DNA of 64,000 nt. Origin: a virus. Position numbers and translations under genes: made by a program. This document shows, piece by piece, positions 1 through 64,000 of the stretch (positions are counted from its first letter, which is position 1; the number at the start of each line of letters is the position of its first letter). The DNA lies in the IMG/VR virus record IMGVR_UViG_3300002446_000114, positions 1,047-65,046 of that record. One strand, written 5' to 3'. The notes beneath the pieces are model-generated. The model searched no databases, had not been told where the DNA came from, and was given only the letters and a program-made list of their open reading frames with translations.

Positions 1-2
1 CC

Positions 3-1067
3 GCTAGGCTAGACACAGAAGATCGTGTCTACCGGTTTGGAAATTCAAACATCCAGACTCAGTTTCAGAATATGGATATCGATACCTTCAGACAGGAGTT
101 TGAAGGTCACTTCGTTGATGCTCAGGCTAAGTTCTTTTATAAGGATCTCATCCTTTCGTGCATATTCCAAAACAGAGCTGGACTCGATGAATACGCTCCA
201 GAAGAAAAAGATTTTTCAATAGGAATCGAAGAGGCGCTTAAGGACGAAGACTCTCCAATCGAGGCGAAGTATGCTGGACGATCAACCATCGACGGAAGAA
301 TTATTCATTTTAAGAAGTACACTAATTTTGAAGAACTTCTTTCTGCCCGAAGAACTGGAGAAATTTCTAATAACCTCCTTGGAGCGGCAGATATTGGAAC
401 AACCATCCATTCCGCTCACTTTGTCATTCTCGAAGAGCTTATTCTACCCGACGGAGATACCCTCCAAATTGAAAGATTCTCCCTGAATAGAAGGGATTGG
501 AAGCTGCCTGACCAGCAAGACTATTATGAAATGATGATGAGGAATGGATACCTCAGAAGGTTTGCTAGTGATGCCAATGGTATTGGTCTTCAAATGGCAC
601 AGCATTTTGAAAAACATTTCCCTAGAATCTATTTCAAGTTCAAGTCAGGAGGTAGTGCGGAGTTACGTGATGCAATCATGACAAATCTCAAGGCTCGCCT
701 TGAAGCTATGAAGATTGCTCTTTACTCAGACAGAGTGACGATTGACGATCTTTATGCGATCGAAAGACGTGTCGCTCCAGGTGAGACCGTTAGCTACCAT
801 GCGGATGAGAAGAAGCGGCACCATGGTGACGCAGCCTGGGCAGTTGGAATGGCTTCGTTCCTTGGAACACCTTCTAACGAAAAGTCAATGACAACCCATA
901 ATCCTAATGATACTACTGTTCAGACGCCAGCTCCTAGTATTATCGATGGGCAGCCGATGAGAGCATCTGACATCATTAGCATGGTCAACAGTCACGGCCT
1001 TGGTCTAAGCTATTTTCCTGGCGACGTGTCAGTGCAGGATACATTCATCTCCGACTACGACAAGTGA
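3..1067 (+). CDS. Terminase large subunit, C-terminal nuclease part (5' truncated by window edge)
   Basis: The frame is open from position 3. Motifs GAADIG, FASDANGIG and HHGDAAWAVGMA match the RNase H-fold nuclease domain of Mu gp28-like terminases. Lies directly upstream of the portal. Confidence 0.85.
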   Translation, partial: ARLDTEDRVYRFGNSNIQTQFQNMDIDTFRQEFEGHFVDAQAKFFYKDLILSCIFQNRAGLDEYAPEEKDFSIGIEEALKDEDSPIEAKYAGRSTIDGRIIHFKKYTNFEELLSARRTGEISNNLLGAADIGTTIHSAHFVILEELILPDGDTLQIERFSLNRRDWKLPDQQDYYEMMMRNGYLRRFASDANGIGLQMAQHFEKHFPRIYFKFKSGGSAELRDAIMTNLKARLEAMKIALYSDRVTIDDLYAIERRVAPGETVSYHADEKKRHHGDAAWAVGMASFLGTPSNEKSMTTHNPNDTTVQTPAPSIIDGQPMRASDIISMVNSHGLGLSYFPGDVSVQDTFISDYDK

Positions 1068-2731
1068 GACCTATGAGCAGAATTCAAGCACTACTTCAGA
1101 TTTGTGAAGCTGATCCAGACATTCCAGTAAAGTCTGATTTTTATGACTTCATCAATAAACGGTTCGGAGGTAACCTGCTTGGTGCTGAATTGGCTAAGGG
1201 CGTCTCCTCAGATGTGCCAGAGGTGCTTCACGGTCCGCAGATGTCGTTTCATGACGGAACAGTGTACTCATTCAATGAGGATTTGATTGGATCAAAGGCT
1301 CGCCCAGGTTTTTCGCCTAAGCTACAGGGTGAATCTCTTGAGACCAATCCGACTCAAAGTCTAAAAGACTATGAAGTTTCGAATACTGATTCCATTCCTC
1401 TTCGTATCTATCGTCAGATGTCTAATGACTCGACGATTACGATTGCGACGATTATCGTTCAGGGAATTATCTCTGGTCTTAAGTATCACATCTCTGCCCT
1501 TGATCCGATCGTACAGAGTGTTGTCGATCAGGCTTATAAGAAGACTCACGCTGACATCGTTCGTAACCTTGTTCGAACTGGTTTTCAAGATGGGTTTTGT
1601 TTCGGTGAAAAGATTTGGGAGCGCGAAACCTTTACCGTTAATAAGATCAACGAGAATGGTGAGAGCGAAGTTTTGTATCAGGGAGTGGGCGTTTCGCTGA
1701 GTCGAGTCAAGTGGATCGATCCTAGCGCTCAAATCAAGTTCTTTAAATCAAAGAAGACAGGCCAACTTGTTCACCTTGAGCAGCAGCAACAGGGCAAAAC
1801 TATTAAGGTTCCCGCGAACAAGATTGTGTGGTTTGCCCTTGATAAGCAGTATGACAATATCTTTGGCCGAAGTCGCTACAAGGCAGCTTATCCATACTGG
1901 TACAACACCAAGATTGGGCAGCAGTGGTCGCTTAGACACTTGGAGAGAACTGGTGAGCCTATACTGATAGGTCGACACCCATCAGGCACATCACTTGTCA
2001 GAACAGATCCCACAAAACCGGAATCAGTTATCGCCAATAGTTCCATTATGCTGAACCTCCTTCGAGGTATGAAGTCAGGATCTCGAGTCACTCTGTCGTC
2101 GGATCGGGACAAGGAATCCAAGGAGTACGTTTGGGATGTCGAATATGTGGAGCCCAAGGAGTCTCATATTGATTCCTTCTTGAAGTGGGAAGATCAGAAT
2201 GAGCATAAGAAGCTAGCTGCACTAGGAGTGTTTGCTTCTCTGGTTCTTCCTGGCTCTAACTTTTCTGACGCTGACGCCAAGTTAGATCTTTTGATTTCAA
2301 TCCTTGAAGACTTGGTTTCTCAAATTGAGAAGGCAATTCGAAGTGATGTTATTGATCAGGCCATCTCCTATAACTTCGGGCCTGAATATATCAATCAGGT
2401 TGATTTCTCAATCGATCGTGGCGGGCTTGGCCGAAGAAACATATTGAAAGAAGTCCTCAACACTACGTTGCGAATGTCAGCATCTCAGGACGGCAGGTAT
2501 CTAATTCAGTGGCCAGACATTCAGGCTATGCTGAAAGAACTTGGCATTCCAAGCGCTCCGTTTAAAAATCAGTTTACAGAAGACTCTTCTGTTAAGCTGA
2601 AGGGACAGACTCCACTTCAGGAGATGGAAGAAGATCGGCAGTCAAATGATGTCGCTAGTGGAACTCGACAACCTGATACCAGGGAGCGAGAGCGACCAGC
2701 GAAAGCAAGCAATGCAACGGAGATAACATGA
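1064..2731 (+). CDS. Portal protein, Mu gp29/DUF935-like (ATG at 1073 is an alternative start)
   Basis: 555 aa. Segment NIFGRSRYKAAYPYWYNTK...HLERTGEPILIGRHPSG is typical of DUF935 portals. Lies between terminase and protease. Confidence 0.85.
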   Translation: MRPMSRIQALLQICEADPDIPVKSDFYDFINKRFGGNLLGAELAKGVSSDVPEVLHGPQMSFHDGTVYSFNEDLIGSKARPGFSPKLQGESLETNPTQSLKDYEVSNTDSIPLRIYRQMSNDSTITIATIIVQGIISGLKYHISALDPIVQSVVDQAYKKTHADIVRNLVRTGFQDGFCFGEKIWERETFTVNKINENGESEVLYQGVGVSLSRVKWIDPSAQIKFFKSKKTGQLVHLEQQQQGKTIKVPANKIVWFALDKQYDNIFGRSRYKAAYPYWYNTKIGQQWSLRHLERTGEPILIGRHPSGTSLVRTDPTKPESVIANSSIMLNLLRGMKSGSRVTLSSDRDKESKEYVWDVEYVEPKESHIDSFLKWEDQNEHKKLAALGVFASLVLPGSNFSDADAKLDLLISILEDLVSQIEKAIRSDVIDQAISYNFGPEYINQVDFSIDRGGLGRRNILKEVLNTTLRMSASQDGRYLIQWPDIQAMLKELGIPSAPFKNQFTEDSSVKLKGQTPLQEMEEDRQSNDVASGTRQPDTRERERPAKASNATEIT

Positions 2732-4227
2732 GCAAACCGCCCAAAAATAATAAGCTAGAGAGTCCAGACTCTATTTTCTTTTTCGCCAGATTCAATGATG
2801 CTGTTCCGCTACAAGGGGAAGATCTTGTTCCTACTGAGAGGGTTTACGAGCTACCTGTGTTTCGAGAGGGCTCCTTTAAGCACCACTGGTATGGCGATCT
2901 TGAATTCGATTTAAGCTATCTTAACAAGATTGTTAACAATCACGCCAATAAGGTTTTAGGCGTTGAAGTCGCTTTCGATCGTGATCATACCCCAGAAGAT
3001 GGGGCGTTGGCATGGGTACTCCCTAACGGTTTGTTCACTCGCCCGAAGATGTTGCCAGACGGTCGTATGGTTAATTTGCTTTACGCGCTTGTCAACTTCA
3101 CAGAAGAAGGCGTTGAAAAGATCCTCCGCAAGAAAATGTTTAAGTACTTTTCGGCTGAGATCTCCGAGGACTATTCTACTCGTGAAAAGGAAACTCAGTC
3201 AGATGGTACGGTCATTGTTAAAAGCTATGGCCCTACGTTGATTGGAGGAGGGTTTACAAACCGACCTTTCATCTCTCATCTTGGAGCTGTATTCAATAAG
3301 CACCACACGTCTGAGGTCGGCTTAAATGATCTTGGCAAGTCAATCGATGTTGTTGTCGATTACGCCAATGACGAAACTGATATTGATTTGGCATTCGCAG
3401 CCTATCGATTTTCTGATAAAGGGCCCTCTCAAAAACTGGAAGAGCCTGATGTGGTAGTAAGTACTGTTGACCACACGAAAAAAGATGAAGTTGAAAATCA
3501 AACTAAAGTCATCGAAGATGAACCCGTACTATTTGGTCTAACTAAAGAAGGAGACAACATGAAGTTCAGTGATTTTATTGCAAAGATGGCCGTTATTCAG
3601 GGAAACAAGGAACGATATGAGTTCGCCCTTGGTATGCAGTCGTTTCAAGATCCTAACGAGGAAATGATTCGTCAGAACATCCTCAGTGCAGAGGAGCGAG
3701 CCTACAACTCGCATCGCCTGGCTGAAGAGGCAACTCGAGAGGCGAATCTTTTCAAAACGCAGGCTGAGCGCTTGAGCGAGGAGAACATCACGTTGTCGCG
3801 CCGAGTGCTTGAAGCCAATGAGGTTTCGTACCAGAGTCGCGTTCAGTCGTTCTCGACAGGGCTTCTCAATGACGGTCACTTTCCAGCCGTTGTCAATGAA
3901 GTTAAATCTATTCTCCTGTCAGTAACAGCTGAAGAGCGAAAGGTGTCGTTCTCGACAGGTGGTGAAGAGAAGTCAGATCTTATGTCTATCTTCAGCAAGG
4001 TCTTCTCCAAGTTGCCTAAAGAGTACAAGGTTCCAGAACCGTCTGAGGTTGTTGAGACCAAGCCAGAAGGTGAAGATCCCGCACCTGCTCCTCAAGAGCC
4101 AGTGCAACTCTCTGATACCGATCGGAAGATTGAAGCTTTCAGGAAGTTGTACAATCAGGAGCCAGACGCTTCTCTTCTTGATTTCCTTCGAGAAGATGGA
4201 TCGGTAGATCTGTCAAAGATTTTTTGA
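2728..4227 (+). CDS. Mu-like prohead protease with C-terminal scaffold region
   Basis: Motifs FDRDH, GALAWV, VNFTEEG, FKYFSAEI and GGGFTNRPFI match Mu gpI-type proteases. The C-terminal half is helical/coiled-coil. Confidence 0.85.
   Translation: MSKPPKNNKLESPDSIFFFARFNDAVPLQGEDLVPTERVYELPVFREGSFKHHWYGDLEFDLSYLNKIVNNHANKVLGVEVAFDRDHTPEDGALAWVLPNGLFTRPKMLPDGRMVNLLYALVNFTEEGVEKILRKKMFKYFSAEISEDYSTREKETQSDGTVIVKSYGPTLIGGGFTNRPFISHLGAVFNKHHTSEVGLNDLGKSIDVVVDYANDETDIDLAFAAYRFSDKGPSQKLEEPDVVVSTVDHTKKDEVENQTKVIEDEPVLFGLTKEGDNMKFSDFIAKMAVIQGNKERYEFALGMQSFQDPNEEMIRQNILSAEERAYNSHRLAEEATREANLFKTQAERLSEENITLSRRVLEANEVSYQSRVQSFSTGLLNDGHFPAVVNEVKSILLSVTAEERKVSFSTGGEEKSDLMSIFSKVFSKLPKEYKVPEPSEVVETKPEGEDPAPAPQEPVQLSDTDRKIEAFRKLYNQEPDASLLDFLREDGSVDLSKIF
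3559..4227 (+). CDS. Probable nested scaffolding protein (internal in-frame start in the protease gene)
   Basis: Shine-Dalgarno AAGGAG at 3548-3553 precedes an in-frame ATG at 3559. Same arrangement as Mu I/Z and lambda C/Nu3. Confidence 0.6.
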   Translation: MKFSDFIAKMAVIQGNKERYEFALGMQSFQDPNEEMIRQNILSAEERAYNSHRLAEEATREANLFKTQAERLSEENITLSRRVLEANEVSYQSRVQSFSTGLLNDGHFPAVVNEVKSILLSVTAEERKVSFSTGGEEKSDLMSIFSKVFSKLPKEYKVPEPSEVVETKPEGEDPAPAPQEPVQLSDTDRKIEAFRKLYNQEPDASLLDFLREDGSVDLSKIF

Positions 4228-4295
4228 AATCAAATTGACAGTCATTTAGTCAGAAGAGAACATCAAACGAGATAAGTTGAATTTAAGGAGATAAC

Positions 4296-4688
4296 ATGGC
4301 TACTCAGAGCGGATACCAGGGACTTGAAATTGGATCGGACACACCAGATCACGTGCTGTTCATTACATCAGGCCAGTCCACTAAGACAATTACGATTGAC
4401 ACTACGGCGCGAGACGTAGGCTCTCCACTTGGTTCGACGTTCCTTCGTCAAGGACTTGTACTTGTACCAATTACGGCTACAGGTCGCTACAAGCATTTTG
4501 ATGAGGACGCGCTTGACGGCACGGAGCTTCCCGACAACGCGGTCGTGTTGAAGCAACTCATTCAGATCGGAGACAAACCATGTGTCGCCGCTGCATGGTC
4601 AGCTGGCAACTTCAAAGCTAACATGCTCTATGTTGGAGCTGGGTTTGATTGGTCTGCCGTTCAAAGGATTGTTCGACACACTACATGA
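4296..4688 (+). CDS. Head decoration protein (lambda gpD-like)
   Basis: 130 aa between protease and capsid genes. TFLRQGLVLVPITATGRYK...AVVL pattern; strong RBS AAGGAG. Confidence 0.7.
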   Translation: MATQSGYQGLEIGSDTPDHVLFITSGQSTKTITIDTTARDVGSPLGSTFLRQGLVLVPITATGRYKHFDEDALDGTELPDNAVVLKQLIQIGDKPCVAAAWSAGNFKANMLYVGAGFDWSAVQRIVRHTT

Positions 4689-4715
4689 TCTGACAATCGA
4701 GTGAGTGGTCGATCG

Positions 4716-4729
4716 TTAAGCTAACTAAA
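4716..4729. promoter_or_regulatory. 14-bp palindromic motif copy TTAAGCTAACTAAA, upstream of the capsid gene
   Basis: Exact match to the recurrent consensus; intergenic. Confidence 0.8.
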
Positions 4730-4752
4730 CGAAACAAAGATACGAGGATAAA

Positions 4753-6051
4753 ATGTCAGAGCGCATTTCAGTTAAGTTTTCGGATGTTGAAAGACATCCA
4801 CTGTTTGAAGTCAAGAATGTCGACACAGTGTTGAAAGGATTTCATGTCCGTCAACGAGTTGATATTTTTGCTCAGATCATGCCACTTGTTAATGTTCAGG
4901 CCGACAAGGTGGAGATGGACATCGACAAGGCAAAGATGGGCGGCATGACTCCCACTGTGGCACGCGGAGCTGAAACGCCCGTCTTCCGACAAGGTGGACG
5001 CGGAAAGCTCGCCTGGGAGTCGGCTGAGTTTCGTGAAAAGGTCGTCGTTACCGAAGACGACATTGTGAAGCTTCGTAAGCTTGGTACAATGAACGAGCTC
5101 TTGCAGGCACGTGACGTTCTTGACAAGGACTATCGAAGTATTTCGGATCGTCTAGCTCGACGTATTGAATGGATGCGTCGACAGACCCTGTTCGACAATC
5201 AGGTTGTTGCCCCAGACCAGAACGGTGTCATGGTTAATCTTTTGACGATTAACCACCCATCGTTCTTGCGACCAACCTTTGGAACTCTGTGGTCGGACAC
5301 GGTCAATGCAGATCCTATGGACGATATGCAAATCATCGTTCGCGACTTCTTGATCTCTTCGTCCTACGACGCGGCATCTGTCTGGACCCCAATCGATGCT
5401 CTTCGCATCGCTGGTAAGACTGCTAAGTTCCAGGGGTATGCCCAGAACAATCTTCAGGTCTTCAAGGGGACTCAGAAGGAGGTTGCAGGTATCATCAGCT
5501 TGTACATTGCAGGGGTCACTGTCGAAGAGAAACCTCAGCACATGCCATTCACAAGCTCGATCATTGCAGACGCCGCAGCAGGGCAGCCAGCCGTTGTGCT
5601 CGAAGATGTTGAGCAGCTCGTGGCAGGAGATAAAGTTATTATCTCTAACTTCACCAATCAGTGGCAGTACACCGTCCTCAGCGTGGCAGGCAATACGGTG
5701 ACATTCACAAGCAACCTCACCGACGCGGTTGAAGCCGGTTTCATGACTATGTACAGCAAGTCATTGATTCCTACAGATCGTCTTTTGGTGATCGGCAAGG
5801 CAGCAACTCCTATTGACATGACTGGCTCTGAGCCAGGTGCGGAGCGTGGCTTGGAGCATATCGACAAGCCCTTTGATGTGTGTTCAACTCTTTCGGGTTA
5901 CACGAACTTGAACAATCGACAGCCAGGTTTGTTCTCCAAACTCCGTGACCTTACAGATGGAGATCCTCCGTCCATTGAGCATATCATTGGTATCCGAGCA
6001 CTCCCACGAGTTCACTATATCAATTCGTGGATGGCTCCCAAGTACATCTGA
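4753..6051 (+). CDS. Major capsid protein (lambda gpE-like, HK97 fold) with an inserted beta domain
   Basis: 432 aa. MTPTVARGAETPV, FREKVVVTEDD, LARRIEWMRRQ, ADPMDD and C-terminal RALP fit the Phage_cap_E family. Followed by a terminator. Confidence 0.85.
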   Translation: MSERISVKFSDVERHPLFEVKNVDTVLKGFHVRQRVDIFAQIMPLVNVQADKVEMDIDKAKMGGMTPTVARGAETPVFRQGGRGKLAWESAEFREKVVVTEDDIVKLRKLGTMNELLQARDVLDKDYRSISDRLARRIEWMRRQTLFDNQVVAPDQNGVMVNLLTINHPSFLRPTFGTLWSDTVNADPMDDMQIIVRDFLISSSYDAASVWTPIDALRIAGKTAKFQGYAQNNLQVFKGTQKEVAGIISLYIAGVTVEEKPQHMPFTSSIIADAAAGQPAVVLEDVEQLVAGDKVIISNFTNQWQYTVLSVAGNTVTFTSNLTDAVEAGFMTMYSKSLIPTDRLLVIGKAATPIDMTGSEPGAERGLEHIDKPFDVCSTLSGYTNLNNRQPGLFSKLRDLTDGDPPSIEHIIGIRALPRVHYINSWMAPKYI

Positions 6052-6066
6052 TCAGAGGCAGATTCA

Positions 6067-6093
6067 AAGCGGGCGAAAGCCCGCTTGATTTTT
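6067..6093 (+). terminator. Rho-independent terminator after the major capsid gene
   Basis: 8-bp stem AAGCGGGC/GCCCGCTT with a GAAA loop, followed by a T-rich tract. Confidence 0.85.
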
Positions 6094-6112
6094 ATTTTAG
6101 ACTGGAGAAGAG

Positions 6113-6460
6113 ATGATGAAGAAAATTAAATGTTTGAGAGTCTCGAGCGAAGCTGTGATGGCAGGTGACTTTGGATCGATGAATCGTGGTTTTGAGATTA
6201 TGCCAGACCACCCACTCTTTAACGTGATTGTTAGTCGGAGTGGATATCACGAGCCTGGTGAGAAAAGTCCCAAGCCGTTCGAGGCTGTGTACGAAGAGTC
6301 AGCTTCGAAAGAGCAAGAGAAGACAGATGCTAGTGATCCAGGTCACACCACTAAGGATCTCGATCCTAGTGAGCCAGATACCCTGGCTAGTGGCGAATCA
6401 GATGATTCAGATGACGCTGATGACGCAAGTCAATCGAGTCGTCGCCGTAAGCGACGTTAA
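6113..6460 (+). CDS. Hypothetical protein with acidic C-terminus and RRRKRR end
   Basis: 115-aa ORF with RBS GGAG, lying between the terminator and membrane-protein genes. Confidence 0.6.
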   Translation: MMKKIKCLRVSSEAVMAGDFGSMNRGFEIMPDHPLFNVIVSRSGYHEPGEKSPKPFEAVYEESASKEQEKTDASDPGHTTKDLDPSEPDTLASGESDDSDDADDASQSSRRRKRR

Positions 6461-6536
6461 TGAGTTCGTCTAAAGCAAGACATGTCTAAGGACATATGCA
6501 GGGTCAGAGCTGCACTCATTTTAAAAGGAGGTAGGT

Positions 6537-6944
6537 ATGCTAGCACTTATTCAGGAAATCTTTGAAATCATTGGCACGTCTCATGATGTCATCGAAAGGG
6601 TGATTGGGTTTAGACCTATCGACATCGTTGCAATCATTTTCACAGTGACTTTGATCAACAGCATCTTGCGTATACGGGTTTTCTTTGAAGCAAAGCACAC
6701 AATCATTCTGTCCCTGATTTGTCTATTTGTTTCAATCGTATGGGCCGCCATTTCAGTCCACGACATGGAGGGAGCCGCTTACGCAAAGGCTGTCTTTTCA
6801 TCCGGCTTTAAACTGGCATCTGTAGCTACTTTGAGTTACAACATTTTCAAGCCAGTCGCCAAACCAGCCGTTAACAAATTCTATGCGTGGCTGCGAAGCA
6901 AAGGCATTGAAGCTCCAGAGGTAGAAAATGACAATGAACGTTGA
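6537..6944 (+). CDS. Membrane protein, putative holin
   Basis: Strong RBS AAGGAGGT. About three hydrophobic segments and a charged C-terminus. Confidence 0.5.
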   Translation: MLALIQEIFEIIGTSHDVIERVIGFRPIDIVAIIFTVTLINSILRIRVFFEAKHTIILSLICLFVSIVWAAISVHDMEGAAYAKAVFSSGFKLASVATLSYNIFKPVAKPAVNKFYAWLRSKGIEAPEVENDNER

Positions 6945-7203
6945 AAAGGATCTCATTGAGATCCGAGATGGAATTCGAGAGCTATCCAGATCACTTGGAT
7001 CTATCCAGATTAAGATCTCGGAACTTGATGTTAATCGCAATCATCAGGTTCAGAACTCTGATAAGTTAGAGGCCAGAGTCAAGGAGCTGGAGCTTAATCT
7101 TCGCACTATTGAAAATAGGATTACTTGGTTTACAGGAGCAGTTGCTGTTGTCTCCAGTCTCTTGATTCAAATATTATCATGGCTAATGAAAACAGTCGCT
7201 TGA
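6928..7203 (+). CDS. Coiled-coil protein with C-terminal TM helix (XhlA-like lysis accessory)
   Basis: Heptad-rich N-terminus, then hydrophobic WFTGAVAVVSSLLIQILSWLM. Confidence 0.5.
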   Translation: MTMNVEKDLIEIRDGIRELSRSLGSIQIKISELDVNRNHQVQNSDKLEARVKELELNLRTIENRITWFTGAVAVVSSLLIQILSWLMKTVA

Positions 7204-7210
7204 GACAACT

Positions 7211-7561
7211 ATGAAATTGAAAGATTTTTTGACGGTCAATAAGTATCGACTCATCTCCTTTGCAATCCTGTTGGTCGCCGCCTTGGTCGTGATCTTACTG
7301 TTCGCATCCAATCAAAGTACTCGCGACTACTTCTTCACAAAATACCAAGGTGTCCTTCGTTGGAGGAACGATCTGCTTGTTGACGAGATTGACACCATGG
7401 CTAGAGATAAACATGCCCAGGGCCAGATCACAAAAGAAAAGCTTGATGACATTGAAGAGCAGATCTCTTCAATCAAAGAGGAGCGTGAAAGCAATGACGA
7501 TTTTATCGAGACGATATCTTATCGCGAGCTTAGTGATTTGCTTGGTTCTCTGGTCAAGTGA
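7211..7561 (+). CDS. N-terminally anchored coiled-coil protein, i-spanin-like
   Basis: TM segment LISFAILLVAALVVILLF followed by a helical region. Overlaps the next gene, as Rz/Rz1 pairs do. Confidence 0.45.
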   Translation: MKLKDFLTVNKYRLISFAILLVAALVVILLFASNQSTRDYFFTKYQGVLRWRNDLLVDEIDTMARDKHAQGQITKEKLDDIEEQISSIKEERESNDDFIETISYRELSDLLGSLVK

Positions 7562-7955
7562 TGTTTCCGCTCAATCCTGTGCATGGGTAAATGATTCCTC
7601 TGGTCGAGTTCCAGACGTCATTAAGGTAGACGGGGAAGTCTTTTTTTTATTTTCAGAGAGCAGGGCCAGGGAAACAGCTCGTAGACTTAAGAACTACGGC
7701 CTCCTTGAAGAAGAGCTGGCCCTCACTCAGCAGAGTATTGATCTCCATAAATCCCTGGTAAAAACCACCGAGGAGATTTGTGCGTCTTCGAAGCGAATGC
7801 TTGAGCTTGAGAGAGAAAGCTTTAAGAAGCTTTCTGAGGTATTTGAAAAAGCACCTGCGCCAGCATGGTATGAGAATACATCTGTTGCCTTTCTCTTTGG
7901 AACCTTAACTGGCATCGTTACTGCCAGTGTCATATTTTGGATAGGATCTAAATAA
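7494..7955 (+). CDS. Signal-peptide protein with coiled coil and C-terminal TM helix, spanin-like (start refined from 7350)
   Basis: GAGGAG precedes ATG 7494. MTILSRRYLIASLVICLVLWSSDVSA looks like a signal peptide; the C-terminus VAFLFGTLTGIVTASVIFWIG is a TM segment. Confidence 0.45.
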   Translation: MTILSRRYLIASLVICLVLWSSDVSAQSCAWVNDSSGRVPDVIKVDGEVFFLFSESRARETARRLKNYGLLEEELALTQQSIDLHKSLVKTTEEICASSKRMLELERESFKKLSEVFEKAPAPAWYENTSVAFLFGTLTGIVTASVIFWIGSK

Positions 7956-7957
7956 CG

Positions 7958-7971
7958 TTAAGTTAGCTTAA
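7958..7971. promoter_or_regulatory. 14-bp motif copy TTAAGTTAGCTTAA, upstream of the neck genes
   Basis: Exact match; intergenic. Confidence 0.8.
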
Positions 7972-7979
7972 GGCTTCAG

Positions 7980-8837
7980 ATGATTTACACTACAGTTGAA
8001 AAGGTTGTTGCGGTTCTCTCCACATCTTCTGGCTCGAAACGAGTTAGAACCTCGAGTACCGCATTGAAGAATGTAAAATCATCTCATGTGCCGGCGGGTG
8101 AACTTAGTCGACCTATCAACACCAGGAGACAAGATCCCTCTGGTCTGACAATTGTCTCTAGATCTCTCATCGAGGTTGGAAGTTCGTTTGTCGGTGATGA
8201 AACATTTTTGTTCGAGTTCACATCTTCAACTGAATACAATGTATGGAACTTCAATGACGGAGCATACCTCTTGCTAGGTAGCGGACTCGTTGGATCTAAC
8301 TTCGAAATCCCAGACACAGGTATTACGATTCTGGCCAACTGTTTCTCTGGTAGTATCTCTAACCTGTCAATGGTTACGCTGATATTCTCAGCTCACATTT
8401 CAGACGACCGACTTGTGGAGTACATCAATCAAACAGAGTACTTGATCGACAGCACGCTTAGTGAGCTCTGGGTAGGCTACTCTACAGATGGTACTTCATT
8501 GATTTATGAAGATGAGCCTCCAGAGCAAATCAAAACAGCCACCTCCTACCTCACAGCTTTCTACATCTACACAGACGTATTCGCTGATGTTCAGGCTGAC
8601 ATCGCTGATAAAGAATACTCTTATGCGTTTCGATGGCGAAAACGAGCTGAGGATATTATTACCACATTTGCCAAGTGGCGCAGACGTGAGATTCCTAGCG
8701 TCGTATCCTTCCCGTCAATAGTTACGCAGATTGGTGTTTCCAATATTGGTAATGGGCCACAAGCTGAAACTACAGACGTAGATACAATCATAGCAGGGTC
8801 TGGTGTAGAGAACGTCGTCGATCCGCAGGAGCCGTAA
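7980..8837 (+). CDS. Head-tail adaptor (Mu gp36/DUF1320-like) with internal insertion
   Basis: N-terminal YTTVE, then YINQTEYLIDSTL...PPEQIKTATSYLTAFYIY...WRKRAEDII fits the gp36 pattern. First gene of the neck block. Confidence 0.6.
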   Translation: MIYTTVEKVVAVLSTSSGSKRVRTSSTALKNVKSSHVPAGELSRPINTRRQDPSGLTIVSRSLIEVGSSFVGDETFLFEFTSSTEYNVWNFNDGAYLLLGSGLVGSNFEIPDTGITILANCFSGSISNLSMVTLIFSAHISDDRLVEYINQTEYLIDSTLSELWVGYSTDGTSLIYEDEPPEQIKTATSYLTAFYIYTDVFADVQADIADKEYSYAFRWRKRAEDIITTFAKWRRREIPSVVSFPSIVTQIGVSNIGNGPQAETTDVDTIIAGSGVENVVDPQEP

Positions 8838-9547
8838 TGAGCTCGGTCCTCGTTAAAAGAAACAACCTGAGCATCACCTACAAGTTCAAAGGACTTGAGG
8901 ATGAGCTTGGGCTGGGCAAAAACATCATGAAGCGACTTAATGATGTTTACAAAAGAGAGATCGAGCCAGGTGGTAATCTTAACTCCTACAAGACAAAAGG
9001 TGGTAGGGCTCGGTTAAATCAGATTCTCAAGAATACAGGTGGAAGGCACACCAAGAAGAGACGACAAGAACTGATCTCGGCATATCAGTTAGCATGGAAG
9101 AGAGCTTACCAGCGAAATGTAAAAACAGCTAAGTCAGTTGGTATTGGATCTGACCCAGATTATCAGCGTCGCAAAAGAAGATGGAAGCAAAGGGGTAGAC
9201 GAGTTTGGGGGCGAAGGGTTAAGTATGAGACACCATTGCTTCTGACAGGTCACTTGAGGAAAAGTATCGCGACTGGATTTGCTGATGGTGGTAACAAGTA
9301 CCTTCGTTTGCCAAACATGCTTTTGTTCGGAGCCTATCGAGTGGACTTTAGATACTTCGATAAGCCGTGGAACTATGACAGTAGCAACTTCACATATGTT
9401 GAAAGGTTGATGCAGTTCTTAGAAGGTAAGGGTATGGATCCCGAAGAGTTCTTTGATTTTGAGCCAGAGATGTGGTCCCTAATCGCATCTAAGATGATGA
9501 AAATTATTCAGAAAGACTTCATTCCTAAAATGCAGCAGGAGTTCTAA
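8837..9547 (+). CDS. Neck/virion morphogenesis protein (Mu gpG/HK97 gp10-like)
   Basis: Highly basic, with PLLLTGHLRKSI (L-x-TG-x-LR-x-SI motif). Confidence 0.6.
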   Translation: MSSVLVKRNNLSITYKFKGLEDELGLGKNIMKRLNDVYKREIEPGGNLNSYKTKGGRARLNQILKNTGGRHTKKRRQELISAYQLAWKRAYQRNVKTAKSVGIGSDPDYQRRKRRWKQRGRRVWGRRVKYETPLLLTGHLRKSIATGFADGGNKYLRLPNMLLFGAYRVDFRYFDKPWNYDSSNFTYVERLMQFLEGKGMDPEEFFDFEPEMWSLIASKMMKIIQKDFIPKMQQEF

Positions 9548-10083
9548 TGGCTTGGATCGAAAAGTCTCAGTATCAAATTCAGACAGGTGAGGGGATATTT
9601 TCAGATGTTGAAGTTAACTTAATAGATATTATCAAGAGAGCTGTGGACAGTGATCATAGTCTTTATAGTCGGATTGGCTCATTTGATTATATCAGGATAA
9701 ATCCAGATGCTCTTTCTTCCGTTGATGTGCCAGCCTTCTATGTCTGGACAGACGGTAGTGAAGAGACCTCCGATTCAGCAGGTGGCTTGAGAGGTGACTC
9801 TATGAACGTCAAAGAGTCTATCTACTGCACAGTTAAATTCTTACATCATGGACCAGACATGATTGAACTTGCTAAAGACATGAAGTTCTTTGGCAATGTG
9901 GTTAAGCAGATCCTGAATGAGAATTTGAACCTAAATGATCTTATGAATCAAAAGGCGGATGTGAAAGGAATTGATTTCCTACCAACACCGATCCAAACTG
10001 GTGGCAAGGTGGTTCTAGCACAGGGCTTCACAATTCCTGTGATCTATAAGAGAACAAAGAAAAGCAAGCAATCACAGAGATAG
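9547..10083 (+). CDS. Tail terminator/completion protein
   Basis: 178 aa immediately before the tail tube gene. Assignment is mainly by synteny. Confidence 0.5.
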   Translation: MAWIEKSQYQIQTGEGIFSDVEVNLIDIIKRAVDSDHSLYSRIGSFDYIRINPDALSSVDVPAFYVWTDGSEETSDSAGGLRGDSMNVKESIYCTVKFLHHGPDMIELAKDMKFFGNVVKQILNENLNLNDLMNQKADVKGIDFLPTPIQTGGKVVLAQGFTIPVIYKRTKKSKQSQR

Positions 10084-10098
10084 CAATAGGAGAGTAAA

Positions 10099-11928
10099 AT
10101 GGGAGTTTCTACAGTACCATCAACAGGAGCGCGATCGTCTGTCACGCTCGGAGAAGAGATCATCTACGGTATCCCCGTTCAGCCAACTCATCGAATTGAA
10201 TTCACCTCTGAGTCTATCTCTGCAACTGAGAACCAGTTGATCAGTGCAGCTCTTCGCCCAGATCGTGGTCGTGGAAAGGTGTCGCGAGGATCGTTGGACA
10301 TTGGTGGTGATCTTAGTTACGAGATGACAACCAGTGGACTTGGCGTTCTTCTGAAGCAGGCCATGGGGGACTACATTCAAGTGCCCGCAGCTGATGGTGG
10401 TTTTCACGCTCGGCAGGCTCGTCCAGATGCTGTCGATCTTGCCGTAATTGGGGCAGGTGAATTTGCGGCGTCGCAGTCGATCGTTCTGACAGATGACACC
10501 ATTGCACAGTTCAGCACTGGTAAGCTAGCTGTCGTTTACAAGGACGCTACTTACCAATTGAACCTGGACGACAACGGCGCTCTTGGTTATGACTATGACG
10601 GTTTCAACACCCGAGTTGTGTCTCGAGTTACGGCGGTTGCAGATCCAGACACCACTCACTCGGGTGGAGTGACAGATGCAGTTGCAATTACACTGGCACC
10701 TGTACTTGGTTCAAATGGTACTCTTGTCAATCCAGTTCTGAACCCCAACGGAGGCGTTCTGCTGTATGGCCCGAACCGAACAGAGACGACCTACTTTGAG
10801 TCGCTTGATCTTGGAGGTGTACTTGGAACCAAGGTTTGGTTGAATCCAGCTGATACCCCATCCCTTGACCCTGCCAAGCCAGTTGTGGGGGACGTTGTCA
10901 TTGTCCTTCCTTGTTTCACTTTTGTCGGAGTTGTTCCGGCTGGTTTGGATCTTGGAACTGGTTATTGGTTGTACGAGTACGAGCCAACCGCTGGCGAATA
11001 CAATTTGGTCATGACACATCACATCGAACGCGGTCGAGCTCTCCCAGTGGGGATGACGGTCGAAGTAGATCGTGATGCGGCTGTTTTTGTTTACTCCGGT
11101 ATGAAGGTAAACAGTCTTACTGTTAACTTTGAGCAGAATGCCATTGTAACAGGAACAGCTTCTCTCCTTGGTCGAAACGAGTATACCATTACTCGTCTGA
11201 TGCAAGACGTCATTCCAGGAGCTGGCACAATCATCATTGAAGATGGAACTGCATTTGCTGCTAGCGGTCGAATCACCATTGGTGAGGAAACTGGCATGAC
11301 TTACAGTAGCAAGACGTTGAACCCAGATGGAACAACAACTCTTACGATGGCTGACACTAACGTTGCCAACGCAACAGCGATTCAGCGTTTGCATCTCAAG
11401 GGAGAGAACGTCGATCCTCGAACGACCACCGCAGTCGCCAGTCCAGTAGTTGGTATGAATAGCCCACTGACTGTATTTGAATCGGTTGCTTATATTGATG
11501 GATACTATGAAGAGGTTCTTTCAGGATCCATCACACTGAACAACAATTTGAATCCAGACAAGATGATGCTCGGTGACCGTGGTCGCGCTCAGTTGGTTGA
11601 GCAGCGAGCAGAGGTAGAAGCAAACCTCAGCCTCGAGTTCGATGATGGTAAGAACTACATCAAGTTCTTGAAGGGTATTCGCTTCGCACTCGAAGTCCGC
11701 TGCGTGTCTGAAGAGGAAGATTCTGAAATTGGAACCACTGGCATTCTTTCACAGGCATACTTCCTTTTGCCTCAGTGTCGTTACACTGGGACAACTCCGA
11801 ACGCGTCAGATGATAGCTATATCGTTCACGATATGCCTATCATTGTGGAGCCAAACGATATGTTCAACACCACTGACTACATCATCATCCTGGTCAATGG
11901 TTCTGAATATGACTGCGTAGCTCCTTGA
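10099..11928 (+). CDS. Major tail (tube) protein, Phage_tube_2-like, with two inserted domains
   Basis: LGEEIIYG...FTSESI...GGDLSYE...LLKQAMG, GMTVEVDR...YSGMKVNSLTVNF and GSITLNNNL...VEANLSLEFDD are siphovirus tube motifs. Followed by a terminator. Confidence 0.85.
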   Translation: MGVSTVPSTGARSSVTLGEEIIYGIPVQPTHRIEFTSESISATENQLISAALRPDRGRGKVSRGSLDIGGDLSYEMTTSGLGVLLKQAMGDYIQVPAADGGFHARQARPDAVDLAVIGAGEFAASQSIVLTDDTIAQFSTGKLAVVYKDATYQLNLDDNGALGYDYDGFNTRVVSRVTAVADPDTTHSGGVTDAVAITLAPVLGSNGTLVNPVLNPNGGVLLYGPNRTETTYFESLDLGGVLGTKVWLNPADTPSLDPAKPVVGDVVIVLPCFTFVGVVPAGLDLGTGYWLYEYEPTAGEYNLVMTHHIERGRALPVGMTVEVDRDAAVFVYSGMKVNSLTVNFEQNAIVTGTASLLGRNEYTITRLMQDVIPGAGTIIIEDGTAFAASGRITIGEETGMTYSSKTLNPDGTTTLTMADTNVANATAIQRLHLKGENVDPRTTTAVASPVVGMNSPLTVFESVAYIDGYYEEVLSGSITLNNNLNPDKMMLGDRGRAQLVEQRAEVEANLSLEFDDGKNYIKFLKGIRFALEVRCVSEEEDSEIGTTGILSQAYFLLPQCRYTGTTPNASDDSYIVHDMPIIVEPNDMFNTTDYIIILVNGSEYDCVAP

Positions 11929-11938
11929 GGCTAAGAAG

Positions 11939-11952
11939 TTAAGTCAACTTAA
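11939..11952. promoter_or_regulatory. 14-bp motif copy TTAAGTCAACTTAA, abutting the tail-tube terminator
   Basis: One mismatch; intergenic. Confidence 0.7.
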
Positions 11953-11977
11953 CCCCGCTTTTGCGGGGTTTTTTTTT
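11951..11977 (+). terminator. Rho-independent terminator after the tail tube gene
   Basis: AACCCCGC-TTTT-GCGGGGTT hairpin followed by a T run. Confidence 0.9.
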
Positions 11978-11986
11978 GGTAAGATC

Positions 11987-12613
11987 ATGACTAGAAAAAT
12001 AGATAGATACAATTGGGATGTCTTGATGAAGATATATCAAGATGAGTTCCCTGATGTTAAGTTCGCATACAAGCACGATCCTCCGAAGGGGGTAAGAGTT
12101 TTCTTTGTGCTCTGGTTCGTGAAGCTGGTTGGCTTCTTTGACTCAGCGTACTCAGTTTGGTTTCACACAAGAGTGGTTACGGTGGTAGGTGATTGGATTT
12201 TGTTTCCGCCATCTCATGACTGGACGCAGGAGGATCCTGACTACAGTACGTTTAAGATCCTGGTTCACGAACTCAGGCATCTAAGGCAGAGAAGAGATAA
12301 TCGTTTTTGGGAATTGAGATACCTTTTATTCCCGTTGCCTGCTATATGGACGGAGAGAGGATATCGCTGGGAGTTCGAGGCGTACAGTGACAGCATGTGG
12401 TGTGACATGTTTTTTGTGGGATTCTTATTGGTGCCAATTACTACCAGAGCGAATTCCTTCACCTCGAAAGATTACATCTGGATGTCTGGATTCACTAAGT
12501 CTGCAACCGACCGAGTTCGCGCTAATCTGGTTAACGTATTGGAGCTAATCAAAACGGGTAACTACAGCGCACCGTCGAGTGAGTTCATTAGCCCACTAGG
12601 TTCGAAGCTTTGA
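11987..12613 (+). CDS. HExxH zinc-metallopeptidase-like protein
   Basis: ILVHELRHLRQ with a downstream WEFEAY (possible third ligand Glu); several hydrophobic stretches. Confidence 0.6.
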   Translation: MTRKIDRYNWDVLMKIYQDEFPDVKFAYKHDPPKGVRVFFVLWFVKLVGFFDSAYSVWFHTRVVTVVGDWILFPPSHDWTQEDPDYSTFKILVHELRHLRQRRDNRFWELRYLLFPLPAIWTERGYRWEFEAYSDSMWCDMFFVGFLLVPITTRANSFTSKDYIWMSGFTKSATDRVRANLVNVLELIKTGNYSAPSSEFISPLGSKL

Positions 12614-12753
12614 ATATCTTGAGAATCATATTTCATCTACCAACCATGATTTACATGATGTGTTTAATCAAGGTAACACAATGGTTAGGCGGTAAGGTTA
12701 AAGCCGAGATAGATGACGATGTTTACACCTGGAGGATTTTTTTGTTTTTTTTG

Positions 12754-12781
12754 TTGACTAGAGAGGTCTTTCAGGTAAAAG
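12754..12781 (+). promoter_or_regulatory. Possible sigma70-type promoter upstream of the tail chaperone
   Basis: TTGACT, 16-bp spacer, TAAAAG, preceded by long T tracts. The -10 box is a weak match. Confidence 0.25.
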
Positions 12782-12822
12782 AAGAAGTCTCAGTCGGCTT
12801 AAACCAGTTATCAGGAGAGAAG

Positions 12823-13263
12823 ATGATTACAGTACGAACAGAAGAGAGCGTTGTTGACTTTATTCCAAAGCAGGAAAGGGAAACTGATAAGCCTACTACA
12901 TTGAAGTTTCGTCGCTTGTCGCGAGCTAAATTGGCTGAGATTCGCGATCGCATGATTGCTTTGAACCGTAAAGGTCGGGTGGAAGGTATCCGCAACGAAA
13001 GCGTAGTGGTTCATACTGTGACAGCTATGCTTGTTGGTTGGGAGAACGTTGTTGACGAGAACGGCAAGGCCGTTAAGTTTGACATCAAAGATCAGAAGAG
13101 TATGTATGACATGCTTCCTTCTGACATCCAGGAAGAAGTTGAGAAGATCTTCGGAGAGGGTTCTGTCAACTGGGAAGCTCGTGAAGCTAAGCTTGAGAAG
13201 GAAACAGCTGAAGACGCTTCTAATACTTTGAAAGAAACCGTTGAAGACGAACTTGATTTCTGA
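12823..13263 (+). CDS. Tail assembly chaperone 1 (start refined from 12610)
   Basis: RBS AGGAG precedes ATG 12823. LKFRRLS...LVGWENVVDENG..VKF...LP pattern of tail chaperones; lies upstream of the tape measure gene. Confidence 0.7.
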   Translation: MITVRTEESVVDFIPKQERETDKPTTLKFRRLSRAKLAEIRDRMIALNRKGRVEGIRNESVVVHTVTAMLVGWENVVDENGKAVKFDIKDQKSMYDMLPSDIQEEVEKIFGEGSVNWEAREAKLEKETAEDASNTLKETVEDELDF

Positions 13264-13268
13264 CCTTG

Positions 13269-13282
13269 TTAAGCTAGCTTAA
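13269..13282. promoter_or_regulatory. 14-bp motif copy TTAAGCTAGCTTAA (perfect palindrome), between the chaperone genes
   Basis: Exact match; intergenic. Confidence 0.8.
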
Positions 13283-13315
13283 TAAAGGGAATCAGGTTCT
13301 CTTTTGAATGGGAGC

Positions 13316-13345
13316 AATGGGAGCCATTGGCTCCCATTTTATTTT
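13316..13345 (+). terminator. Terminator-like hairpin between the two chaperone genes
   Basis: 10-bp stem AATGGGAGCC/GGCTCCCATT with a 3-nt loop, followed by TTATTTT. Confidence 0.55.
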
Positions 13346-13353
13346 GGAGTCAG

Positions 13354-14232
13354 ATGAGTTACTTTACCGAAGAGCTGGAGCTGGAGGGTGTCACTTTCTA
13401 CGTCAGGGGGCTCACTGTTAAAGAGTTCACTGAGCTGGCCATGGACAAGAAGTCCAAAACCAAGATTTCGTTTAACTATTCTTACTTCTACAAAGTCGCT
13501 ATGCGCACCATTGTTGGTTGGGACAATATGTTTTCACCTGACGAAGCTGGTGACACAGATTATTCTAAGCCAGTTCCATTCTCACCAGAACTTATTCAGC
13601 AACTCCCAGATCACATTCTTCTTGCGATTGGTAATCATGTCTATTCCAACCTCACGATTGTGTCTGACTTGGAAGAGAGTAAGTTGAGAGGCTATGTTAG
13701 GTTCGCCTTTTTTATGTCTGACAAGCCAGACTCCTTTAGAGAATCGTACTCGTGTGTAAGGTGTCTTAAGGAGAAGAAGAATGTTTCAAGGAAGTGTGGG
13801 CTCACCGAAGATGAGAAAGAGTTTTTGTCTTCGGTCGGCCAGGAAGAGGAAGGTGATGATGAAGGTAGAGACGTAAAGGATCAGGCTCCACAAATTGTAG
13901 CACCTAAGAAACAAGTCAAGAGATTAACTAAAGCGGCAACTCGATCTGTTGTTGAGCCAGAGATTGAAAGTAAGAGACTGACCATCAATATGGGTGGTTT
14001 CAATTTTCCTGAGTGTCCTGTAAGCTGGGTCGAGGATCACTTGAGAACAATAGGTGAACAGCTGTTTTTCTGTCACCAAAATAAGGTGTCTTATTTCTCT
14101 GGCGGGGTATCTGATCAGCTTTACAAGATCTACTCAATGGTGAAAATAGTAGGTGGAGAGACATCTGCTATTGAAAACGAAAGAATGAAAGAGTCTACTG
14201 GTTCCAACAGTCACAGCTCTAAGCGGAAATAG
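13354..14232 (+). CDS. Tail assembly chaperone 2 (paralogous N-domain plus Cys-containing gpT-like C-domain)
   Basis: RBS GGAG precedes ATG 13354. FYVRGLT...IVGWDNM...VPFSPELIQQLP resembles chaperone 1. The C-terminal part has CVRC, CG, CPV and GGVSDQ. Confidence 0.65.
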   Translation: MSYFTEELELEGVTFYVRGLTVKEFTELAMDKKSKTKISFNYSYFYKVAMRTIVGWDNMFSPDEAGDTDYSKPVPFSPELIQQLPDHILLAIGNHVYSNLTIVSDLEESKLRGYVRFAFFMSDKPDSFRESYSCVRCLKEKKNVSRKCGLTEDEKEFLSSVGQEEEGDDEGRDVKDQAPQIVAPKKQVKRLTKAATRSVVEPEIESKRLTINMGGFNFPECPVSWVEDHLRTIGEQLFFCHQNKVSYFSGGVSDQLYKIYSMVKIVGGETSAIENERMKESTGSNSHSSKRK

Positions 14233-14235
14233 ATA

Positions 14236-17200
14236 ATGTCAGATCAAGAATTAAAAGTTGGCGTCGTCTTTGAGTTCAAAGGAATCGATGACATTGAGCA
14301 GATTGGAGTGGCCGTTGAAAAAGCCATGAAGAGCGCGCTTGGTCAGTTCGGAGTTAAAGGCGGTGTCCTTGAAGTTCGAATGGCTAATGTTGATGAGTTC
14401 AAAGCAGCGATTGCTCAATTCAACAGCGTCGTCCAGGAACTGGCTAAGACCTTGCGAGATGCCAAGGTATCTGTGCAGCCAGCCGAAGGCTCGGACCGTC
14501 CTAAGAAGACAGGGGGTCAGTCGTCTGGTGCGCTTGGCCATCAGGGTCGAGCTCAGATCGATCTGGATATGAATCTTTCCTTTGATGAACTGGTAGACCA
14601 AGCGACCAAGATCGCATCAAGTCTGATGGCACCTCTCACACCTATCGAGAGGAAGCTCCTCAATATTAAAGAATTGTTTTACGGAATCGCCTCAGCAAAC
14701 ACTGAATTTGAGCAGAGCATCATTGCTACAAAGCTCTCAGTTAATTCGCTCGAGCAGTCTTTTTCGGGTTTTGAGAATAAGTTTCGTAACGCAATGGGCG
14801 GCGCAGGATCTATGATCCTGAAATCAGTTCAAGATGTAGACAATAAGTTTAAACTCTTTGGACAACGTGCCGTCGGTGGTATTTCAATTATTGATAAAAC
14901 GATGTCCGCCATGTTTCGTGGCAATCTTAACGAGATGGCAAAGTACCTTGTCTCTCTCGGCGCAGACATTGATAATCAGCTGGCCGAGGCGCAGGCTGAG
15001 TTTAACAAGGTCATGCAGAATCCCAAAATGGCCAGTCAGGAAAAAGATCTGGCTCAAGGTAGACTGGCAGCTGCTAAGGCCGCAGCTGAAAGGGGTAAAG
15101 CGACGCTCGATGCCTTGGCTCAAGATGTTGATCGTATGGATGGGATCATTCGTCGCCAGGAGGATCAGGCCAAAAGGCGTTCTCGTTTTGAACGGGATAG
15201 CGCCAATATTGAAAACAGGATTGCAGCTAATCTCCAGTCAGACTTTACCAAAGACATTGGCAACATCATTGGTGAAGGTGACTCAGCTAGTATCCGCGCG
15301 TTGACCGACAACTACGAAGGACTTGGTCGATCGCTTACGAATCAAATTAAGCAGGCCGAAAAACTTGGTGAGTCGATTCGATCTTCTCACCAGGAGGCAA
15401 ATGCGTCTATTTCCGAAACGCAGGTTGAGCTTCAGAGGTTACAATCTCAGTACAACAATGCGACGGACGACTCTGCCAGAATGGAATTGACAGCTAGAAT
15501 CTCAATGATGCAATCAGTCATTGATAATACAGAAGAGTACGCTCAGGCACTTGGCCTTGAGCAAAGAAGGATTGAAGAGAATATTGTCAGGCTTAAAGAT
15601 CGTAAGGTCATTGCCAATCAGATGCTGGAGACTCTTCGCCAGGAGCGAAGGGAGGCCGAGGAAGTTGCTAAGGCCAATGAGAACGCATTCAGAGGGGCTG
15701 TCAAGGCAAGGCGAGCTCTTGAGGTGGCAAGTGGAAATAACATCCTGGGAGCAGGACTGAGTCTACTAGATCCAAGTTCATTGACCGACCTTAAGGCTGC
15801 TGAGAACGCGCTGAGCAAACTAGACAGTGCAATTATCAAGGCAGAGGCATCCATTAAGCAGATGGAGTCTGCTTATTCTTCTCAGATGGACAAGATCTAT
15901 AGTAAGGCAAAGAACAGAGAAGGAGAGTTTAGTGTATTTGGGCCAGACGCTGACTTGGACGCAGAGCAGGCCGCTGCGTATGCCGACCTCATCGACAAGC
16001 AGGTGAATGGTCTTAACAAGAAGATGCAGCGCGAGGTTGAGAATAACGAGCTGCAAATTGCTAGTGCTAAATCCCTGAGAGCAATTTCTGGCCAGGCAGT
16101 TGAGACTTTCATTGCTCATGCCAAGTCAGTTCAAAATGTTAATAACGAACTGGATAAGCAGGTAGGTATTCAAGAGAAGCTGAAGCGAGCGAGAGCTAAC
16201 TTGGTTTCAGGAACCGCTCTACTTGCTACAGGTGAATCGGATTTGGGGTACGCTGAGGTCAAGCTTTCGGCAGATGCGTATCGATCCTTGAATCGTGAGA
16301 TAGAGAGTATCATCACTAAGATGGAAATCTATCAGGCCGAAGGTGGCGCTCTTACGGCAGATCAGCTTAAAACGATCCAGGTTCTTAAAGAATACCAGAG
16401 AGAGTCTCAGTCAACTGGAGCAGGTATCGATGTTGTTGTTTCAGCAATGAAACGTCAGATTGACACTCTGGACAGGCTAAGGGCCAAGGCAGCCGCTGCT
16501 CTTGAAAATCCAATGACACAGATTGGAGCCACAGGTCTTGGTCTCGACTACAAGGATGCCCAGGACGTTAAGGGTGTTAAGGATGCTATCTCAGCGACGC
16601 GATCGGAGTTGGCCCGCCTTAGTAATCAAAAGGTACAGATCGAAATTGAGTTTAAAGCTGACACTAGCAAGCTGAGGCAAGATCTCTCCTTGGGTGAGGG
16701 AATGTTCTCAGGCAAGTCGTCTCAAGAAGCGAACGCTATTTACGCCAATGTGATGGAGGAAAGAAGACGAGTCCATAACGATACATTGGATGACATTGCA
16801 CGATCTGAACATCGACTTGCAGATGCTCTCAAAAATACGGCTGGCAAGGCTAATCAGGACTTCCTCGAACTCGCTGAGGTGTTTCAGAAACTTGTTACCA
16901 ATGTAAGTAACAGCGAAGAGATGATTCGTCGATTTGGTAAATCATCTGCTCTGGCAATGAGAGCCCTTGACGCCAATCTGGTAAGCGACTTTGACTTTGG
17001 TCTGTCAGGTTTACAAACTGCAACAAGTGAGATGAGTCGCTACGCTGCCAACGCGCGAAGGATGGTTAGCGATCTCGAGATGGCCAAGTTAGAGGGGGTT
17101 GCTTTCGACAGCAGTCAAGAAGCCATCTATGAAGAGCTTATTCGAACAGAAGAAGCGGCAATTAGATTTTCGAATTCGATGGGCCAAATGTCTAAGGACA

Positions 17201-20200
17201 TTAAGCTAACTAAACAAACTGTTGATGGTCTCGAGGATTCACTCATTGCCGTCGCCGGTAACCCTGTGCTGTCAGGTAAAGTGAGTGATCTTTCAGTTGA
17301 TTTCAATTTGGATCTGGCTAAGAGAGGAATCAAGACTGTTGAAGCAAGTCTAAGGACCATCGAGCAGACTGAGTATGATATCAAATTTAAGTTCGATGAA
17401 GAGATTAGTCGCATTAAGGCGGAAGCAGTTAGGCATTTAGGTAGATTTTCAGATCTGTCAGGCGACACTGCCGCCGTTGAAGCAAGACGATTAAAGATCG
17501 TCAAATCGGTTACTGACTTCTATGATCAACAGATCTCCAAGCTAGCGGCTATCAATTCAACTGCTAAAAAGATAGAGTCTAATCAGGTTAATCAACTCAG
17601 GCAGTTAGTTAATGAAGAAGAGGCGACTCGCAAGATCAATGAACTCCTTAGAGAAGGTGAGTTCATTTCGGCTAAGCTGGTTGATCTGGCTGAGAAGGAA
17701 AACTCAGCTCGCCATAATTCATTTGGCTTATCTGAAAGAGCAAGTCTTTACAAGGAGACAGCTGCCCAGGCAACTAAGTATGCTAATCGTCTTGACTCTA
17801 TCACTGCAAAGGTTGCTGAGTACAATGAGGAATTGTCCTTTCAATCTATACAACAGATTAGAGCCACTGCCAGTCTCAAACAAGCAGAGACAGGCTTCAG
17901 ATCTTACGCCAGAGGTATCTCGGAGGCTGAGAAAAGAAGTGCAGATTTTGATAAGAAGATAGATCAAACAGCACAGAGTCTTAAGATTCTTGCAGCGTCG
18001 AGTTCCTTACTTCAGGCCGGTGATTTAGATTTGTCAGTTGATTTTGATTTTCAGGCAGCTAAGTCCGACTTGAAAGCTCTGGATAAGATGCTTGAGGAAA
18101 TTACTAAGAAGAAGCGCCTCGCTGTGATTGAGATATCTGATGAGACGAGACAAGCATCTATAGAAGCAAGAAGTAGCACTGGTCGATTCACTGGCACGCC
18201 AGCGAGTGAAATTGATTCAAAACTACTTTCTATCGAGACTGAGATTCAAAGCCGCTATGAGAGAAGGATTGAGCAGCTCGATGAAATAGAGCAAAAGTTA
18301 TTTGATATTATCAACACGCAAGGTCGTGTTCTTACGAATGAAGTCAAGCAAGAGGAATTAAGAAGATCCTCTGTCAAGGAGATTGATAAGATTCAAGGAG
18401 CCACTGGTCGCGTGAGAATCGCGGCTGAGGGGGTCGATCGAGCATTTAAGGATCTCTCAAGTAATTTAAACTCAGCGAACTCAACATCTAGCTTTTTTAG
18501 TCACATCAGTTCGATGGCTAACTCAGCTCAGCGATCGATCCGAGAATCTAAAGTCGAGCTCGAAGATCTTGAGCGTCAAGGTGCTCAGCTTGACACTAAT
18601 CAGATTCAGTTAAAGAATTCCACCAATCAACTAGAGCAGGAGTTCATTCAACTAGCTAACTCTACAAAAAGTCTTGAGGACTTTTTGAAGCAACTTGATA
18701 AGACGGTTGATGACGTTGAAAAATCCTTTAACGTCCTGGCAGCACATCCAGTGTTTAACGGTAGGAAGCTGGACATAAATGTTAAGTCAGATAGAGACAT
18801 TGGGCAGAAGTTGCTTAAGGATCTCGAAGGTGCGATGGCCAAGATAGAGGCTAAGGATCTTGATCTTCAGGTTGATCTTCAGCTTAACCTCAGTAAGTTG
18901 AAAAAAGATCGGGCGGCCATGGAAGGCATCTTCAAGAACATGCTTCCTAAAGATGCCGACAATAAGCTCAATGCAGCTACCCAAGCACTCGTCTTTGAAG
19001 CCAGTAGAGCATGGATAGAGATCAACAAGACGAGGCAAGCGGCTAAAGATCTGTTCGACAGTAAATATCAAGATCTTTTTAACTTTAACGAGGACATTAA
19101 AGATCTTGAAAAGGTCGACAAGCTGATGGATCGTATTGATAAGGCTCAGTTGTCAATCAAGAGAAATTCTGAGAGACAGCAAATGGCCGAAGGTATGATG
19201 TCGTCTGGTGACAATCTACAGGCTATTGCTGGCATCCAACAGATGCAAAAAGTAGGCTCAGAAGCCAGGTCTATCGGAGACAAGATTCTTGAGCTTGACA
19301 TGGAAGTCAGAGAGTTAACTGCCTCGAACATTAAGTTAACTACATCTCAGAGGCAGAAGGTAGATGCCCTTCTAAGTGAAAGAGGCGCATTGCTACAATT
19401 AGATGCTGCGGTTCGTAAGCGCAATGAACAGCTTGAGCGACAAAAGAGACTTGAGATCGAAGTTGGTCAAGCGCTTCAACTTTACAACGATCGCACAGCA
19501 GACTCTATTCGCGGTCAGTTTGCGTTCATCAATGCACTTACAGTCGTGACCTCAGTTGTGTTTGGCGTTCGCATGGCCTTTACAGAACTGATTAACGAGT
19601 CAAGGGCGTTCGCACGTACACTCACAGTAATGGAATCAAAGACAAATGATTTTGCCACTGTCTATGAGAACCTCAAGACTGTGACCAGAGAGGTGTCTGT
19701 TGAGTTTGGTAGGAGCATTGACGAGGTTGCTGAGATTGTGAAGCAGTTTGGTTCGGCTGGCTTCTCAGCTGAAGAGGCAATGTCAGCTCTTAGATCCACC
19801 ACACAGTTGATTGTGGCTACTAATGGTGATGCAGAGACATCTGCTCGTGCAATTGCTGGTATCTATCGTGTGTTCGGAAAAGAACTTAAGCAGACTGGAT
19901 CTGACATGGCCGCCTTCGCACGCATCAATGATGTGTTGTTAGGTGTCTATAAATATCACCAGGCTGAGCTTGATGAGATGGTTCAGGGCTTCAGGTTCGC
20001 TGGTAGCGCTTCGAAGCTGGCGGGCTTTACATTTTCAGAAACCTCAGCAATGCTCGCTGTTCTTAACGACAACATGATCAAGTCGGGAACGGCAGGTCGC
20101 GGGCTTCAGGTAGTTTTGGCTCAGGTAGCTGCGAAGTCAGACCAGTTTCAGGCCGCCTTTGGAGTCACTATCGATCGGGGCGCGCCATTGACCGATCAGT

Positions 20201-23200
20201 TTCTCTCAATGTTAGGTCAAGTTAATGCTCAGCTATCGTCGGGAGTTTACACTATTGCCGAATTGGATAAGCGATTTAAGTTGTTTGGTCTTCGAGGCGC
20301 AAGATCCTTTGCTGTTTTGGCAGAGCAATTTCCAGCTGTGCTCGAGGCAATGCAACGACTTGATAAGGAGACGAAGGGTCTTGGTAATAACCTGTCTCAG
20401 ATTGTTAAGAATGAATTGGCTACTCAATTTGACAGTGCGAAGCAGGCCCTGATTGGGATCGCTCGTGAGTTCATAGAGCCATTGAAAAGTATATTGGTTA
20501 TCTTTGTAGATCTTATCAAGGGAGCAAGAGATCTTTTCATTGCCTTTGATCCAATTAGCAGTGTTATTGCTTCTGTTATTTTTTTCACAGCGATCTTAGC
20601 GACGCTACTGATGACCTTAAAAGCTGTACTCACAGTTATTGTCGTGATGTCTGTTCAGCTAGGCGTATCCACGAAAGCACTAATAGGGGAGGCGACCGCA
20701 GCCAAGTACAGTGCAGCAGCTCATGCTATGTTGGCCCAGGTAAAAGCAGGTGCCACGATCAGTCAAGTAGTGGGCGCAGGAAATTTAGTCTTAGCAAATA
20801 AAGCAGTAGCTGGATCTGCGGCTGGAGTTGCTCAAGCCAATACAGCAATGGCAGCCTCTACTGTCGCTGGATCAGCGAAGCTAATCGCATTTGCAGCAGT
20901 AGCAGTCGCAGTAGTAGGTCTTTTAATCTATTTCAGTCACACTAGCAGAAGTTTGCGATCCGAACTCGATGAGCTCGCTGGGTCTTTAGCTACCGTTGAA
21001 AATAATTTGGCCGAACTTAATCGGTTCCAAGAGACACTTAATACAATTCAGAGATCGACTCTAACCCCTGATGCTAAGGCCAATTCTTTACTTCAGATCC
21101 TTGAGAAGACAAACAAGGAACTGATTCGAGGCGGGGCAATTGCTAATCAGACAAGAGACCAGATCGCGACCAATATCAATGCTAATATCATTGCTCTACA
21201 GAAAGAGGCAGATGTTCGAAAAAGGATCCTGGACCGTCAAAAGGAACAGAAGAAGATAGAGGTTGAGCTCAAGCAATTAGCTGTGGTTGACAAAGAGATT
21301 ACGGGATTCGACCTTAATAAAGAGATCGAACAGTATGATTTTTGGAAACGTCTTAAGAGTAATCCTTTCGAAAACATGCGTGTTGAGCTCTCAAAGCTTT
21401 TTGGCGTTGCAAACTCAACCATCCGTGAAGGGGGCCTAGGGTCTCCGGCCTATCTGAATAAGTTGTCTAGTAGCTACGAGGATGCAGCTTTACAGGCGAA
21501 GGCAGTCCAAGACCGGATACAGAATCTTCAAGCTTCTCTTCTTAAGTCACCAGAGGACCGAGGCGGAATCTCAAGAGGTTACGTGCTTGGGCAGATCAAG
21601 GAAGCTCAGGAAGAGCTTGAGAGTATGAAGTTCGATGAGGTTGAAAAAAGATACACCCAGGAACTCGATAAAATTATCAGGGTCATCTCGGAAGCTGGAG
21701 CGTCTCTAGCAGCAGAGGGGCAGACAGCTAAGCAGAAGTCCGAAGAGATTTTCAAAACTCTTTTTGAGAATCGAGGTTTCGATGAGAAGTTTGTTTCGGC
21801 GGTTAGGAAGGGACTTGATCGTGAGTTCTTTATTCCAATTCAATTTAAGTTAGCTCCACAAGCTACTGCCGATATCAATGATCTTCTTTACACGTCGATG
21901 GTTGATATTGTTAATACGATTGATGCTCCTCTGCCGAGTAGTGTTTTTGGAGAAGTTGCAGAGGATTTTGTTCGTATTCAAAATGAGGTTGAACTCGCCG
22001 GCGAAGCGATTAAGCAGATGCAGGGTTTGATCTTTCAATTTGATTCACAGACCAATGTGAGCGCCAAGGCAACTGATCAGTTTAAGAAGGCCAAGGATCT
22101 TCTTGATGCTAATGCAAATTCTTTTCAGACGTTAAATGAGGAAGCTCAGACGTTCTCAGTAAGAACAGACTCTGTCGATGGATTCCTTAGTGGTTTGGAA
22201 GAGATGACAGGGCTCAAGACAATTTCAATGACGAATGAGTCTTTGATGGCGATGATGACTAATATCGCCTCTCTTCAGGATCTTACAGACCAGTCAACGG
22301 TCGCTCTTTCAAATAGTTTCTGGAAAAATATTACTGACAAGAAGTCATTGGCTGATGCCATGTTCGAGGAAGCAGGGGGTAAAAGTATTTCCTCCTCCGA
22401 GAAAATGGAAGTCAGTATCAAGGATCTCGCTGGTGCATATTTAAAAACTAGGGAAGCCATTCGTTCTCTTGGTAACGAGACAGAATCTGTTTTGGCTCTG
22501 AACGCCAGCTACGCGGCTGAGTTGGCAAATGCTTTTGTGAATCAATTTTTGCCAGAGATAGAGGCAGGGTACAGGAAGCTCATTGGTGGGATTAGATCTG
22601 CCATCATGTCGACAGCAGACTTGAATCCCTTAGAGCAGATGCTAAATCGATCCATGGCATTACAGCAGCAGCTGACAGCCCAACAGCTGCGAGATGGTAG
22701 TAAGGTCGCTGCTTATCATGAAGATACAATTCTGAAGATGTCAGCAGCGTCTGGCAGAGGGCTGGCCGTAGTGATGGCTCAAGAAGCCCACTTAAGGGCC
22801 AGGGAAGCAGAGGCTCTCCAGAGTCTTCAGGATAGGATCAACGATGCCAGTGAGACTCTGGCTAAGTCAACAGGGGATGAGGAGGCTGAGAAGCAGGCTG
22901 AGAAGCAGCTTGACACCCTCGTTGAGACTTACAAGAAATTAGCCGACATTGCTAAGATCAGAAAAGAGATTTCCCTTCTTAAGATCCAGGAGGCTGTTGA
23001 GCAAAGGAAGATTAACCAGTCACTTGCTGAATCAATTCGGTTTGGTAAGCGAGCTGAGTCTCTTAGCAAGGTAAAGATTAGATCTCTTGTTGCTGAGATT
23101 CAGTACTCTCTTGAGATTCTTAAGGTCCAGGAATTGCTTGGTAGGAGCCAGGAAATTCAACAGTACTTTATCTCAGGTATCTTGGAGAGAGTAGGTGACA

Positions 23201-26200
23201 TTCTTGAGATTCAAAATGAGTTGATGGATTCGGTAGCCGAGGAAGTGGCAAGTCGCTATGAGGCCATGGCTCTCATTAAGCAGTCCCTTGACTCTAGTAA
23301 CAAGGTAGCGGGGGTTCAGCAAGACATCACGGCAAAGGCAGCTAAGTTAAATCGTCTTCTCTTTGATTCAGGTCACCTTGAGAAGCAGCTTTTAAAGAAC
23401 AAGAAAGCATCAGCCGAGATTCAATCTGAGATTGATAATAACCTGGCCGAACAAGCAAAGATCTTGACTGACATTTTAAGTCATGAAGAGAAGTACAAGA
23501 AGCTCAATGAGGAGAAACGAAAGTCTCTTGAGAATCAGTACGAGGTCTATAAGGAGATTGCCGATCTTTTAGGCAATGAAGTCTCAAGAGCAGAGTCAGC
23601 TCTGAGCGATTCGATTTCTAATCGCATCAAGAACATGGCCGACGACGAGATGTCAGCTAGACAATTAGCTCGAGCAGCGGGTGTCTCTGTTAACGATGCG
23701 ATCTACAGACGCGAAGAAGTCATTGAGACTCTTTTCAAAAGAATGAAGAAGGATTACATCCCGACGCTGGGCGAGATGTCAGAAGAGTTTCGTCTCTTAG
23801 GTCAATACATCACAGACACTGCAAAAAGGCAGGCTGCGTTTTTAAAGACATCTCAGTCCTTGGCTAAGGATCAGGCATCAATCGAGCTTGAGTCCTATTA
23901 TATGAACCTTGGTAAGAACACCAAGAAGTCACTTGAGGACGCTGGTAAGAACCTTGAGAAGTTCAAGTCACTCATCTCAGATGCGTTTGTAGGAGATCCA
24001 GAAGATCCTAACTTTGAGGCTCAGATAGCTGCTCTTAATCTGTACATTCAGAAGAGGCGCGAGCTTCAGTCCGCAGAGATGAATGTTACAGATGAAGCTA
24101 ACTTAAATCTGACAATAGCTGGTCTATCCCCAGAAGAGTTCTTCAATTTTGTCCGAGAGAGGTTGCAAGGTATATTCAATACTCTTAGCGAAGTAGCAAG
24201 TGACGATGGCTTGCTTGCTATTTTGCGTGGAGAGTATCAGGCAGCATTTGGTTTGAACGAGGCAGCAAAGAAGTCTTTTGAAACTTCAGTCAATACATTA
24301 GTTGATTCATTGAACTCGCTATCAGTAGTGATCTCAACCAGTGGCCTGATGGAAAGCCGAACTGGACCTAAACTGTCAGGCAGTTTAAAGCTGTCTATTC
24401 CTGGCTTTCAAACAGGAGGTCGTATTCCAGGCTACGGAGGCGGTGACATTATCCCTGCCATGCTCGAGCCAGGTGAGTTCGTCATTCCAAAACACATTGT
24501 GAAGAAGATGGGCTCTGGTTTCTTCGAACAGTTGAGAGTAGGTAATGTCCCAGGCTTCCAATCAGGTGGTAACGTTGGTAACGTTGCCTCTTCAGAGTAC
24601 GATAGTCTATCTGCTGATCTTATTGGCAAGCACCTTGGCGCTATTTCTCAAAATCTGATGCATTTTAGAAATGATGTTAACAAGATCGCAACTGGCTTGT
24701 ATGAACGGATTAACACCATTGAGTTAATTACTGGCGTGAACTACTCTAATCCGCCAAAAATTAAAAAGGATCTGTCCGCTGAAGAGCTGGTTGACAGGAT
24801 TGATAAGGTTTTCAGAAGTGGAGACTTGAGGGAGTATCTCTATACAGAGTTTGTCTCTCTTCACCGAGCTAACGCAACTAACGCAAAGGTCATTATTGCC
24901 AATCTCAAGGAAGAGTTGTCGAATATTGAATTCACTGTTTACCAAGATGAAGCTTCGACAAAGAAGCTAGCGACAGGTGGTCGTATCCCAGGTTACGGAG
25001 GGGGAGATACTATTCCCGCAATGCTCGAGCCAGGTGAGTTCGTCATTCCAAAACACATTGTGAAGAAGATGGGCTCTGGTTTCTTCGAGCAGCTGAGAGT
25101 AGGTAACATCCCTGGTTTCAGCGCTGGCACTCCAGGAGATCCATCTGGTGGAAGTTCTGTTATGTCGGTTGGCGCTATACAGATAGTTAATGCTGTAGAC
25201 AAAGCCAGGGAAAGCATTGACACTAAATTAGCAAGTGCGGATGAGAACATCTCAGGTGCGATCGACAGGCTACAGAGTTCAGTTACTACCACTGAGGGGA
25301 TCGGTAAGCCAGTTCAAAAGGCTCTTCAGGCAGCTCTTAAAGTGGCCAACAGGGATAAGAGTCAAGCAGACATCGATTCGATTTCAGGGACAACATCAGG
25401 GACTCAAAATATCAAAGCATCTATCGACTTTTCCAAAGTTCCGTCTGTTAAGAAGGAGCTGGATGAGTGGGTAGGACGAGCTAAGATTACGGGTATCCTT
25501 ATTGAGAAGGGTCTCCAAGTTGCGGTCGGCGGAATCAATCTCATTGCCAGTGAAATATCAGGTTACTTGGTGCCTGAGTTCGCTGCTGAGAATGCTAGAC
25601 TCAGAAAGGAATTGCTTGAGTCTATTAAGCAGATCAACAAGCAGTACCAAGACAGCGTTCAGAACCAGATCGTTGCGCTTCAGCGAAATGAGTCAACTTA
25701 CTATGCCTATCTAAATGCAATTCAGGACGCAGAGAGATCGAGGCAGCAGCAGATCTTGGATGCTCAAGACACCTATCGCGAGTCGCTTAAGAAGACAGGT
25801 CAGGTGATGATGGAAATTGTTTCCAACTTCTCCGCAAGCGTACTCTCGGGAGCTGGTGATATCGGTAATAGCATTGCCGAATCGATCGCCAGTGACTTGA
25901 AGGAAAAGGTCAAGGGAGCAATAGCCGCTCCGTTTATCTCAATGAGTGATGCGGTGGAGTCTCTTTTTAAAGGCAAGACTGATCCTACCACGAATACTCA
26001 GACAGGAGGAGTTGCTACTGGTATCAAGAATGGTGTGTTAGCTACCATTGATGGTGTGTCGACTGCCATTAACTTCCTGAAGACAGGCTCAGCAGAGCTG
26101 GAAAATATGGATCCAGGCGGTGGTGTCGAGAAGGCAGCAATGTCATTCGAGGAGTTCGCCAATAAGGTTGGGGCTGGAACCTTTGACCTTCTTCAGAAAG

Positions 26201-27144
26201 GTGCCGAACTTGGAACGATGCTTTCGGGGTTTGCGCTGGGAGCCGTTACTGATTTTGTTTCAAAACTAATCACGATGTCCATGTCGGAAGACAGTGGTAA
26301 GGGGACTGTGGATTTTGTTGAGAAGTTTATCACCGAGTTACCAAACGCAGCACCTGCTTTCATTGACAAGTTGATTGAAAATGCCGATCGCCTTCTGACA
26401 GCTATCTCAGAAGGGATGCCAATGGTTATTGGTGTCTTACTAGAAGAGGCACCTAGATTCCTTGAAGCTCTGGTTACCTCGCTCGAGCAGAATCTTCCAA
26501 ATATTATCCAGGCATTGGCGGATGCCCTTCCAATCCTGATCCAGAAACTTGTTCCTATCCTAAGCCGACTGGTGATGCTTGTTATCAGTCAGATTCCAGT
26601 TATCTTGGAGGCACTGGCGGAATCTATACCCACACTCATGATAGAGGTGCTCAAGCAATTGCCTATGATTGCACTGGAGCTTCTCAAGGCGATTATAACG
26701 GCCATCCCTCGAATGATAGGAGGTTTCTTCAGCGGTATATTTGGAGGTATTTTCCATCAGGGTGGAGTTGTAAATACACCTACTCAAGAAGCATTGATCT
26801 TGGCGAAGAAGGGTGAGGGGATTTTGACTCCAGAAACTGTTAGGCGAATTGGTGGAGCATCTGCTATTCAAGCATTAAACGCAGGCATGGATCCTAATCA
26901 GTTGGCACCAAACATTGTTGACCCTATGAACCTGGCGAGACAGACCAAGATAGAGAAGATCTCACCGACTCAGAATCAGAATAATTCGGTGGTTAACAAT
27001 AGCTTCTCGATGTCAGTGCCAATTACAGGAAACGAGACCGACCGAGACCTACGAGCTAAAGCTGATACCCTGATTGAGATGGTTGACGAGGGTCTCACTC
27101 GCTTGGCTAAAGACAGAAAATCTAAGTTCGCGAGAAGAGCATGA
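14236..27144 (+). CDS. Tape measure protein, 4302 aa, with TP901-type core
   Basis: Long Ala/Leu/Glu-rich helical ORF. TP901-like core at about 19570-20480 (FGSAGFSAEEAM...LAVLNDNMIKSGTAGRGL); C-terminal GGRIPGYGGGD.IPAMLEPGEFVIP motifs; follows the chaperones. Confidence 0.95.
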   Translation: MSDQELKVGVVFEFKGIDDIEQIGVAVEKAMKSALGQFGVKGGVLEVRMANVDEFKAAIAQFNSVVQELAKTLRDAKVSVQPAEGSDRPKKTGGQSSGALGHQGRAQIDLDMNLSFDELVDQATKIASSLMAPLTPIERKLLNIKELFYGIASANTEFEQSIIATKLSVNSLEQSFSGFENKFRNAMGGAGSMILKSVQDVDNKFKLFGQRAVGGISIIDKTMSAMFRGNLNEMAKYLVSLGADIDNQLAEAQAEFNKVMQNPKMASQEKDLAQGRLAAAKAAAERGKATLDALAQDVDRMDGIIRRQEDQAKRRSRFERDSANIENRIAANLQSDFTKDIGNIIGEGDSASIRALTDNYEGLGRSLTNQIKQAEKLGESIRSSHQEANASISETQVELQRLQSQYNNATDDSARMELTARISMMQSVIDNTEEYAQALGLEQRRIEENIVRLKDRKVIANQMLETLRQERREAEEVAKANENAFRGAVKARRALEVASGNNILGAGLSLLDPSSLTDLKAAENALSKLDSAIIKAEASIKQMESAYSSQMDKIYSKAKNREGEFSVFGPDADLDAEQAAAYADLIDKQVNGLNKKMQREVENNELQIASAKSLRAISGQAVETFIAHAKSVQNVNNELDKQVGIQEKLKRARANLVSGTALLATGESDLGYAEVKLSADAYRSLNREIESIITKMEIYQAEGGALTADQLKTIQVLKEYQRESQSTGAGIDVVVSAMKRQIDTLDRLRAKAAAALENPMTQIGATGLGLDYKDAQDVKGVKDAISATRSELARLSNQKVQIEIEFKADTSKLRQDLSLGEGMFSGKSSQEANAIYANVMEERRRVHNDTLDDIARSEHRLADALKNTAGKANQDFLELAEVFQKLVTNVSNSEEMIRRFGKSSALAMRALDANLVSDFDFGLSGLQTATSEMSRYAANARRMVSDLEMAKLEGVAFDSSQEAIYEELIRTEEAAIRFSNSMGQMSKDIKLTKQTVDGLEDSLIAVAGNPVLSGKVSDLSVDFNLDLAKRGIKTVEASLRTIEQTEYDIKFKFDEEISRIKAEAVRHLGRFSDLSGDTAAVEARRLKIVKSVTDFYDQQISKLAAINSTAKKIESNQVNQLRQLVNEEEATRKINELLREGEFISAKLVDLAEKENSARHNSFGLSERASLYKETAAQATKYANRLDSITAKVAEYNEELSFQSIQQIRATASLKQAETGFRSYARGISEAEKRSADFDKKIDQTAQSLKILAASSSLLQAGDLDLSVDFDFQAAKSDLKALDKMLEEITKKKRLAVIEISDETRQASIEARSSTGRFTGTPASEIDSKLLSIETEIQSRYERRIEQLDEIEQKLFDIINTQGRVLTNEVKQEELRRSSVKEIDKIQGATGRVRIAAEGVDRAFKDLSSNLNSANSTSSFFSHISSMANSAQRSIRESKVELEDLERQGAQLDTNQIQLKNSTNQLEQEFIQLANSTKSLEDFLKQLDKTVDDVEKSFNVLAAHPVFNGRKLDINVKSDRDIGQKLLKDLEGAMAKIEAKDLDLQVDLQLNLSKLKKDRAAMEGIFKNMLPKDADNKLNAATQALVFEASRAWIEINKTRQAAKDLFDSKYQDLFNFNEDIKDLEKVDKLMDRIDKAQLSIKRNSERQQMAEGMMSSGDNLQAIAGIQQMQKVGSEARSIGDKILELDMEVRELTASNIKLTTSQRQKVDALLSERGALLQLDAAVRKRNEQLERQKRLEIEVGQALQLYNDRTADSIRGQFAFINALTVVTSVVFGVRMAFTELINESRAFARTLTVMESKTNDFATVYENLKTVTREVSVEFGRSIDEVAEIVKQFGSAGFSAEEAMSALRSTTQLIVATNGDAETSARAIAGIYRVFGKELKQTGSDMAAFARINDVLLGVYKYHQAELDEMVQGFRFAGSASKLAGFTFSETSAMLAVLNDNMIKSGTAGRGLQVVLAQVAAKSDQFQAAFGVTIDRGAPLTDQFLSMLGQVNAQLSSGVYTIAELDKRFKLFGLRGARSFAVLAEQFPAVLEAMQRLDKETKGLGNNLSQIVKNELATQFDSAKQALIGIAREFIEPLKSILVIFVDLIKGARDLFIAFDPISSVIASVIFFTAILATLLMTLKAVLTVIVVMSVQLGVSTKALIGEATAAKYSAAAHAMLAQVKAGATISQVVGAGNLVLANKAVAGSAAGVAQANTAMAASTVAGSAKLIAFAAVAVAVVGLLIYFSHTSRSLRSELDELAGSLATVENNLAELNRFQETLNTIQRSTLTPDAKANSLLQILEKTNKELIRGGAIANQTRDQIATNINANIIALQKEADVRKRILDRQKEQKKIEVELKQLAVVDKEITGFDLNKEIEQYDFWKRLKSNPFENMRVELSKLFGVANSTIREGGLGSPAYLNKLSSSYEDAALQAKAVQDRIQNLQASLLKSPEDRGGISRGYVLGQIKEAQEELESMKFDEVEKRYTQELDKIIRVISEAGASLAAEGQTAKQKSEEIFKTLFENRGFDEKFVSAVRKGLDREFFIPIQFKLAPQATADINDLLYTSMVDIVNTIDAPLPSSVFGEVAEDFVRIQNEVELAGEAIKQMQGLIFQFDSQTNVSAKATDQFKKAKDLLDANANSFQTLNEEAQTFSVRTDSVDGFLSGLEEMTGLKTISMTNESLMAMMTNIASLQDLTDQSTVALSNSFWKNITDKKSLADAMFEEAGGKSISSSEKMEVSIKDLAGAYLKTREAIRSLGNETESVLALNASYAAELANAFVNQFLPEIEAGYRKLIGGIRSAIMSTADLNPLEQMLNRSMALQQQLTAQQLRDGSKVAAYHEDTILKMSAASGRGLAVVMAQEAHLRAREAEALQSLQDRINDASETLAKSTGDEEAEKQAEKQLDTLVETYKKLADIAKIRKEISLLKIQEAVEQRKINQSLAESIRFGKRAESLSKVKIRSLVAEIQYSLEILKVQELLGRSQEIQQYFISGILERVGDILEIQNELMDSVAEEVASRYEAMALIKQSLDSSNKVAGVQQDITAKAAKLNRLLFDSGHLEKQLLKNKKASAEIQSEIDNNLAEQAKILTDILSHEEKYKKLNEEKRKSLENQYEVYKEIADLLGNEVSRAESALSDSISNRIKNMADDEMSARQLARAAGVSVNDAIYRREEVIETLFKRMKKDYIPTLGEMSEEFRLLGQYITDTAKRQAAFLKTSQSLAKDQASIELESYYMNLGKNTKKSLEDAGKNLEKFKSLISDAFVGDPEDPNFEAQIAALNLYIQKRRELQSAEMNVTDEANLNLTIAGLSPEEFFNFVRERLQGIFNTLSEVASDDGLLAILRGEYQAAFGLNEAAKKSFETSVNTLVDSLNSLSVVISTSGLMESRTGPKLSGSLKLSIPGFQTGGRIPGYGGGDIIPAMLEPGEFVIPKHIVKKMGSGFFEQLRVGNVPGFQSGGNVGNVASSEYDSLSADLIGKHLGAISQNLMHFRNDVNKIATGLYERINTIELITGVNYSNPPKIKKDLSAEELVDRIDKVFRSGDLREYLYTEFVSLHRANATNAKVIIANLKEELSNIEFTVYQDEASTKKLATGGRIPGYGGGDTIPAMLEPGEFVIPKHIVKKMGSGFFEQLRVGNIPGFSAGTPGDPSGGSSVMSVGAIQIVNAVDKARESIDTKLASADENISGAIDRLQSSVTTTEGIGKPVQKALQAALKVANRDKSQADIDSISGTTSGTQNIKASIDFSKVPSVKKELDEWVGRAKITGILIEKGLQVAVGGINLIASEISGYLVPEFAAENARLRKELLESIKQINKQYQDSVQNQIVALQRNESTYYAYLNAIQDAERSRQQQILDAQDTYRESLKKTGQVMMEIVSNFSASVLSGAGDIGNSIAESIASDLKEKVKGAIAAPFISMSDAVESLFKGKTDPTTNTQTGGVATGIKNGVLATIDGVSTAINFLKTGSAELENMDPGGGVEKAAMSFEEFANKVGAGTFDLLQKGAELGTMLSGFALGAVTDFVSKLITMSMSEDSGKGTVDFVEKFITELPNAAPAFIDKLIENADRLLTAISEGMPMVIGVLLEEAPRFLEALVTSLEQNLPNIIQALADALPILIQKLVPILSRLVMLVISQIPVILEALAESIPTLMIEVLKQLPMIALELLKAIITAIPRMIGGFFSGIFGGIFHQGGVVNTPTQEALILAKKGEGILTPETVRRIGGASAIQALNAGMDPNQLAPNIVDPMNLARQTKIEKISPTQNQNNSVVNNSFSMSVPITGNETDRDLRAKADTLIEMVDEGLTRLAKDRKSKFARRA
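24460..25088 (+). repeat. Direct repeat inside the tape measure gene: identical 68-bp copies at 24460-24527 and 25021-25088
   Basis: ATGCTCGAGCCAGGTGAG...GGTTTCTTCGA is identical in both copies. The flanks encode similar peptide but differ, mostly at synonymous positions. Confidence 0.95.
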
Positions 27145-30100
27145 CATTTGTTAAGAACAGAAGAGGAAGTGACCAGATAGCGTTTAACCGGATTGCTTTT
27201 GATCTGGTCACTGACTCTGGTCAAACGGACCTGTCTGATTTTAGGCCAGGACTGTCACTGATCTGGGACGTTGATCTTAACTTCTCCACTCTACTTACTG
27301 GAACAAGAAATATTTTCATGGGACAGGGAGCTGAGTTTTCTTTTCAAGATAGCCTAGATAATTCCGACAAGAGCCTTTATGTGGAGTACAATGCGTCGGG
27401 AGAGTCAGAGCTCAGGGTTTCTTACTCGAGCTCCTTGAGTGGGCTAGTAGTTATACTCACTCAGGTGGATGGTGTTGTTTCAATTAGCGGCAGTACGTTC
27501 GACGAAGTTGATACATATCTGTGGAAGATTATTGATGGAGTTGGTGAGCCTGGTTATTCAAGGAAGCTCCGCTTAACAGTTGTTTCTGGGTCTATTTACC
27601 TTTCTGTGCAAAAAGATGGAAAATGGTTTGTTCCTTTTATTGCCGGCGTAGCTGGTATCCAGAGAGCTGTCTTTCCAATGCCAGTCGGACCAGAAGATGA
27701 TTTGGATTATGTTTATGAGTATTTGAGCCTGGAGGTTAATACCTTCACCATAAATGGTAGTTTCTCTGTAAAGTCGTCATTTGATCCTATTGTTTATCTT
27801 GACACGCCTCAGCTAGACACGGCACCCTTCTGTCACTTCGAAGCTGATAACGGCAAGGCCCTTAGTTTCACATGTTCAGATCTTGCAGAAGGTGAGCATA
27901 CATTAAGTTACCTTAATGAAGAGTATCTGCTGTACGTTACTTCGAACTACGACTCAAGAGATTACCCTATTCTAATGCCATCCTCAGTGGCAAACCTAAT
28001 CTGCGAATCAGGGTCTGTGTTGATCTGTCAAGACGAGGCGATTGCTGGTGCCGACAATATCGGTAACATGACAGTTTACCCAATGTGTTGTTTTGAAGAC
28101 GGCTCCTTGAGAGACGCTACCCCATTTGATGTGGCTGTAAGTCGCTCCGGCTACTTGACACAACAAGACGATCGGACTCAGCTTCCCGACTTTCTAATTA
28201 GAGAAGCTGATGGCCAGACCTATGGTTGTAACTTTGAGTTCCAGAGAATATTTAAAAACGAATGGGCATTTGAGCATCAACCAATAGTAATGCGACAGTG
28301 TAAGTGGTCCACAGGGCGTAGAGTTTTTTACGGACTGACATCTCAAGACACAACTTTGTCTGGGGATATTTCGATAGACATATCATTTACCCACTTTAGC
28401 CGTGACCTGACGGACTTCGGAATTCCAGGTTTCTTTTCAGACTCGGCGTACGTGGTTAAAGTCATTCGTGAAGATTATGAGCAAATCTTTACCTCTGGGA
28501 TCATTCAAGATCCAGTGTTCTCTTTGAGTCAGATACTCACTTTACCTGGCGATCCGTTTGGGAGATTCTTCATAGAGATAAGTTTTTTTAGTTTCTTTGA
28601 GAGCGCAGGCAATGAATTTTTTCTTTTTCCAATAAAGGGAATGAGAGCCCAGGTTGAGGTCTATCGAGGAGCTGACTTGATTGAGCAAGCTACCTTTGAA
28701 GTCTTGCACGACATGTTCATAGATGGCTATGGGTACATTCCTGTCGCTGAACCCACTGACGTAGGTCGTACAGATGCCCCTTACAGTAGTGCATTTCCGT
28801 TCCACACCAGAAACAAACTTCATTTTGAACTGATGCCACTTGAGGCTGATATTGTATTAGCTTACTACGATCCATCAACGTCATCTCTTTCAAGTTACAG
28901 CAGTGGAGAAGCGGTATCACCCTCTGTTAAGCTAACTAAAGTATTAACTAAGACGCGATCGATCTCAGCCATCGAGCTTAGCAGCGGTCATATTTGTATC
29001 TTCTATCGACTCAAAGATAGTGCACTTGAAAATCCATTCTTTGATTCATTTGAAAACAATTACATCAACTATGATGTGGTTGACATCGATACTGGCGTCA
29101 TTGTTTATGGCGGGCGTATTGAGTTCGAGAGCTACCTTGGCGACACTCATTCGCTGTACGCGTTTGAAGTCGTTCGAGAGAACGAAAGTGTTCTAATCAT
29201 CACATCCTGGCGCGACATGGACAACAAGGTTCCAAGGCCGTCCAACCAGCACCCTCTAATTACTTACCCAATCTCGCCAAGCTCGGTTGACGGATCTAAG
29301 GTGTTCTCTATTTCATGGAACACGGCGTTCTTGACAGACACCACTCGACTCAGTACAGCGACTGCCGACTTCAGTTTGAATGACATTATACAAGCTCAAA
29401 GACTTTTGAACGCAGATTACTATGCAAGAGTTCGAGGTCGAAACTTGGATATGAAGTTTGCCTTGGCAGGCACAATGAGAGCTCACTACTGTGATGAGAT
29501 GGACTTAACGGTACTGTCTCTTGTCGACAACTCATCAAGACAGCCTTTGGTTTTAATGGGCAAGGCGGGTCGTTTTAAGCCAGTCGCGTCACCAGCTTTT
29601 TTTAATACCAACACCTATGATGTGTACACCCGTTCTTTTCGAATAGACGCAGTTAGTTCGGTGATTGGTCATGACGGTATGATTTATGGATTGGCAACAA
29701 GAGGCTCTTGGATTCAGCTTGGGGTCATTGACCCGTCTATCTACTGGCGAGCAAATGCTACTTTGATAAATGCTGAGCAGCCTTACGCGACAAGGTTCGG
29801 TCAGGAAGAAGAGGTTGATGATATTCAGTACCCTAACTGGACTAAGAAGGATTTTACTGATTACTTCATTTCAATTCTGTCTGACAAGACTAGTGAGATT
29901 TTGTCTTTCATGTCAGGTACTATTGTCCAGCCAGTTATTGTTGATCTGGCGATGCATCAGCATTACATGACATTTTCATTCGGTAGCGAAATTCCATTTC
30001 CATTTCAGAATGAGAATTGGTATCCGCTAATTGCTTTTCAAAATGGCCATTTAGACTCTGCGCCTAATGAAACAACATGTGCATTTTCATGGCAACCTCA

Positions 30101-32006
30101 CTACGAAACTGCATCTGGATCCAACTACTCTATCTCGTTTCAAGAGTCGTCAGTATCTCCTTCTAACTTGTCTAACAACAGTTACGCTGTGCTTCGAAAT
30201 AATAACTATGACTACGCTCAGCTCTCGCCACCAGATGATATCGGTGACAGGCTTATGCTTAGGTATCGACTTGGGTCTGGTTATAAATTCAAGGCAAGAG
30301 TGAGAACACTCGAGACGGCCTACACTGAGGCATTTGTCCTTGTAGCGTCTGCTACTGGTTTTTACGATGAGTACAATTGGCAGGAAATTCGTTTAGGTAG
30401 TCTACCCCTGACTGAGTACGACTTGGTTTATGGTAAGGTTGGTTTTGAGATTTCAAATAATTCTGTTCAGCCGTTTGAAGTTACTAATTATCTCTTTGGA
30501 GGGAGGACTGCGATTGGAAATCCAATCGCAATAGAGCAAGGGACTACTTACGACTTGATCATCTACATGAAGCAGTCGGAGAGAAACCTGGCTCAAGTGA
30601 CTTGGCTGGTCAAACAACCTGTTGACTTCGATTCAACGACTTATGATTTCAAAAATGAAGTCATCGGTTACACAAGCAAGATTGTTTCTCTCTTTAGAGA
30701 TGTTAACCAGGTTGAATTTGGTGGCGAGCCATACACCTCAATCGAGATTTCTAGTGATGGGTCTTACAATCTTCAGCAGCTTGAGGTTTATTCTCTTGAT
30801 CTGGGGCTTCTCAGGAGCGAATCGTCAAGTTATTTTCGAACATATTTTGGTAAGGGAGATGGGCTAGATTCAATCCTTGTAGAAAATATTCAGCCCAGTG
30901 ACCTCGGGCAGTGGAGGCAGTTTAATGACGAGAGACTGTTGGTGTACCAGGGCCAACCTCAGTATGGTTTTGTTATCGGGTACAGTGATTTCAACCAGGC
31001 ATCCATGTCATTTCACTACTACAATGGGTTTACATTTACCTTCGGTAATTTAACGGCATTTTCAAATGATACCTGGGAAGTCAGTCGAGTGACCGCTAAT
31101 CCCATATCGTCCGCTCATGTGAGTAACTTGCATGGTTATTGGATTTCGGACGCGGATAACAAGACGATTCTCATCGAGCTTGAGAATATTGATGATGGGT
31201 TGTTTAGAATAGATGCTGCTGTGGTATCTGGTTCCAATTTTAGAACAGCTGCCTTGTTGGAATACGATGCCGACTTAACCGAGTTCACGGCGATTGGTGT
31301 ATTTGATTCAACCTATTGTTTTGTTGATGTCAATGAAGCTGTTCGCCAGGGGGACGATGGGTTTCTGACTATCGATCACTGGTTAGATCTTGGTCGGTGG
31401 TCAGAAGAGGTCAAGTACATCTCAATAGGTGACTCTCAGCCAATGAAGATTATTGATGTAAGGGGAGTCAGCTTAAAGGTTAAAGTTCCTTTTGTCGGCT
31501 CGATACCCACAGGATCGGCAGTAATTTTTGGTGGTAATTCTTTTGTTAAGTTAACTAAACCAATTTCAGCTAAACAGATATTTGTTTTGATCCCAGATCA
31601 GATTACCTACGAAGGCCACTATGCAGTTCATACAATTGACGCTGGTAAGGTTTTGGACGTGAGTCCAGACACAGTCAGCGAGGGGTTCTTCTCTGAACAA
31701 TGCGTTGTTAATAGGGATTTGATTGTAGGCAGCCAGGCATTCACTCAGAGAGAAACTACTAGCCAATCAAAGTCCATCGAGTTGAATTATGCAACTCACC
31801 TTCTGAAGACATGGATGGAGATAACATCACTAGTGGAAAGTCTTTCAGTTTCACGTATCCCCGTCTGGGTTTTTCGTGATATGAAGTTCAAACGAAAAGA
31901 CTTTAATCTGGCTTTAATATCATCGGCTCCGTCTTACTCCCTCTTGCTAGACGACGACAGCGACGAGTCTTATCAGATTACAATTCCACTGAGAGCGGTT
32001 GAATGA
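27141..32006 (+). CDS. Large distal-tail/tail-tip protein (1621 aa)
   Basis: Directly after the tape measure gene (ATGA overlap); beta-rich composition. Assigned by synteny. Confidence 0.55.
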   Translation: MTFVKNRRGSDQIAFNRIAFDLVTDSGQTDLSDFRPGLSLIWDVDLNFSTLLTGTRNIFMGQGAEFSFQDSLDNSDKSLYVEYNASGESELRVSYSSSLSGLVVILTQVDGVVSISGSTFDEVDTYLWKIIDGVGEPGYSRKLRLTVVSGSIYLSVQKDGKWFVPFIAGVAGIQRAVFPMPVGPEDDLDYVYEYLSLEVNTFTINGSFSVKSSFDPIVYLDTPQLDTAPFCHFEADNGKALSFTCSDLAEGEHTLSYLNEEYLLYVTSNYDSRDYPILMPSSVANLICESGSVLICQDEAIAGADNIGNMTVYPMCCFEDGSLRDATPFDVAVSRSGYLTQQDDRTQLPDFLIREADGQTYGCNFEFQRIFKNEWAFEHQPIVMRQCKWSTGRRVFYGLTSQDTTLSGDISIDISFTHFSRDLTDFGIPGFFSDSAYVVKVIREDYEQIFTSGIIQDPVFSLSQILTLPGDPFGRFFIEISFFSFFESAGNEFFLFPIKGMRAQVEVYRGADLIEQATFEVLHDMFIDGYGYIPVAEPTDVGRTDAPYSSAFPFHTRNKLHFELMPLEADIVLAYYDPSTSSLSSYSSGEAVSPSVKLTKVLTKTRSISAIELSSGHICIFYRLKDSALENPFFDSFENNYINYDVVDIDTGVIVYGGRIEFESYLGDTHSLYAFEVVRENESVLIITSWRDMDNKVPRPSNQHPLITYPISPSSVDGSKVFSISWNTAFLTDTTRLSTATADFSLNDIIQAQRLLNADYYARVRGRNLDMKFALAGTMRAHYCDEMDLTVLSLVDNSSRQPLVLMGKAGRFKPVASPAFFNTNTYDVYTRSFRIDAVSSVIGHDGMIYGLATRGSWIQLGVIDPSIYWRANATLINAEQPYATRFGQEEEVDDIQYPNWTKKDFTDYFISILSDKTSEILSFMSGTIVQPVIVDLAMHQHYMTFSFGSEIPFPFQNENWYPLIAFQNGHLDSAPNETTCAFSWQPHYETASGSNYSISFQESSVSPSNLSNNSYAVLRNNNYDYAQLSPPDDIGDRLMLRYRLGSGYKFKARVRTLETAYTEAFVLVASATGFYDEYNWQEIRLGSLPLTEYDLVYGKVGFEISNNSVQPFEVTNYLFGGRTAIGNPIAIEQGTTYDLIIYMKQSERNLAQVTWLVKQPVDFDSTTYDFKNEVIGYTSKIVSLFRDVNQVEFGGEPYTSIEISSDGSYNLQQLEVYSLDLGLLRSESSSYFRTYFGKGDGLDSILVENIQPSDLGQWRQFNDERLLVYQGQPQYGFVIGYSDFNQASMSFHYYNGFTFTFGNLTAFSNDTWEVSRVTANPISSAHVSNLHGYWISDADNKTILIELENIDDGLFRIDAAVVSGSNFRTAALLEYDADLTEFTAIGVFDSTYCFVDVNEAVRQGDDGFLTIDHWLDLGRWSEEVKYISIGDSQPMKIIDVRGVSLKVKVPFVGSIPTGSAVIFGGNSFVKLTKPISAKQIFVLIPDQITYEGHYAVHTIDAGKVLDVSPDTVSEGFFSEQCVVNRDLIVGSQAFTQRETTSQSKSIELNYATHLLKTWMEITSLVESLSVSRIPVWVFRDMKFKRKDFNLALISSAPSYSLLLDDDSDESYQITIPLRAVE

Positions 32007-35000
32007 GATACCTTTCGTTAATAGTGCCTGAAAAGATTTACACTGAGAATGTAGGTACAGACTCAGGTGAAGAGCATATCAAGTTAACCTCACACGACGA
32101 TGGCCCAGAAATTTCCTTTCTTAGAAAAGGAGACTCTGCGTCGCAGGGATTGCCGCTTTCGGTTTTACCAAAGACAGGGATACCAGGCGGGGTCTTTAAC
32201 CGATCTAAGTCAAGAAGGTTAATGACCAGAAAGATCTTTTTACCATACAAGTTGGCGGTCAGTTTTGAAGAGGAGCCAACTAATGAAGATTTTTATGGAG
32301 TCACAGAGCTAGGTGTTCGTAAGTTCATGCGGAGTACCTTTAGTGATCCCATGACAACAGACACTCGTGGATCTAAGCATCGCAACAGTAGAATTTTTTC
32401 TTTTGAGGGTGATCTTTTTTACCTATGCGAGCAAAGGGTTTCATTCGGATCTAACTTTGCTACCGTTCCAAAGATTTTCAAGTACGATAAGTCACTGGAC
32501 GAGTTCCAGTTCTATCATGTTTTTGATGATCCTGTTTCGATTTACAGGTCAGCTTCCAATGATACTCAATTTGGATCTCCAGATTACTTTGTGTTCAAAG
32601 GAATGCTTCATGTGGGTTATCGAGTAATCAATAAAGATGCCAGGCGAAATGAGATTTTGATTTGGAGACAGACCAAGCAGGGTCAATGGATCAAGCTTTC
32701 TACTTTGCCCATCCTGAACTCGTTTGATAATCTTGAGGTTAAGAGTCTTAAGATCAGAATAGCAACGTCCTCTGACGCAATCATGGTTGTGTATTATTCG
32801 ATAGATCAGTTCAATCGAGGGGCCCAACCTAGGGAAAGACATGACATGCGAAGTTATGTCTCCTACGACGGTGTGAACTTTACAAGTAAAAGTAAGTCAT
32901 TTGACACTATTTCTCTTGATGGAAATGGGAACTTTCTCAATGGCCTTAACGTATCTAACATGGCGTATCATTTCATTCCTCGCCAAGAGTACACAGGTGA
33001 TAATAGTGTTTTGGTTGGTTCCAATGTCAACTTTGCTTTGTACTATGACACTACATTAGCATCGTTTGTTATTTTGAAGTCTGGAGATCCAGCTGGGAAG
33101 ATAGATCCATTGACAGGCGTAGCTGATTTAAATGGTAATGACACTTGGCTGATGGGTATCAAGACGGTTGATGGCGACTACAGTACGTGGGAAAACTGTG
33201 TCAATTTTGAGCTCTCACCAAGTAACACAGGTATCCTTCCAGACGAGTCAGGGATAGTGTTCGGGTCACCTGATACCAATTCCGAATTAGATTCCATGAC
33301 ATACCGGCTTAGGATCATCGACATTGATGTTGTGCCTGGCATTGAAACTAATGTCATGGCGATCACCTGGCGTGAGTTCAATGGCCATGACAGTAGATCA
33401 GGGACTTGTTTAAATGAGTTTGAGTTCGTGTCGGCTGATCAGATCGAGGCTGGCTCTGATGACTATCATTACGAAGTAGGATCTAAGTCTCATCCAGAGT
33501 GGTCTTTCCTGACCAGGCGTTTCGATCCCGACGCATGTGGCCTGTTCGGGGGAGGTACGTATTCGGTTCCACCCGTGACTGCCTATGTGAATTCGATTTC
33601 AATCTGTCGATGGCGAGAACAGATCGTTGTAACTTCTTTTTCTAACTTCAGAGTTGTTTTCACGATGTTTAGCCAGTGGCAAAACGTTTCGGAAAACTCA
33701 GGTTATCAAGTCGCTTACAGTGGTATCTTTGGACCTGTTACAAGGTTTTCATATGTTGATCAGGTAGGTGGCACCTACAATAGTGTCAACTCAACTTATC
33801 TATTCACAGCTGCATCTGGAGCTATATTCTTAGCGAACTCAGGATCTCCAATTACACCAGATCTCCTGTCCCTGAATCACCCCACGAAACTCTCAAGGTT
33901 AGCGACAAAGGTTAGGTTTGTGGTCTCTGTAGTAGATGGAAGCAATGCCGAGGTTTTGACGGTTCGGCTAAAATCTATTCTTGAGAATGTTGATGTAACG
34001 ATCAGTCTCGAGATTGGTGAGATATTTGTCTTCACAGACATTGGCAGCGGAGATGTTCTTCACACTGAGTGGGCGGTTCCAGTAACTGATTGGTCATTGC
34101 CGTATGAGTTTATTTTTGGGAATAGTGGTGCGAGTATTTATTTGTACTATCGCTTGGTAGGTACAGACAAATTCTTTTTAGCTGGGAAAACAACTGTAGT
34201 CCCAACTGGAGCTTCTCTTGGCCCGTTCGGACATGTGCTCGTTGGTGCGCTAGGTGGGACAAGTGATGTTGTCTTTTACGATCTCCAAATTGGTACTTAC
34301 AACAAGGCTCACCGAGCTACCTTCGCTGACTCATTAAACTTTTCGACGTCAGAGCTTGGTAACAGATCCTTGAGTGGGCCCAATTGCCCCACAGTGAAGT
34401 GCGCTGAGTTGCCTTTTGAATTGATGGATGGATCTTTAGTTAGCTTAAGAGGCATACCTCAAATGAGTTCTGCGGATCTTGAGATCTACAAGTACGAGTT
34501 TGTAAGTAGCGAGACATCGAATACTCCGGTTAGCCTGGTGGATGGCCTATCAGATCGTCTTTTCGACGTTACGAAAAGTCATTCGATCTTAGATCATTGT
34601 CACTGCTATAAGTCAGCGCCTCCACTTGATTCAAATGACACTGATTACGGATATCAGTTTTTGTTCAGAAAAGAACCTAGAATCTTTGACGCCTTCTCCC
34701 TGATCAATGCTTTTGGATTCCACTGTTTCAATCTGATTCTTGGTGAGCATGATGGAACTTCATGGACATCTGTAACTGGCCAGGTTAAGTACAAGCTGAC
34801 ACGCAAGGAGCTCACTACATACGAGGTGCAGGGGGCTTCTTTTTCGGTCTCAGACATTTTCGACCAGGGGCAAATTATTGGATATTGTGTAATGAAGTAT
34901 TCCACAATAAGTGAAACTTACGAAGACACTTTTCAGGTCAAGAGGAACTTTCAGCGAGTCATCATTCTTGATCGTGACATTGGCGTGTTCGAAGAACATC

Positions 35001-36184
35001 ATGTGATGCACCTGTTTTTCACATCAGCTTCTTATCAGTTACCAGAGGAGCTGTTTGAAATCAGTCAACAAGCTACTCACGTTGGCTTGAGGATATTTGG
35101 TGTGCCCTCCACTAATCTGATTGGTCTTGGTGAATTCATTGTAGGTCAGTCGTTTGACCTGAGTGAGTTTACAAATCAGATGTCAGCTACGATGGAAGGT
35201 GACGTGACTGTTACCGATGGCGAGTACGGTCTTATCTTTAACAAGGGTGCTACCTACCGGCCAGCAGTTGAGTCGTTTTCAATAGATACTTCTGTGAGGT
35301 TCGGAGGGATGACTCTCACAAATATGTTGCGTCAAGTACAAAGGGATGAACTCTTGATGGCCTTGGTTGAACAACGTTCGAATGGATCTAACTGGACGTG
35401 GCCAGTAGTTAAGGGCAACGTTTCATATGGTTCAATGGACTACCTTCAAGAGATCAATGTTAATCTTATTGCTCAAAATTATTTCGCCAGAAAGACCAGG
35501 AAAGAAAGGTACTCTCCACCGGTACTTGAACTGACATACTCACCTGAGTTTGTCCTGAATGTTATTTCCACGATTTCAGCGACAGCAACAGATCCATCTG
35601 GTGGTACGCTGACCTATGACTGGTTTGTTAGCTCGGTGAAGGTGCCAGAAACGACATCAGATCTGGACCTGACGGTTACCGAACACAAGTCAGTCGAGGT
35701 TATCAGATGTACAGTAACATCATCAATAAGTGGGCTGAGCGAAACAAAGTTTGCTTACTTGTTCAGAAGAGACATTCCTCAAGTTGAATCAGTTGAACTG
35801 GTTGACCTATTGGATCCTATTGTTATTGGAGATCCAACAACTACTTTAGTCACAATCTCTATTGTGCTAAGCTCTGGTTTTGACTTTGGTTCGAACTACG
35901 CAAGAGGGTCGTTGTCTTTCTACAAAGACTCTGGAGAGATAGACCCTGTAACTGGAGAGCCTATCTATCTCAACGATTACTTTATCAACCTGGCTTTCTC
36001 ATTCACGAACACGGCATCTGTGATATGGGCCGGATACCGAGCTGAGGTTGAGTTGAGATTCTTTGGTACGACAATTGATGTGGATTTTGAGCTGACTTCG
36101 GACCCAATGGTATCTACAGTGGTCATGGTTTATGAAGACGAGTTCGGCTTTAGAGAAGTTAGACTCTTGAATGTAACTGTATAG
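32003..36184 (+). CDS. Large tail-tip protein (1393 aa) with Asp-box-like and Ig/PKD-like segments
   Basis: YVSYDGVNFT is Asp-box-like. ATATDPSGGTLTYDWFV...RCTVT is Ig/PKD-like. Lies in the tail block. Confidence 0.55.
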   Translation: MRYLSLIVPEKIYTENVGTDSGEEHIKLTSHDDGPEISFLRKGDSASQGLPLSVLPKTGIPGGVFNRSKSRRLMTRKIFLPYKLAVSFEEEPTNEDFYGVTELGVRKFMRSTFSDPMTTDTRGSKHRNSRIFSFEGDLFYLCEQRVSFGSNFATVPKIFKYDKSLDEFQFYHVFDDPVSIYRSASNDTQFGSPDYFVFKGMLHVGYRVINKDARRNEILIWRQTKQGQWIKLSTLPILNSFDNLEVKSLKIRIATSSDAIMVVYYSIDQFNRGAQPRERHDMRSYVSYDGVNFTSKSKSFDTISLDGNGNFLNGLNVSNMAYHFIPRQEYTGDNSVLVGSNVNFALYYDTTLASFVILKSGDPAGKIDPLTGVADLNGNDTWLMGIKTVDGDYSTWENCVNFELSPSNTGILPDESGIVFGSPDTNSELDSMTYRLRIIDIDVVPGIETNVMAITWREFNGHDSRSGTCLNEFEFVSADQIEAGSDDYHYEVGSKSHPEWSFLTRRFDPDACGLFGGGTYSVPPVTAYVNSISICRWREQIVVTSFSNFRVVFTMFSQWQNVSENSGYQVAYSGIFGPVTRFSYVDQVGGTYNSVNSTYLFTAASGAIFLANSGSPITPDLLSLNHPTKLSRLATKVRFVVSVVDGSNAEVLTVRLKSILENVDVTISLEIGEIFVFTDIGSGDVLHTEWAVPVTDWSLPYEFIFGNSGASIYLYYRLVGTDKFFLAGKTTVVPTGASLGPFGHVLVGALGGTSDVVFYDLQIGTYNKAHRATFADSLNFSTSELGNRSLSGPNCPTVKCAELPFELMDGSLVSLRGIPQMSSADLEIYKYEFVSSETSNTPVSLVDGLSDRLFDVTKSHSILDHCHCYKSAPPLDSNDTDYGYQFLFRKEPRIFDAFSLINAFGFHCFNLILGEHDGTSWTSVTGQVKYKLTRKELTTYEVQGASFSVSDIFDQGQIIGYCVMKYSTISETYEDTFQVKRNFQRVIILDRDIGVFEEHHVMHLFFTSASYQLPEELFEISQQATHVGLRIFGVPSTNLIGLGEFIVGQSFDLSEFTNQMSATMEGDVTVTDGEYGLIFNKGATYRPAVESFSIDTSVRFGGMTLTNMLRQVQRDELLMALVEQRSNGSNWTWPVVKGNVSYGSMDYLQEINVNLIAQNYFARKTRKERYSPPVLELTYSPEFVLNVISTISATATDPSGGTLTYDWFVSSVKVPETTSDLDLTVTEHKSVEVIRCTVTSSISGLSETKFAYLFRRDIPQVESVELVDLLDPIVIGDPTTTLVTISIVLSSGFDFGSNYARGSLSFYKDSGEIDPVTGEPIYLNDYFINLAFSFTNTASVIWAGYRAEVELRFFGTTIDVDFELTSDPMVSTVVMVYEDEFGFREVRLLNVTV

Positions 36185-36195
36185 GCAACAACAAC

Positions 36196-39100
36196 ATGAA
36201 ACACTTTGCAATTGATATACGATTGAAACAAGCATGGTTCCGCTTTGCAACGGAGCGCATGGCCTTAAACGATCCAGAAAGGGGTTGCGGGGAAGACGTT
36301 TTTCTGCCCTACCTACCGAAGATTGTGTCAGTTGATGCCGTTGACAAGGAAGTGAGCCTCACAGGTAGTTCTCCCATTCCTAGTATCAAGGTATCGATTC
36401 ATGACGTGACTCGTAAACTTGTTGAGACATTGTCAGAGGGGTTTGCAGAAGAAGCCTCGGCTACCGTTCGAATGATTGAGGATGGCATTGAGATTGATAG
36501 GGTAGTGGGTTTCATTACTGATGATAACTGGAAGGATGGCGTTATCACGTTCACTGTGAGATCTGATGAGGACATTGAGTCAGCTGATAAATTTAAGTTA
36601 TTTTCATTTGATTCTTTTCAGCACATGGAGATGCTCTCTCCAGTCAGAGTCGATGTAGGTGTCGACATTCAGGTAAATAACAGCACTCCGTGGCGAATTT
36701 TTAAATCAACTTTGCAAAGGTCAGCAGTTGCCGAACAGGTCTTCACACTTGTGACCGGAAAAATTGTTATTCCATATTATTCCTATGAGACAGTAGCTAC
36801 TTTCAATACAAGAGGTAAGGCTGTATTGCCAAATGTCAATGTCATTAAGTTAACTTCAAAAACAAATCAGTTCAACATAGTGTATCCAGCTACCGAAAAT
36901 CTTAATAATGATTGGATGGACGGATCTGTCGCTGACGATACATACCTTAAGGAAGTTACCACTGGTCCTCTTTTTAATAACATCATTAAGACGCCTTCGA
37001 ATTATGCCTATGCCATTATTGGAAATTCAGAGACAGGTACTCAGGAAATATTTGCATATGCGTTTTGCCTCAAAGGTGAGTTCTGGTCGATAGATGCTGG
37101 CTCGGGTAGTCCTGGTTTTGTAACGGCAGCGGGTGGCAGTGCAGAGCATTATTTTCTGTCAGGTATACCAACTCCAGAATACCCAGATCCTTTGGGAATT
37201 TTTGCTACAGAGCCTGAAGAGGATGCTTTCGCAGATGAGTTCCGCATAAAATATTACCACGCACCAGGGGAGATTTGTGCGCCCAGTAATGGTGTGGACA
37301 TTATCTATGTTGACGCTGGTAATTTGATTCCCAGATACGAGAACGATCCTGATCTCTCTACTGGCTTGCTATGGGCAGGGAGAACAGTCACGTTCGATAA
37401 TGCCATGAGTGAAGGTAGTGATTCTTCAAACACAATAGGGCGAACAGCTAAGGCATTTTCCAGGTATCACATAGCCGAGATATTTGAAGATATTTACGAT
37501 GATATTAACGACACTGGAATCATTCCTTATGTTCTCAAAATTGAAATTCATAACAGGACATTGAGTCCTCGACACTATTATGCCATCAAATTTAATGGTT
37601 TTCCGATTTATGAATTACCAGCAGAGATTTCTCCAGACGCGAAGCTACTTGTTGCAAGATTCGACTATGCTATGCTCAGCATGGATCTCCCATTGAATAA
37701 CATTAAGGAAGTTACTTACGATCGACTCTACGCGAAGATTGCAGCAGGTAACGTACCTCAGCAATTGGACAATCGATACCGAGGTGCAAGGGTTGATTCT
37801 GTCAAAGACCTTTACAATCTGTTGACCACTGTATCTAGTGGCCAAGCGGATTCAGCGGTGTACGATCCTGGTAATATTCAACAGATCAATGATGCTGTTA
37901 TCAATAACGCTACCGAGCGATTTGCCATTTGTACAAGGAGTAAGTTTGTTATCGTTGATAGCGAGCTTTTTGAGCGTCTTTATTTTCCAACACGAGGTGG
38001 CAGTCTTTACAGCTACTTAGAGACGGAGATGATTGCCGGTCTAGCTATTGTAAGAAGGATTGGCTACTTAGCTGATCCTGATATTTTTGAAGATGATACT
38101 GTTGGTGATAACTATTTGACGTCCTCTCCGACTGGAGCATCTGCCTGGACAAATATGATGGTAGTTGCACCATCTGCTGTGAACCTGGCCGACTGGAGTG
38201 AGAATGGGTTTGAAACCTGGGAAGACGAAGCGAAATTATTTTTCGCATCTCAGCGGTATCGAGTTATCCGAGATGCTGTTCCAGAGAATTCAAATGACCT
38301 TGGTAAGATGTTTCCAATTGTTTTTGGGAGGGTACATCGGGTGCCTTTGATTCAGGCCATCTCAAGGAAGGTGATGTTAACGGATGAGGTGACTTCAGGT
38401 GATGATGTTTATGTATTTGCATCTCATCGAACTGATGTCAAAACCTCAGTAGACATTAAGCTTGAGTGGTTCTCAGATGATAATTCGGTATTGGAAAACG
38501 AGGAATTATTTGATCCATCTATGCGAAGAGAGATTGTTGAATCGCCGTTCCCAATTAAGAAGTCAGGTCACTATGAAGTAGAAGAAATTGATAGTGTTTT
38601 GAATTTGAAGTTTGTTGGTGACATTAGTAATCCCTATCATATGATCACCCCACTAAGGACGCTGGACGGAACTTCCTTGAGCGCAATTAAGTTGAGAGGG
38701 GATGAGTGGGATGAGAGAGCAGGACGTTTTGATAAGCGATACCCTATTAGGAATGGGTTGGGATCGACTACCTTGTACGGGACGTTCTCTGGGTACATAG
38801 ACGAGCAGAACAGGTTGATCTCTCACCCCGTTGACGTGATCGCTACTTACGTGAAGCTTTATGGATCTTCGTCTCTCAATGAAGACTTCATCGACCAAGA
38901 TAGTCTTGCCCTGGTCAAGAGCCAAACGCCTAGATATACGTCATCTATTTTTCTGAATGAACCCATCAAGACCAGTGAGCTTATCGAGAAGATATGTAAT
39001 GAGTTTGGCCTGATGTACTTCATTTCATCTGGCAAGATTAAAATCATTCTCCCGGACATGAAGTTTGCGAACTATTCGAAGCCACTTTCAGAGGGTCTGA

Positions 39101-39552
39101 ATTTGATTGAGGGTATGGTCGATCGCTCTGAGGGGTACAAGGACATTACGAATCAAATCAAATATGAGTACCGAAAGAATTGGGTAAATAACTCCTACGA
39201 GAAGATTCTGGTATTGAACTCAAGCAACAACGAAGAGTGCGCAAGAGCGACTCTGGTGAGAGGGCAAAAGAAAGAGAAGTCGGTAAAAGCTGACTTCGTT
39301 CGGTCCTCTTATGTGGCTAAGGAAGTTGCGATTCGGTATTCAAAATTATTGTCAGGAAAAAGACGAAAATTGTCTTGCCGCGCAAGGTATGTCGAGGGTA
39401 TAGTCTTTTCACCAGGAGACATTATTCCCGTAACGTATAGCGATTTTAAACTCGACAACACCTTAGCCATTGTAACTAAGGTAACGGTAGGTAGGTTAGC
39501 CATGGACCTTGAGCTTTTTATCTTGGGAGGTTTAGATGATTATCATTCTTGA
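36196..39552 (+). CDS. Tail tip hub / Tal-like protein (1118 aa)
   Basis: C-terminal LIEKICNEFGLMYFISSGKIKI...NQIKYEY...PGDIIPVT...IVTKV is typical of siphovirus hub proteins. Confidence 0.65.
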   Translation: MKHFAIDIRLKQAWFRFATERMALNDPERGCGEDVFLPYLPKIVSVDAVDKEVSLTGSSPIPSIKVSIHDVTRKLVETLSEGFAEEASATVRMIEDGIEIDRVVGFITDDNWKDGVITFTVRSDEDIESADKFKLFSFDSFQHMEMLSPVRVDVGVDIQVNNSTPWRIFKSTLQRSAVAEQVFTLVTGKIVIPYYSYETVATFNTRGKAVLPNVNVIKLTSKTNQFNIVYPATENLNNDWMDGSVADDTYLKEVTTGPLFNNIIKTPSNYAYAIIGNSETGTQEIFAYAFCLKGEFWSIDAGSGSPGFVTAAGGSAEHYFLSGIPTPEYPDPLGIFATEPEEDAFADEFRIKYYHAPGEICAPSNGVDIIYVDAGNLIPRYENDPDLSTGLLWAGRTVTFDNAMSEGSDSSNTIGRTAKAFSRYHIAEIFEDIYDDINDTGIIPYVLKIEIHNRTLSPRHYYAIKFNGFPIYELPAEISPDAKLLVARFDYAMLSMDLPLNNIKEVTYDRLYAKIAAGNVPQQLDNRYRGARVDSVKDLYNLLTTVSSGQADSAVYDPGNIQQINDAVINNATERFAICTRSKFVIVDSELFERLYFPTRGGSLYSYLETEMIAGLAIVRRIGYLADPDIFEDDTVGDNYLTSSPTGASAWTNMMVVAPSAVNLADWSENGFETWEDEAKLFFASQRYRVIRDAVPENSNDLGKMFPIVFGRVHRVPLIQAISRKVMLTDEVTSGDDVYVFASHRTDVKTSVDIKLEWFSDDNSVLENEELFDPSMRREIVESPFPIKKSGHYEVEEIDSVLNLKFVGDISNPYHMITPLRTLDGTSLSAIKLRGDEWDERAGRFDKRYPIRNGLGSTTLYGTFSGYIDEQNRLISHPVDVIATYVKLYGSSSLNEDFIDQDSLALVKSQTPRYTSSIFLNEPIKTSELIEKICNEFGLMYFISSGKIKIILPDMKFANYSKPLSEGLNLIEGMVDRSEGYKDITNQIKYEYRKNWVNNSYEKILVLNSSNNEECARATLVRGQKKEKSVKADFVRSSYVAKEVAIRYSKLLSGKRRKLSCRARYVEGIVFSPGDIIPVTYSDFKLDNTLAIVTKVTVGRLAMDLELFILGGLDDYHS

Positions 39553-39769
39553 GGGCAGGGATCTTCAGGATGTCATCCTTGACTTCATTTCCAGGGAGTT
39601 TCCAGGGAAGCCAATCGACCTTGATGATGAGGGTAACCCCATGATTTTTATCAATCATGCTCAGTACGATCAGCCTCGCATTGAAGTTCATTTGAAAAAG
39701 AAAGATGATAGTCGTCAAGAAAGTGACCATTACCTTGTCGGTTTTGACGACGATGACATTCTTTACTGA
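39536..39769 (+). CDS. Small acidic hypothetical protein
   Basis: 77-aa ORF with GGAGG RBS, overlapping the previous stop. Confidence 0.55.
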   Translation: MIIILEGRDLQDVILDFISREFPGKPIDLDDEGNPMIFINHAQYDQPRIEVHLKKKDDSRQESDHYLVGFDDDDILY

Positions 39770-39787
39770 AGCCACAAAGGAGACGAC

Positions 39788-40174
39788 ATGAAGCCATCTG
39801 GTTTGGATCTTAGAATTTTTTACAGACGATTTGAAACTCTTTTTGAACGATTGACAGGTCAAGATTTCAAGTGGAATTCAGGGGAGAAGGGTAAATATGT
39901 CAATGGATACATTCGTATGTGCGAAGCCATGGGAGTAAGGGATGAGTCTCGCATTGAAGAAATGGTTGATCTTTACATGCAGCTACTGGAGTCACAGTTG
40001 GTTTCGTGGTGGCGATGGCCAAAGGCTACTCGAGTAAACTTGTTCGGATTCATTACTAATCTTGATCAGATTAAGATTTTTGCAGGCAAAAAGAAACAGC
40101 CATTCCTGAAAATGTCGTCGGCTATGGAGACTGGGTCCGTTGGGACAGAAACTCAGGCTGACTGGGATATTTAG
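39788..40174 (+). CDS. Hypothetical protein upstream of the helicase loader
   Basis: 128-aa ORF with RBS AAGGAG. Confidence 0.6.
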   Translation: MKPSGLDLRIFYRRFETLFERLTGQDFKWNSGEKGKYVNGYIRMCEAMGVRDESRIEEMVDLYMQLLESQLVSWWRWPKATRVNLFGFITNLDQIKIFAGKKKQPFLKMSSAMETGSVGTETQADWDI

Positions 40175-40183
40175 TTAGCTTAA
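40170..40183. promoter_or_regulatory. 14-bp motif copy TTTAGTTAGCTTAA, upstream of the DnaC-like gene
   Basis: Exact match; overlaps the upstream stop codon. Confidence 0.8.
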
Positions 40184-40206
40184 GCATTAACGTATTAGGG
40201 GTAAAG

Positions 40207-40953
40207 ATGCTTTTTAGTAAAGAGCCACCTGTTCTCGAGGAGATGTTTCTCCGATTACAATCACTGAAATCCCAATTTACCTCTCGTAGAGAATACGAGG
40301 CAGCTGTTCGTCTCATCTGGTCTGGCATTCCAGAGCAGGTTGCTAGGGAAAGGGTCAGTGGTAGCGAGATTCGTGATAAGGATGTCTACGAATTTGACCC
40401 AATCAGCTTGAACGTGCTGAGGGCTAAGCCAATAAAGATCTGGGAGAGCGTCCTCTCAGTAGCTGAGGAACATATTGAAAAAGTTCTTGCTAGGAGCTAC
40501 AGCTTTTTGTTCTACGGAGCCAATGGCTCTGGAAAAACTCATTCGGCCATTCAGTTTCTTTGCACAGCGATTGAGAGCGGCTACTCTGGGTATTACATTT
40601 CACTAAGGGATCTCTATCTCTTGTTTAATGAAGTTAGCTTTAAAGAGCATTCTCAGACGCAAGCAGATCTGCTCGCATTCATCTCGACAGTGGATGTCTT
40701 GGTATTGGATGAGGTAGGAAAAGAGACATTGTCTGGACCGGTGATTTCTTACGTTGAAGATCTTTTGAAAACTAGATCAACTAAGCCATGTAGCACCATC
40801 ATCTGTTCAAACATTCAAGTCCACAAGAAAGAGTTTTTGACGCGATACGGTAACTCGGTTTGGGACATCATTAGAGGTAATTATTTTGTTTATCATTTCT
40901 CTGCCGATGGTGATTTTCGTAAACAGTTTCGTAAGACTTTGGATCTGTCATGA
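40207..40953 (+). CDS. DnaC/IstB-like AAA+ ATPase (helicase loader)
   Basis: Walker A GANGSGKT, Walker B VLVLDEVG, IICSN sensor; adjacent to the DnaB-like gene. Confidence 0.85.
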   Translation: MLFSKEPPVLEEMFLRLQSLKSQFTSRREYEAAVRLIWSGIPEQVARERVSGSEIRDKDVYEFDPISLNVLRAKPIKIWESVLSVAEEHIEKVLARSYSFLFYGANGSGKTHSAIQFLCTAIESGYSGYYISLRDLYLLFNEVSFKEHSQTQADLLAFISTVDVLVLDEVGKETLSGPVISYVEDLLKTRSTKPCSTIICSNIQVHKKEFLTRYGNSVWDIIRGNYFVYHFSADGDFRKQFRKTLDLS

Positions 40954-42395
40954 CTCACAAAATTAAAGACTTTGAGAAGGGACTCATCGCAGCATGTCTC
41001 CAGGATCGTAAGATCCTCGATAGAGCTGTAATGGCGAGGGTCAAACCACAGCACTTCAAGGACCGTGATTGTAAGATCATATTCGATGTGATTACTAATC
41101 TAGCCAAAGAAGGATCTGAAGTTAACTTCAAAACTGTTTCGATGACAGTTAGTCTAAGAACAGATATTGAAGATCGTCACAAAGATGTTATCAAGTCGAA
41201 GGTAAAATCTTACTCAACAGACGAAGTAGATATAGCTGAGTTCTCGATCAAAACAATGATTGAGAAGCGAAGAGTCACTGACATTACGTCGGCCATTGGT
41301 GAGATTGTTGATCGCATCCATGATGGATCCGCGTCAGCCGATGAGCTGGAGAACGAGCTTTCGTTTCTAATCAAGTCTCTTTCGGCCAAGGGAGAGAGCA
41401 TCGACCTTAGTGAGTACAACACCCTGGAGGCATGGCAGTCTCGTGTCGCTGAAAGGCAGCTGATACAGCAGGCCATTACTGATGGTGGATCAGGCTACTT
41501 TCGTTTAGCGGGCTACCTCAATGTGTTTGAGGACTACTTCCCGATGGGCTTTCCTCCCCAAACAATCACTACAGTCGGCGGGATGACAAACGTAGGCAAG
41601 TCTCACATGATGAATGCATTTGCCTACATGTCAATTATGCCAGAGAACGCATGTAATACTTTGTACATTATCTCTGAGAATAGAAGGATCGAGACCGAGT
41701 CTCGTTTGGACTCTATCATGTCTGGTCAGTCAGCTGATGTGATTGCCAGGGGTGAGCCATCTGTCGTCCATGAAAAACTGTTTAAGCGTCAGAGGAAAAA
41801 GGGGTGGGGCCGACTTTTCACCTGCAAGGTTACAGTTGGTAAGTTTGATAAGTCTACAATCGAAGCCGCCATCGATTTTATCCAAGAGCATTACAGTGCC
41901 AAGATCAATGTTTTGGTAATCGATTCCCCAGATCACATGGCTCCTGTTAATGTTAGCGCCAAGGCAGTTAGCTGGGAGAAGAAGGCTGCTGTCTACAATG
42001 ATATCAAGTCACTAGCTGACGAGTATAACCTTCCAGTCATCACATCTGTACCTATGCAAGCAGCTACAGAAGGTAAGGCAGATGTTTCCTCGGCCAATGT
42101 CGCTGGATCTTATGACATTTCAAAGCTAGTCGATAACATGATCATGTTCTTACATTCTCCACAGGATGATCTCCTTAACAGAAGGCGACTTAAGGTAACT
42201 AAACTCCGTGGCGCTGTTATGGATGGTAAGATAATTGCATTGAGACTCAAGCCAGATTTGACCTACACTGTCTGGAGAGAACTCGACGAAACAACTGATG
42301 AGCAAATAGATGAAGAGCCAGTTACAAACTTTATCTCCAAGTATACGAGAGCAGGTTTTTCAGTCACGCGTGGCGATGATGAAGACGAATATTAG
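40950..42395 (+). CDS. dnaB: Replicative DNA helicase, DnaB family
   Basis: GGMTNVGKS, YIISE, VLVIDSPDHM, AGSYDISKLVDN, VTKLRG; N-terminal DnaB-like domain. Confidence 0.9.
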   Translation: MTHKIKDFEKGLIAACLQDRKILDRAVMARVKPQHFKDRDCKIIFDVITNLAKEGSEVNFKTVSMTVSLRTDIEDRHKDVIKSKVKSYSTDEVDIAEFSIKTMIEKRRVTDITSAIGEIVDRIHDGSASADELENELSFLIKSLSAKGESIDLSEYNTLEAWQSRVAERQLIQQAITDGGSGYFRLAGYLNVFEDYFPMGFPPQTITTVGGMTNVGKSHMMNAFAYMSIMPENACNTLYIISENRRIETESRLDSIMSGQSADVIARGEPSVVHEKLFKRQRKKGWGRLFTCKVTVGKFDKSTIEAAIDFIQEHYSAKINVLVIDSPDHMAPVNVSAKAVSWEKKAAVYNDIKSLADEYNLPVITSVPMQAATEGKADVSSANVAGSYDISKLVDNMIMFLHSPQDDLLNRRRLKVTKLRGAVMDGKIIALRLKPDLTYTVWRELDETTDEQIDEEPVTNFISKYTRAGFSVTRGDDEDEY

Positions 42396-42714
42396 AAGGA
42401 TGCTTCGTGACATTCTTAAATCTCAGAGTCGATCTAATAATGATATCTTGAACATGCAAATTGGTACGACCCTTTATTTGTTGGAGATCTATGACTTCGA
42501 TCTCTTCATGGATAGAGCTCATACAATTTTGATTCATGATATTGATTTTCTCCCATATCCTTTTTCAGTATGTTCGGAAGACGACGACGGTAATTTGTTC
42601 ATTGGTCACATAGAGGTAAATAGTGCTGACAAGGAATTACAAGAGAAACTTAGAGAAGTTCGTCGAGAAGTATTGGCCGGGGGCTATTCGGAAGGAGGCT
42701 CATGGTGGATCTGA
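42376..42714 (+). CDS. Hypothetical protein (start refined from 42310)
   Basis: ORF bridging the helicase and primase genes and overlapping both. Confidence 0.5.
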   Translation: MMKTNIRRMLRDILKSQSRSNNDILNMQIGTTLYLLEIYDFDLFMDRAHTILIHDIDFLPYPFSVCSEDDDGNLFIGHIEVNSADKELQEKLREVRREVLAGGYSEGGSWWI

Positions 42715-43675
42715 GTTTCGCTTTCTTTGTCCATTCTGCCATGGAGGTAGAAGTAAGGAGCTTTCTTTTGACCTGAATGTGAAGAAGGGGACCGCACAAT
42801 GCTGGCGGGCTAAGTGTGGATGGAGAGGTACGTCTAACTGGTTCCTCTCTCAGTTCTTAAACATATCGCCTAAAGAAGCATATGACCTGCTATCTGGCGA
42901 GATTGAGATCTCAGTTGATACTCTGATCGGAGAGATTGAAGAGCTTAAACTCTCACTAGCCAGGCGCTTTGATCTGCCTACAGAAAACGAGTTCAAGTCA
43001 TTAGATGGGTTCTGGCGCTCGTGTGAGTTTTTGTCCGAATCTGATATCGAAGATGAGGTTTTTGATTGGATTGAAAATGTAAGAAAGTACGACACCGAAG
43101 AGTTCTTTCAGTGCCATACTTTGCTGAAGCCACCTCCTCTTGATGATTGGGAAGGCTATGTTGTCTTTGAAGTTGAGACCAATGACATGATAGCGTATCA
43201 GCTTTACGCCTTTCGACCAGGGGTAATGCCGAAGACACGAAACCCAAAGGGTGATGTGCTTCATTTGTTCCTGTACAATTACAACAGCGTGAAGTTCGGG
43301 GAGTTCCCTGTGTTTGTATGCGAAGGCATCTTCGACGCAGCTAGACTAATTTCATGGGGCTACCAAGCGGTATGTACCTTTGGAACAAATATGTCTGAAT
43401 ACCAGGCATATTTACTTTCAAGAATTCAGTCATCAGAGATTGTATTGTGCTATGACAATGGGGCCGAGGACAAGGCGAAGACAGCAATCAAGCTACTTAA
43501 CCAACATTGTTATGAAAAGGAATTGACGCGGATGTTCTTAGACATTGAAGACATCGACCCTGACAAGCTGACGGAAGATCAGTTTTTGAATTTTTACAAT
43601 AAGCGAACTCGCTACGTGAAGGAGATTGATAAGATGAAACGTAAACTTCTTTCGGCTAAGAACAAATGGAATTAG
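42623..43675 (+). CDS. dnaG: DNA primase (Zn-finger plus TOPRIM)
   Basis: CPFC...CWRAKC zinc-binding domain; TOPRIM motifs FVCEGIFDA and LCYDNG. Confidence 0.9.
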   Translation: MLTRNYKRNLEKFVEKYWPGAIRKEAHGGSEFRFLCPFCHGGRSKELSFDLNVKKGTAQCWRAKCGWRGTSNWFLSQFLNISPKEAYDLLSGEIEISVDTLIGEIEELKLSLARRFDLPTENEFKSLDGFWRSCEFLSESDIEDEVFDWIENVRKYDTEEFFQCHTLLKPPPLDDWEGYVVFEVETNDMIAYQLYAFRPGVMPKTRNPKGDVLHLFLYNYNSVKFGEFPVFVCEGIFDAARLISWGYQAVCTFGTNMSEYQAYLLSRIQSSEIVLCYDNGAEDKAKTAIKLLNQHCYEKELTRMFLDIEDIDPDKLTEDQFLNFYNKRTRYVKEIDKMKRKLLSAKNKWN

Positions 43676-43833
43676 AAACGTGTGAACCAATTGACGGGTT
43701 TTATCAGAAGGGCCATCCAGAGTGTTTGAAGTGTCACTATCTAGCTCAGGCAATGTGTAAGTTAATGGCGCAAATGGCTGGTGGCAGTATTGAAGATATC
43801 GAGGGACTTTTAGTGGAGGAAAGCAATGAGTGA
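43666..43833 (+). CDS. 55-aa Cys/His-rich ORF not in the supplied ORF track
   Basis: Hand translation: MELETCEPIDGFYQKGHPECLKCHYLAQAMCKLMAQMAGGSIEDIEGLLVEESNE. Exactly fills the primase-polymerase gap and overlaps both genes. Confidence 0.6.
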   Translation: MELETCEPIDGFYQKGHPECLKCHYLAQAMCKLMAQMAGGSIEDIEGLLVEESNE

Positions 43834-46800
43834 AATTACCGTATCTCTTCAGAATTATACTACTTACTCTGTCTACAGTGGATATGGCAGCCCAGCTCAG
43901 TGGGCAGCATCAGCGGCTGCATCGGGGCTGAAGGCTCTTGCTATTACTGACAAGCAGAACCTGATTGGGGCAATTGAGTTTCAAAAAGAATGTCAGAAGG
44001 TTGGTGTCAAACCGATTCTAGGCGAGGAGTTTATTCTTGTTGGTAGTATTAAGGAACAGGACACTTCATCGGGAGTGATTTTGTTGTATGCCAAGGATGA
44101 AGTTGGTTGGAATAATTTAGTTATCTTAAATAATATTTCAAACCGAAGAACTCAGGGTGGTCTCAATAATAAGGCAGGCTTTTATTTTCGTCCGAGAATT
44201 GACCTGGAGACATTGCGCGAGTTCTCTGAGGGGCTGGTATGTGTTGCGCCACCAGAGCAATCAATCGGCGCTATGTTTGTCGGGGGTAAGGCTGGCAAGT
44301 GGGAGTGGGATCCATCGAGTGAGAGTGTCTTTAAGAAACTTCATCAGATTTTTGGAGACGATTTCTATGTAGGGATCAATCCAAGATTACACGGCAGCGG
44401 TAGCTTCTTTGAGATGATCAATGACATGCATCGTCAACTAAGGATGAAGAAGGTTTACACCTTTAACTGTCATTCATTTTCATCTGACTTCAATTACCTG
44501 TATCCAGTTCTCAGGAAGCTATCTGGAAAGAACTCTACGTCAGCCGATAGAGAGGTTTATCAAGCACACCTCCCATCTCCAGACGAAAAGCTGAAGGTGC
44601 CAAGAGCATCTCATGAGCAGATGGTTGCTCACATGGAAGAGATTGTTGAGAAGTGTAATTTTACAATTAAGACAGGCATTTATCAGATGCCGCCTATTTT
44701 TCTCAGGAAAGGAAACTCAACTCTCGAAGAAGAAATTATTCAAATGATCGGTGAAGGTTTCAAGACTAAGCTATGTCCGTCGGCTAAATTCAAGAAGCTA
44801 ACTGACTTCGATCAGCTGGAGCCATACGCAGATGAGTATCCGTATGAGCACCTGGCTCGAGGTGAGTCTCCTGAGATACTGAAACCGTTAAGTGTTTACA
44901 TCAATCAGATACGGTATGAGTTCAAAGTCATCAAGGAGCTTGGCTTCCTTGACTACTTCCATACTGTCAAAGCGTTCTGTGATTTTGTTGATAGCATAGG
45001 TAAGCACAATAGGGGCCTTGCGCGCGGGTCAGCAGCGGGCGCTCTGTTTTCTTATTTGCTTCACATTGTTCGAATAGATCCGGTGCGTCATGATTTGTTC
45101 TTCGAGCGCTTTCTCAATCCTGATCGCCAAGAGATTCCTGATATTGACTTGGACTTTTCAACAGTGGCCCGAGACGCCCTTAAGGTTTTCATCGCGGAAA
45201 GATATGGCGAGGACTCTCTTGTTCTTATCGGCACCACAAAGCGACTTAAGGTTATCTCTGCAATCAAGACACTTGCCAGGATCTATGGAAACGGAGTCCC
45301 AGACAACAGTGGCAATATAGTTACATACAATGACTGGACGCTTCGTAGTATTATTTCGAACAAGCACGTCAATCAGACTAAGCGAGGGCGAGATGAGTTG
45401 AACGAATACATTGAGGAGTATGAGGATTTCAGGGCTTTCTATCATCTTCATCGTGATTGGATTGAGAAGTTTGTGATGCCATTGCAAGAGGCGGTAGATG
45501 GTTTTTCGATTCACGCATCTGGATCTCTAGTTCTGCCAGCACATGTCGACGAGTGCTTACCGATCAGAGAAGACGGTCGAGGTAATGTCATTACTCACTT
45601 TAACCACAAGGACTGTGAGTCAGCTGGCTTTCCAAAGTTTGATCTTCTTGTGGTCGATGTCTTTGATATCATCAACTACACATCCAAGCTGGTAAAGAAA
45701 AGGCATGGAGTTGACGTCCCTGAGTGGGAAGATATCCCTATTGACGACAAGGCAACTCTTCAGGTTTACAACACTGATCCAGAAGGCTTGTTTCAGTTCA
45801 AGACTTCGAGCTTCAGGAAGCTCTTGAAGACGATGAAGATAAGGCAGTTCGAAGACACCGTTGCTCTGGTGGCTCTTAATCGACCTGGGCCAATTGCGGC
45901 AGGCGCGCCAGAGGAGTTTGCGAATATTAGAAATGGAAAGGCGCAGCCTCAGTACTTGTTAGAAGCATTGGAGCCTATTTTGCGGGAGACAGTTGGTCTG
46001 ATTGTTTACCAGGAGCAGATGATGAGAACGGCAGTGGCCCTCTCTGGCTTCGATGGTAAGGAAGCTGATCACTTGCGCAAGGCAACTGGTAAGAAGTTGC
46101 CGCAGGAGATGGCCAAGTGGGAAGATCGTTTTGTTCAGGGCGGCGTTGCCAATGGACATGATGAGCAGACGATGCTCCAGCTATGGTTTCAAATAGTTGG
46201 CTTTGCCGAGTACAGTTTCAATAAGGCACATGCTGTCTCCTACGCAGGTAACGCATGGTATCAGGCGTATATCAAAGCCAGGTATCCTCTCGAATTCTAT
46301 TGTGGTGTACTGAACTCGGCCAAGACAGACGGTAAAGATAACTCAGTGACATCTATCAAAAAGAAGGCTGAGTCTCAGGGTATCGAGTTTGTCTTACCAG
46401 CGATGGAAGCGTTTGCCACTGACTTTGAACCGTTTGGCGACAATAAGATTTTCTGGCCGATGTGGGCCCTTAAGGGCATTGGAGAGAAGGCTCTTGATAA
46501 CTTAAGATCTCTGCACGTAAATAGCTTTGGGTCCATCGAAGAGATGGTGGATTCACTGGACAGTAAGGTGTGGACTAAGAAGGTTTTTGAGACACTCATC
46601 AAGGCTGACTTTTTCAGATCACTTGGTCGGCCATGGGAAGTCATGGCAATGTATTTTGAAGTGCGCTCCAGAAAAATGAAAAAAAAGGTTGTCGAAGACA
46701 TCCCTTTCGAGTACTGTCACCAGAACAATTTCAAGTGGATACTGGCTAAGAACGAAGCCTATGACACTCAAGTTGAGTCATGGAAAAAGTTAGCTCCATT

Positions 46801-47143
46801 TGATGACAACGTGCGTACTTATAAAAGTACCTCGTTGAAGAAAGTATCAGACGGTGAGTATGTTTTTATAGGAGGTCGAGTCACTTCCCTGTATTCTCGT
46901 CAGACGGTCAAAGGAGATTGGTACGCGAGAATGATTGTTGAAGACATTGATGAAAGATACGCTGTCATGCTTTGGAGTGGCTTTTGGGATCGAGAGATCC
47001 TGGACAAAGAAGGTCGTCGCCCGATGGTGGGTGACATTGTTCAGGTTGTTGGCAAGAAGACCACCTTTAAAGACATGATTCAAATAGGTCTTGATGACGA
47101 AGAAGATGACGTTGGTATCGTATGGAGATTGGAAGAATGGTAA
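43826..47143 (+). CDS. dnaE: DNA polymerase III alpha subunit
   Basis: RGLARGSAAGAL, LFFERFLNPDR, catalytic PDIDLDF, KFDLL, GLIVYQEQ, YSFNKAHA, C-terminal OB fold; N-terminal PHP domain. Confidence 0.97.
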   Translation: MSEITVSLQNYTTYSVYSGYGSPAQWAASAAASGLKALAITDKQNLIGAIEFQKECQKVGVKPILGEEFILVGSIKEQDTSSGVILLYAKDEVGWNNLVILNNISNRRTQGGLNNKAGFYFRPRIDLETLREFSEGLVCVAPPEQSIGAMFVGGKAGKWEWDPSSESVFKKLHQIFGDDFYVGINPRLHGSGSFFEMINDMHRQLRMKKVYTFNCHSFSSDFNYLYPVLRKLSGKNSTSADREVYQAHLPSPDEKLKVPRASHEQMVAHMEEIVEKCNFTIKTGIYQMPPIFLRKGNSTLEEEIIQMIGEGFKTKLCPSAKFKKLTDFDQLEPYADEYPYEHLARGESPEILKPLSVYINQIRYEFKVIKELGFLDYFHTVKAFCDFVDSIGKHNRGLARGSAAGALFSYLLHIVRIDPVRHDLFFERFLNPDRQEIPDIDLDFSTVARDALKVFIAERYGEDSLVLIGTTKRLKVISAIKTLARIYGNGVPDNSGNIVTYNDWTLRSIISNKHVNQTKRGRDELNEYIEEYEDFRAFYHLHRDWIEKFVMPLQEAVDGFSIHASGSLVLPAHVDECLPIREDGRGNVITHFNHKDCESAGFPKFDLLVVDVFDIINYTSKLVKKRHGVDVPEWEDIPIDDKATLQVYNTDPEGLFQFKTSSFRKLLKTMKIRQFEDTVALVALNRPGPIAAGAPEEFANIRNGKAQPQYLLEALEPILRETVGLIVYQEQMMRTAVALSGFDGKEADHLRKATGKKLPQEMAKWEDRFVQGGVANGHDEQTMLQLWFQIVGFAEYSFNKAHAVSYAGNAWYQAYIKARYPLEFYCGVLNSAKTDGKDNSVTSIKKKAESQGIEFVLPAMEAFATDFEPFGDNKIFWPMWALKGIGEKALDNLRSLHVNSFGSIEEMVDSLDSKVWTKKVFETLIKADFFRSLGRPWEVMAMYFEVRSRKMKKKVVEDIPFEYCHQNNFKWILAKNEAYDTQVESWKKLAPFDDNVRTYKSTSLKKVSDGEYVFIGGRVTSLYSRQTVKGDWYARMIVEDIDERYAVMLWSGFWDREILDKEGRRPMVGDIVQVVGKKTTFKDMIQIGLDDEEDDVGIVWRLEEW

Positions 47144-47760
47144 AGAAGAAAAGTATCGTAGAAACTATTGAAGCTGCCTTGCATCCTGACATTGACACGC
47201 TTGAAGACGCACCTCCCCTGATGATAGATCTTGGTGAGGTACTGAGTCTTGTGAATCACCTGTCAACAGATCCCATGACAGTGAGCTCCCTACTGTTGAA
47301 GTATCAGGCCATGTTCAAGATCCTTGAAGCTCATCTCCAGGGGTGTGTTGAGGATCTCTACAACGTCAGGCGTGAATTTGCCGACACCTATGTTGATCTG
47401 TTTAGTAGTAATGATCCTTCGAATCCTTACTTCAACAAGAAGAAACTGACCGATCAGACTATCAAATCAGCGGTAGGATCGATGCCAGTCTTTAAAGAGA
47501 TTACTCGTAATCTTGTTCGGCATCAGAAGCAGTTGATGAAAGTCAGGGCCATTAGAGAGAGTTTGGACTCCACCGTTTTTATGGTGAGAACCTTAGTTGC
47601 GAAATCGCAGATCTCATTCTCAGGTGAGGTACTTGAAGCGGATGATGTTTCAGAGCAGTTGGCTGCCCTGGAAGATCTTATCAATAAGATCTCTCCAGAA
47701 GAATTTACCCGCTATTATCGGCAGCGACATATGGCGGAAGATCCAGAACATGATTTTTAA
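47122..47760 (+). CDS. Helical hypothetical protein, possibly a UvsY-like recombination mediator
   Basis: Coiled-coil character with KKLTDQTIKSAV; next to SSB-like and RecA genes. Confidence 0.4.
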   Translation: MEIGRMVKKKSIVETIEAALHPDIDTLEDAPPLMIDLGEVLSLVNHLSTDPMTVSSLLLKYQAMFKILEAHLQGCVEDLYNVRREFADTYVDLFSSNDPSNPYFNKKKLTDQTIKSAVGSMPVFKEITRNLVRHQKQLMKVRAIRESLDSTVFMVRTLVAKSQISFSGEVLEADDVSEQLAALEDLINKISPEEFTRYYRQRHMAEDPEHDF

Positions 47761-47770
47761 GTTAGCTTAA
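47757..47770. promoter_or_regulatory. 14-bp motif copy TTAAGTTAGCTTAA, upstream of the SSB-like gene
   Basis: Exact match; overlaps the upstream stop codon. Confidence 0.8.
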
Positions 47771-47823
47771 CCTGTACCGTCAGTTCAAAACGGGATTGGA
47801 AACAATGGGCTCAACTGGTTTCA

Positions 47824-49323
47824 GTGGAGACAATGGTAACACAGGAGATGATTATGGCGTTTAAGAAAGCAAGACAGTACGACGAAGAGCAATCAAAGAA
47901 GGTTCGTAAAAAGACAGAAGAGCAGAACTCTTTTGGCGATAACGCGCCAAGGGCCAAGATTGGGCAGGGCCTGAACGTGTATATGTGGCTGCCATCTATG
48001 GATCAACGGGAAGAGTATTATAACCCAGAGCCTGTTCGGTTCATGGGTATCCACTATGGTCCATTTCACGCATGTAGTCGAAATGATGCGGTTATGGATG
48101 AGAGCATGAAAGATTTGGTTGAAGACCGCTCCTTCAAGGGATGTATTCGCTGTATGACTGGTTGGAATGCCTATCAAGATCATGGTGGTAAAGAGCTTGG
48201 TGATAACCATCCTGCAACAGCAAAGCGAAGGGCTGACCTTGCACAGATGAGGGGTGTCATTCAGGTTGTTGAACTGACTCCGTTTTTTGAACTTGACTCA
48301 ACTGGCACTGAAGTTGAGATCAATGATTCAGCTGTTAAGCATTGGGACGACTTCCTCAGCACTATCGAAACTGGTGAAGTTCCTTCAGGTTCTAAGATGC
48401 CAAAGGAGATGCAGGAGTCTGCATTGGCAGGCGCATCCCTTTTGATCCTGAATGCCGACACAGCAAAATCACTGGCTGCGCTTCACTATAAGCGATCGGT
48501 TAAGATTGGTAAGGCTGAGAACAAGAACAAGAAGCCTAAGTCTCCCCTCATGGAACCAGAGCGATTCCTTCTCTCTATCATTCGAGGCGAGGACGCGTCT
48601 GCCACCTTCACTGGTAGATCTGGTAAGCCTCAGAAGAAGGGAACGTATGAGCTTGAGATCAACGAGATTGGAGACGATACCTGGGAGGAAATGTGCCAGG
48701 GTCTACTTGAGGCGTTTGATAACAAGGAAGGGTTTGAGTGGATTGACATCTACAATCCATCTGTCGAGATTCCTACAGGCACGTCTAAGGAGGATGAGAT
48801 CCGACTTGTCGCAGCTGCCTTGATTAAGCTCAGCGAAGACGAGACTGAGTTCTTGCTTGAAACTGAAAAGCACTCGTACGACTATCGTGACGATCTTAAG
48901 AAACAGAAAGATGCAGTTGACGATGATGACGAGGATGATGACGAAGAGCCAGCTAGCTTTAACAAGTTTAAAAAGCCTGCTAAACCAGCGGCTCCTGCGA
49001 AGGCTAAGTTCAGTAAGCCCGTCGATGATGACGACGATGATGACGACGACGAGGAAGATGACGCTCCTCCAAAAAAGAAGGCGGCTCCAGCCAAGGCAAA
49101 GGTAGCGCCTCCAAAGACTAAGGCAAAGCCCGTTGACGATGATGACGACGATGATGATGACGAGGAAGATGACGCTCCTCCAAAAAAGAAGGCAGCTCCC
49201 GTCAAGGCGAAACCGGCTCCAGCAAAGTCAAAGGCAAAAGCAAAGCCCGTCGACGACGACGATGACGATGATGATTACTACGAATCACTTGATGACGACG
49301 ATGATGAAGATGATGACGATTGA
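47824..49323 (+). CDS. Putative single-stranded DNA-binding protein with long acidic/basic low-complexity tail
   Basis: N-domain with H..C...C..C spacing as in T4 gp32-like SSBs; acidic C-terminus; upstream of recA; followed by a terminator. Confidence 0.6.
   Translation: METMVTQEMIMAFKKARQYDEEQSKKVRKKTEEQNSFGDNAPRAKIGQGLNVYMWLPSMDQREEYYNPEPVRFMGIHYGPFHACSRNDAVMDESMKDLVEDRSFKGCIRCMTGWNAYQDHGGKELGDNHPATAKRRADLAQMRGVIQVVELTPFFELDSTGTEVEINDSAVKHWDDFLSTIETGEVPSGSKMPKEMQESALAGASLLILNADTAKSLAALHYKRSVKIGKAENKNKKPKSPLMEPERFLLSIIRGEDASATFTGRSGKPQKKGTYELEINEIGDDTWEEMCQGLLEAFDNKEGFEWIDIYNPSVEIPTGTSKEDEIRLVAAALIKLSEDETEFLLETEKHSYDYRDDLKKQKDAVDDDDEDDDEEPASFNKFKKPAKPAAPAKAKFSKPVDDDDDDDDDEEDDAPPKKKAAPAKAKVAPPKTKAKPVDDDDDDDDDEEDDAPPKKKAAPVKAKPAPAKSKAKAKPVDDDDDDDDYYESLDDDDDEDDDD
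49021..49320 (+). repeat. Internal repeats encoding Asp tracts and Ala/Lys/Pro blocks
   Basis: An identical 35-bp core GACGAGGAAGATGACGCTCCTCCAAAAAAGAAGGC occurs at 49048-49082 and 49159-49193, among GAY codon runs. Confidence 0.9.
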
Positions 49324-49345
49324 TTTCATTTAGGCATCATCATTG

Positions 49346-49373
49346 AAGCGCCAGGGTAAAACCTGGCGCTTTT
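49346..49373 (+). terminator. Terminator hairpin after the SSB-like gene
   Basis: 10-bp stem AAGCGCCAGG/CCTGGCGCTT with loop GTAAAA and a short T run. Confidence 0.75.
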
Positions 49374-49385
49374 AAGTTAACTAAA
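49372..49385. promoter_or_regulatory. 14-bp motif copy TTAAGTTAACTAAA, between the terminator and recA
   Basis: Exact match; intergenic. Confidence 0.8.
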
Positions 49386-49402
49386 GTATTAAAGGAAAAC
49401 AG

Positions 49403-50662
49403 ATGACAAGAAGACGCCGCGACACAGCCATCGAAAGTGTCATTGATAAGAAAGTCCCTGTCAAAAAGAAGAAGGAAAATTCTCCGTGGCCAGGATTCAC
49501 GAAGTCGGTTCAGAAGCTGGCTGAGGAGAAGAGTATTGGCTTGATGTCTCCAGACAAATTTGCCACTCGATACGGGGTCAAATACTTCTTGAGCACTGGA
49601 GTGCCGAGTCTCAACCTTTACCTGGGTCAAGAAGGTGAGAACATTGACACTGGTGACTTTCACTATGGGATCCCCACTGGTCGATTCACTGAGATTGTTG
49701 GTAACGAGTCTTCTTACAAAACTTTCCTTCTCCAGCTAATTGGAGCTGAAGCTGTCAGGCGAGGCGGCTTCTTCTTTTATGTCTCATCAGAGTTAGACTT
49801 CGATCTCAAGTTCTTTAAGAGCTTCTACGATCGAGTTGGAATTGACTGGGATGAGATAGGAGAGCAAATTCTATGTGACGTTGCCCCAACTGCCAGGGAC
49901 ATGCAGAACATCCTTAAGGTTATTTTTCCCAAATTGGCGGAGCTACACAAGACGACAACGCTACCTGGACCAGTGGTGATTGGCTTGGACTCGTTAGCCG
50001 GCATGATGGGTGGTGAGAACAAGGATCGTCTTTACGATGAGAAGCATGACGGCGATCGTACTGGTTCTCACGCTAGCGAACTACATACTATTTTCAAGAT
50101 GTCGATGGTTGAGATTGCCAAGTACGATACAGCTTTTGTGTTCACGAATCAGTACAGGGCTGACATGAATATAAAATCTCAGGCAGATCAGAAGCCTGCA
50201 CATAATCAGATCGTGAAGTACTATTCATCCAATCGTATTGATCTTCGAATTGGTAAGGTAGTGAAACGAGTGACTCGCAAGGGCAGGGAGTTTAACGTCG
50301 CTCGTGAGCTCAATGGAAAGATTAGAAAGGTTAGAGGAGCCCTGATTGGTGACGGCAGTTTCACCATGATTGTTAGACAGAACGGGTCGTTTGATTACCT
50401 TCACTCGCTCGTTGAGGCAATGGAGATTACTCGAGTAATCGATCGCGTAAAGAAAGACTGGGTGCTCACCCTGGATCCTGATTCAGACAATCCGCTCGAG
50501 ATGGAAGTTGCTCAGCGGTTCGCTTCGTCTGAGTTCGTTTCAACGAAAGAACTGAAAACGTATCTCAAGACAGATGTCGAGATGTGGCCGTTAATTGAAA
50601 AACTTTGCTACCAAAAGGGGCCTTGGGATGTTAACCAAGAAGAAACAATTGATGTTGACTAG
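49403..50662 (+). CDS. recA: RecA/UvsX-family recombinase
   Basis: LSTGVPSLNLYLG, GIPTGRFTEIVGNESSYKT, IGLDSLAGM, VFTNQYR, KYYSSNRIDLR. Confidence 0.92.
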   Translation: MTRRRRDTAIESVIDKKVPVKKKKENSPWPGFTKSVQKLAEEKSIGLMSPDKFATRYGVKYFLSTGVPSLNLYLGQEGENIDTGDFHYGIPTGRFTEIVGNESSYKTFLLQLIGAEAVRRGGFFFYVSSELDFDLKFFKSFYDRVGIDWDEIGEQILCDVAPTARDMQNILKVIFPKLAELHKTTTLPGPVVIGLDSLAGMMGGENKDRLYDEKHDGDRTGSHASELHTIFKMSMVEIAKYDTAFVFTNQYRADMNIKSQADQKPAHNQIVKYYSSNRIDLRIGKVVKRVTRKGREFNVARELNGKIRKVRGALIGDGSFTMIVRQNGSFDYLHSLVEAMEITRVIDRVKKDWVLTLDPDSDNPLEMEVAQRFASSEFVSTKELKTYLKTDVEMWPLIEKLCYQKGPWDVNQEETIDVD

Positions 50663-51200
50663 TTTAACACGTAACCTGTTCTACTACTTTACAAAGTCTT
50701 ATGAGCGATGGGCTCTTGATGTTAATGAGAATGAGATCAAAGCCATTCTTAGGATCGCATCTTGGTTGACCGGTAAAGATGATATTCCGATGGAGACTGT
50801 TTCGATCTCCACGGTTGTTCATTTTGTTCCAGCGGAGAACTCAACTGACAAACTGTTTCGTCGAGTCAATGGACGTTTCGATGTTAGGTTGGCTTCAATG
50901 GATCTGGTGAGTGACATTTGCGATGAGTTGAATTTTGTTCAGGAGCCAGAGGCTATTCACCTAGAGGAAGAGGATGCTCATCTCTTTCATGAGTGCGTCA
51001 TGTGGTTTGAGCAAGAGATATTTGGGATCGAGAGTTTCACAGGATTATCGTCTTTAATTTGGAGAATTGACAATGAGCATCAAGCTACTGTGCTTTTCGG
51101 ATCTGCACCTTACCAACCGAAACCCGAAGTTCAAGGTCACGAATGGGGTGAGCGATCTTCTTCACAGACAGGCTCAGTTCGTAAACTGGTTGATAGATAA
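50595..51200 (+). CDS. Hypothetical protein (likely start 50628 or 50652)
   Basis: ORF between recA and sbcD; its 3' end overlaps sbcD by about 130 nt. Confidence 0.5.
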   Translation: MKNFATKRGLGMLTKKKQLMLTSLTRNLFYYFTKSYERWALDVNENEIKAILRIASWLTGKDDIPMETVSISTVVHFVPAENSTDKLFRRVNGRFDVRLASMDLVSDICDELNFVQEPEAIHLEEEDAHLFHECVMWFEQEIFGIESFTGLSSLIWRIDNEHQATVLFGSAPYQPKPEVQGHEWGERSSSQTGSVRKLVDR

Positions 51201-52170
51201 GTTCAATGAGGAAGACTATGACTTCCTTCTGTTCTTAGGAGACTGGACGGACTACCCCACGCTAGACCCTGTGACCCAGACGGTTTCGTCTGAGTTGTTG
51301 GCCAGGATAATGAGTGAGACTCATTCGATCCTCATCGAAGGTAACCATTGTATCTCGGATACGAAAGGAGCCTATACTGTTCTAGGGGCTGCGAAGCCAT
51401 TCTTTGAACTGTCAGGAGAAGACAATCATCAGTCACTTGTCACTACGAACCAGGTCATCGATCTTGACTGGGTAAAGTTTCATTGCTTTCCATACTCAAG
51501 TGACTTCGAGCAGCTTCAAAAAGATATCGCAAAAGCCAATGACGAGAGCGAGGACAGTCGAGCTTACAATATTATGTTGTTTCACTTTCCAACAACCAAT
51601 GCTGTTCTCGACAATCAGCTTCAGTCAAAGAAAGGAGTTGCTCTTGTTGATGAAATCATTTGCCATTTTGACATTGTGATCGGAGGTGATTTTCATCGTC
51701 CCCAACAATTGATAGGAACGGAGAATGCTTTTTACGTTGGGTCTCCATTTGATTTTAATTACGGAGACCATGTTGAAGAGAGGGGAGCTATGTCGGTTAT
51801 CTTCGAAGACAATGGGGACATCTGTGTTGATCTCATTGATAATCCATTTCGACCAAAGATTCAGAAGATTACAGCGGACGAAGCGATTAAGCTAACTAAA
51901 CATGAGCTTGAAAATAATGTCTATCGGGTAGTCGGTGAAGATGTTGACTACGATACGAAGGCACAGCTGATGGAGATGAGAGAGCGAGCCTATCGATTGG
52001 ATCTTGCACTCAGAAAGAAAACTGAAATCACTCATGGTGAGAACGTTCGTATAGTTGACTCAGTTGATCCTAAGAGTGATGTTGATTTCTTGACAGAAGT
52101 TATTTCTGATCATACCAGGGCAGATAAGCTGGTTGCTATTTTTAGAGAAGTTCGATTAGCGTGTCTATAA
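51073..52170 (+). CDS. sbcD: SbcD/Mre11/gp47-like metallophosphoesterase nuclease
   Basis: FSDLH, FLGDW, IEGNHC, LFHF and GGDFH motifs; GGAG before ATG 51073. Confidence 0.92.
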   Translation: MSIKLLCFSDLHLTNRNPKFKVTNGVSDLLHRQAQFVNWLIDKFNEEDYDFLLFLGDWTDYPTLDPVTQTVSSELLARIMSETHSILIEGNHCISDTKGAYTVLGAAKPFFELSGEDNHQSLVTTNQVIDLDWVKFHCFPYSSDFEQLQKDIAKANDESEDSRAYNIMLFHFPTTNAVLDNQLQSKKGVALVDEIICHFDIVIGGDFHRPQQLIGTENAFYVGSPFDFNYGDHVEERGAMSVIFEDNGDICVDLIDNPFRPKIQKITADEAIKLTKHELENNVYRVVGEDVDYDTKAQLMEMRERAYRLDLALRKKTEITHGENVRIVDSVDPKSDVDFLTEVISDHTRADKLVAIFREVRLACL

Positions 52171-52180
52171 GGAGACTCAG

Positions 52181-52636
52181 ATGGAATGTAATGGTTACTT
52201 TGATGAAGAAGAGGTTTACGAAGAGAGTGATATTGAAGATCTTCGTTGGCTCGTCTACGACGTCTTCAGGGCACTCGCTTTCCCGAGGAGGATAAGCACA
52301 AATGTTGAATCAATTCCCAGGAAACAGATTTTAATTACTGTTCAGCTTAAAGACCCTAATCAAATCATTGGTCATGTTTTTGGGAAGCGGTATTCAAATG
52401 TCAGATCCATTTTGCAACTGGTCAGAAATCAGCAGCTGCTGCCTCACGATAGGTATGTCAGGATGAGGTTTGAGGATCACAAGGGTAAGGAGATCATTAC
52501 GTTTATCAACACAGACGTGTCGTCTGTGAGAGCGAAGCCTGACTATCATTTTGAAACTCATCAGCTGAGAATAGATGAGAACGGGCATTACCTTACACCA
52601 CAAGAGAAATTTAGATCGGATGAGAATTCTTTTTGA
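52181..52636 (+). CDS. KH-domain RNA-binding protein, KhpA-like
   Basis: LVYDVFRALAFPRRI...ITVQLKDPNQIIGHVFGKRYSNVRSILQLVR...YVRMRF parallels the KhpA pattern (LV..IAK.LV..P...GKVIGK.G...AIR.VV...V.VEI). Confidence 0.6.
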   Translation: MECNGYFDEEEVYEESDIEDLRWLVYDVFRALAFPRRISTNVESIPRKQILITVQLKDPNQIIGHVFGKRYSNVRSILQLVRNQQLLPHDRYVRMRFEDHKGKEIITFINTDVSSVRAKPDYHFETHQLRIDENGHYLTPQEKFRSDENSF

Positions 52637-52651
52637 AACAAGGAGCGAGCA

Positions 52652-54532
52652 GTGATCACATTAACGAAGTTAGAGATTCATAATTTTTGCACACTTGAAT
52701 CTGTTGATATTGATTTAGGCCCAAGGGTCTTTTTGATTCGCGGGGAAAATCGAGATGAAGCTTCTGCCACCTCAAATGGATCCGGCAAGTCACTTTTGTG
52801 CCAGTCAATAGTCTGGTGTCTGTTCAATGATATCATTCGAAAAGACATGCGGGCTGATGATGTCATTGGTACTAATGATAAGTGGACAAGTGTTTGTGTT
52901 GAGTTAACTAAACACAATCAGCTCATCAGGGTGGAGCGGTATCGTAACCACCCTAAACACGGAACCAAGTCTATCTTGTTTATCAATGGTGAGCTTGAGG
53001 AAGTTCATACGAAGACAGATGACAAGATTGTTCAGATACTTGGTATCAGTTCGAAGACGCTTTATCACTTTTCTTACTCCGACCCTGACCGACCACCCCT
53101 GGTCTCTTTGACGCCGGCAGGAGTCAAAGCAGCTGTCTCTGAGATGCTAGATATTCAGAGGTTCGATGATTATCTCAAGGAGATACGAGATCGTCTTTCT
53201 ATCAAGAAGACTGATCTTCGATCTTTGCAGTCCATCTTCGAAGACTTTGGTGAACAGATGAGAAAGCTTTATGACAAAAAGCAGTCTCTTGAGATGTCTG
53301 GTCTTACATTTGAATCAGATCGAAAGGAGCGCATCGACAAGTTAGAGCAAGACCTTTTAGTTATTCGAACTGACTTGGCTGCTTTACCTGACTACGCAGA
53401 ACAGAAAGAGCAGGTTGAAGAAGCTATCGCTTCTTTTGGGGATATCTCGGACAGTCTCCAGCAGCTTAACAAGAAGATGAAAAATATTCAGGACGACTTG
53501 TCCAAGGCCAACACATCGAGAGTCAAGGCTCAGGCGCTCTTAGTGAAGTGCAGAGCGGCTGTCGAGGACAAGAGAAAGGCTAAGGCTAATATCGATAACA
53601 ACTCGTCAGGGATGTGTGGGTATTGTGGCAATGCGCTTTCAGACTCGAAGCACCTTGGTAAGATACTTGACTCATTGTCTATGGAGGTCGAGGAGGCGCT
53701 GGTCAAGGAATCGCAGTACCAGGTAAGGGTCAATGAACTGGAGGTCATCATCTCTAAGCTGGAGAATAAGAAGAACTCCGTTGGTAGAAAAATTGACGAA
53801 CACCAGGATGAGTTTAAAGAGTTCATGTCTCTTCAGAACAAGTTGGCTAAGATCGAGAAAGCAATTGCTGGGCAGCAGAAACTATTTTTTGCGGAAGAAA
53901 AAGTCCTGGCGAAGATCGCATCAGTCAAGGCGGAGAAGCCACCAAGTAGCTCGGGCATCGAAGTTATTGATAATCAAATCGACGGTATGACCGATCGTAG
54001 AAACGAGATTCACCGATCGCTGGAAGAAATTGAACAGGACATGTCAGACCTTAAAGAGCTTGATAAGGCTGTCAGTCAGATGAAGGTTGGTATTTTCAAT
54101 AACTTCATCCACTCTTTGTACTCTCGGATTCAAGACTACCTGGATCAGATGACCGGAGGCGATTTCGAAGTCAAGATGCAGGAGAAGAAGGGAGAGCTTT
54201 CTTTTCTTTTCTCTTCGCCGTCAAAGGAAGGAAAGTTTTGGCACTACAATGTCTTTAGTACAGGGGAGAGAGCGAGGATTCGAAAGGCAGTTCAGGTAGC
54301 TTTAGAGTCACTGGTTGATGCTGGTTTCTGGATTGACGATGAGGGGCTTGATGGTGTTGATCCAGGAGGACTACCATTGATTCTCGATTTTATCTTTGGA
54401 GATCGTGTGAAGAATAAGACAGTATTCATTGTGTCTCATCAGACAGCTCTCAATGATTACTTCGAGGACTATCCGGTGATCAATGTAATCAAAGAGAATG
54501 GAATCTCACGAGTTGAATTTGTAGATGCGTAG
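52652..54532 (+). CDS. sbcC: SbcC/Rad50/gp46-like SMC ATPase
   Basis: Walker A SNGSGKS, coiled coil with CGYC zinc hook, FSTGE signature, Walker B IDDEGLDGVD, IVSH. Confidence 0.93.
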   Translation: MITLTKLEIHNFCTLESVDIDLGPRVFLIRGENRDEASATSNGSGKSLLCQSIVWCLFNDIIRKDMRADDVIGTNDKWTSVCVELTKHNQLIRVERYRNHPKHGTKSILFINGELEEVHTKTDDKIVQILGISSKTLYHFSYSDPDRPPLVSLTPAGVKAAVSEMLDIQRFDDYLKEIRDRLSIKKTDLRSLQSIFEDFGEQMRKLYDKKQSLEMSGLTFESDRKERIDKLEQDLLVIRTDLAALPDYAEQKEQVEEAIASFGDISDSLQQLNKKMKNIQDDLSKANTSRVKAQALLVKCRAAVEDKRKAKANIDNNSSGMCGYCGNALSDSKHLGKILDSLSMEVEEALVKESQYQVRVNELEVIISKLENKKNSVGRKIDEHQDEFKEFMSLQNKLAKIEKAIAGQQKLFFAEEKVLAKIASVKAEKPPSSSGIEVIDNQIDGMTDRRNEIHRSLEEIEQDMSDLKELDKAVSQMKVGIFNNFIHSLYSRIQDYLDQMTGGDFEVKMQEKKGELSFLFSSPSKEGKFWHYNVFSTGERARIRKAVQVALESLVDAGFWIDDEGLDGVDPGGLPLILDFIFGDRVKNKTVFIVSHQTALNDYFEDYPVINVIKENGISRVEFVDA

Positions 54533-54540
54533 GAGCAAGT

Positions 54541-54789
54541 ATGGCAGTCGTTAGGTCTCAAGAGTTTAAGTGCGAAGCGTGTGATGTTGAATTCACTACG
54601 TCTAAGTTTTATGTCTTAACCAGTCGAAAGGAGGGAGATACAGTTAGAGAAAGAGTTGCCAGGTGCCCAGAGTGTAATGAGCAGGTGGTTGAACCAGACA
54701 AGTTCGTTATCCAGAGATCTGTTGTTAGTCCATTGTGCCCCAAGACAAGTGTTCAAACGATTATTCGAGACAGACCGCGTTGGCACTGA
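54541..54789 (+). CDS. Zinc-ribbon protein (FmdB-like)
   Basis: FKCEACD...RCPECN motif pairs in an 82-aa ORF; RBS AGGAG. Confidence 0.65.
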   Translation: MAVVRSQEFKCEACDVEFTTSKFYVLTSRKEGDTVRERVARCPECNEQVVEPDKFVIQRSVVSPLCPKTSVQTIIRDRPRWH

Positions 54790-54796
54790 GGTTGAG

Positions 54797-55654
54797 ATGG
54801 CTAAGTTATATGTCGGAGCTCACGAAGAAAGGGTATTTACCCTTCTGAACGCAAGGCGTTTTGTTTCCTTTATTGAAGAGCATAACTATCAAACTCAATA
54901 TTGTGTTGGGGCAGATCTCTCAATGAATGGTACTGGTTTTGTCTGCTGCACACAAGACAACGATGTTAAGCTTGTCAAAACATTTAGCAATAAAGTCGTT
55001 CCTTATACAAGATCCTCAATTGCTCTGTACCTGAACGACTTAAGTAAGTTGGTTCAGAGCTTTTGCTCTCAGATGAGAGAGGCAGATCTTCCGGCAACAG
55101 GGGCCGATCCTACCAAGGTTCTTCTTGTCTACGAGGAAGTGAATGTTGGCTCTAACTTTACAGGGATGCTTGGCGTCGCCAGGTCTCAAGCAGCGTCACT
55201 CGTGGGCTGGGCGAATGGGGTAGGAGCTAGGAGCGAGAATGATATCCTGGCAGTACCAGTGAGTAACCTTCAGATCAAGAAAGTCTTGGGCGGACATAAG
55301 AAGTCAACCAAAGAAGATTTGATGGCACTCACCCTTAAAAACTTTGGGCACAATTTCAAAGATGATAACCAGGCTGATGCCTTTGGAGCTTCACTAATCG
55401 GGATTGCTTTAATCATGTTCGCGCATGAAGTTGCAGCTTCCGATCTGTCACCACACATGTCTCCAAAAGACTTGCGAGATGGCTTTAAAGAATTGTCTGA
55501 TGACTGGCATGAAAGAATTTGGGAAGTCGCTGAGAGTCAATTTAAGAAGTCGCGTTTTTTCGCTAGCCTGGGACTAAGGAAAGTCAATGATCAGATCAGC
55601 AAAGAGTTTCTACAGCTTGGACTTGGCAAGAAAAGCACTGGCGCTGCTGGGTAA
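54797..55654 (+). CDS. ruvC: RuvC-like Holliday junction resolvase (start refined from 54656)
   Basis: VGADLSMNGTG, VYEE, IKKVLGG...KEDLM and DDNQADAFG give the RNase H-fold acidic residues. Confidence 0.85.
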   Translation: MAKLYVGAHEERVFTLLNARRFVSFIEEHNYQTQYCVGADLSMNGTGFVCCTQDNDVKLVKTFSNKVVPYTRSSIALYLNDLSKLVQSFCSQMREADLPATGADPTKVLLVYEEVNVGSNFTGMLGVARSQAASLVGWANGVGARSENDILAVPVSNLQIKKVLGGHKKSTKEDLMALTLKNFGHNFKDDNQADAFGASLIGIALIMFAHEVAASDLSPHMSPKDLRDGFKELSDDWHERIWEVAESQFKKSRFFASLGLRKVNDQISKEFLQLGLGKKSTGAAG

Positions 55655-55673
55655 AAATCCAGATGAGTTTCAG

Positions 55674-55982
55674 ATGCCGAGTTGTCATCTGGAACATGGT
55701 GAACTTGTTGAGACTAAGAAGTGCGTCACACGGTGTAAGAGACCGTGTTTTCATTTCTTGAACTTCGAATTCATTACCAATGGATGTGCCCATGATGGGT
55801 GTTCAAATGAGTTTCCATGCGCTGCGTGCCTTTCGAAAATTGATGATCAAAAAATGTGGATCAAAATGATTATCGCGTGCTATACACCTTTTGTTCACAG
55901 TCACAAACGGCAACACAAGGCACCTCCATCCGCCTCCCAACAGAGGACAAGGAAGGTGAGAATATTGATGAAGAGGAAGTGA
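55674..55982 (+). CDS. Cys/His-rich hypothetical protein
   Basis: Many Cys (CH, CVTRC, CAHDGC, CAAC). Its TGA overlaps ATG 55982 (TGATG coupling). Start uncertain. Confidence 0.4.
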   Translation: MPSCHLEHGELVETKKCVTRCKRPCFHFLNFEFITNGCAHDGCSNEFPCAACLSKIDDQKMWIKMIIACYTPFVHSHKRQHKAPPSASQQRTRKVRILMKRK

Positions 55983-56800
55983 TGAAGTTCCTATACAAGA
56001 TTATCGATTCTAATTTTTCGTACAAGTTACCTAGCTTAGATCGGGCTGAGAGTAATCTTTTCAAGTTTCAACTCCCAGCACACGACTCAATTAACTTTGT
56101 TTTTGAGTATGCCGATTTTGAGTTTTCGTACGACGACAGTGTGTGCTCATCAGCTTTTGTTTTCGAGGCAATGGTCGACTGGAATGTTGTGGTGGTTGTG
56201 AATACAAACAGCTCAGCAGAATTGTGGGAAACTTTAGTTAACTTAAACAACATGAAGTTGGCTGCCATGTTAACTCAGCAGCTTCTTCACACCCACTTCA
56301 ATGTCTTTGTGAACTCTGGAGAAGTAGCTCCAAAGTTTAAGCAGTTCATTGTAGCCATCCCAGAGTCCCCCCATGCAGTTGAGTTTATGAACTCGTACCA
56401 TGAATGGGTTAGATTGGCTGAAGAGATATCTGGACTAGCTGAAGTCTGGAGTCGAATTGACAATACGGGTATCAATAACATTAGCCCATCTGTCTTAAAC
56501 CTTTCCTATTTTATCCTACACATGACATGTTTTTCGGCATTGCAGTTGGATCCAGAATGGCTAGAAGAATCACACGTTTGTGGTCCATTTATCTCCTACC
56601 ACAAGGAGAATCTGTTGCCAGTTTGTCAGTTATTTTACAATCTGATTGAAGATCAAAAGGCTGGCCCGTACCTTGATAGATCCCTTGATCTCATAGCTGA
56701 TTTCTTCTCCGAGGAAACCACTATGAACATTTTAGAAACTATTCAACAAGTCGGCTGCTTCAGTGTAGCAAGTCGCACGAGTTGGTTAAACCGGAAGTAG
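55982..56800 (+). CDS. Hypothetical protein (alternative GTG start at 55856)
   Basis: Long ORF before the RNR gene; GAGGAAG precedes ATG 55982. Confidence 0.6.
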   Translation: MKFLYKIIDSNFSYKLPSLDRAESNLFKFQLPAHDSINFVFEYADFEFSYDDSVCSSAFVFEAMVDWNVVVVVNTNSSAELWETLVNLNNMKLAAMLTQQLLHTHFNVFVNSGEVAPKFKQFIVAIPESPHAVEFMNSYHEWVRLAEEISGLAEVWSRIDNTGINNISPSVLNLSYFILHMTCFSALQLDPEWLEESHVCGPFISYHKENLLPVCQLFYNLIEDQKAGPYLDRSLDLIADFFSEETTMNILETIQQVGCFSVASRTSWLNRK

Positions 56801-56807
56801 GTAGAAC

Positions 56808-58724
56808 ATGGAGCTTGGCGCGCTTAATCTGTCAAAATTTGTGACTTGGGATAAGTATGCAAAGTACCTTCCTCATGAAAACAGAAAAGAAACCTGGGAT
56901 GAGACTTGCGATCGTGTTCGAGATGGTTTTCTGACAAAGTATGGTCACATCAGCGAGGAATTCTCAGCGGAGATTGTTAAGAATTGCGAGTACATTCGAC
57001 GTAAAGAGGTTTTCGGATCGATGCGGTTTCTTCAGTTCGGAGGTGTCGCTGTTGAAGCCAATAACGCCAGGACATTTAACTGTTCTTTTCAACCAGTCGA
57101 CGCTATCGACGCATTCTCAGAGAATCTATTTCTCCTTCTTTCAGGGTGCGGAGTAGGTTACAGTGTTGAACATCATCACATCAACAAGCTACCGCCTCTC
57201 ATGCTTAGTGACACCACTCAAGCCTATGCGATTGAGGACACTATTGAAGGTTGGGCGGACTCTGCTTATGTGCTCATCTCAAGTTATTTAGGCGGGACTT
57301 CACCTCGCCCTATTTTTGATTACAGTAAAATTCGTCAGAAGAATTCTCTGCTGATGACAACAGGTGGACTCGCACCTGGACCAGAGCCTCTTAAGAAAGC
57401 CCTTGAACAGATTGAAGATCTACTCAAGAGAGCAGTCAGATCGTATCAGAAAAGACTTACATCGTTGGATTGCCACGACATCATGTGCTTCCTGGCAGAC
57501 GCGGTCATGGCTGGTGGTATCAGGCGAGCTGCGATGATTGCCTTGTTCGACCTCGATGATGAGTTGATGCTTCATTGTAAGGATCCAGAAAATTACGTTT
57601 CGTGGGGTGACAACAAGATTAACTCTCAGCGGGGTCGGTCAAACAATTCAGCTGTTGTTTACACTTATGAACTTGAAGATCCTGAGAACTATAAGAAGTT
57701 CGTCAAGCTCATGAAGATCTGTCAGCTTTCAGGTGTTGGTGAGCCTGGTATCATTTTTTCAGCAGATCCTCACAAGCAAAGTGGATTCAATCCATGCGTT
57801 GAAGCGTTTCTGATGAGTAATACTTTCTGCAACCTCACAACCATTGTGGCTACGCACGTCACCGATCAAGATAAGTTCAATGAACTTGTGAAGGTAGCTG
57901 CTTTCCTTGGCACACTTCAGGCTGGGTTTACATCGAACCTTTCTAACTACCTGCGAAGGGTTTGGAAGATTGCTACCGAGCGAGATTCTCTTATTGGTGT
58001 TAGCATCACTGGTATCGCTTATGGTAATCTGGATAATCTGAACAAGAGCGAGGCTGCCAGGTGTGTGCTTCAGGAAAACGAGCGTGTTGCTAGAATCATT
58101 GGAATTAACCCAGCGGCTCGCACCACATTGTTGAAGCCGGAGGGCTCAGCTACTCTAGCAGCAGGTCTAGGTGACTGTCCAGGGATTCACGCTGGCAATG
58201 GAGAGTACCTCAAGCGTCGATGCGGTGTGCCTAAGTCTTCTGAGGTGGCTGGGCACATAAGGGGATATCATCCTGAGATGTATGAGGACTCTGTTTACAA
58301 TGACAACGATGCCTTCCTGGTGTTTCCTCTCAAGAATGGGAAGGACACTCTTACACAAGACAAGGAAGACGCGATTGGTTTCTTGACTCGAGTTTTGGAC
58401 TATGCCATCAACTGGATTCAACCAGGTCATCGACGTGGGTATAACACTCATAATGTCTCGGCAACCTGTCGAGTGAATGAGCACGAGTGGGATGACGTCA
58501 TTGAGTTTGTCTGGAAGAATCGATTTAACCTGTCTGGTTTATCTTTCTTCCCTGCCATGAATAACTCTGCTTTTCCTCAGCTGATCTATGAGGTCATCAC
58601 CAAGGAAGAATACGAAGAGTTTTCAGCAAAAATGACCGAGATTTTTCCTGAGACTATTTGGTTGAACCATGGGTTTAATGTGGCCCAGGAGCCTGCGTGT
58701 GCGGGGGGAGCCTGTGAGATCTGA
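56808..58724 (+). CDS. nrdJ: Class II (adenosylcobalamin-dependent) ribonucleotide reductase
   Basis: FNCSF, GFNPCVE, FCNLT, TLLKPEGS, C-terminal CAGGACEI; no beta-subunit gene adjacent. Confidence 0.93.
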   Translation: MELGALNLSKFVTWDKYAKYLPHENRKETWDETCDRVRDGFLTKYGHISEEFSAEIVKNCEYIRRKEVFGSMRFLQFGGVAVEANNARTFNCSFQPVDAIDAFSENLFLLLSGCGVGYSVEHHHINKLPPLMLSDTTQAYAIEDTIEGWADSAYVLISSYLGGTSPRPIFDYSKIRQKNSLLMTTGGLAPGPEPLKKALEQIEDLLKRAVRSYQKRLTSLDCHDIMCFLADAVMAGGIRRAAMIALFDLDDELMLHCKDPENYVSWGDNKINSQRGRSNNSAVVYTYELEDPENYKKFVKLMKICQLSGVGEPGIIFSADPHKQSGFNPCVEAFLMSNTFCNLTTIVATHVTDQDKFNELVKVAAFLGTLQAGFTSNLSNYLRRVWKIATERDSLIGVSITGIAYGNLDNLNKSEAARCVLQENERVARIIGINPAARTTLLKPEGSATLAAGLGDCPGIHAGNGEYLKRRCGVPKSSEVAGHIRGYHPEMYEDSVYNDNDAFLVFPLKNGKDTLTQDKEDAIGFLTRVLDYAINWIQPGHRRGYNTHNVSATCRVNEHEWDDVIEFVWKNRFNLSGLSFFPAMNNSAFPQLIYEVITKEEYEEFSAKMTEIFPETIWLNHGFNVAQEPACAGGACEI

Positions 58725-58725
58725 T

Positions 58726-59724
58726 ATGTTTTCATGGCCAGGAACTCCAAAGGAGCCAACGGCGTTTGATTTTTCAAACGAACCTCCAGTTCATTCCTTT
58801 AACTGCATTAAACCAATTCGTCAGATCATGATGGATTCGACGCCACATGTAGTTCGCAAGGACGGCAGGACTGTACCTAAGTTTGATAATCTGTACGTGC
58901 CTATGGCTTACTCAGGAGATCCTTTCTGGCGAATGGGGTGTAAGAATGGTTTTTTGAATCACTCTTACACCCCATTCATTGCGATGCTCTACACAATCAA
59001 GTGTCAGTCCGATTGGCTGATGTCTGAACTAAGCGGAATGATTGTTACAAAGGAAGACTTTGTTCAAATCCGAATGGAGTTTAACGACTTGTTTTCAAAG
59101 TTGAGAGAGAACAGGGGGGCAGGTCGACATGGCTCTGCCTCCGAGGATGAGTTCTTTCGACTTGGCTACCTCTTTTTTGTGCTGGCAGAGACCAGCGACT
59201 CCTCATTGGGTTTGATGATTTCAGCCTTCGGTGAGTTTAATAATCCATGGATAGGATCTGACTCCTATTCTTTTTCAGCTTTGAAAATTAGTACTATCCG
59301 GCACTGGTCATTGAAGCTGCAAGATGTAGTCTTGTCGGACCTAAACTGGAAAGCATTTTACTTTAGACATTTGGGTAAGAGCGACGATCACTCTTTCTGG
59401 TTCTTTAACTTCCCGACACTGGATCCATTTACTTTTAATCACATGATGGAAGCAAAGACCGACGACTTCTTTGAGTTTGTTTTAAGTTACCTTAAGACAC
59501 TCAGCTCGAGAGGGGTCAGGACAATGATTACGGTCCCAGCCTCTACTCAGCGAATGACAGATATATTTAAAAGACTTGATCTTGCGCCATCAGATAATTT
59601 CATGCGCAACAACGACATCATTGTACAGCCTGTTGAGACAATAGACTGTGTTGAATCGTTTAGATTGATTATCACGAATTACTTTCCGTCACACAATAAA
59701 GCGTTTGAAATGGTGGCTAAATGA
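58726..59724 (+). CDS. Dam/D12-family adenine methyltransferase homologue with degenerate catalytic motifs
   Basis: Colinear with E. coli/T4 Dam as recalled: IRMEFN, FRLGYLFFVL, GEFNNPW, LKTLSSRGV, LIITNY. Motif I reads VPMAYSGDPF and motif IV reads NFPT instead of DPPY. Confidence 0.7.
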   Translation: MFSWPGTPKEPTAFDFSNEPPVHSFNCIKPIRQIMMDSTPHVVRKDGRTVPKFDNLYVPMAYSGDPFWRMGCKNGFLNHSYTPFIAMLYTIKCQSDWLMSELSGMIVTKEDFVQIRMEFNDLFSKLRENRGAGRHGSASEDEFFRLGYLFFVLAETSDSSLGLMISAFGEFNNPWIGSDSYSFSALKISTIRHWSLKLQDVVLSDLNWKAFYFRHLGKSDDHSFWFFNFPTLDPFTFNHMMEAKTDDFFEFVLSYLKTLSSRGVRTMITVPASTQRMTDIFKRLDLAPSDNFMRNNDIIVQPVETIDCVESFRLIITNYFPSHNKAFEMVAK

Positions 59725-60341
59725 GATTGCCAGTAAGGGAGTGCACTTCAACTTTTGACTTCACCGACTTGTCCTCAGAGCAGATGGCATGGGCAGCGAA
59801 CAACTGGTTTGGTGAGTACAAAATTCTTCTCATCATGGGGCTTGCTAAATCAGGTAAGACTACTTTGATGTCGGCCATTGAACCTATCGATGCAATGAGG
59901 ATCATGGGTAAGTGGAGCAGATCTACTGTCATAAATATGCTTGGAAAATATGAGCCGAAATACAATGGTCCGATGCAGAGATTAGAAGATGAATTATTTG
60001 CTGACTTTATCCGAAAGGATTGGTCAGTTTTGTGCATCGAATCCTTTGGTCGCAAGCTTTCAGATCGTAAACGAATCCTCAAAATCGCCAGTGCCTTTCC
60101 ATGTGCAGTCGTTGTTCTCGATGGTCAACCAACCTGGTTAGCGAACAGATTAAAGACGTCAATAAATGCTGGAGATAATAGCTGGGGAATGTTGGATTCA
60201 GAAGTGTCCTTGTGGATGCGTGACCAGTGGTTCTCAACCTCATGGCCCACATTCGAAGAGGGATGGAAGTCTATTTTTTACGTCAATACTTTTGGCGAAG
60301 CAGGTAATGATTGGTTGAGACTGACAACAAAAAATGTTTAA
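59721..60341 (+). CDS. P-loop kinase (AAA_33 / polynucleotide-kinase-like)
   Basis: IMGLAKSGKTT, RKRIL, C-terminal PTFEEGW. Confidence 0.75.
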   Translation: MRLPVRECTSTFDFTDLSSEQMAWAANNWFGEYKILLIMGLAKSGKTTLMSAIEPIDAMRIMGKWSRSTVINMLGKYEPKYNGPMQRLEDELFADFIRKDWSVLCIESFGRKLSDRKRILKIASAFPCAVVVLDGQPTWLANRLKTSINAGDNSWGMLDSEVSLWMRDQWFSTSWPTFEEGWKSIFYVNTFGEAGNDWLRLTTKNV

Positions 60342-60577
60342 CAAAACGTCAGCGACTAGTACTGATCAAGGACGTTGTTTTTCTAATCCTTCTCCTTCAT
60401 GCTGGCAGCTATCTGATGTACACGACGGTACACACCATTGTATCTGATCTGCACAGTAGAAAACGGTGGAGTGAGTTTGATTATTTTGAACTAGAAGAAA
60501 TGGTTCGAGCTCTGTCTGGAGAGCGACTCGGTATGTGGAAGATAAAGGTTCAGGGATCTTACCTGATGTTAAGTTAA
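60311..60577 (+). CDS. Small hypothetical protein
   Basis: 88-aa ORF filling the kinase-dUTPase gap; start uncertain. Confidence 0.4.
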   Translation: MVETDNKKCLTKRQRLVLIKDVVFLILLLHAGSYLMYTTVHTIVSDLHSRKRWSEFDYFELEEMVRALSGERLGMWKIKVQGSYLMLS

Positions 60578-60582
60578 CTTAA
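60569..60582. promoter_or_regulatory. 14-bp motif copy TTAAGTTAACTTAA (perfect palindrome), overlapping the dUTPase RBS
   Basis: Exact match; its last bases begin AAGGAG. Confidence 0.8.
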
Positions 60583-60591
60583 GGAGTTAGT

Positions 60592-61074
60592 ATGTCACGA
60601 GATAAAGTTATTTGTTACACCAACGATGATCTTCTTGTTCCTATTTGTAAAACAGCTAAGTCAGCTGGTTACGACATCAAGGTTCCAAAGGACGTTTATG
60701 TCACAAGAAAGATTGGCGAAGTAAGGGTGGACACCGAAATTGTTTTGGATGGATCTGGTATCGAAGAGGACTTTCTGATCTTGTTGGCTCCAAGGAGTGG
60801 CCTGTCAGACCGACTTGATATTCGACTCAAGAATACAGTTGGCATTATTGACAAAGATTTTGTTGGTCCGACCGACAAGATGTGTGCTGTCATTAAGATG
60901 CCGTTCCTCTTGTGGTTCAAGCATTTTATTTTCAGGAAACCAATCTTCAAGAGAGGAGATCGTTTGTGTCAGATTTCTTTTTTGAAGATCCTGAAACCTG
61001 ACATGGAGCAACAGTATGTTGACACTAATAAGAACGACAACCGAGGTGGCTTTGGCTCTACAGGGATCAGATGA
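60592..61074 (+). CDS. dut: Trimeric dUTPase
   Basis: Five motifs: AGYDI, PRSGL, GIIDKDFVG, GDRLCQ, RGGFGSTG. Confidence 0.95.
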   Translation: MSRDKVICYTNDDLLVPICKTAKSAGYDIKVPKDVYVTRKIGEVRVDTEIVLDGSGIEEDFLILLAPRSGLSDRLDIRLKNTVGIIDKDFVGPTDKMCAVIKMPFLLWFKHFIFRKPIFKRGDRLCQISFLKILKPDMEQQYVDTNKNDNRGGFGSTGIR

Positions 61075-61439
61075 TGCTAGGAATGATAAACACACCAGCC
61101 AGGGTAAGCCGAATTGAGTCCTTTTCAATATCATTTAGCCTTGCACCAGTTCATTCTGTTCACCGCCTTGTAGTCAAGATGTCAGACTCGATATCAGTTG
61201 ATATCCTGGACTGGTTAGATTTCTTTGTGAGCATTGAAGAGAGATTTGAGTCTGGTGAGCGACATGGTTTTCTTGATATGATAACTGATGAGATCCAGAC
61301 AGCTTTGTTAATGGGTAAGATTTTCTTCGCAGATGAAGAAGATGATTTCAACGTCGAACTCCGGTGTGCCGATAACATTGTTGTGAGCTGCAACCTCGAA
61401 GAGAAGTGTCTTGATTTTTATGAACTTCAGGCTGACTAG
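61071..61439 (+). CDS. Acidic hypothetical protein
   Basis: 122-aa ORF coupled to dUTPase by an ATGA overlap. Confidence 0.55.
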   Translation: MMLGMINTPARVSRIESFSISFSLAPVHSVHRLVVKMSDSISVDILDWLDFFVSIEERFESGERHGFLDMITDEIQTALLMGKIFFADEEDDFNVELRCADNIVVSCNLEEKCLDFYELQAD

Positions 61440-61449
61440 GTCAATTCTC

Positions 61450-61463
61450 TTAACCTAACTAAA
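61450..61463. promoter_or_regulatory. 14-bp motif copy TTAACCTAACTAAA, upstream of the DUF3310 gene
   Basis: One mismatch; intergenic. Confidence 0.65.
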
Positions 61464-61478
61464 TAAAAGGAGCACATT

Positions 61479-61892
61479 GTGTCTAGCTTTGATAATGTAA
61501 ATAAACCAACTCATTACCATGCCGGTAAAAGAATCGACTCCGACGGTCGAGCTTACTACGAGCCCGTGAAGGTCATTGCACGAAGATGCCCCGACATCTC
61601 TATCTATTGGGGGTGCTACTTCAATGTGATCAAATACCTGATGCGCTGTGACAATAAGGGTCAGATGACTGATGATATTAAGAAAGCCATCTGGTACATC
61701 AAAAAGATTCAAGAGGTCGCTGTAAAAATATCTCCAGCCCTCAGAGGAACTCCGACTCAGGATGAGGCTATTGAGCACATCTCTGAAGCCGCTGATGATT
61801 TTTCACTCAATCAAGATATCAAAAAAGCATTGGTCTTGTTCGAGCTCTATCGCTACCAAGAAGCAGTTGAAGTTCTGGAAACCTTGGTTTAG
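61479..61892 (+). CDS. DUF3310-family protein
   Basis: DNVNKPTHY...NVIKYLMRC..KG...DIKKAIWYI is the DUF3310 signature. Confidence 0.85.
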   Translation: MSSFDNVNKPTHYHAGKRIDSDGRAYYEPVKVIARRCPDISIYWGCYFNVIKYLMRCDNKGQMTDDIKKAIWYIKKIQEVAVKISPALRGTPTQDEAIEHISEAADDFSLNQDIKKALVLFELYRYQEAVEVLETLV

Positions 61893-61926
61893 TTTGTTTG
61901 ATATTAGACCTTGAGGTAAACTCATC

Positions 61927-63027
61927 ATGGCCAGACCAACTATCTACCCACAGCTATACGGCAGCGTTTTAGATACCACCGACAATAAGGTGAGTGTGTC
62001 TGCCAACGACGCCTCATCCGGCTATCTACTTGACAAGCTTGAAGCGGGTACGAACATTACTCTTACTGAGACAAATGATGGCCTGACTGAGACCGTTGTT
62101 ATCTCGTGTGACCTGGTCCAGTCACCTCCAGTAACAGTATCAGCTACAGAGCCACTTGATCCCACTGATGGCGACTTGTGGTGGGACACTTCTACTCTTG
62201 GTCTTTTTGTTTTTGATACGACATGGCAACCAACTCAGGCCGAGGCTGGAACTTCAGTTGTTGTCTCTGCTACCGAGCCTCTCGATCCAGTGGAGGGAGA
62301 CCTTTGGTGGAACACGGTCAGTCAGTCTCTGTTTGTTTTCAACACTGAGTGGGTAGAGGTTGGCGGGACAGGTGGCGGAGGAGCAAGTGTTTTAGTTAGC
62401 TTAACACCTCCGGTCGATCCCGTTGAGGGAGATCTCTGGTGGGATACTGATTCAGGTAACTTGTTCGTATGGTATGACGATGGCGACTCTCAGCAGTGGG
62501 TCATCGCTATTCAGGTGACAGACGGGCAGAGCATTGTTCCAGTTGCTGATTACATCAGCTACACAAGCGGACCCCAAACCTTTACCATCAGTGACATCCC
62601 ATACAATAGCTACCTAGCTGTTTACATCAATGGGGCCAGGGTAAATAGCTCGCAGTGGACTCTATCTGGGGATCAAGTGACAATACTGACCACACTTGAT
62701 CCAGGCGATGAGGTCGCCTTTGATTTTTTTACACTGGCATCGGGGTCTAACTACGTCCCCACAACTTTCGCCAGTGTGAATGATCTGATGGTCGCTTCGC
62801 AATCTGGGTTAGCTCCAGGGTTTTATCAGGTTGGTGAGCAAATTTCATACTGGGATGGTATCTCTTTTGATCCCTACGTTGAGCAGGCTCCACTGGCGTC
62901 CTTTGGTGCCGTAGTTAATCAGAGCTACTCTGTCGTTGATAGTTACGCTTCACCATTAACTGATTTGGCGTTCTCCGAGTATAATGGGTCTAACATGGAC
63001 ACTGGCACAATCTGGACAACACTATGA
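61927..63027 (+). CDS. Virion structural/fibre-associated protein with three SATEP..P..GDLWW repeats
   Basis: Three repeats at about 62130-62510, typical of phage fibre proteins; GTGGGG linker. Confidence 0.7.
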   Translation: MARPTIYPQLYGSVLDTTDNKVSVSANDASSGYLLDKLEAGTNITLTETNDGLTETVVISCDLVQSPPVTVSATEPLDPTDGDLWWDTSTLGLFVFDTTWQPTQAEAGTSVVVSATEPLDPVEGDLWWNTVSQSLFVFNTEWVEVGGTGGGGASVLVSLTPPVDPVEGDLWWDTDSGNLFVWYDDGDSQQWVIAIQVTDGQSIVPVADYISYTSGPQTFTISDIPYNSYLAVYINGARVNSSQWTLSGDQVTILTTLDPGDEVAFDFFTLASGSNYVPTTFASVNDLMVASQSGLAPGFYQVGEQISYWDGISFDPYVEQAPLASFGAVVNQSYSVVDSYASPLTDLAFSEYNGSNMDTGTIWTTL

Positions 63028-63926
63028 CTCTAGTCCCAACTATCACACAGATTACTCCAGCGACGTGGAGTGCGAACGACATTATTGCTGCAATCAGTAC
63101 GCATTTTAATGGCGTGTCCACTCGTTTTACCAGGCAGTATTCAGGAACTGATGCTATGGTGATTCGTTCCGATCTTGACACTGTTCCTCAGTATTCATTG
63201 AGGGCTACCAGTTCCTCAGTAATTACTATGGAGATTGAGCCTAGCGGCTCCCTTAGCGACGCGGGTAATACGTCAACAAGGCCAGCTGGGGCCAGCGCAG
63301 ATAATTCTGGAACTAGACCATTTACCATAGGCTCTCTTTCTGGATCTTCCAAACTATGGGTGGTCGAGTTACTCGATGCCTTTTTCCTGTTTTTCACGTC
63401 TTCTACCGGAACAACGTGGCAGCCTGGTTTACACATGGGTCGCGTTTATGTCCCTGATTTTCCAGACATTGATGAGCCCCTTGGTCGCGATGGCCTTGGG
63501 ATGTTGTATGGTGTTATGAATGCAGGGAATAGTACAGGCAGCTATCTTATTTTGTATCAGAATAATACATATCCAGATACGGATTATGGGCTTGTTCACG
63601 ATGGAACTAATCGGTGGAACCCACCTTCCATTGATAATACGACCTCGGCAATAGGCAGCTATTCAACCGGCGACAATATCACGTATCAGCCTTATCTTCG
63701 GCCATACATGTATAGAGCAATGATACTTTCACAGGCTGGGGTTGGAGCTCCCTCATTAAGTATAGGTCGGTTTAAGTATATTTTTAGGACTGGATCTGCA
63801 AGAACACCACTGACGCGAATCGATCTTAATAATTCAACGGATCTGGCGTTCATCCATGCTGGTGAAAATGGGGGTGTAGGAACACAAGTTACTGTATTTC
63901 CCTGGCTTCGTGGAGTCGTTCCTTAA
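63024..63926 (+). CDS. Probable virion structural protein
   Basis: Ser/Thr/Gly-rich 300-aa ORF coupled to the previous gene. Confidence 0.5.
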   Translation: MTLVPTITQITPATWSANDIIAAISTHFNGVSTRFTRQYSGTDAMVIRSDLDTVPQYSLRATSSSVITMEIEPSGSLSDAGNTSTRPAGASADNSGTRPFTIGSLSGSSKLWVVELLDAFFLFFTSSTGTTWQPGLHMGRVYVPDFPDIDEPLGRDGLGMLYGVMNAGNSTGSYLILYQNNTYPDTDYGLVHDGTNRWNPPSIDNTTSAIGSYSTGDNITYQPYLRPYMYRAMILSQAGVGAPSLSIGRFKYIFRTGSARTPLTRIDLNNSTDLAFIHAGENGGVGTQVTVFPWLRGVVP

Positions 63927-63935
63927 GGATTCAGT

Positions 63936-64000
63936 ATGCCACTTAATTTTCCAAATAACCCAAGTATAGGCGTACCGTACACCATCAATGGCAGGCGCTA
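63936..64000 (+). CDS. 5' end of a probable virion/fibre protein (truncated by window)
   Basis: MPLNFPNNPSIGVPYTINGR matches the M.LNFP..P..G..YT.NG N-terminus of phage fibre-associated proteins. Confidence 0.55.
   Translation, partial: MPLNFPNNPSIGVPYTINGRR

What the first reader, a model, noticed from the sequence alone, without database searches (positions are those of the whole stretch)
17201..62404. Intragenic motif copies use all three reading frames and TTA/CTA Leu codons: DNA-level selection inside coding sequence
Seen: inside genes the motif is read as AAG CTA ACT AAA / AAG TTA ACT (KLT; 17201, 19331, 28927, 31546, 36845, 51887), as TTA GTT AGC/AAC TTA (LVSL/LVNL; 34435, 56233, 62391) and as TTA AGT TAC CTT / TTA AGC TAT CTT (LSYL; 2911, 27903, 59482). 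Unrelated proteins carry it, so a shared peptide cannot explain it. These sites use TTA/CTA for Leu, while CTT appears commoner elsewhere (impression, not counted). Inference: the sites were built into coding DNA through synonymous choice, so they likely work without being near a promoter, as roadblock or architectural sites.
Basis: partly seen in the sequence, partly recalled or inferred. Interest (0 to 1): 0.7.

Follow-up and report, generated by a model that had tools for sequence, protein, structure and literature searches.

The report
Evenly spaced palindrome inside phage genes
An uncultured phage keeps a 14-letter DNA palindrome about every 2.4 kb, mostly inside genes where it dictates codons and often amino acids; relatives lose and regain copies so that the spacing is kept, which points to docking sites for an unidentified DNA-binding protein acting along the whole genome.

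Summary
Confirmed, with one correction. All 12 listed copies are real; 5 more lie in genes (17 coding, 9 non-coding). Coding copies: 17 observed against 0.39 after synonymous shuffling. In relatives, codons at orthologous sites are identical in 73 of 83 cases against 33 expected. DNA-level selection is therefore shown. But the sites are not made by synonymous choice alone. The perfect dyad TTAAGYTARCTTAA has a stop codon in all six frames; coding copies must break it, and 47 of 62 carry no other mismatch. That explains the KLT, LVSL and LSYL classes. Sites turn over, nearly always with amino-acid differences, and lineage-specific sites lie in gaps: spacing CV is 0.46 against 0.95 for random placement. 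A distant clade carries its own evenly spaced 14-bp dyads. Best reading (0.55): loading or docking sites for a dimeric phage protein, each covering 1-2 kb, independent of promoters. Closest published case: Cluster O mycobacteriophage 17-bp dyads (PMC4351075), function unknown. The scan has found the same kind of array on other phage genomes before.

The parts
2911..2924 (.). coding copy, frame 0 (LSYL), prohead protease gene 2728-4227
   Evidence: kept in L001 and L003, absent in L004
4716..4729 (.). non-coding copy between decoration and major capsid genes
   Evidence: matching copies before the capsid gene in L001 and L003
7958..7971 (.). non-coding perfect copy before gene 7980
   Evidence: identical 14-mer in L001 and L003
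11939..11952 (.). non-coding copy after the tail tube gene, abutting a terminator-like hairpin at 11951-11970
13269..13282 (.). non-coding perfect copy
17201..17214 (.). coding copy, frame 1 (KLTK), tape measure gene
   Evidence: identical in L008 and L010
19331..19344 (.). coding copy, frame 1 (KLTT), tape measure gene
   Evidence: kept with changes in L008 and L010
   Evidence: kept in L010; absent in L008, which has its own copy 216 bp away
27903..27916 (.). coding copy, frame 0 (LSYL), 1621-aa gene
   Evidence: kept in L008 and L010
28927..28940 (.). coding copy, frame 1 (KLTK), 1621-aa gene
   Evidence: kept in L010, absent in L008
31546..31559 (.). coding copy, frame 1 (KLTK), found only in this phage; 533 bp from a decayed site at 32079
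32079..32092 (.). decayed site (3 mismatches) whose orthologues in L008 and L010 are intact; differs from L010 only synonymously
34435..34448 (.). coding copy, frame 2 (LVSL), 1393-aa gene
   Evidence: identical in L008
36845..36858 (.). coding copy, frame 1 (KLTS), 1118-aa gene
   Evidence: kept in L008 as KLAT
40170..40183 (.). junction copy supplying the TAG stop of the 128-aa gene before dnaC
   Evidence: a site at the same junction in L008 and, with the other clade's motif, in G006/G007
   Evidence: better match (LVSL) in L009
47757..47770 (.). junction perfect copy supplying the TAA stop of gene 47122-47760
49372..49385 (.). non-coding copy between the SSB-like and recA genes
51887..51900 (.). 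coding copy, frame 1 (KLTK), sbcD-like gene
   Evidence: identical in L009
   Evidence: identical in L009
56233..56246 (.). coding copy, frame 2 (LVNL), gene 55856-56800 (only 42% identical to its L009 orthologue)
   Evidence: kept in L009 as LVSL
59482..59495 (.). coding copy, frame 0 (LSYL), gene 58669-59724 (49% identical to its L009 orthologue)
   Evidence: identical in L009
60569..60582 (.). junction perfect copy supplying the TAA stop of ORF 60311-60577
61450..61463 (.). weaker non-coding copy
62391..62404 (.). coding copy, frame 2 (LVSL), tail-fibre-like gene 61927-63027
   Evidence: no orthologue available

Best explanation
The intragenic copies are working members of a genome-wide lattice of 14-bp dyad sites on double-stranded DNA. 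SHOWN: the sites are selected at DNA level inside genes, stay as close to the perfect dyad as an open frame allows, and are kept about 2.4 kb apart through loss and replacement. INFERRED: a dimeric, probably phage-encoded protein recognises the dyad and acts over 1-2 kb around each site (loading and sliding, spreading or bridging, in the manner of KorB/OB or Noc/NBS). A stretch without a site is then costly enough to pay for amino-acid changes, and a second site close by is redundant and decays. The likely purpose is genome-wide organisation, silencing or shielding of phage DNA in the cell, not control of single promoters. The protein and the purpose are not identified.
For: 17 coding copies against 0.39. 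Synonymous conservation 73/83 against 33.2 codon-matched, while flanking residues are conserved at background level. All 62 coding copies in 7 loci break the in-frame stop, 47 have no other mismatch, and 15 of 30 non-coding copies are perfect. Gap CV 0.46 against 0.95, none of 20000 simulations as low; CV 0.35, p=0.003 within the 25-kb all-coding block; with non-coding sites fixed, both the largest gap (p=0.0005) and the smallest gap (p=5e-5) are constrained; lineage-specific sites lie far from shared ones (mean percentile 0.74, n=13, p=0.0008). Two near-replacements, 533 and 216 bp apart. Dyad symmetry without mirror covariation.
Against: No reader found: no ParB_N match in this contig or five related records, including a complete one that lacks the lattice; no HTH or ParB family among about 90 uncharacterised ORFs of this phage and a 94.6-kb relative. 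Roughly 30 kb or more of the genome was not available (a 124-kb contig exists). Relatives show a small cluster of weaker copies in the divergent control region (L001 1729-2075), which fits an ordinary operator role. Pairwise comparisons are not independent. Spreading is inferred only from spacing.
Confidence: 0.55

Rival explanations
1. Operators and roadblocks for a phage immunity repressor (works like mycobacteriophage stoperators, but symmetric): strong or clustered sites shut the divergent promoters, and dispersed sites stop stray transcription in a prophage or plasmid state.
For: Cluster of copies in the divergent intergenic region of L001 and L003; copies at gene junctions, stops and next to a terminator; lineage-specific motifs resemble immunity groups.
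Against: Sites are symmetric and two thirds are deep in genes, whereas stoperators are asymmetric, oriented and in short intergenic spaces (PMC9283540). No repressor or integrase was found in the DNA available. A constraint on the smallest gap is not expected for simple roadblocks.
Confidence: 0.2
2. Binding sites for a host protein (nucleoid-occlusion, macrodomain or transcription factor type) that the phage recruits or titrates; each lineage's motif reflects its host.
For: No phage reader found; the motif is unchanged across a clade down to 57% capsid identity. Unrelated small phages carry similar dyads near their divergent promoters.
Against: Sister lineages G006 and G008, both found in one sample, have different motifs; related lineages have no lattice at all; the exact motif is not reported for any host factor in the searchable papers. 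Hosts are unknown, so this could not be tested directly.
Confidence: 0.12
3. Signals for virion DNA handling: site-specific nicks, or pause or grip points for packaging or ejection of a very large genome through a very long tail.
For: Even spacing irrespective of gene content; both lattice-bearing clades have tape measures over 3200 aa.
Against: Known nick and packaging signals are mostly strand-asymmetric (own knowledge); related lineages with equally long tape measures (G001, G005) show no lattice; no helical or fixed period in the positions.
Confidence: 0.07
4. Internal promoters for a phage-modified RNA polymerase, needed every few kb along a 60-kb single-strand gene block.
For: All window genes are on one strand; several copies sit just upstream of genes.
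Against: Full dyad symmetry gives no direction; no conserved flanking element within 80 bp and no excess of promoter-like sequence (7 against 6.5).
Confidence: 0.05
5. Chance, codon bias, shared peptide or an RNA hairpin.
For: None that survived testing.
Against: Shuffles that keep proteins and codon usage give 0.39 copies; near-miss classes are at background (2 mismatches 4 against 3.1; 3 mismatches 21 against 22.6); mirror positions 6 and 9 pair in only 34 of 81 four-class cases and are if anything anti-correlated.
Confidence: 0.01

Closest known systems
17-bp dyad repeat of Cluster O mycobacteriophages (Cresawn et al. 2015, PMC4351075)
   Same: About 30 dyad copies along a phage genome, 11 of 34 clearly in coding regions, mostly not at promoters, positions largely shared among relatives, predicted to bind a dimer, function unknown.
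   Different: Other sequence, 14 bp without spacer; here two thirds are intragenic and the spacing is significantly even, while the Corndog intergenic sites are concentrated in one arm. Selection on codons, six-frame stop avoidance and compensating turnover were not reported in the passages read. Cluster O encodes a ParB-like protein; none was found here.
KorB and its OB operators on IncP plasmid RK2 (PMC13768133)
   Same: Dyad sites spread over a 60-kb replicon and conserved in position between relatives; action at a distance from promoters; the OB half-site TTTAGC resembles one variant of the half-site here.
   Different: OB is 13 bp with a single central base, here 14 bp with a central TA; 12 sites against 29 per 67 kb; no ParB/KorB gene detected here.
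DNA uptake sequences of Haemophilus and Neisseria (Findlay and Redfield 2009, PMC2817400)
   Same: A DNA motif accumulates in coding sequence in several frames and raises the frequency of the peptides it spells.
   Different: Those are non-palindromic, number in the hundreds to thousands and are read by the uptake machinery; here a rare dyad with even spacing in a phage.
Stoperators of Cluster A mycobacteriophages (PMC9283540)
   Same: More than twenty repressor sites dispersed over a phage genome, many away from promoters.
   Different: Stoperators are asymmetric 13-mers, oriented with transcription, mostly intergenic and bound by a monomer; these sites are symmetric and mostly intragenic.

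Membership tests
Cluster O-type dispersed dyad repeat | Tens of dyad-symmetric copies along the whole phage genome | tested here: met
   29 copies in 67 kb
Cluster O-type dispersed dyad repeat | Copies in both coding and non-coding DNA, most not at promoters | tested here: met
   17 coding, 9 non-coding in the window; no promoter excess
Cluster O-type dispersed dyad repeat | Positions largely shared among relatives | tested here: met
Cluster O-type dispersed dyad repeat | Same 17-bp sequence or homologous phage | tested here: not met
   Different sequence and length; capsid has no match among GenBank phages. Same kind, not the same family.
ParB/KorB-OB (parS-like) system | Palindromic site of 13-16 bp dispersed on the replicon | tested here: met
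ParB/KorB-OB (parS-like) system | ParB-family CTPase gene on the same replicon | tested here: inconclusive
   No PF02195 match in G000, G006, G007, G008 or among ORFs of the 94.6-kb relative, but all lattice-bearing records are fragments
ParB/KorB-OB (parS-like) system | CTP-dependent loading and sliding from the site | not testable with these tools
   needs the protein
Stoperators | Asymmetric site oriented with transcription | tested here: not met
   symmetric base counts over 89 copies
Stoperators | Located mainly in promoters and short intergenic spaces | tested here: not met
   62 coding against 30 non-coding copies
Stoperators | Immunity repressor that blocks elongation | not testable with these tools
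   no repressor identified
DNA uptake sequences | Motif enriches the peptides it spells in coding DNA | tested here: met
   KLTK 4 against 0.36, LSYL 3 against 0.41
DNA uptake sequences | Non-palindromic, about one per kb in a competent bacterium's chromosome | tested here: not met
   dyad in a phage genome

The most novel reading that the evidence does not exclude
A phage-encoded, non-ParB DNA-binding protein loads at a lattice whose spacing, not the position of any one site, is the selected trait: a 'phage nucleoid' system that coats, organises or shields the genome in 2-3 kb units, acquired or retuned separately in several lineages and strong enough to rewrite residues in the polymerase, portal and tail proteins.
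Probability: 0.25. Interest if true: 0.8.

Novelty: new variant of a known kind. Interest (0 to 1): 0.58.

Why it matters
Dispersed dyad repeats in phage genomes have been seen (Cluster O) but never explained. This family supplies what was missing for a test: proof of selection inside genes, evidence that gap length is the conserved quantity, two clades with different motifs and interleaved lineages with none. It also shows a short regulatory motif shaping protein sequence in essential phage genes, and warns that synonymous recoding of such genomes is not neutral.

Tried and rejected
Leu codon comparison alone: rejected as circular, replaced by shuffles and orthologue comparison. RNA hairpin or cruciform: no mirror covariation. 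Fixed or helical period: none. Promoter link: none. Copying of sites by gene conversion: flanks of lineage-specific sites follow their orthologues, and several arise where the peptide was already close; not supported. Reader search: ParB_N absent from fragments; the 128-aa gene at 39788 looks like an initiator/loader partner and the lattice-free complete genome G005 has a similar-sized gene at that place; the Cys-rich 131-aa gene at 55587 is shared with G007 and not detected in G005, but its model was poor (pLDDT 54), the fold search empty and no further relatives were found, so it is only a weak lead; the first gene of the leftward arm is also present in lattice-free relatives; the proposed dead Dam-like protein gave no Pfam, PHROG or PDB match. 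No relatives by capsid among GenBank phages or GTDB genomes, so no host. The representative search for the 128-aa protein stayed in the queue and gave no result. One script ended in an error before the G008 shuffle, so G008 has no synonymous null. The exact motif was not found in papers as a binding site.

Full report
Setting. The window is most of a 67-kb contig of an uncultured tailed phage. All genes are on the + strand: terminase, portal, protease, capsid, tail tube, a 4302-aa tape measure, then DnaC, DnaB, primase, Pol III alpha, SSB-like, RecA, SbcCD, RuvC and a class II reductase. A 124-kb contig with identical proteins exists but was not seen. The host is unknown.

Observation. I defined the consensus from the non-coding and stop-overlapping copies only (TTWAGYTARCTWAA, self-complementary) and counted coding copies at up to one mismatch: 17, spread 3/8/6 over the frames. 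Shuffling synonymous codons while keeping every protein gives 0.39 on average and never more than 3 in 1000 runs; shuffling codon order gives 0.08. Near-misses are at background, so the set is sharply bounded. TTA+CTA make 20 of 23 Leu codons in sites and 18% elsewhere; CTT is the commonest overall. That figure alone is circular.

Why three peptide classes. The perfect dyad TTAAGYTARCTTAA contains a stop in each of the three frames, and by symmetry in all six: positions 7-9, 12-14 and 2-4. A coding copy must therefore be imperfect. In seven loci, 62 coding copies all break the in-frame stop (a necessity) and 47 carry no mismatch elsewhere, while 15 of 30 non-coding copies are perfect (the one-mismatch cut-off inflates the 47 somewhat, and two ORF calls in L013 are doubtful). 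Frame 0 gives LSYL, frame 1 KLTK/KLTS, frame 2 LVSL/LVNL/EVNL. Three junction copies lend their stop to the upstream gene.

Relatives. Capsid and other searches gave relatives at 57-82% capsid identity. All carry the same motif. Where the residue is conserved, codons inside window sites are identical in 73 of 83 cases against 33.2 expected from the same codons elsewhere; background codon identity is 0.42-0.50 and flanking residues are conserved no better than average. Sites survive in genes only 42-49% identical.

Not only synonymous. Sites turn over. In 19 pairwise cases where one genome has a site and the other does not, 37 of 89 residues agree (flanks 213 of 400), and only one case is purely synonymous. 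Some of that difference can arise after a loss, but the peptides are over-represented and motif-coded (KLTK 4 of 4, LSYL 3 of 3), the same peptides recur at unrelated positions, and a portal-gene site found only in L003 sits in a stretch with 20 of 22 flanking residues identical and carries a residue the other three genomes lack. The motif shapes protein sequence, as DNA uptake sequences do (PMC2817400).

Spacing is the conserved trait. The 29 sites of the contig are 2365 bp apart on average with CV 0.46 against 0.95 for random placement. This is not an effect of gene boundaries: CV is 0.35 (p=0.003) in the 25-kb block with no intergenic DNA, and with non-coding sites fixed the coding ones avoid both long gaps (p=0.0005) and short ones (p=5e-5). 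Lineage-specific sites lie far from shared ones (p=0.0008, n=13, not independent). This phage alone lacks the site at 32079 and alone has one at 31546; L008 lacks the 24093 site and has one 216 bp away. There is no fixed period, no conserved flank, no promoter excess and no mirror covariation, which points to recognition of double-stranded DNA by a dimer, not to a hairpin or promoter.

Other lineages. Distant relatives (tube 42-43% identical) carry their own 14-bp dyads: TTAACCNNGGTTAA, 20 and 24 copies, gaps 2.4-2.6 kb, CV 0.35 and 0.48, 12-15 coding copies against 0.3-0.4, with the same stop-avoiding mismatches; and TGAACYTARGTTCA in a sister lineage. Other branches, including a complete 177-kb genome, show no such lattice by my scans. 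On the portal tree the two lattice clades are separated by lattice-free branches, so the system was gained twice or lost several times; the deep root is unresolved.

Mechanism. Shown: DNA-level selection, minimal deviation, even spacing with replacement, lineage-specific variants. Inferred: a dimeric reader, probably phage-encoded, whose effect reaches 1-2 kb from each site, so that coverage is what is selected (0.55). KorB on RK2 is the best worked-out model of that behaviour, and its operator has a similar half-site (PMC13768133), but no ParB domain was found in the fragments held. A repressor with operator and roadblock sites is the main rival (0.2), helped by a small cluster of weaker copies in the divergent control region of relatives but unlike true stoperators in symmetry and position (PMC9283540). 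Host factor, virion-DNA signal and internal promoter are less likely.

Novelty. The kind is published: Cluster O mycobacteriophages carry over 30 copies of a 17-bp dyad, 11 in coding regions, function unknown (PMC4351075). Earlier reports of this scan describe similar arrays in other phages; I used them as leads only. What this case adds, on my own tests, is the six-frame stop rule, the measured synonymous constraint and the compensating turnover that keeps the spacing. Verdict: real, selected, a new variant of a known but unexplained kind; interest 0.58.

Noticed in passing
G006/G007 (L130, L149-L154) and G008/L139: Distant relatives carry different evenly spaced 14-bp dyads; sister lineages from one sample differ in motif, and a site sits at the junction before dnaC in both clades.
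   Followed up: yes
L001:1729-2075; L003:1955-2592: Cluster of three to four weaker copies in the divergent intergenic region between the two genome arms, a departure from even spacing that may mark true operators or the origin.
   Followed up: partly
L033, L117, L030, L124, L127: Small unrelated phages carry three to four similar dyads around a divergent control region; probably ordinary repressor operators that converge on the sequence.
   Followed up: partly
window 55587-55982: 131-aa Cys-rich protein with a basic tail, shared with the other lattice clade (G007) and not detected in the lattice-free complete genome G005; weak candidate reader.
   Followed up: partly
window 39788-40174: 128-aa gene before dnaC; Atlas neighbours are phage initiator-like (Phg_2220_C) proteins; its stop codon is part of a motif copy.
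   Followed up: partly
window 58669-59724: Protein proposed elsewhere as a dead Dam homologue; no Pfam, PHROG or PDB sequence match here; a weak homologue is present in G005.
   Followed up: partly
G001 (L143-L148): 103-kb relative whose IMG/VR id looks like that of an isolate or single-cell genome (inference from the id form); could give a host for the wider family. It lacks the lattice.
   Followed up: no
window 72-1067 and contig upstream: The terminase large subunit starts upstream of the window; the contig holds two more motif copies there and one beyond the window's right end.
   Followed up: yes
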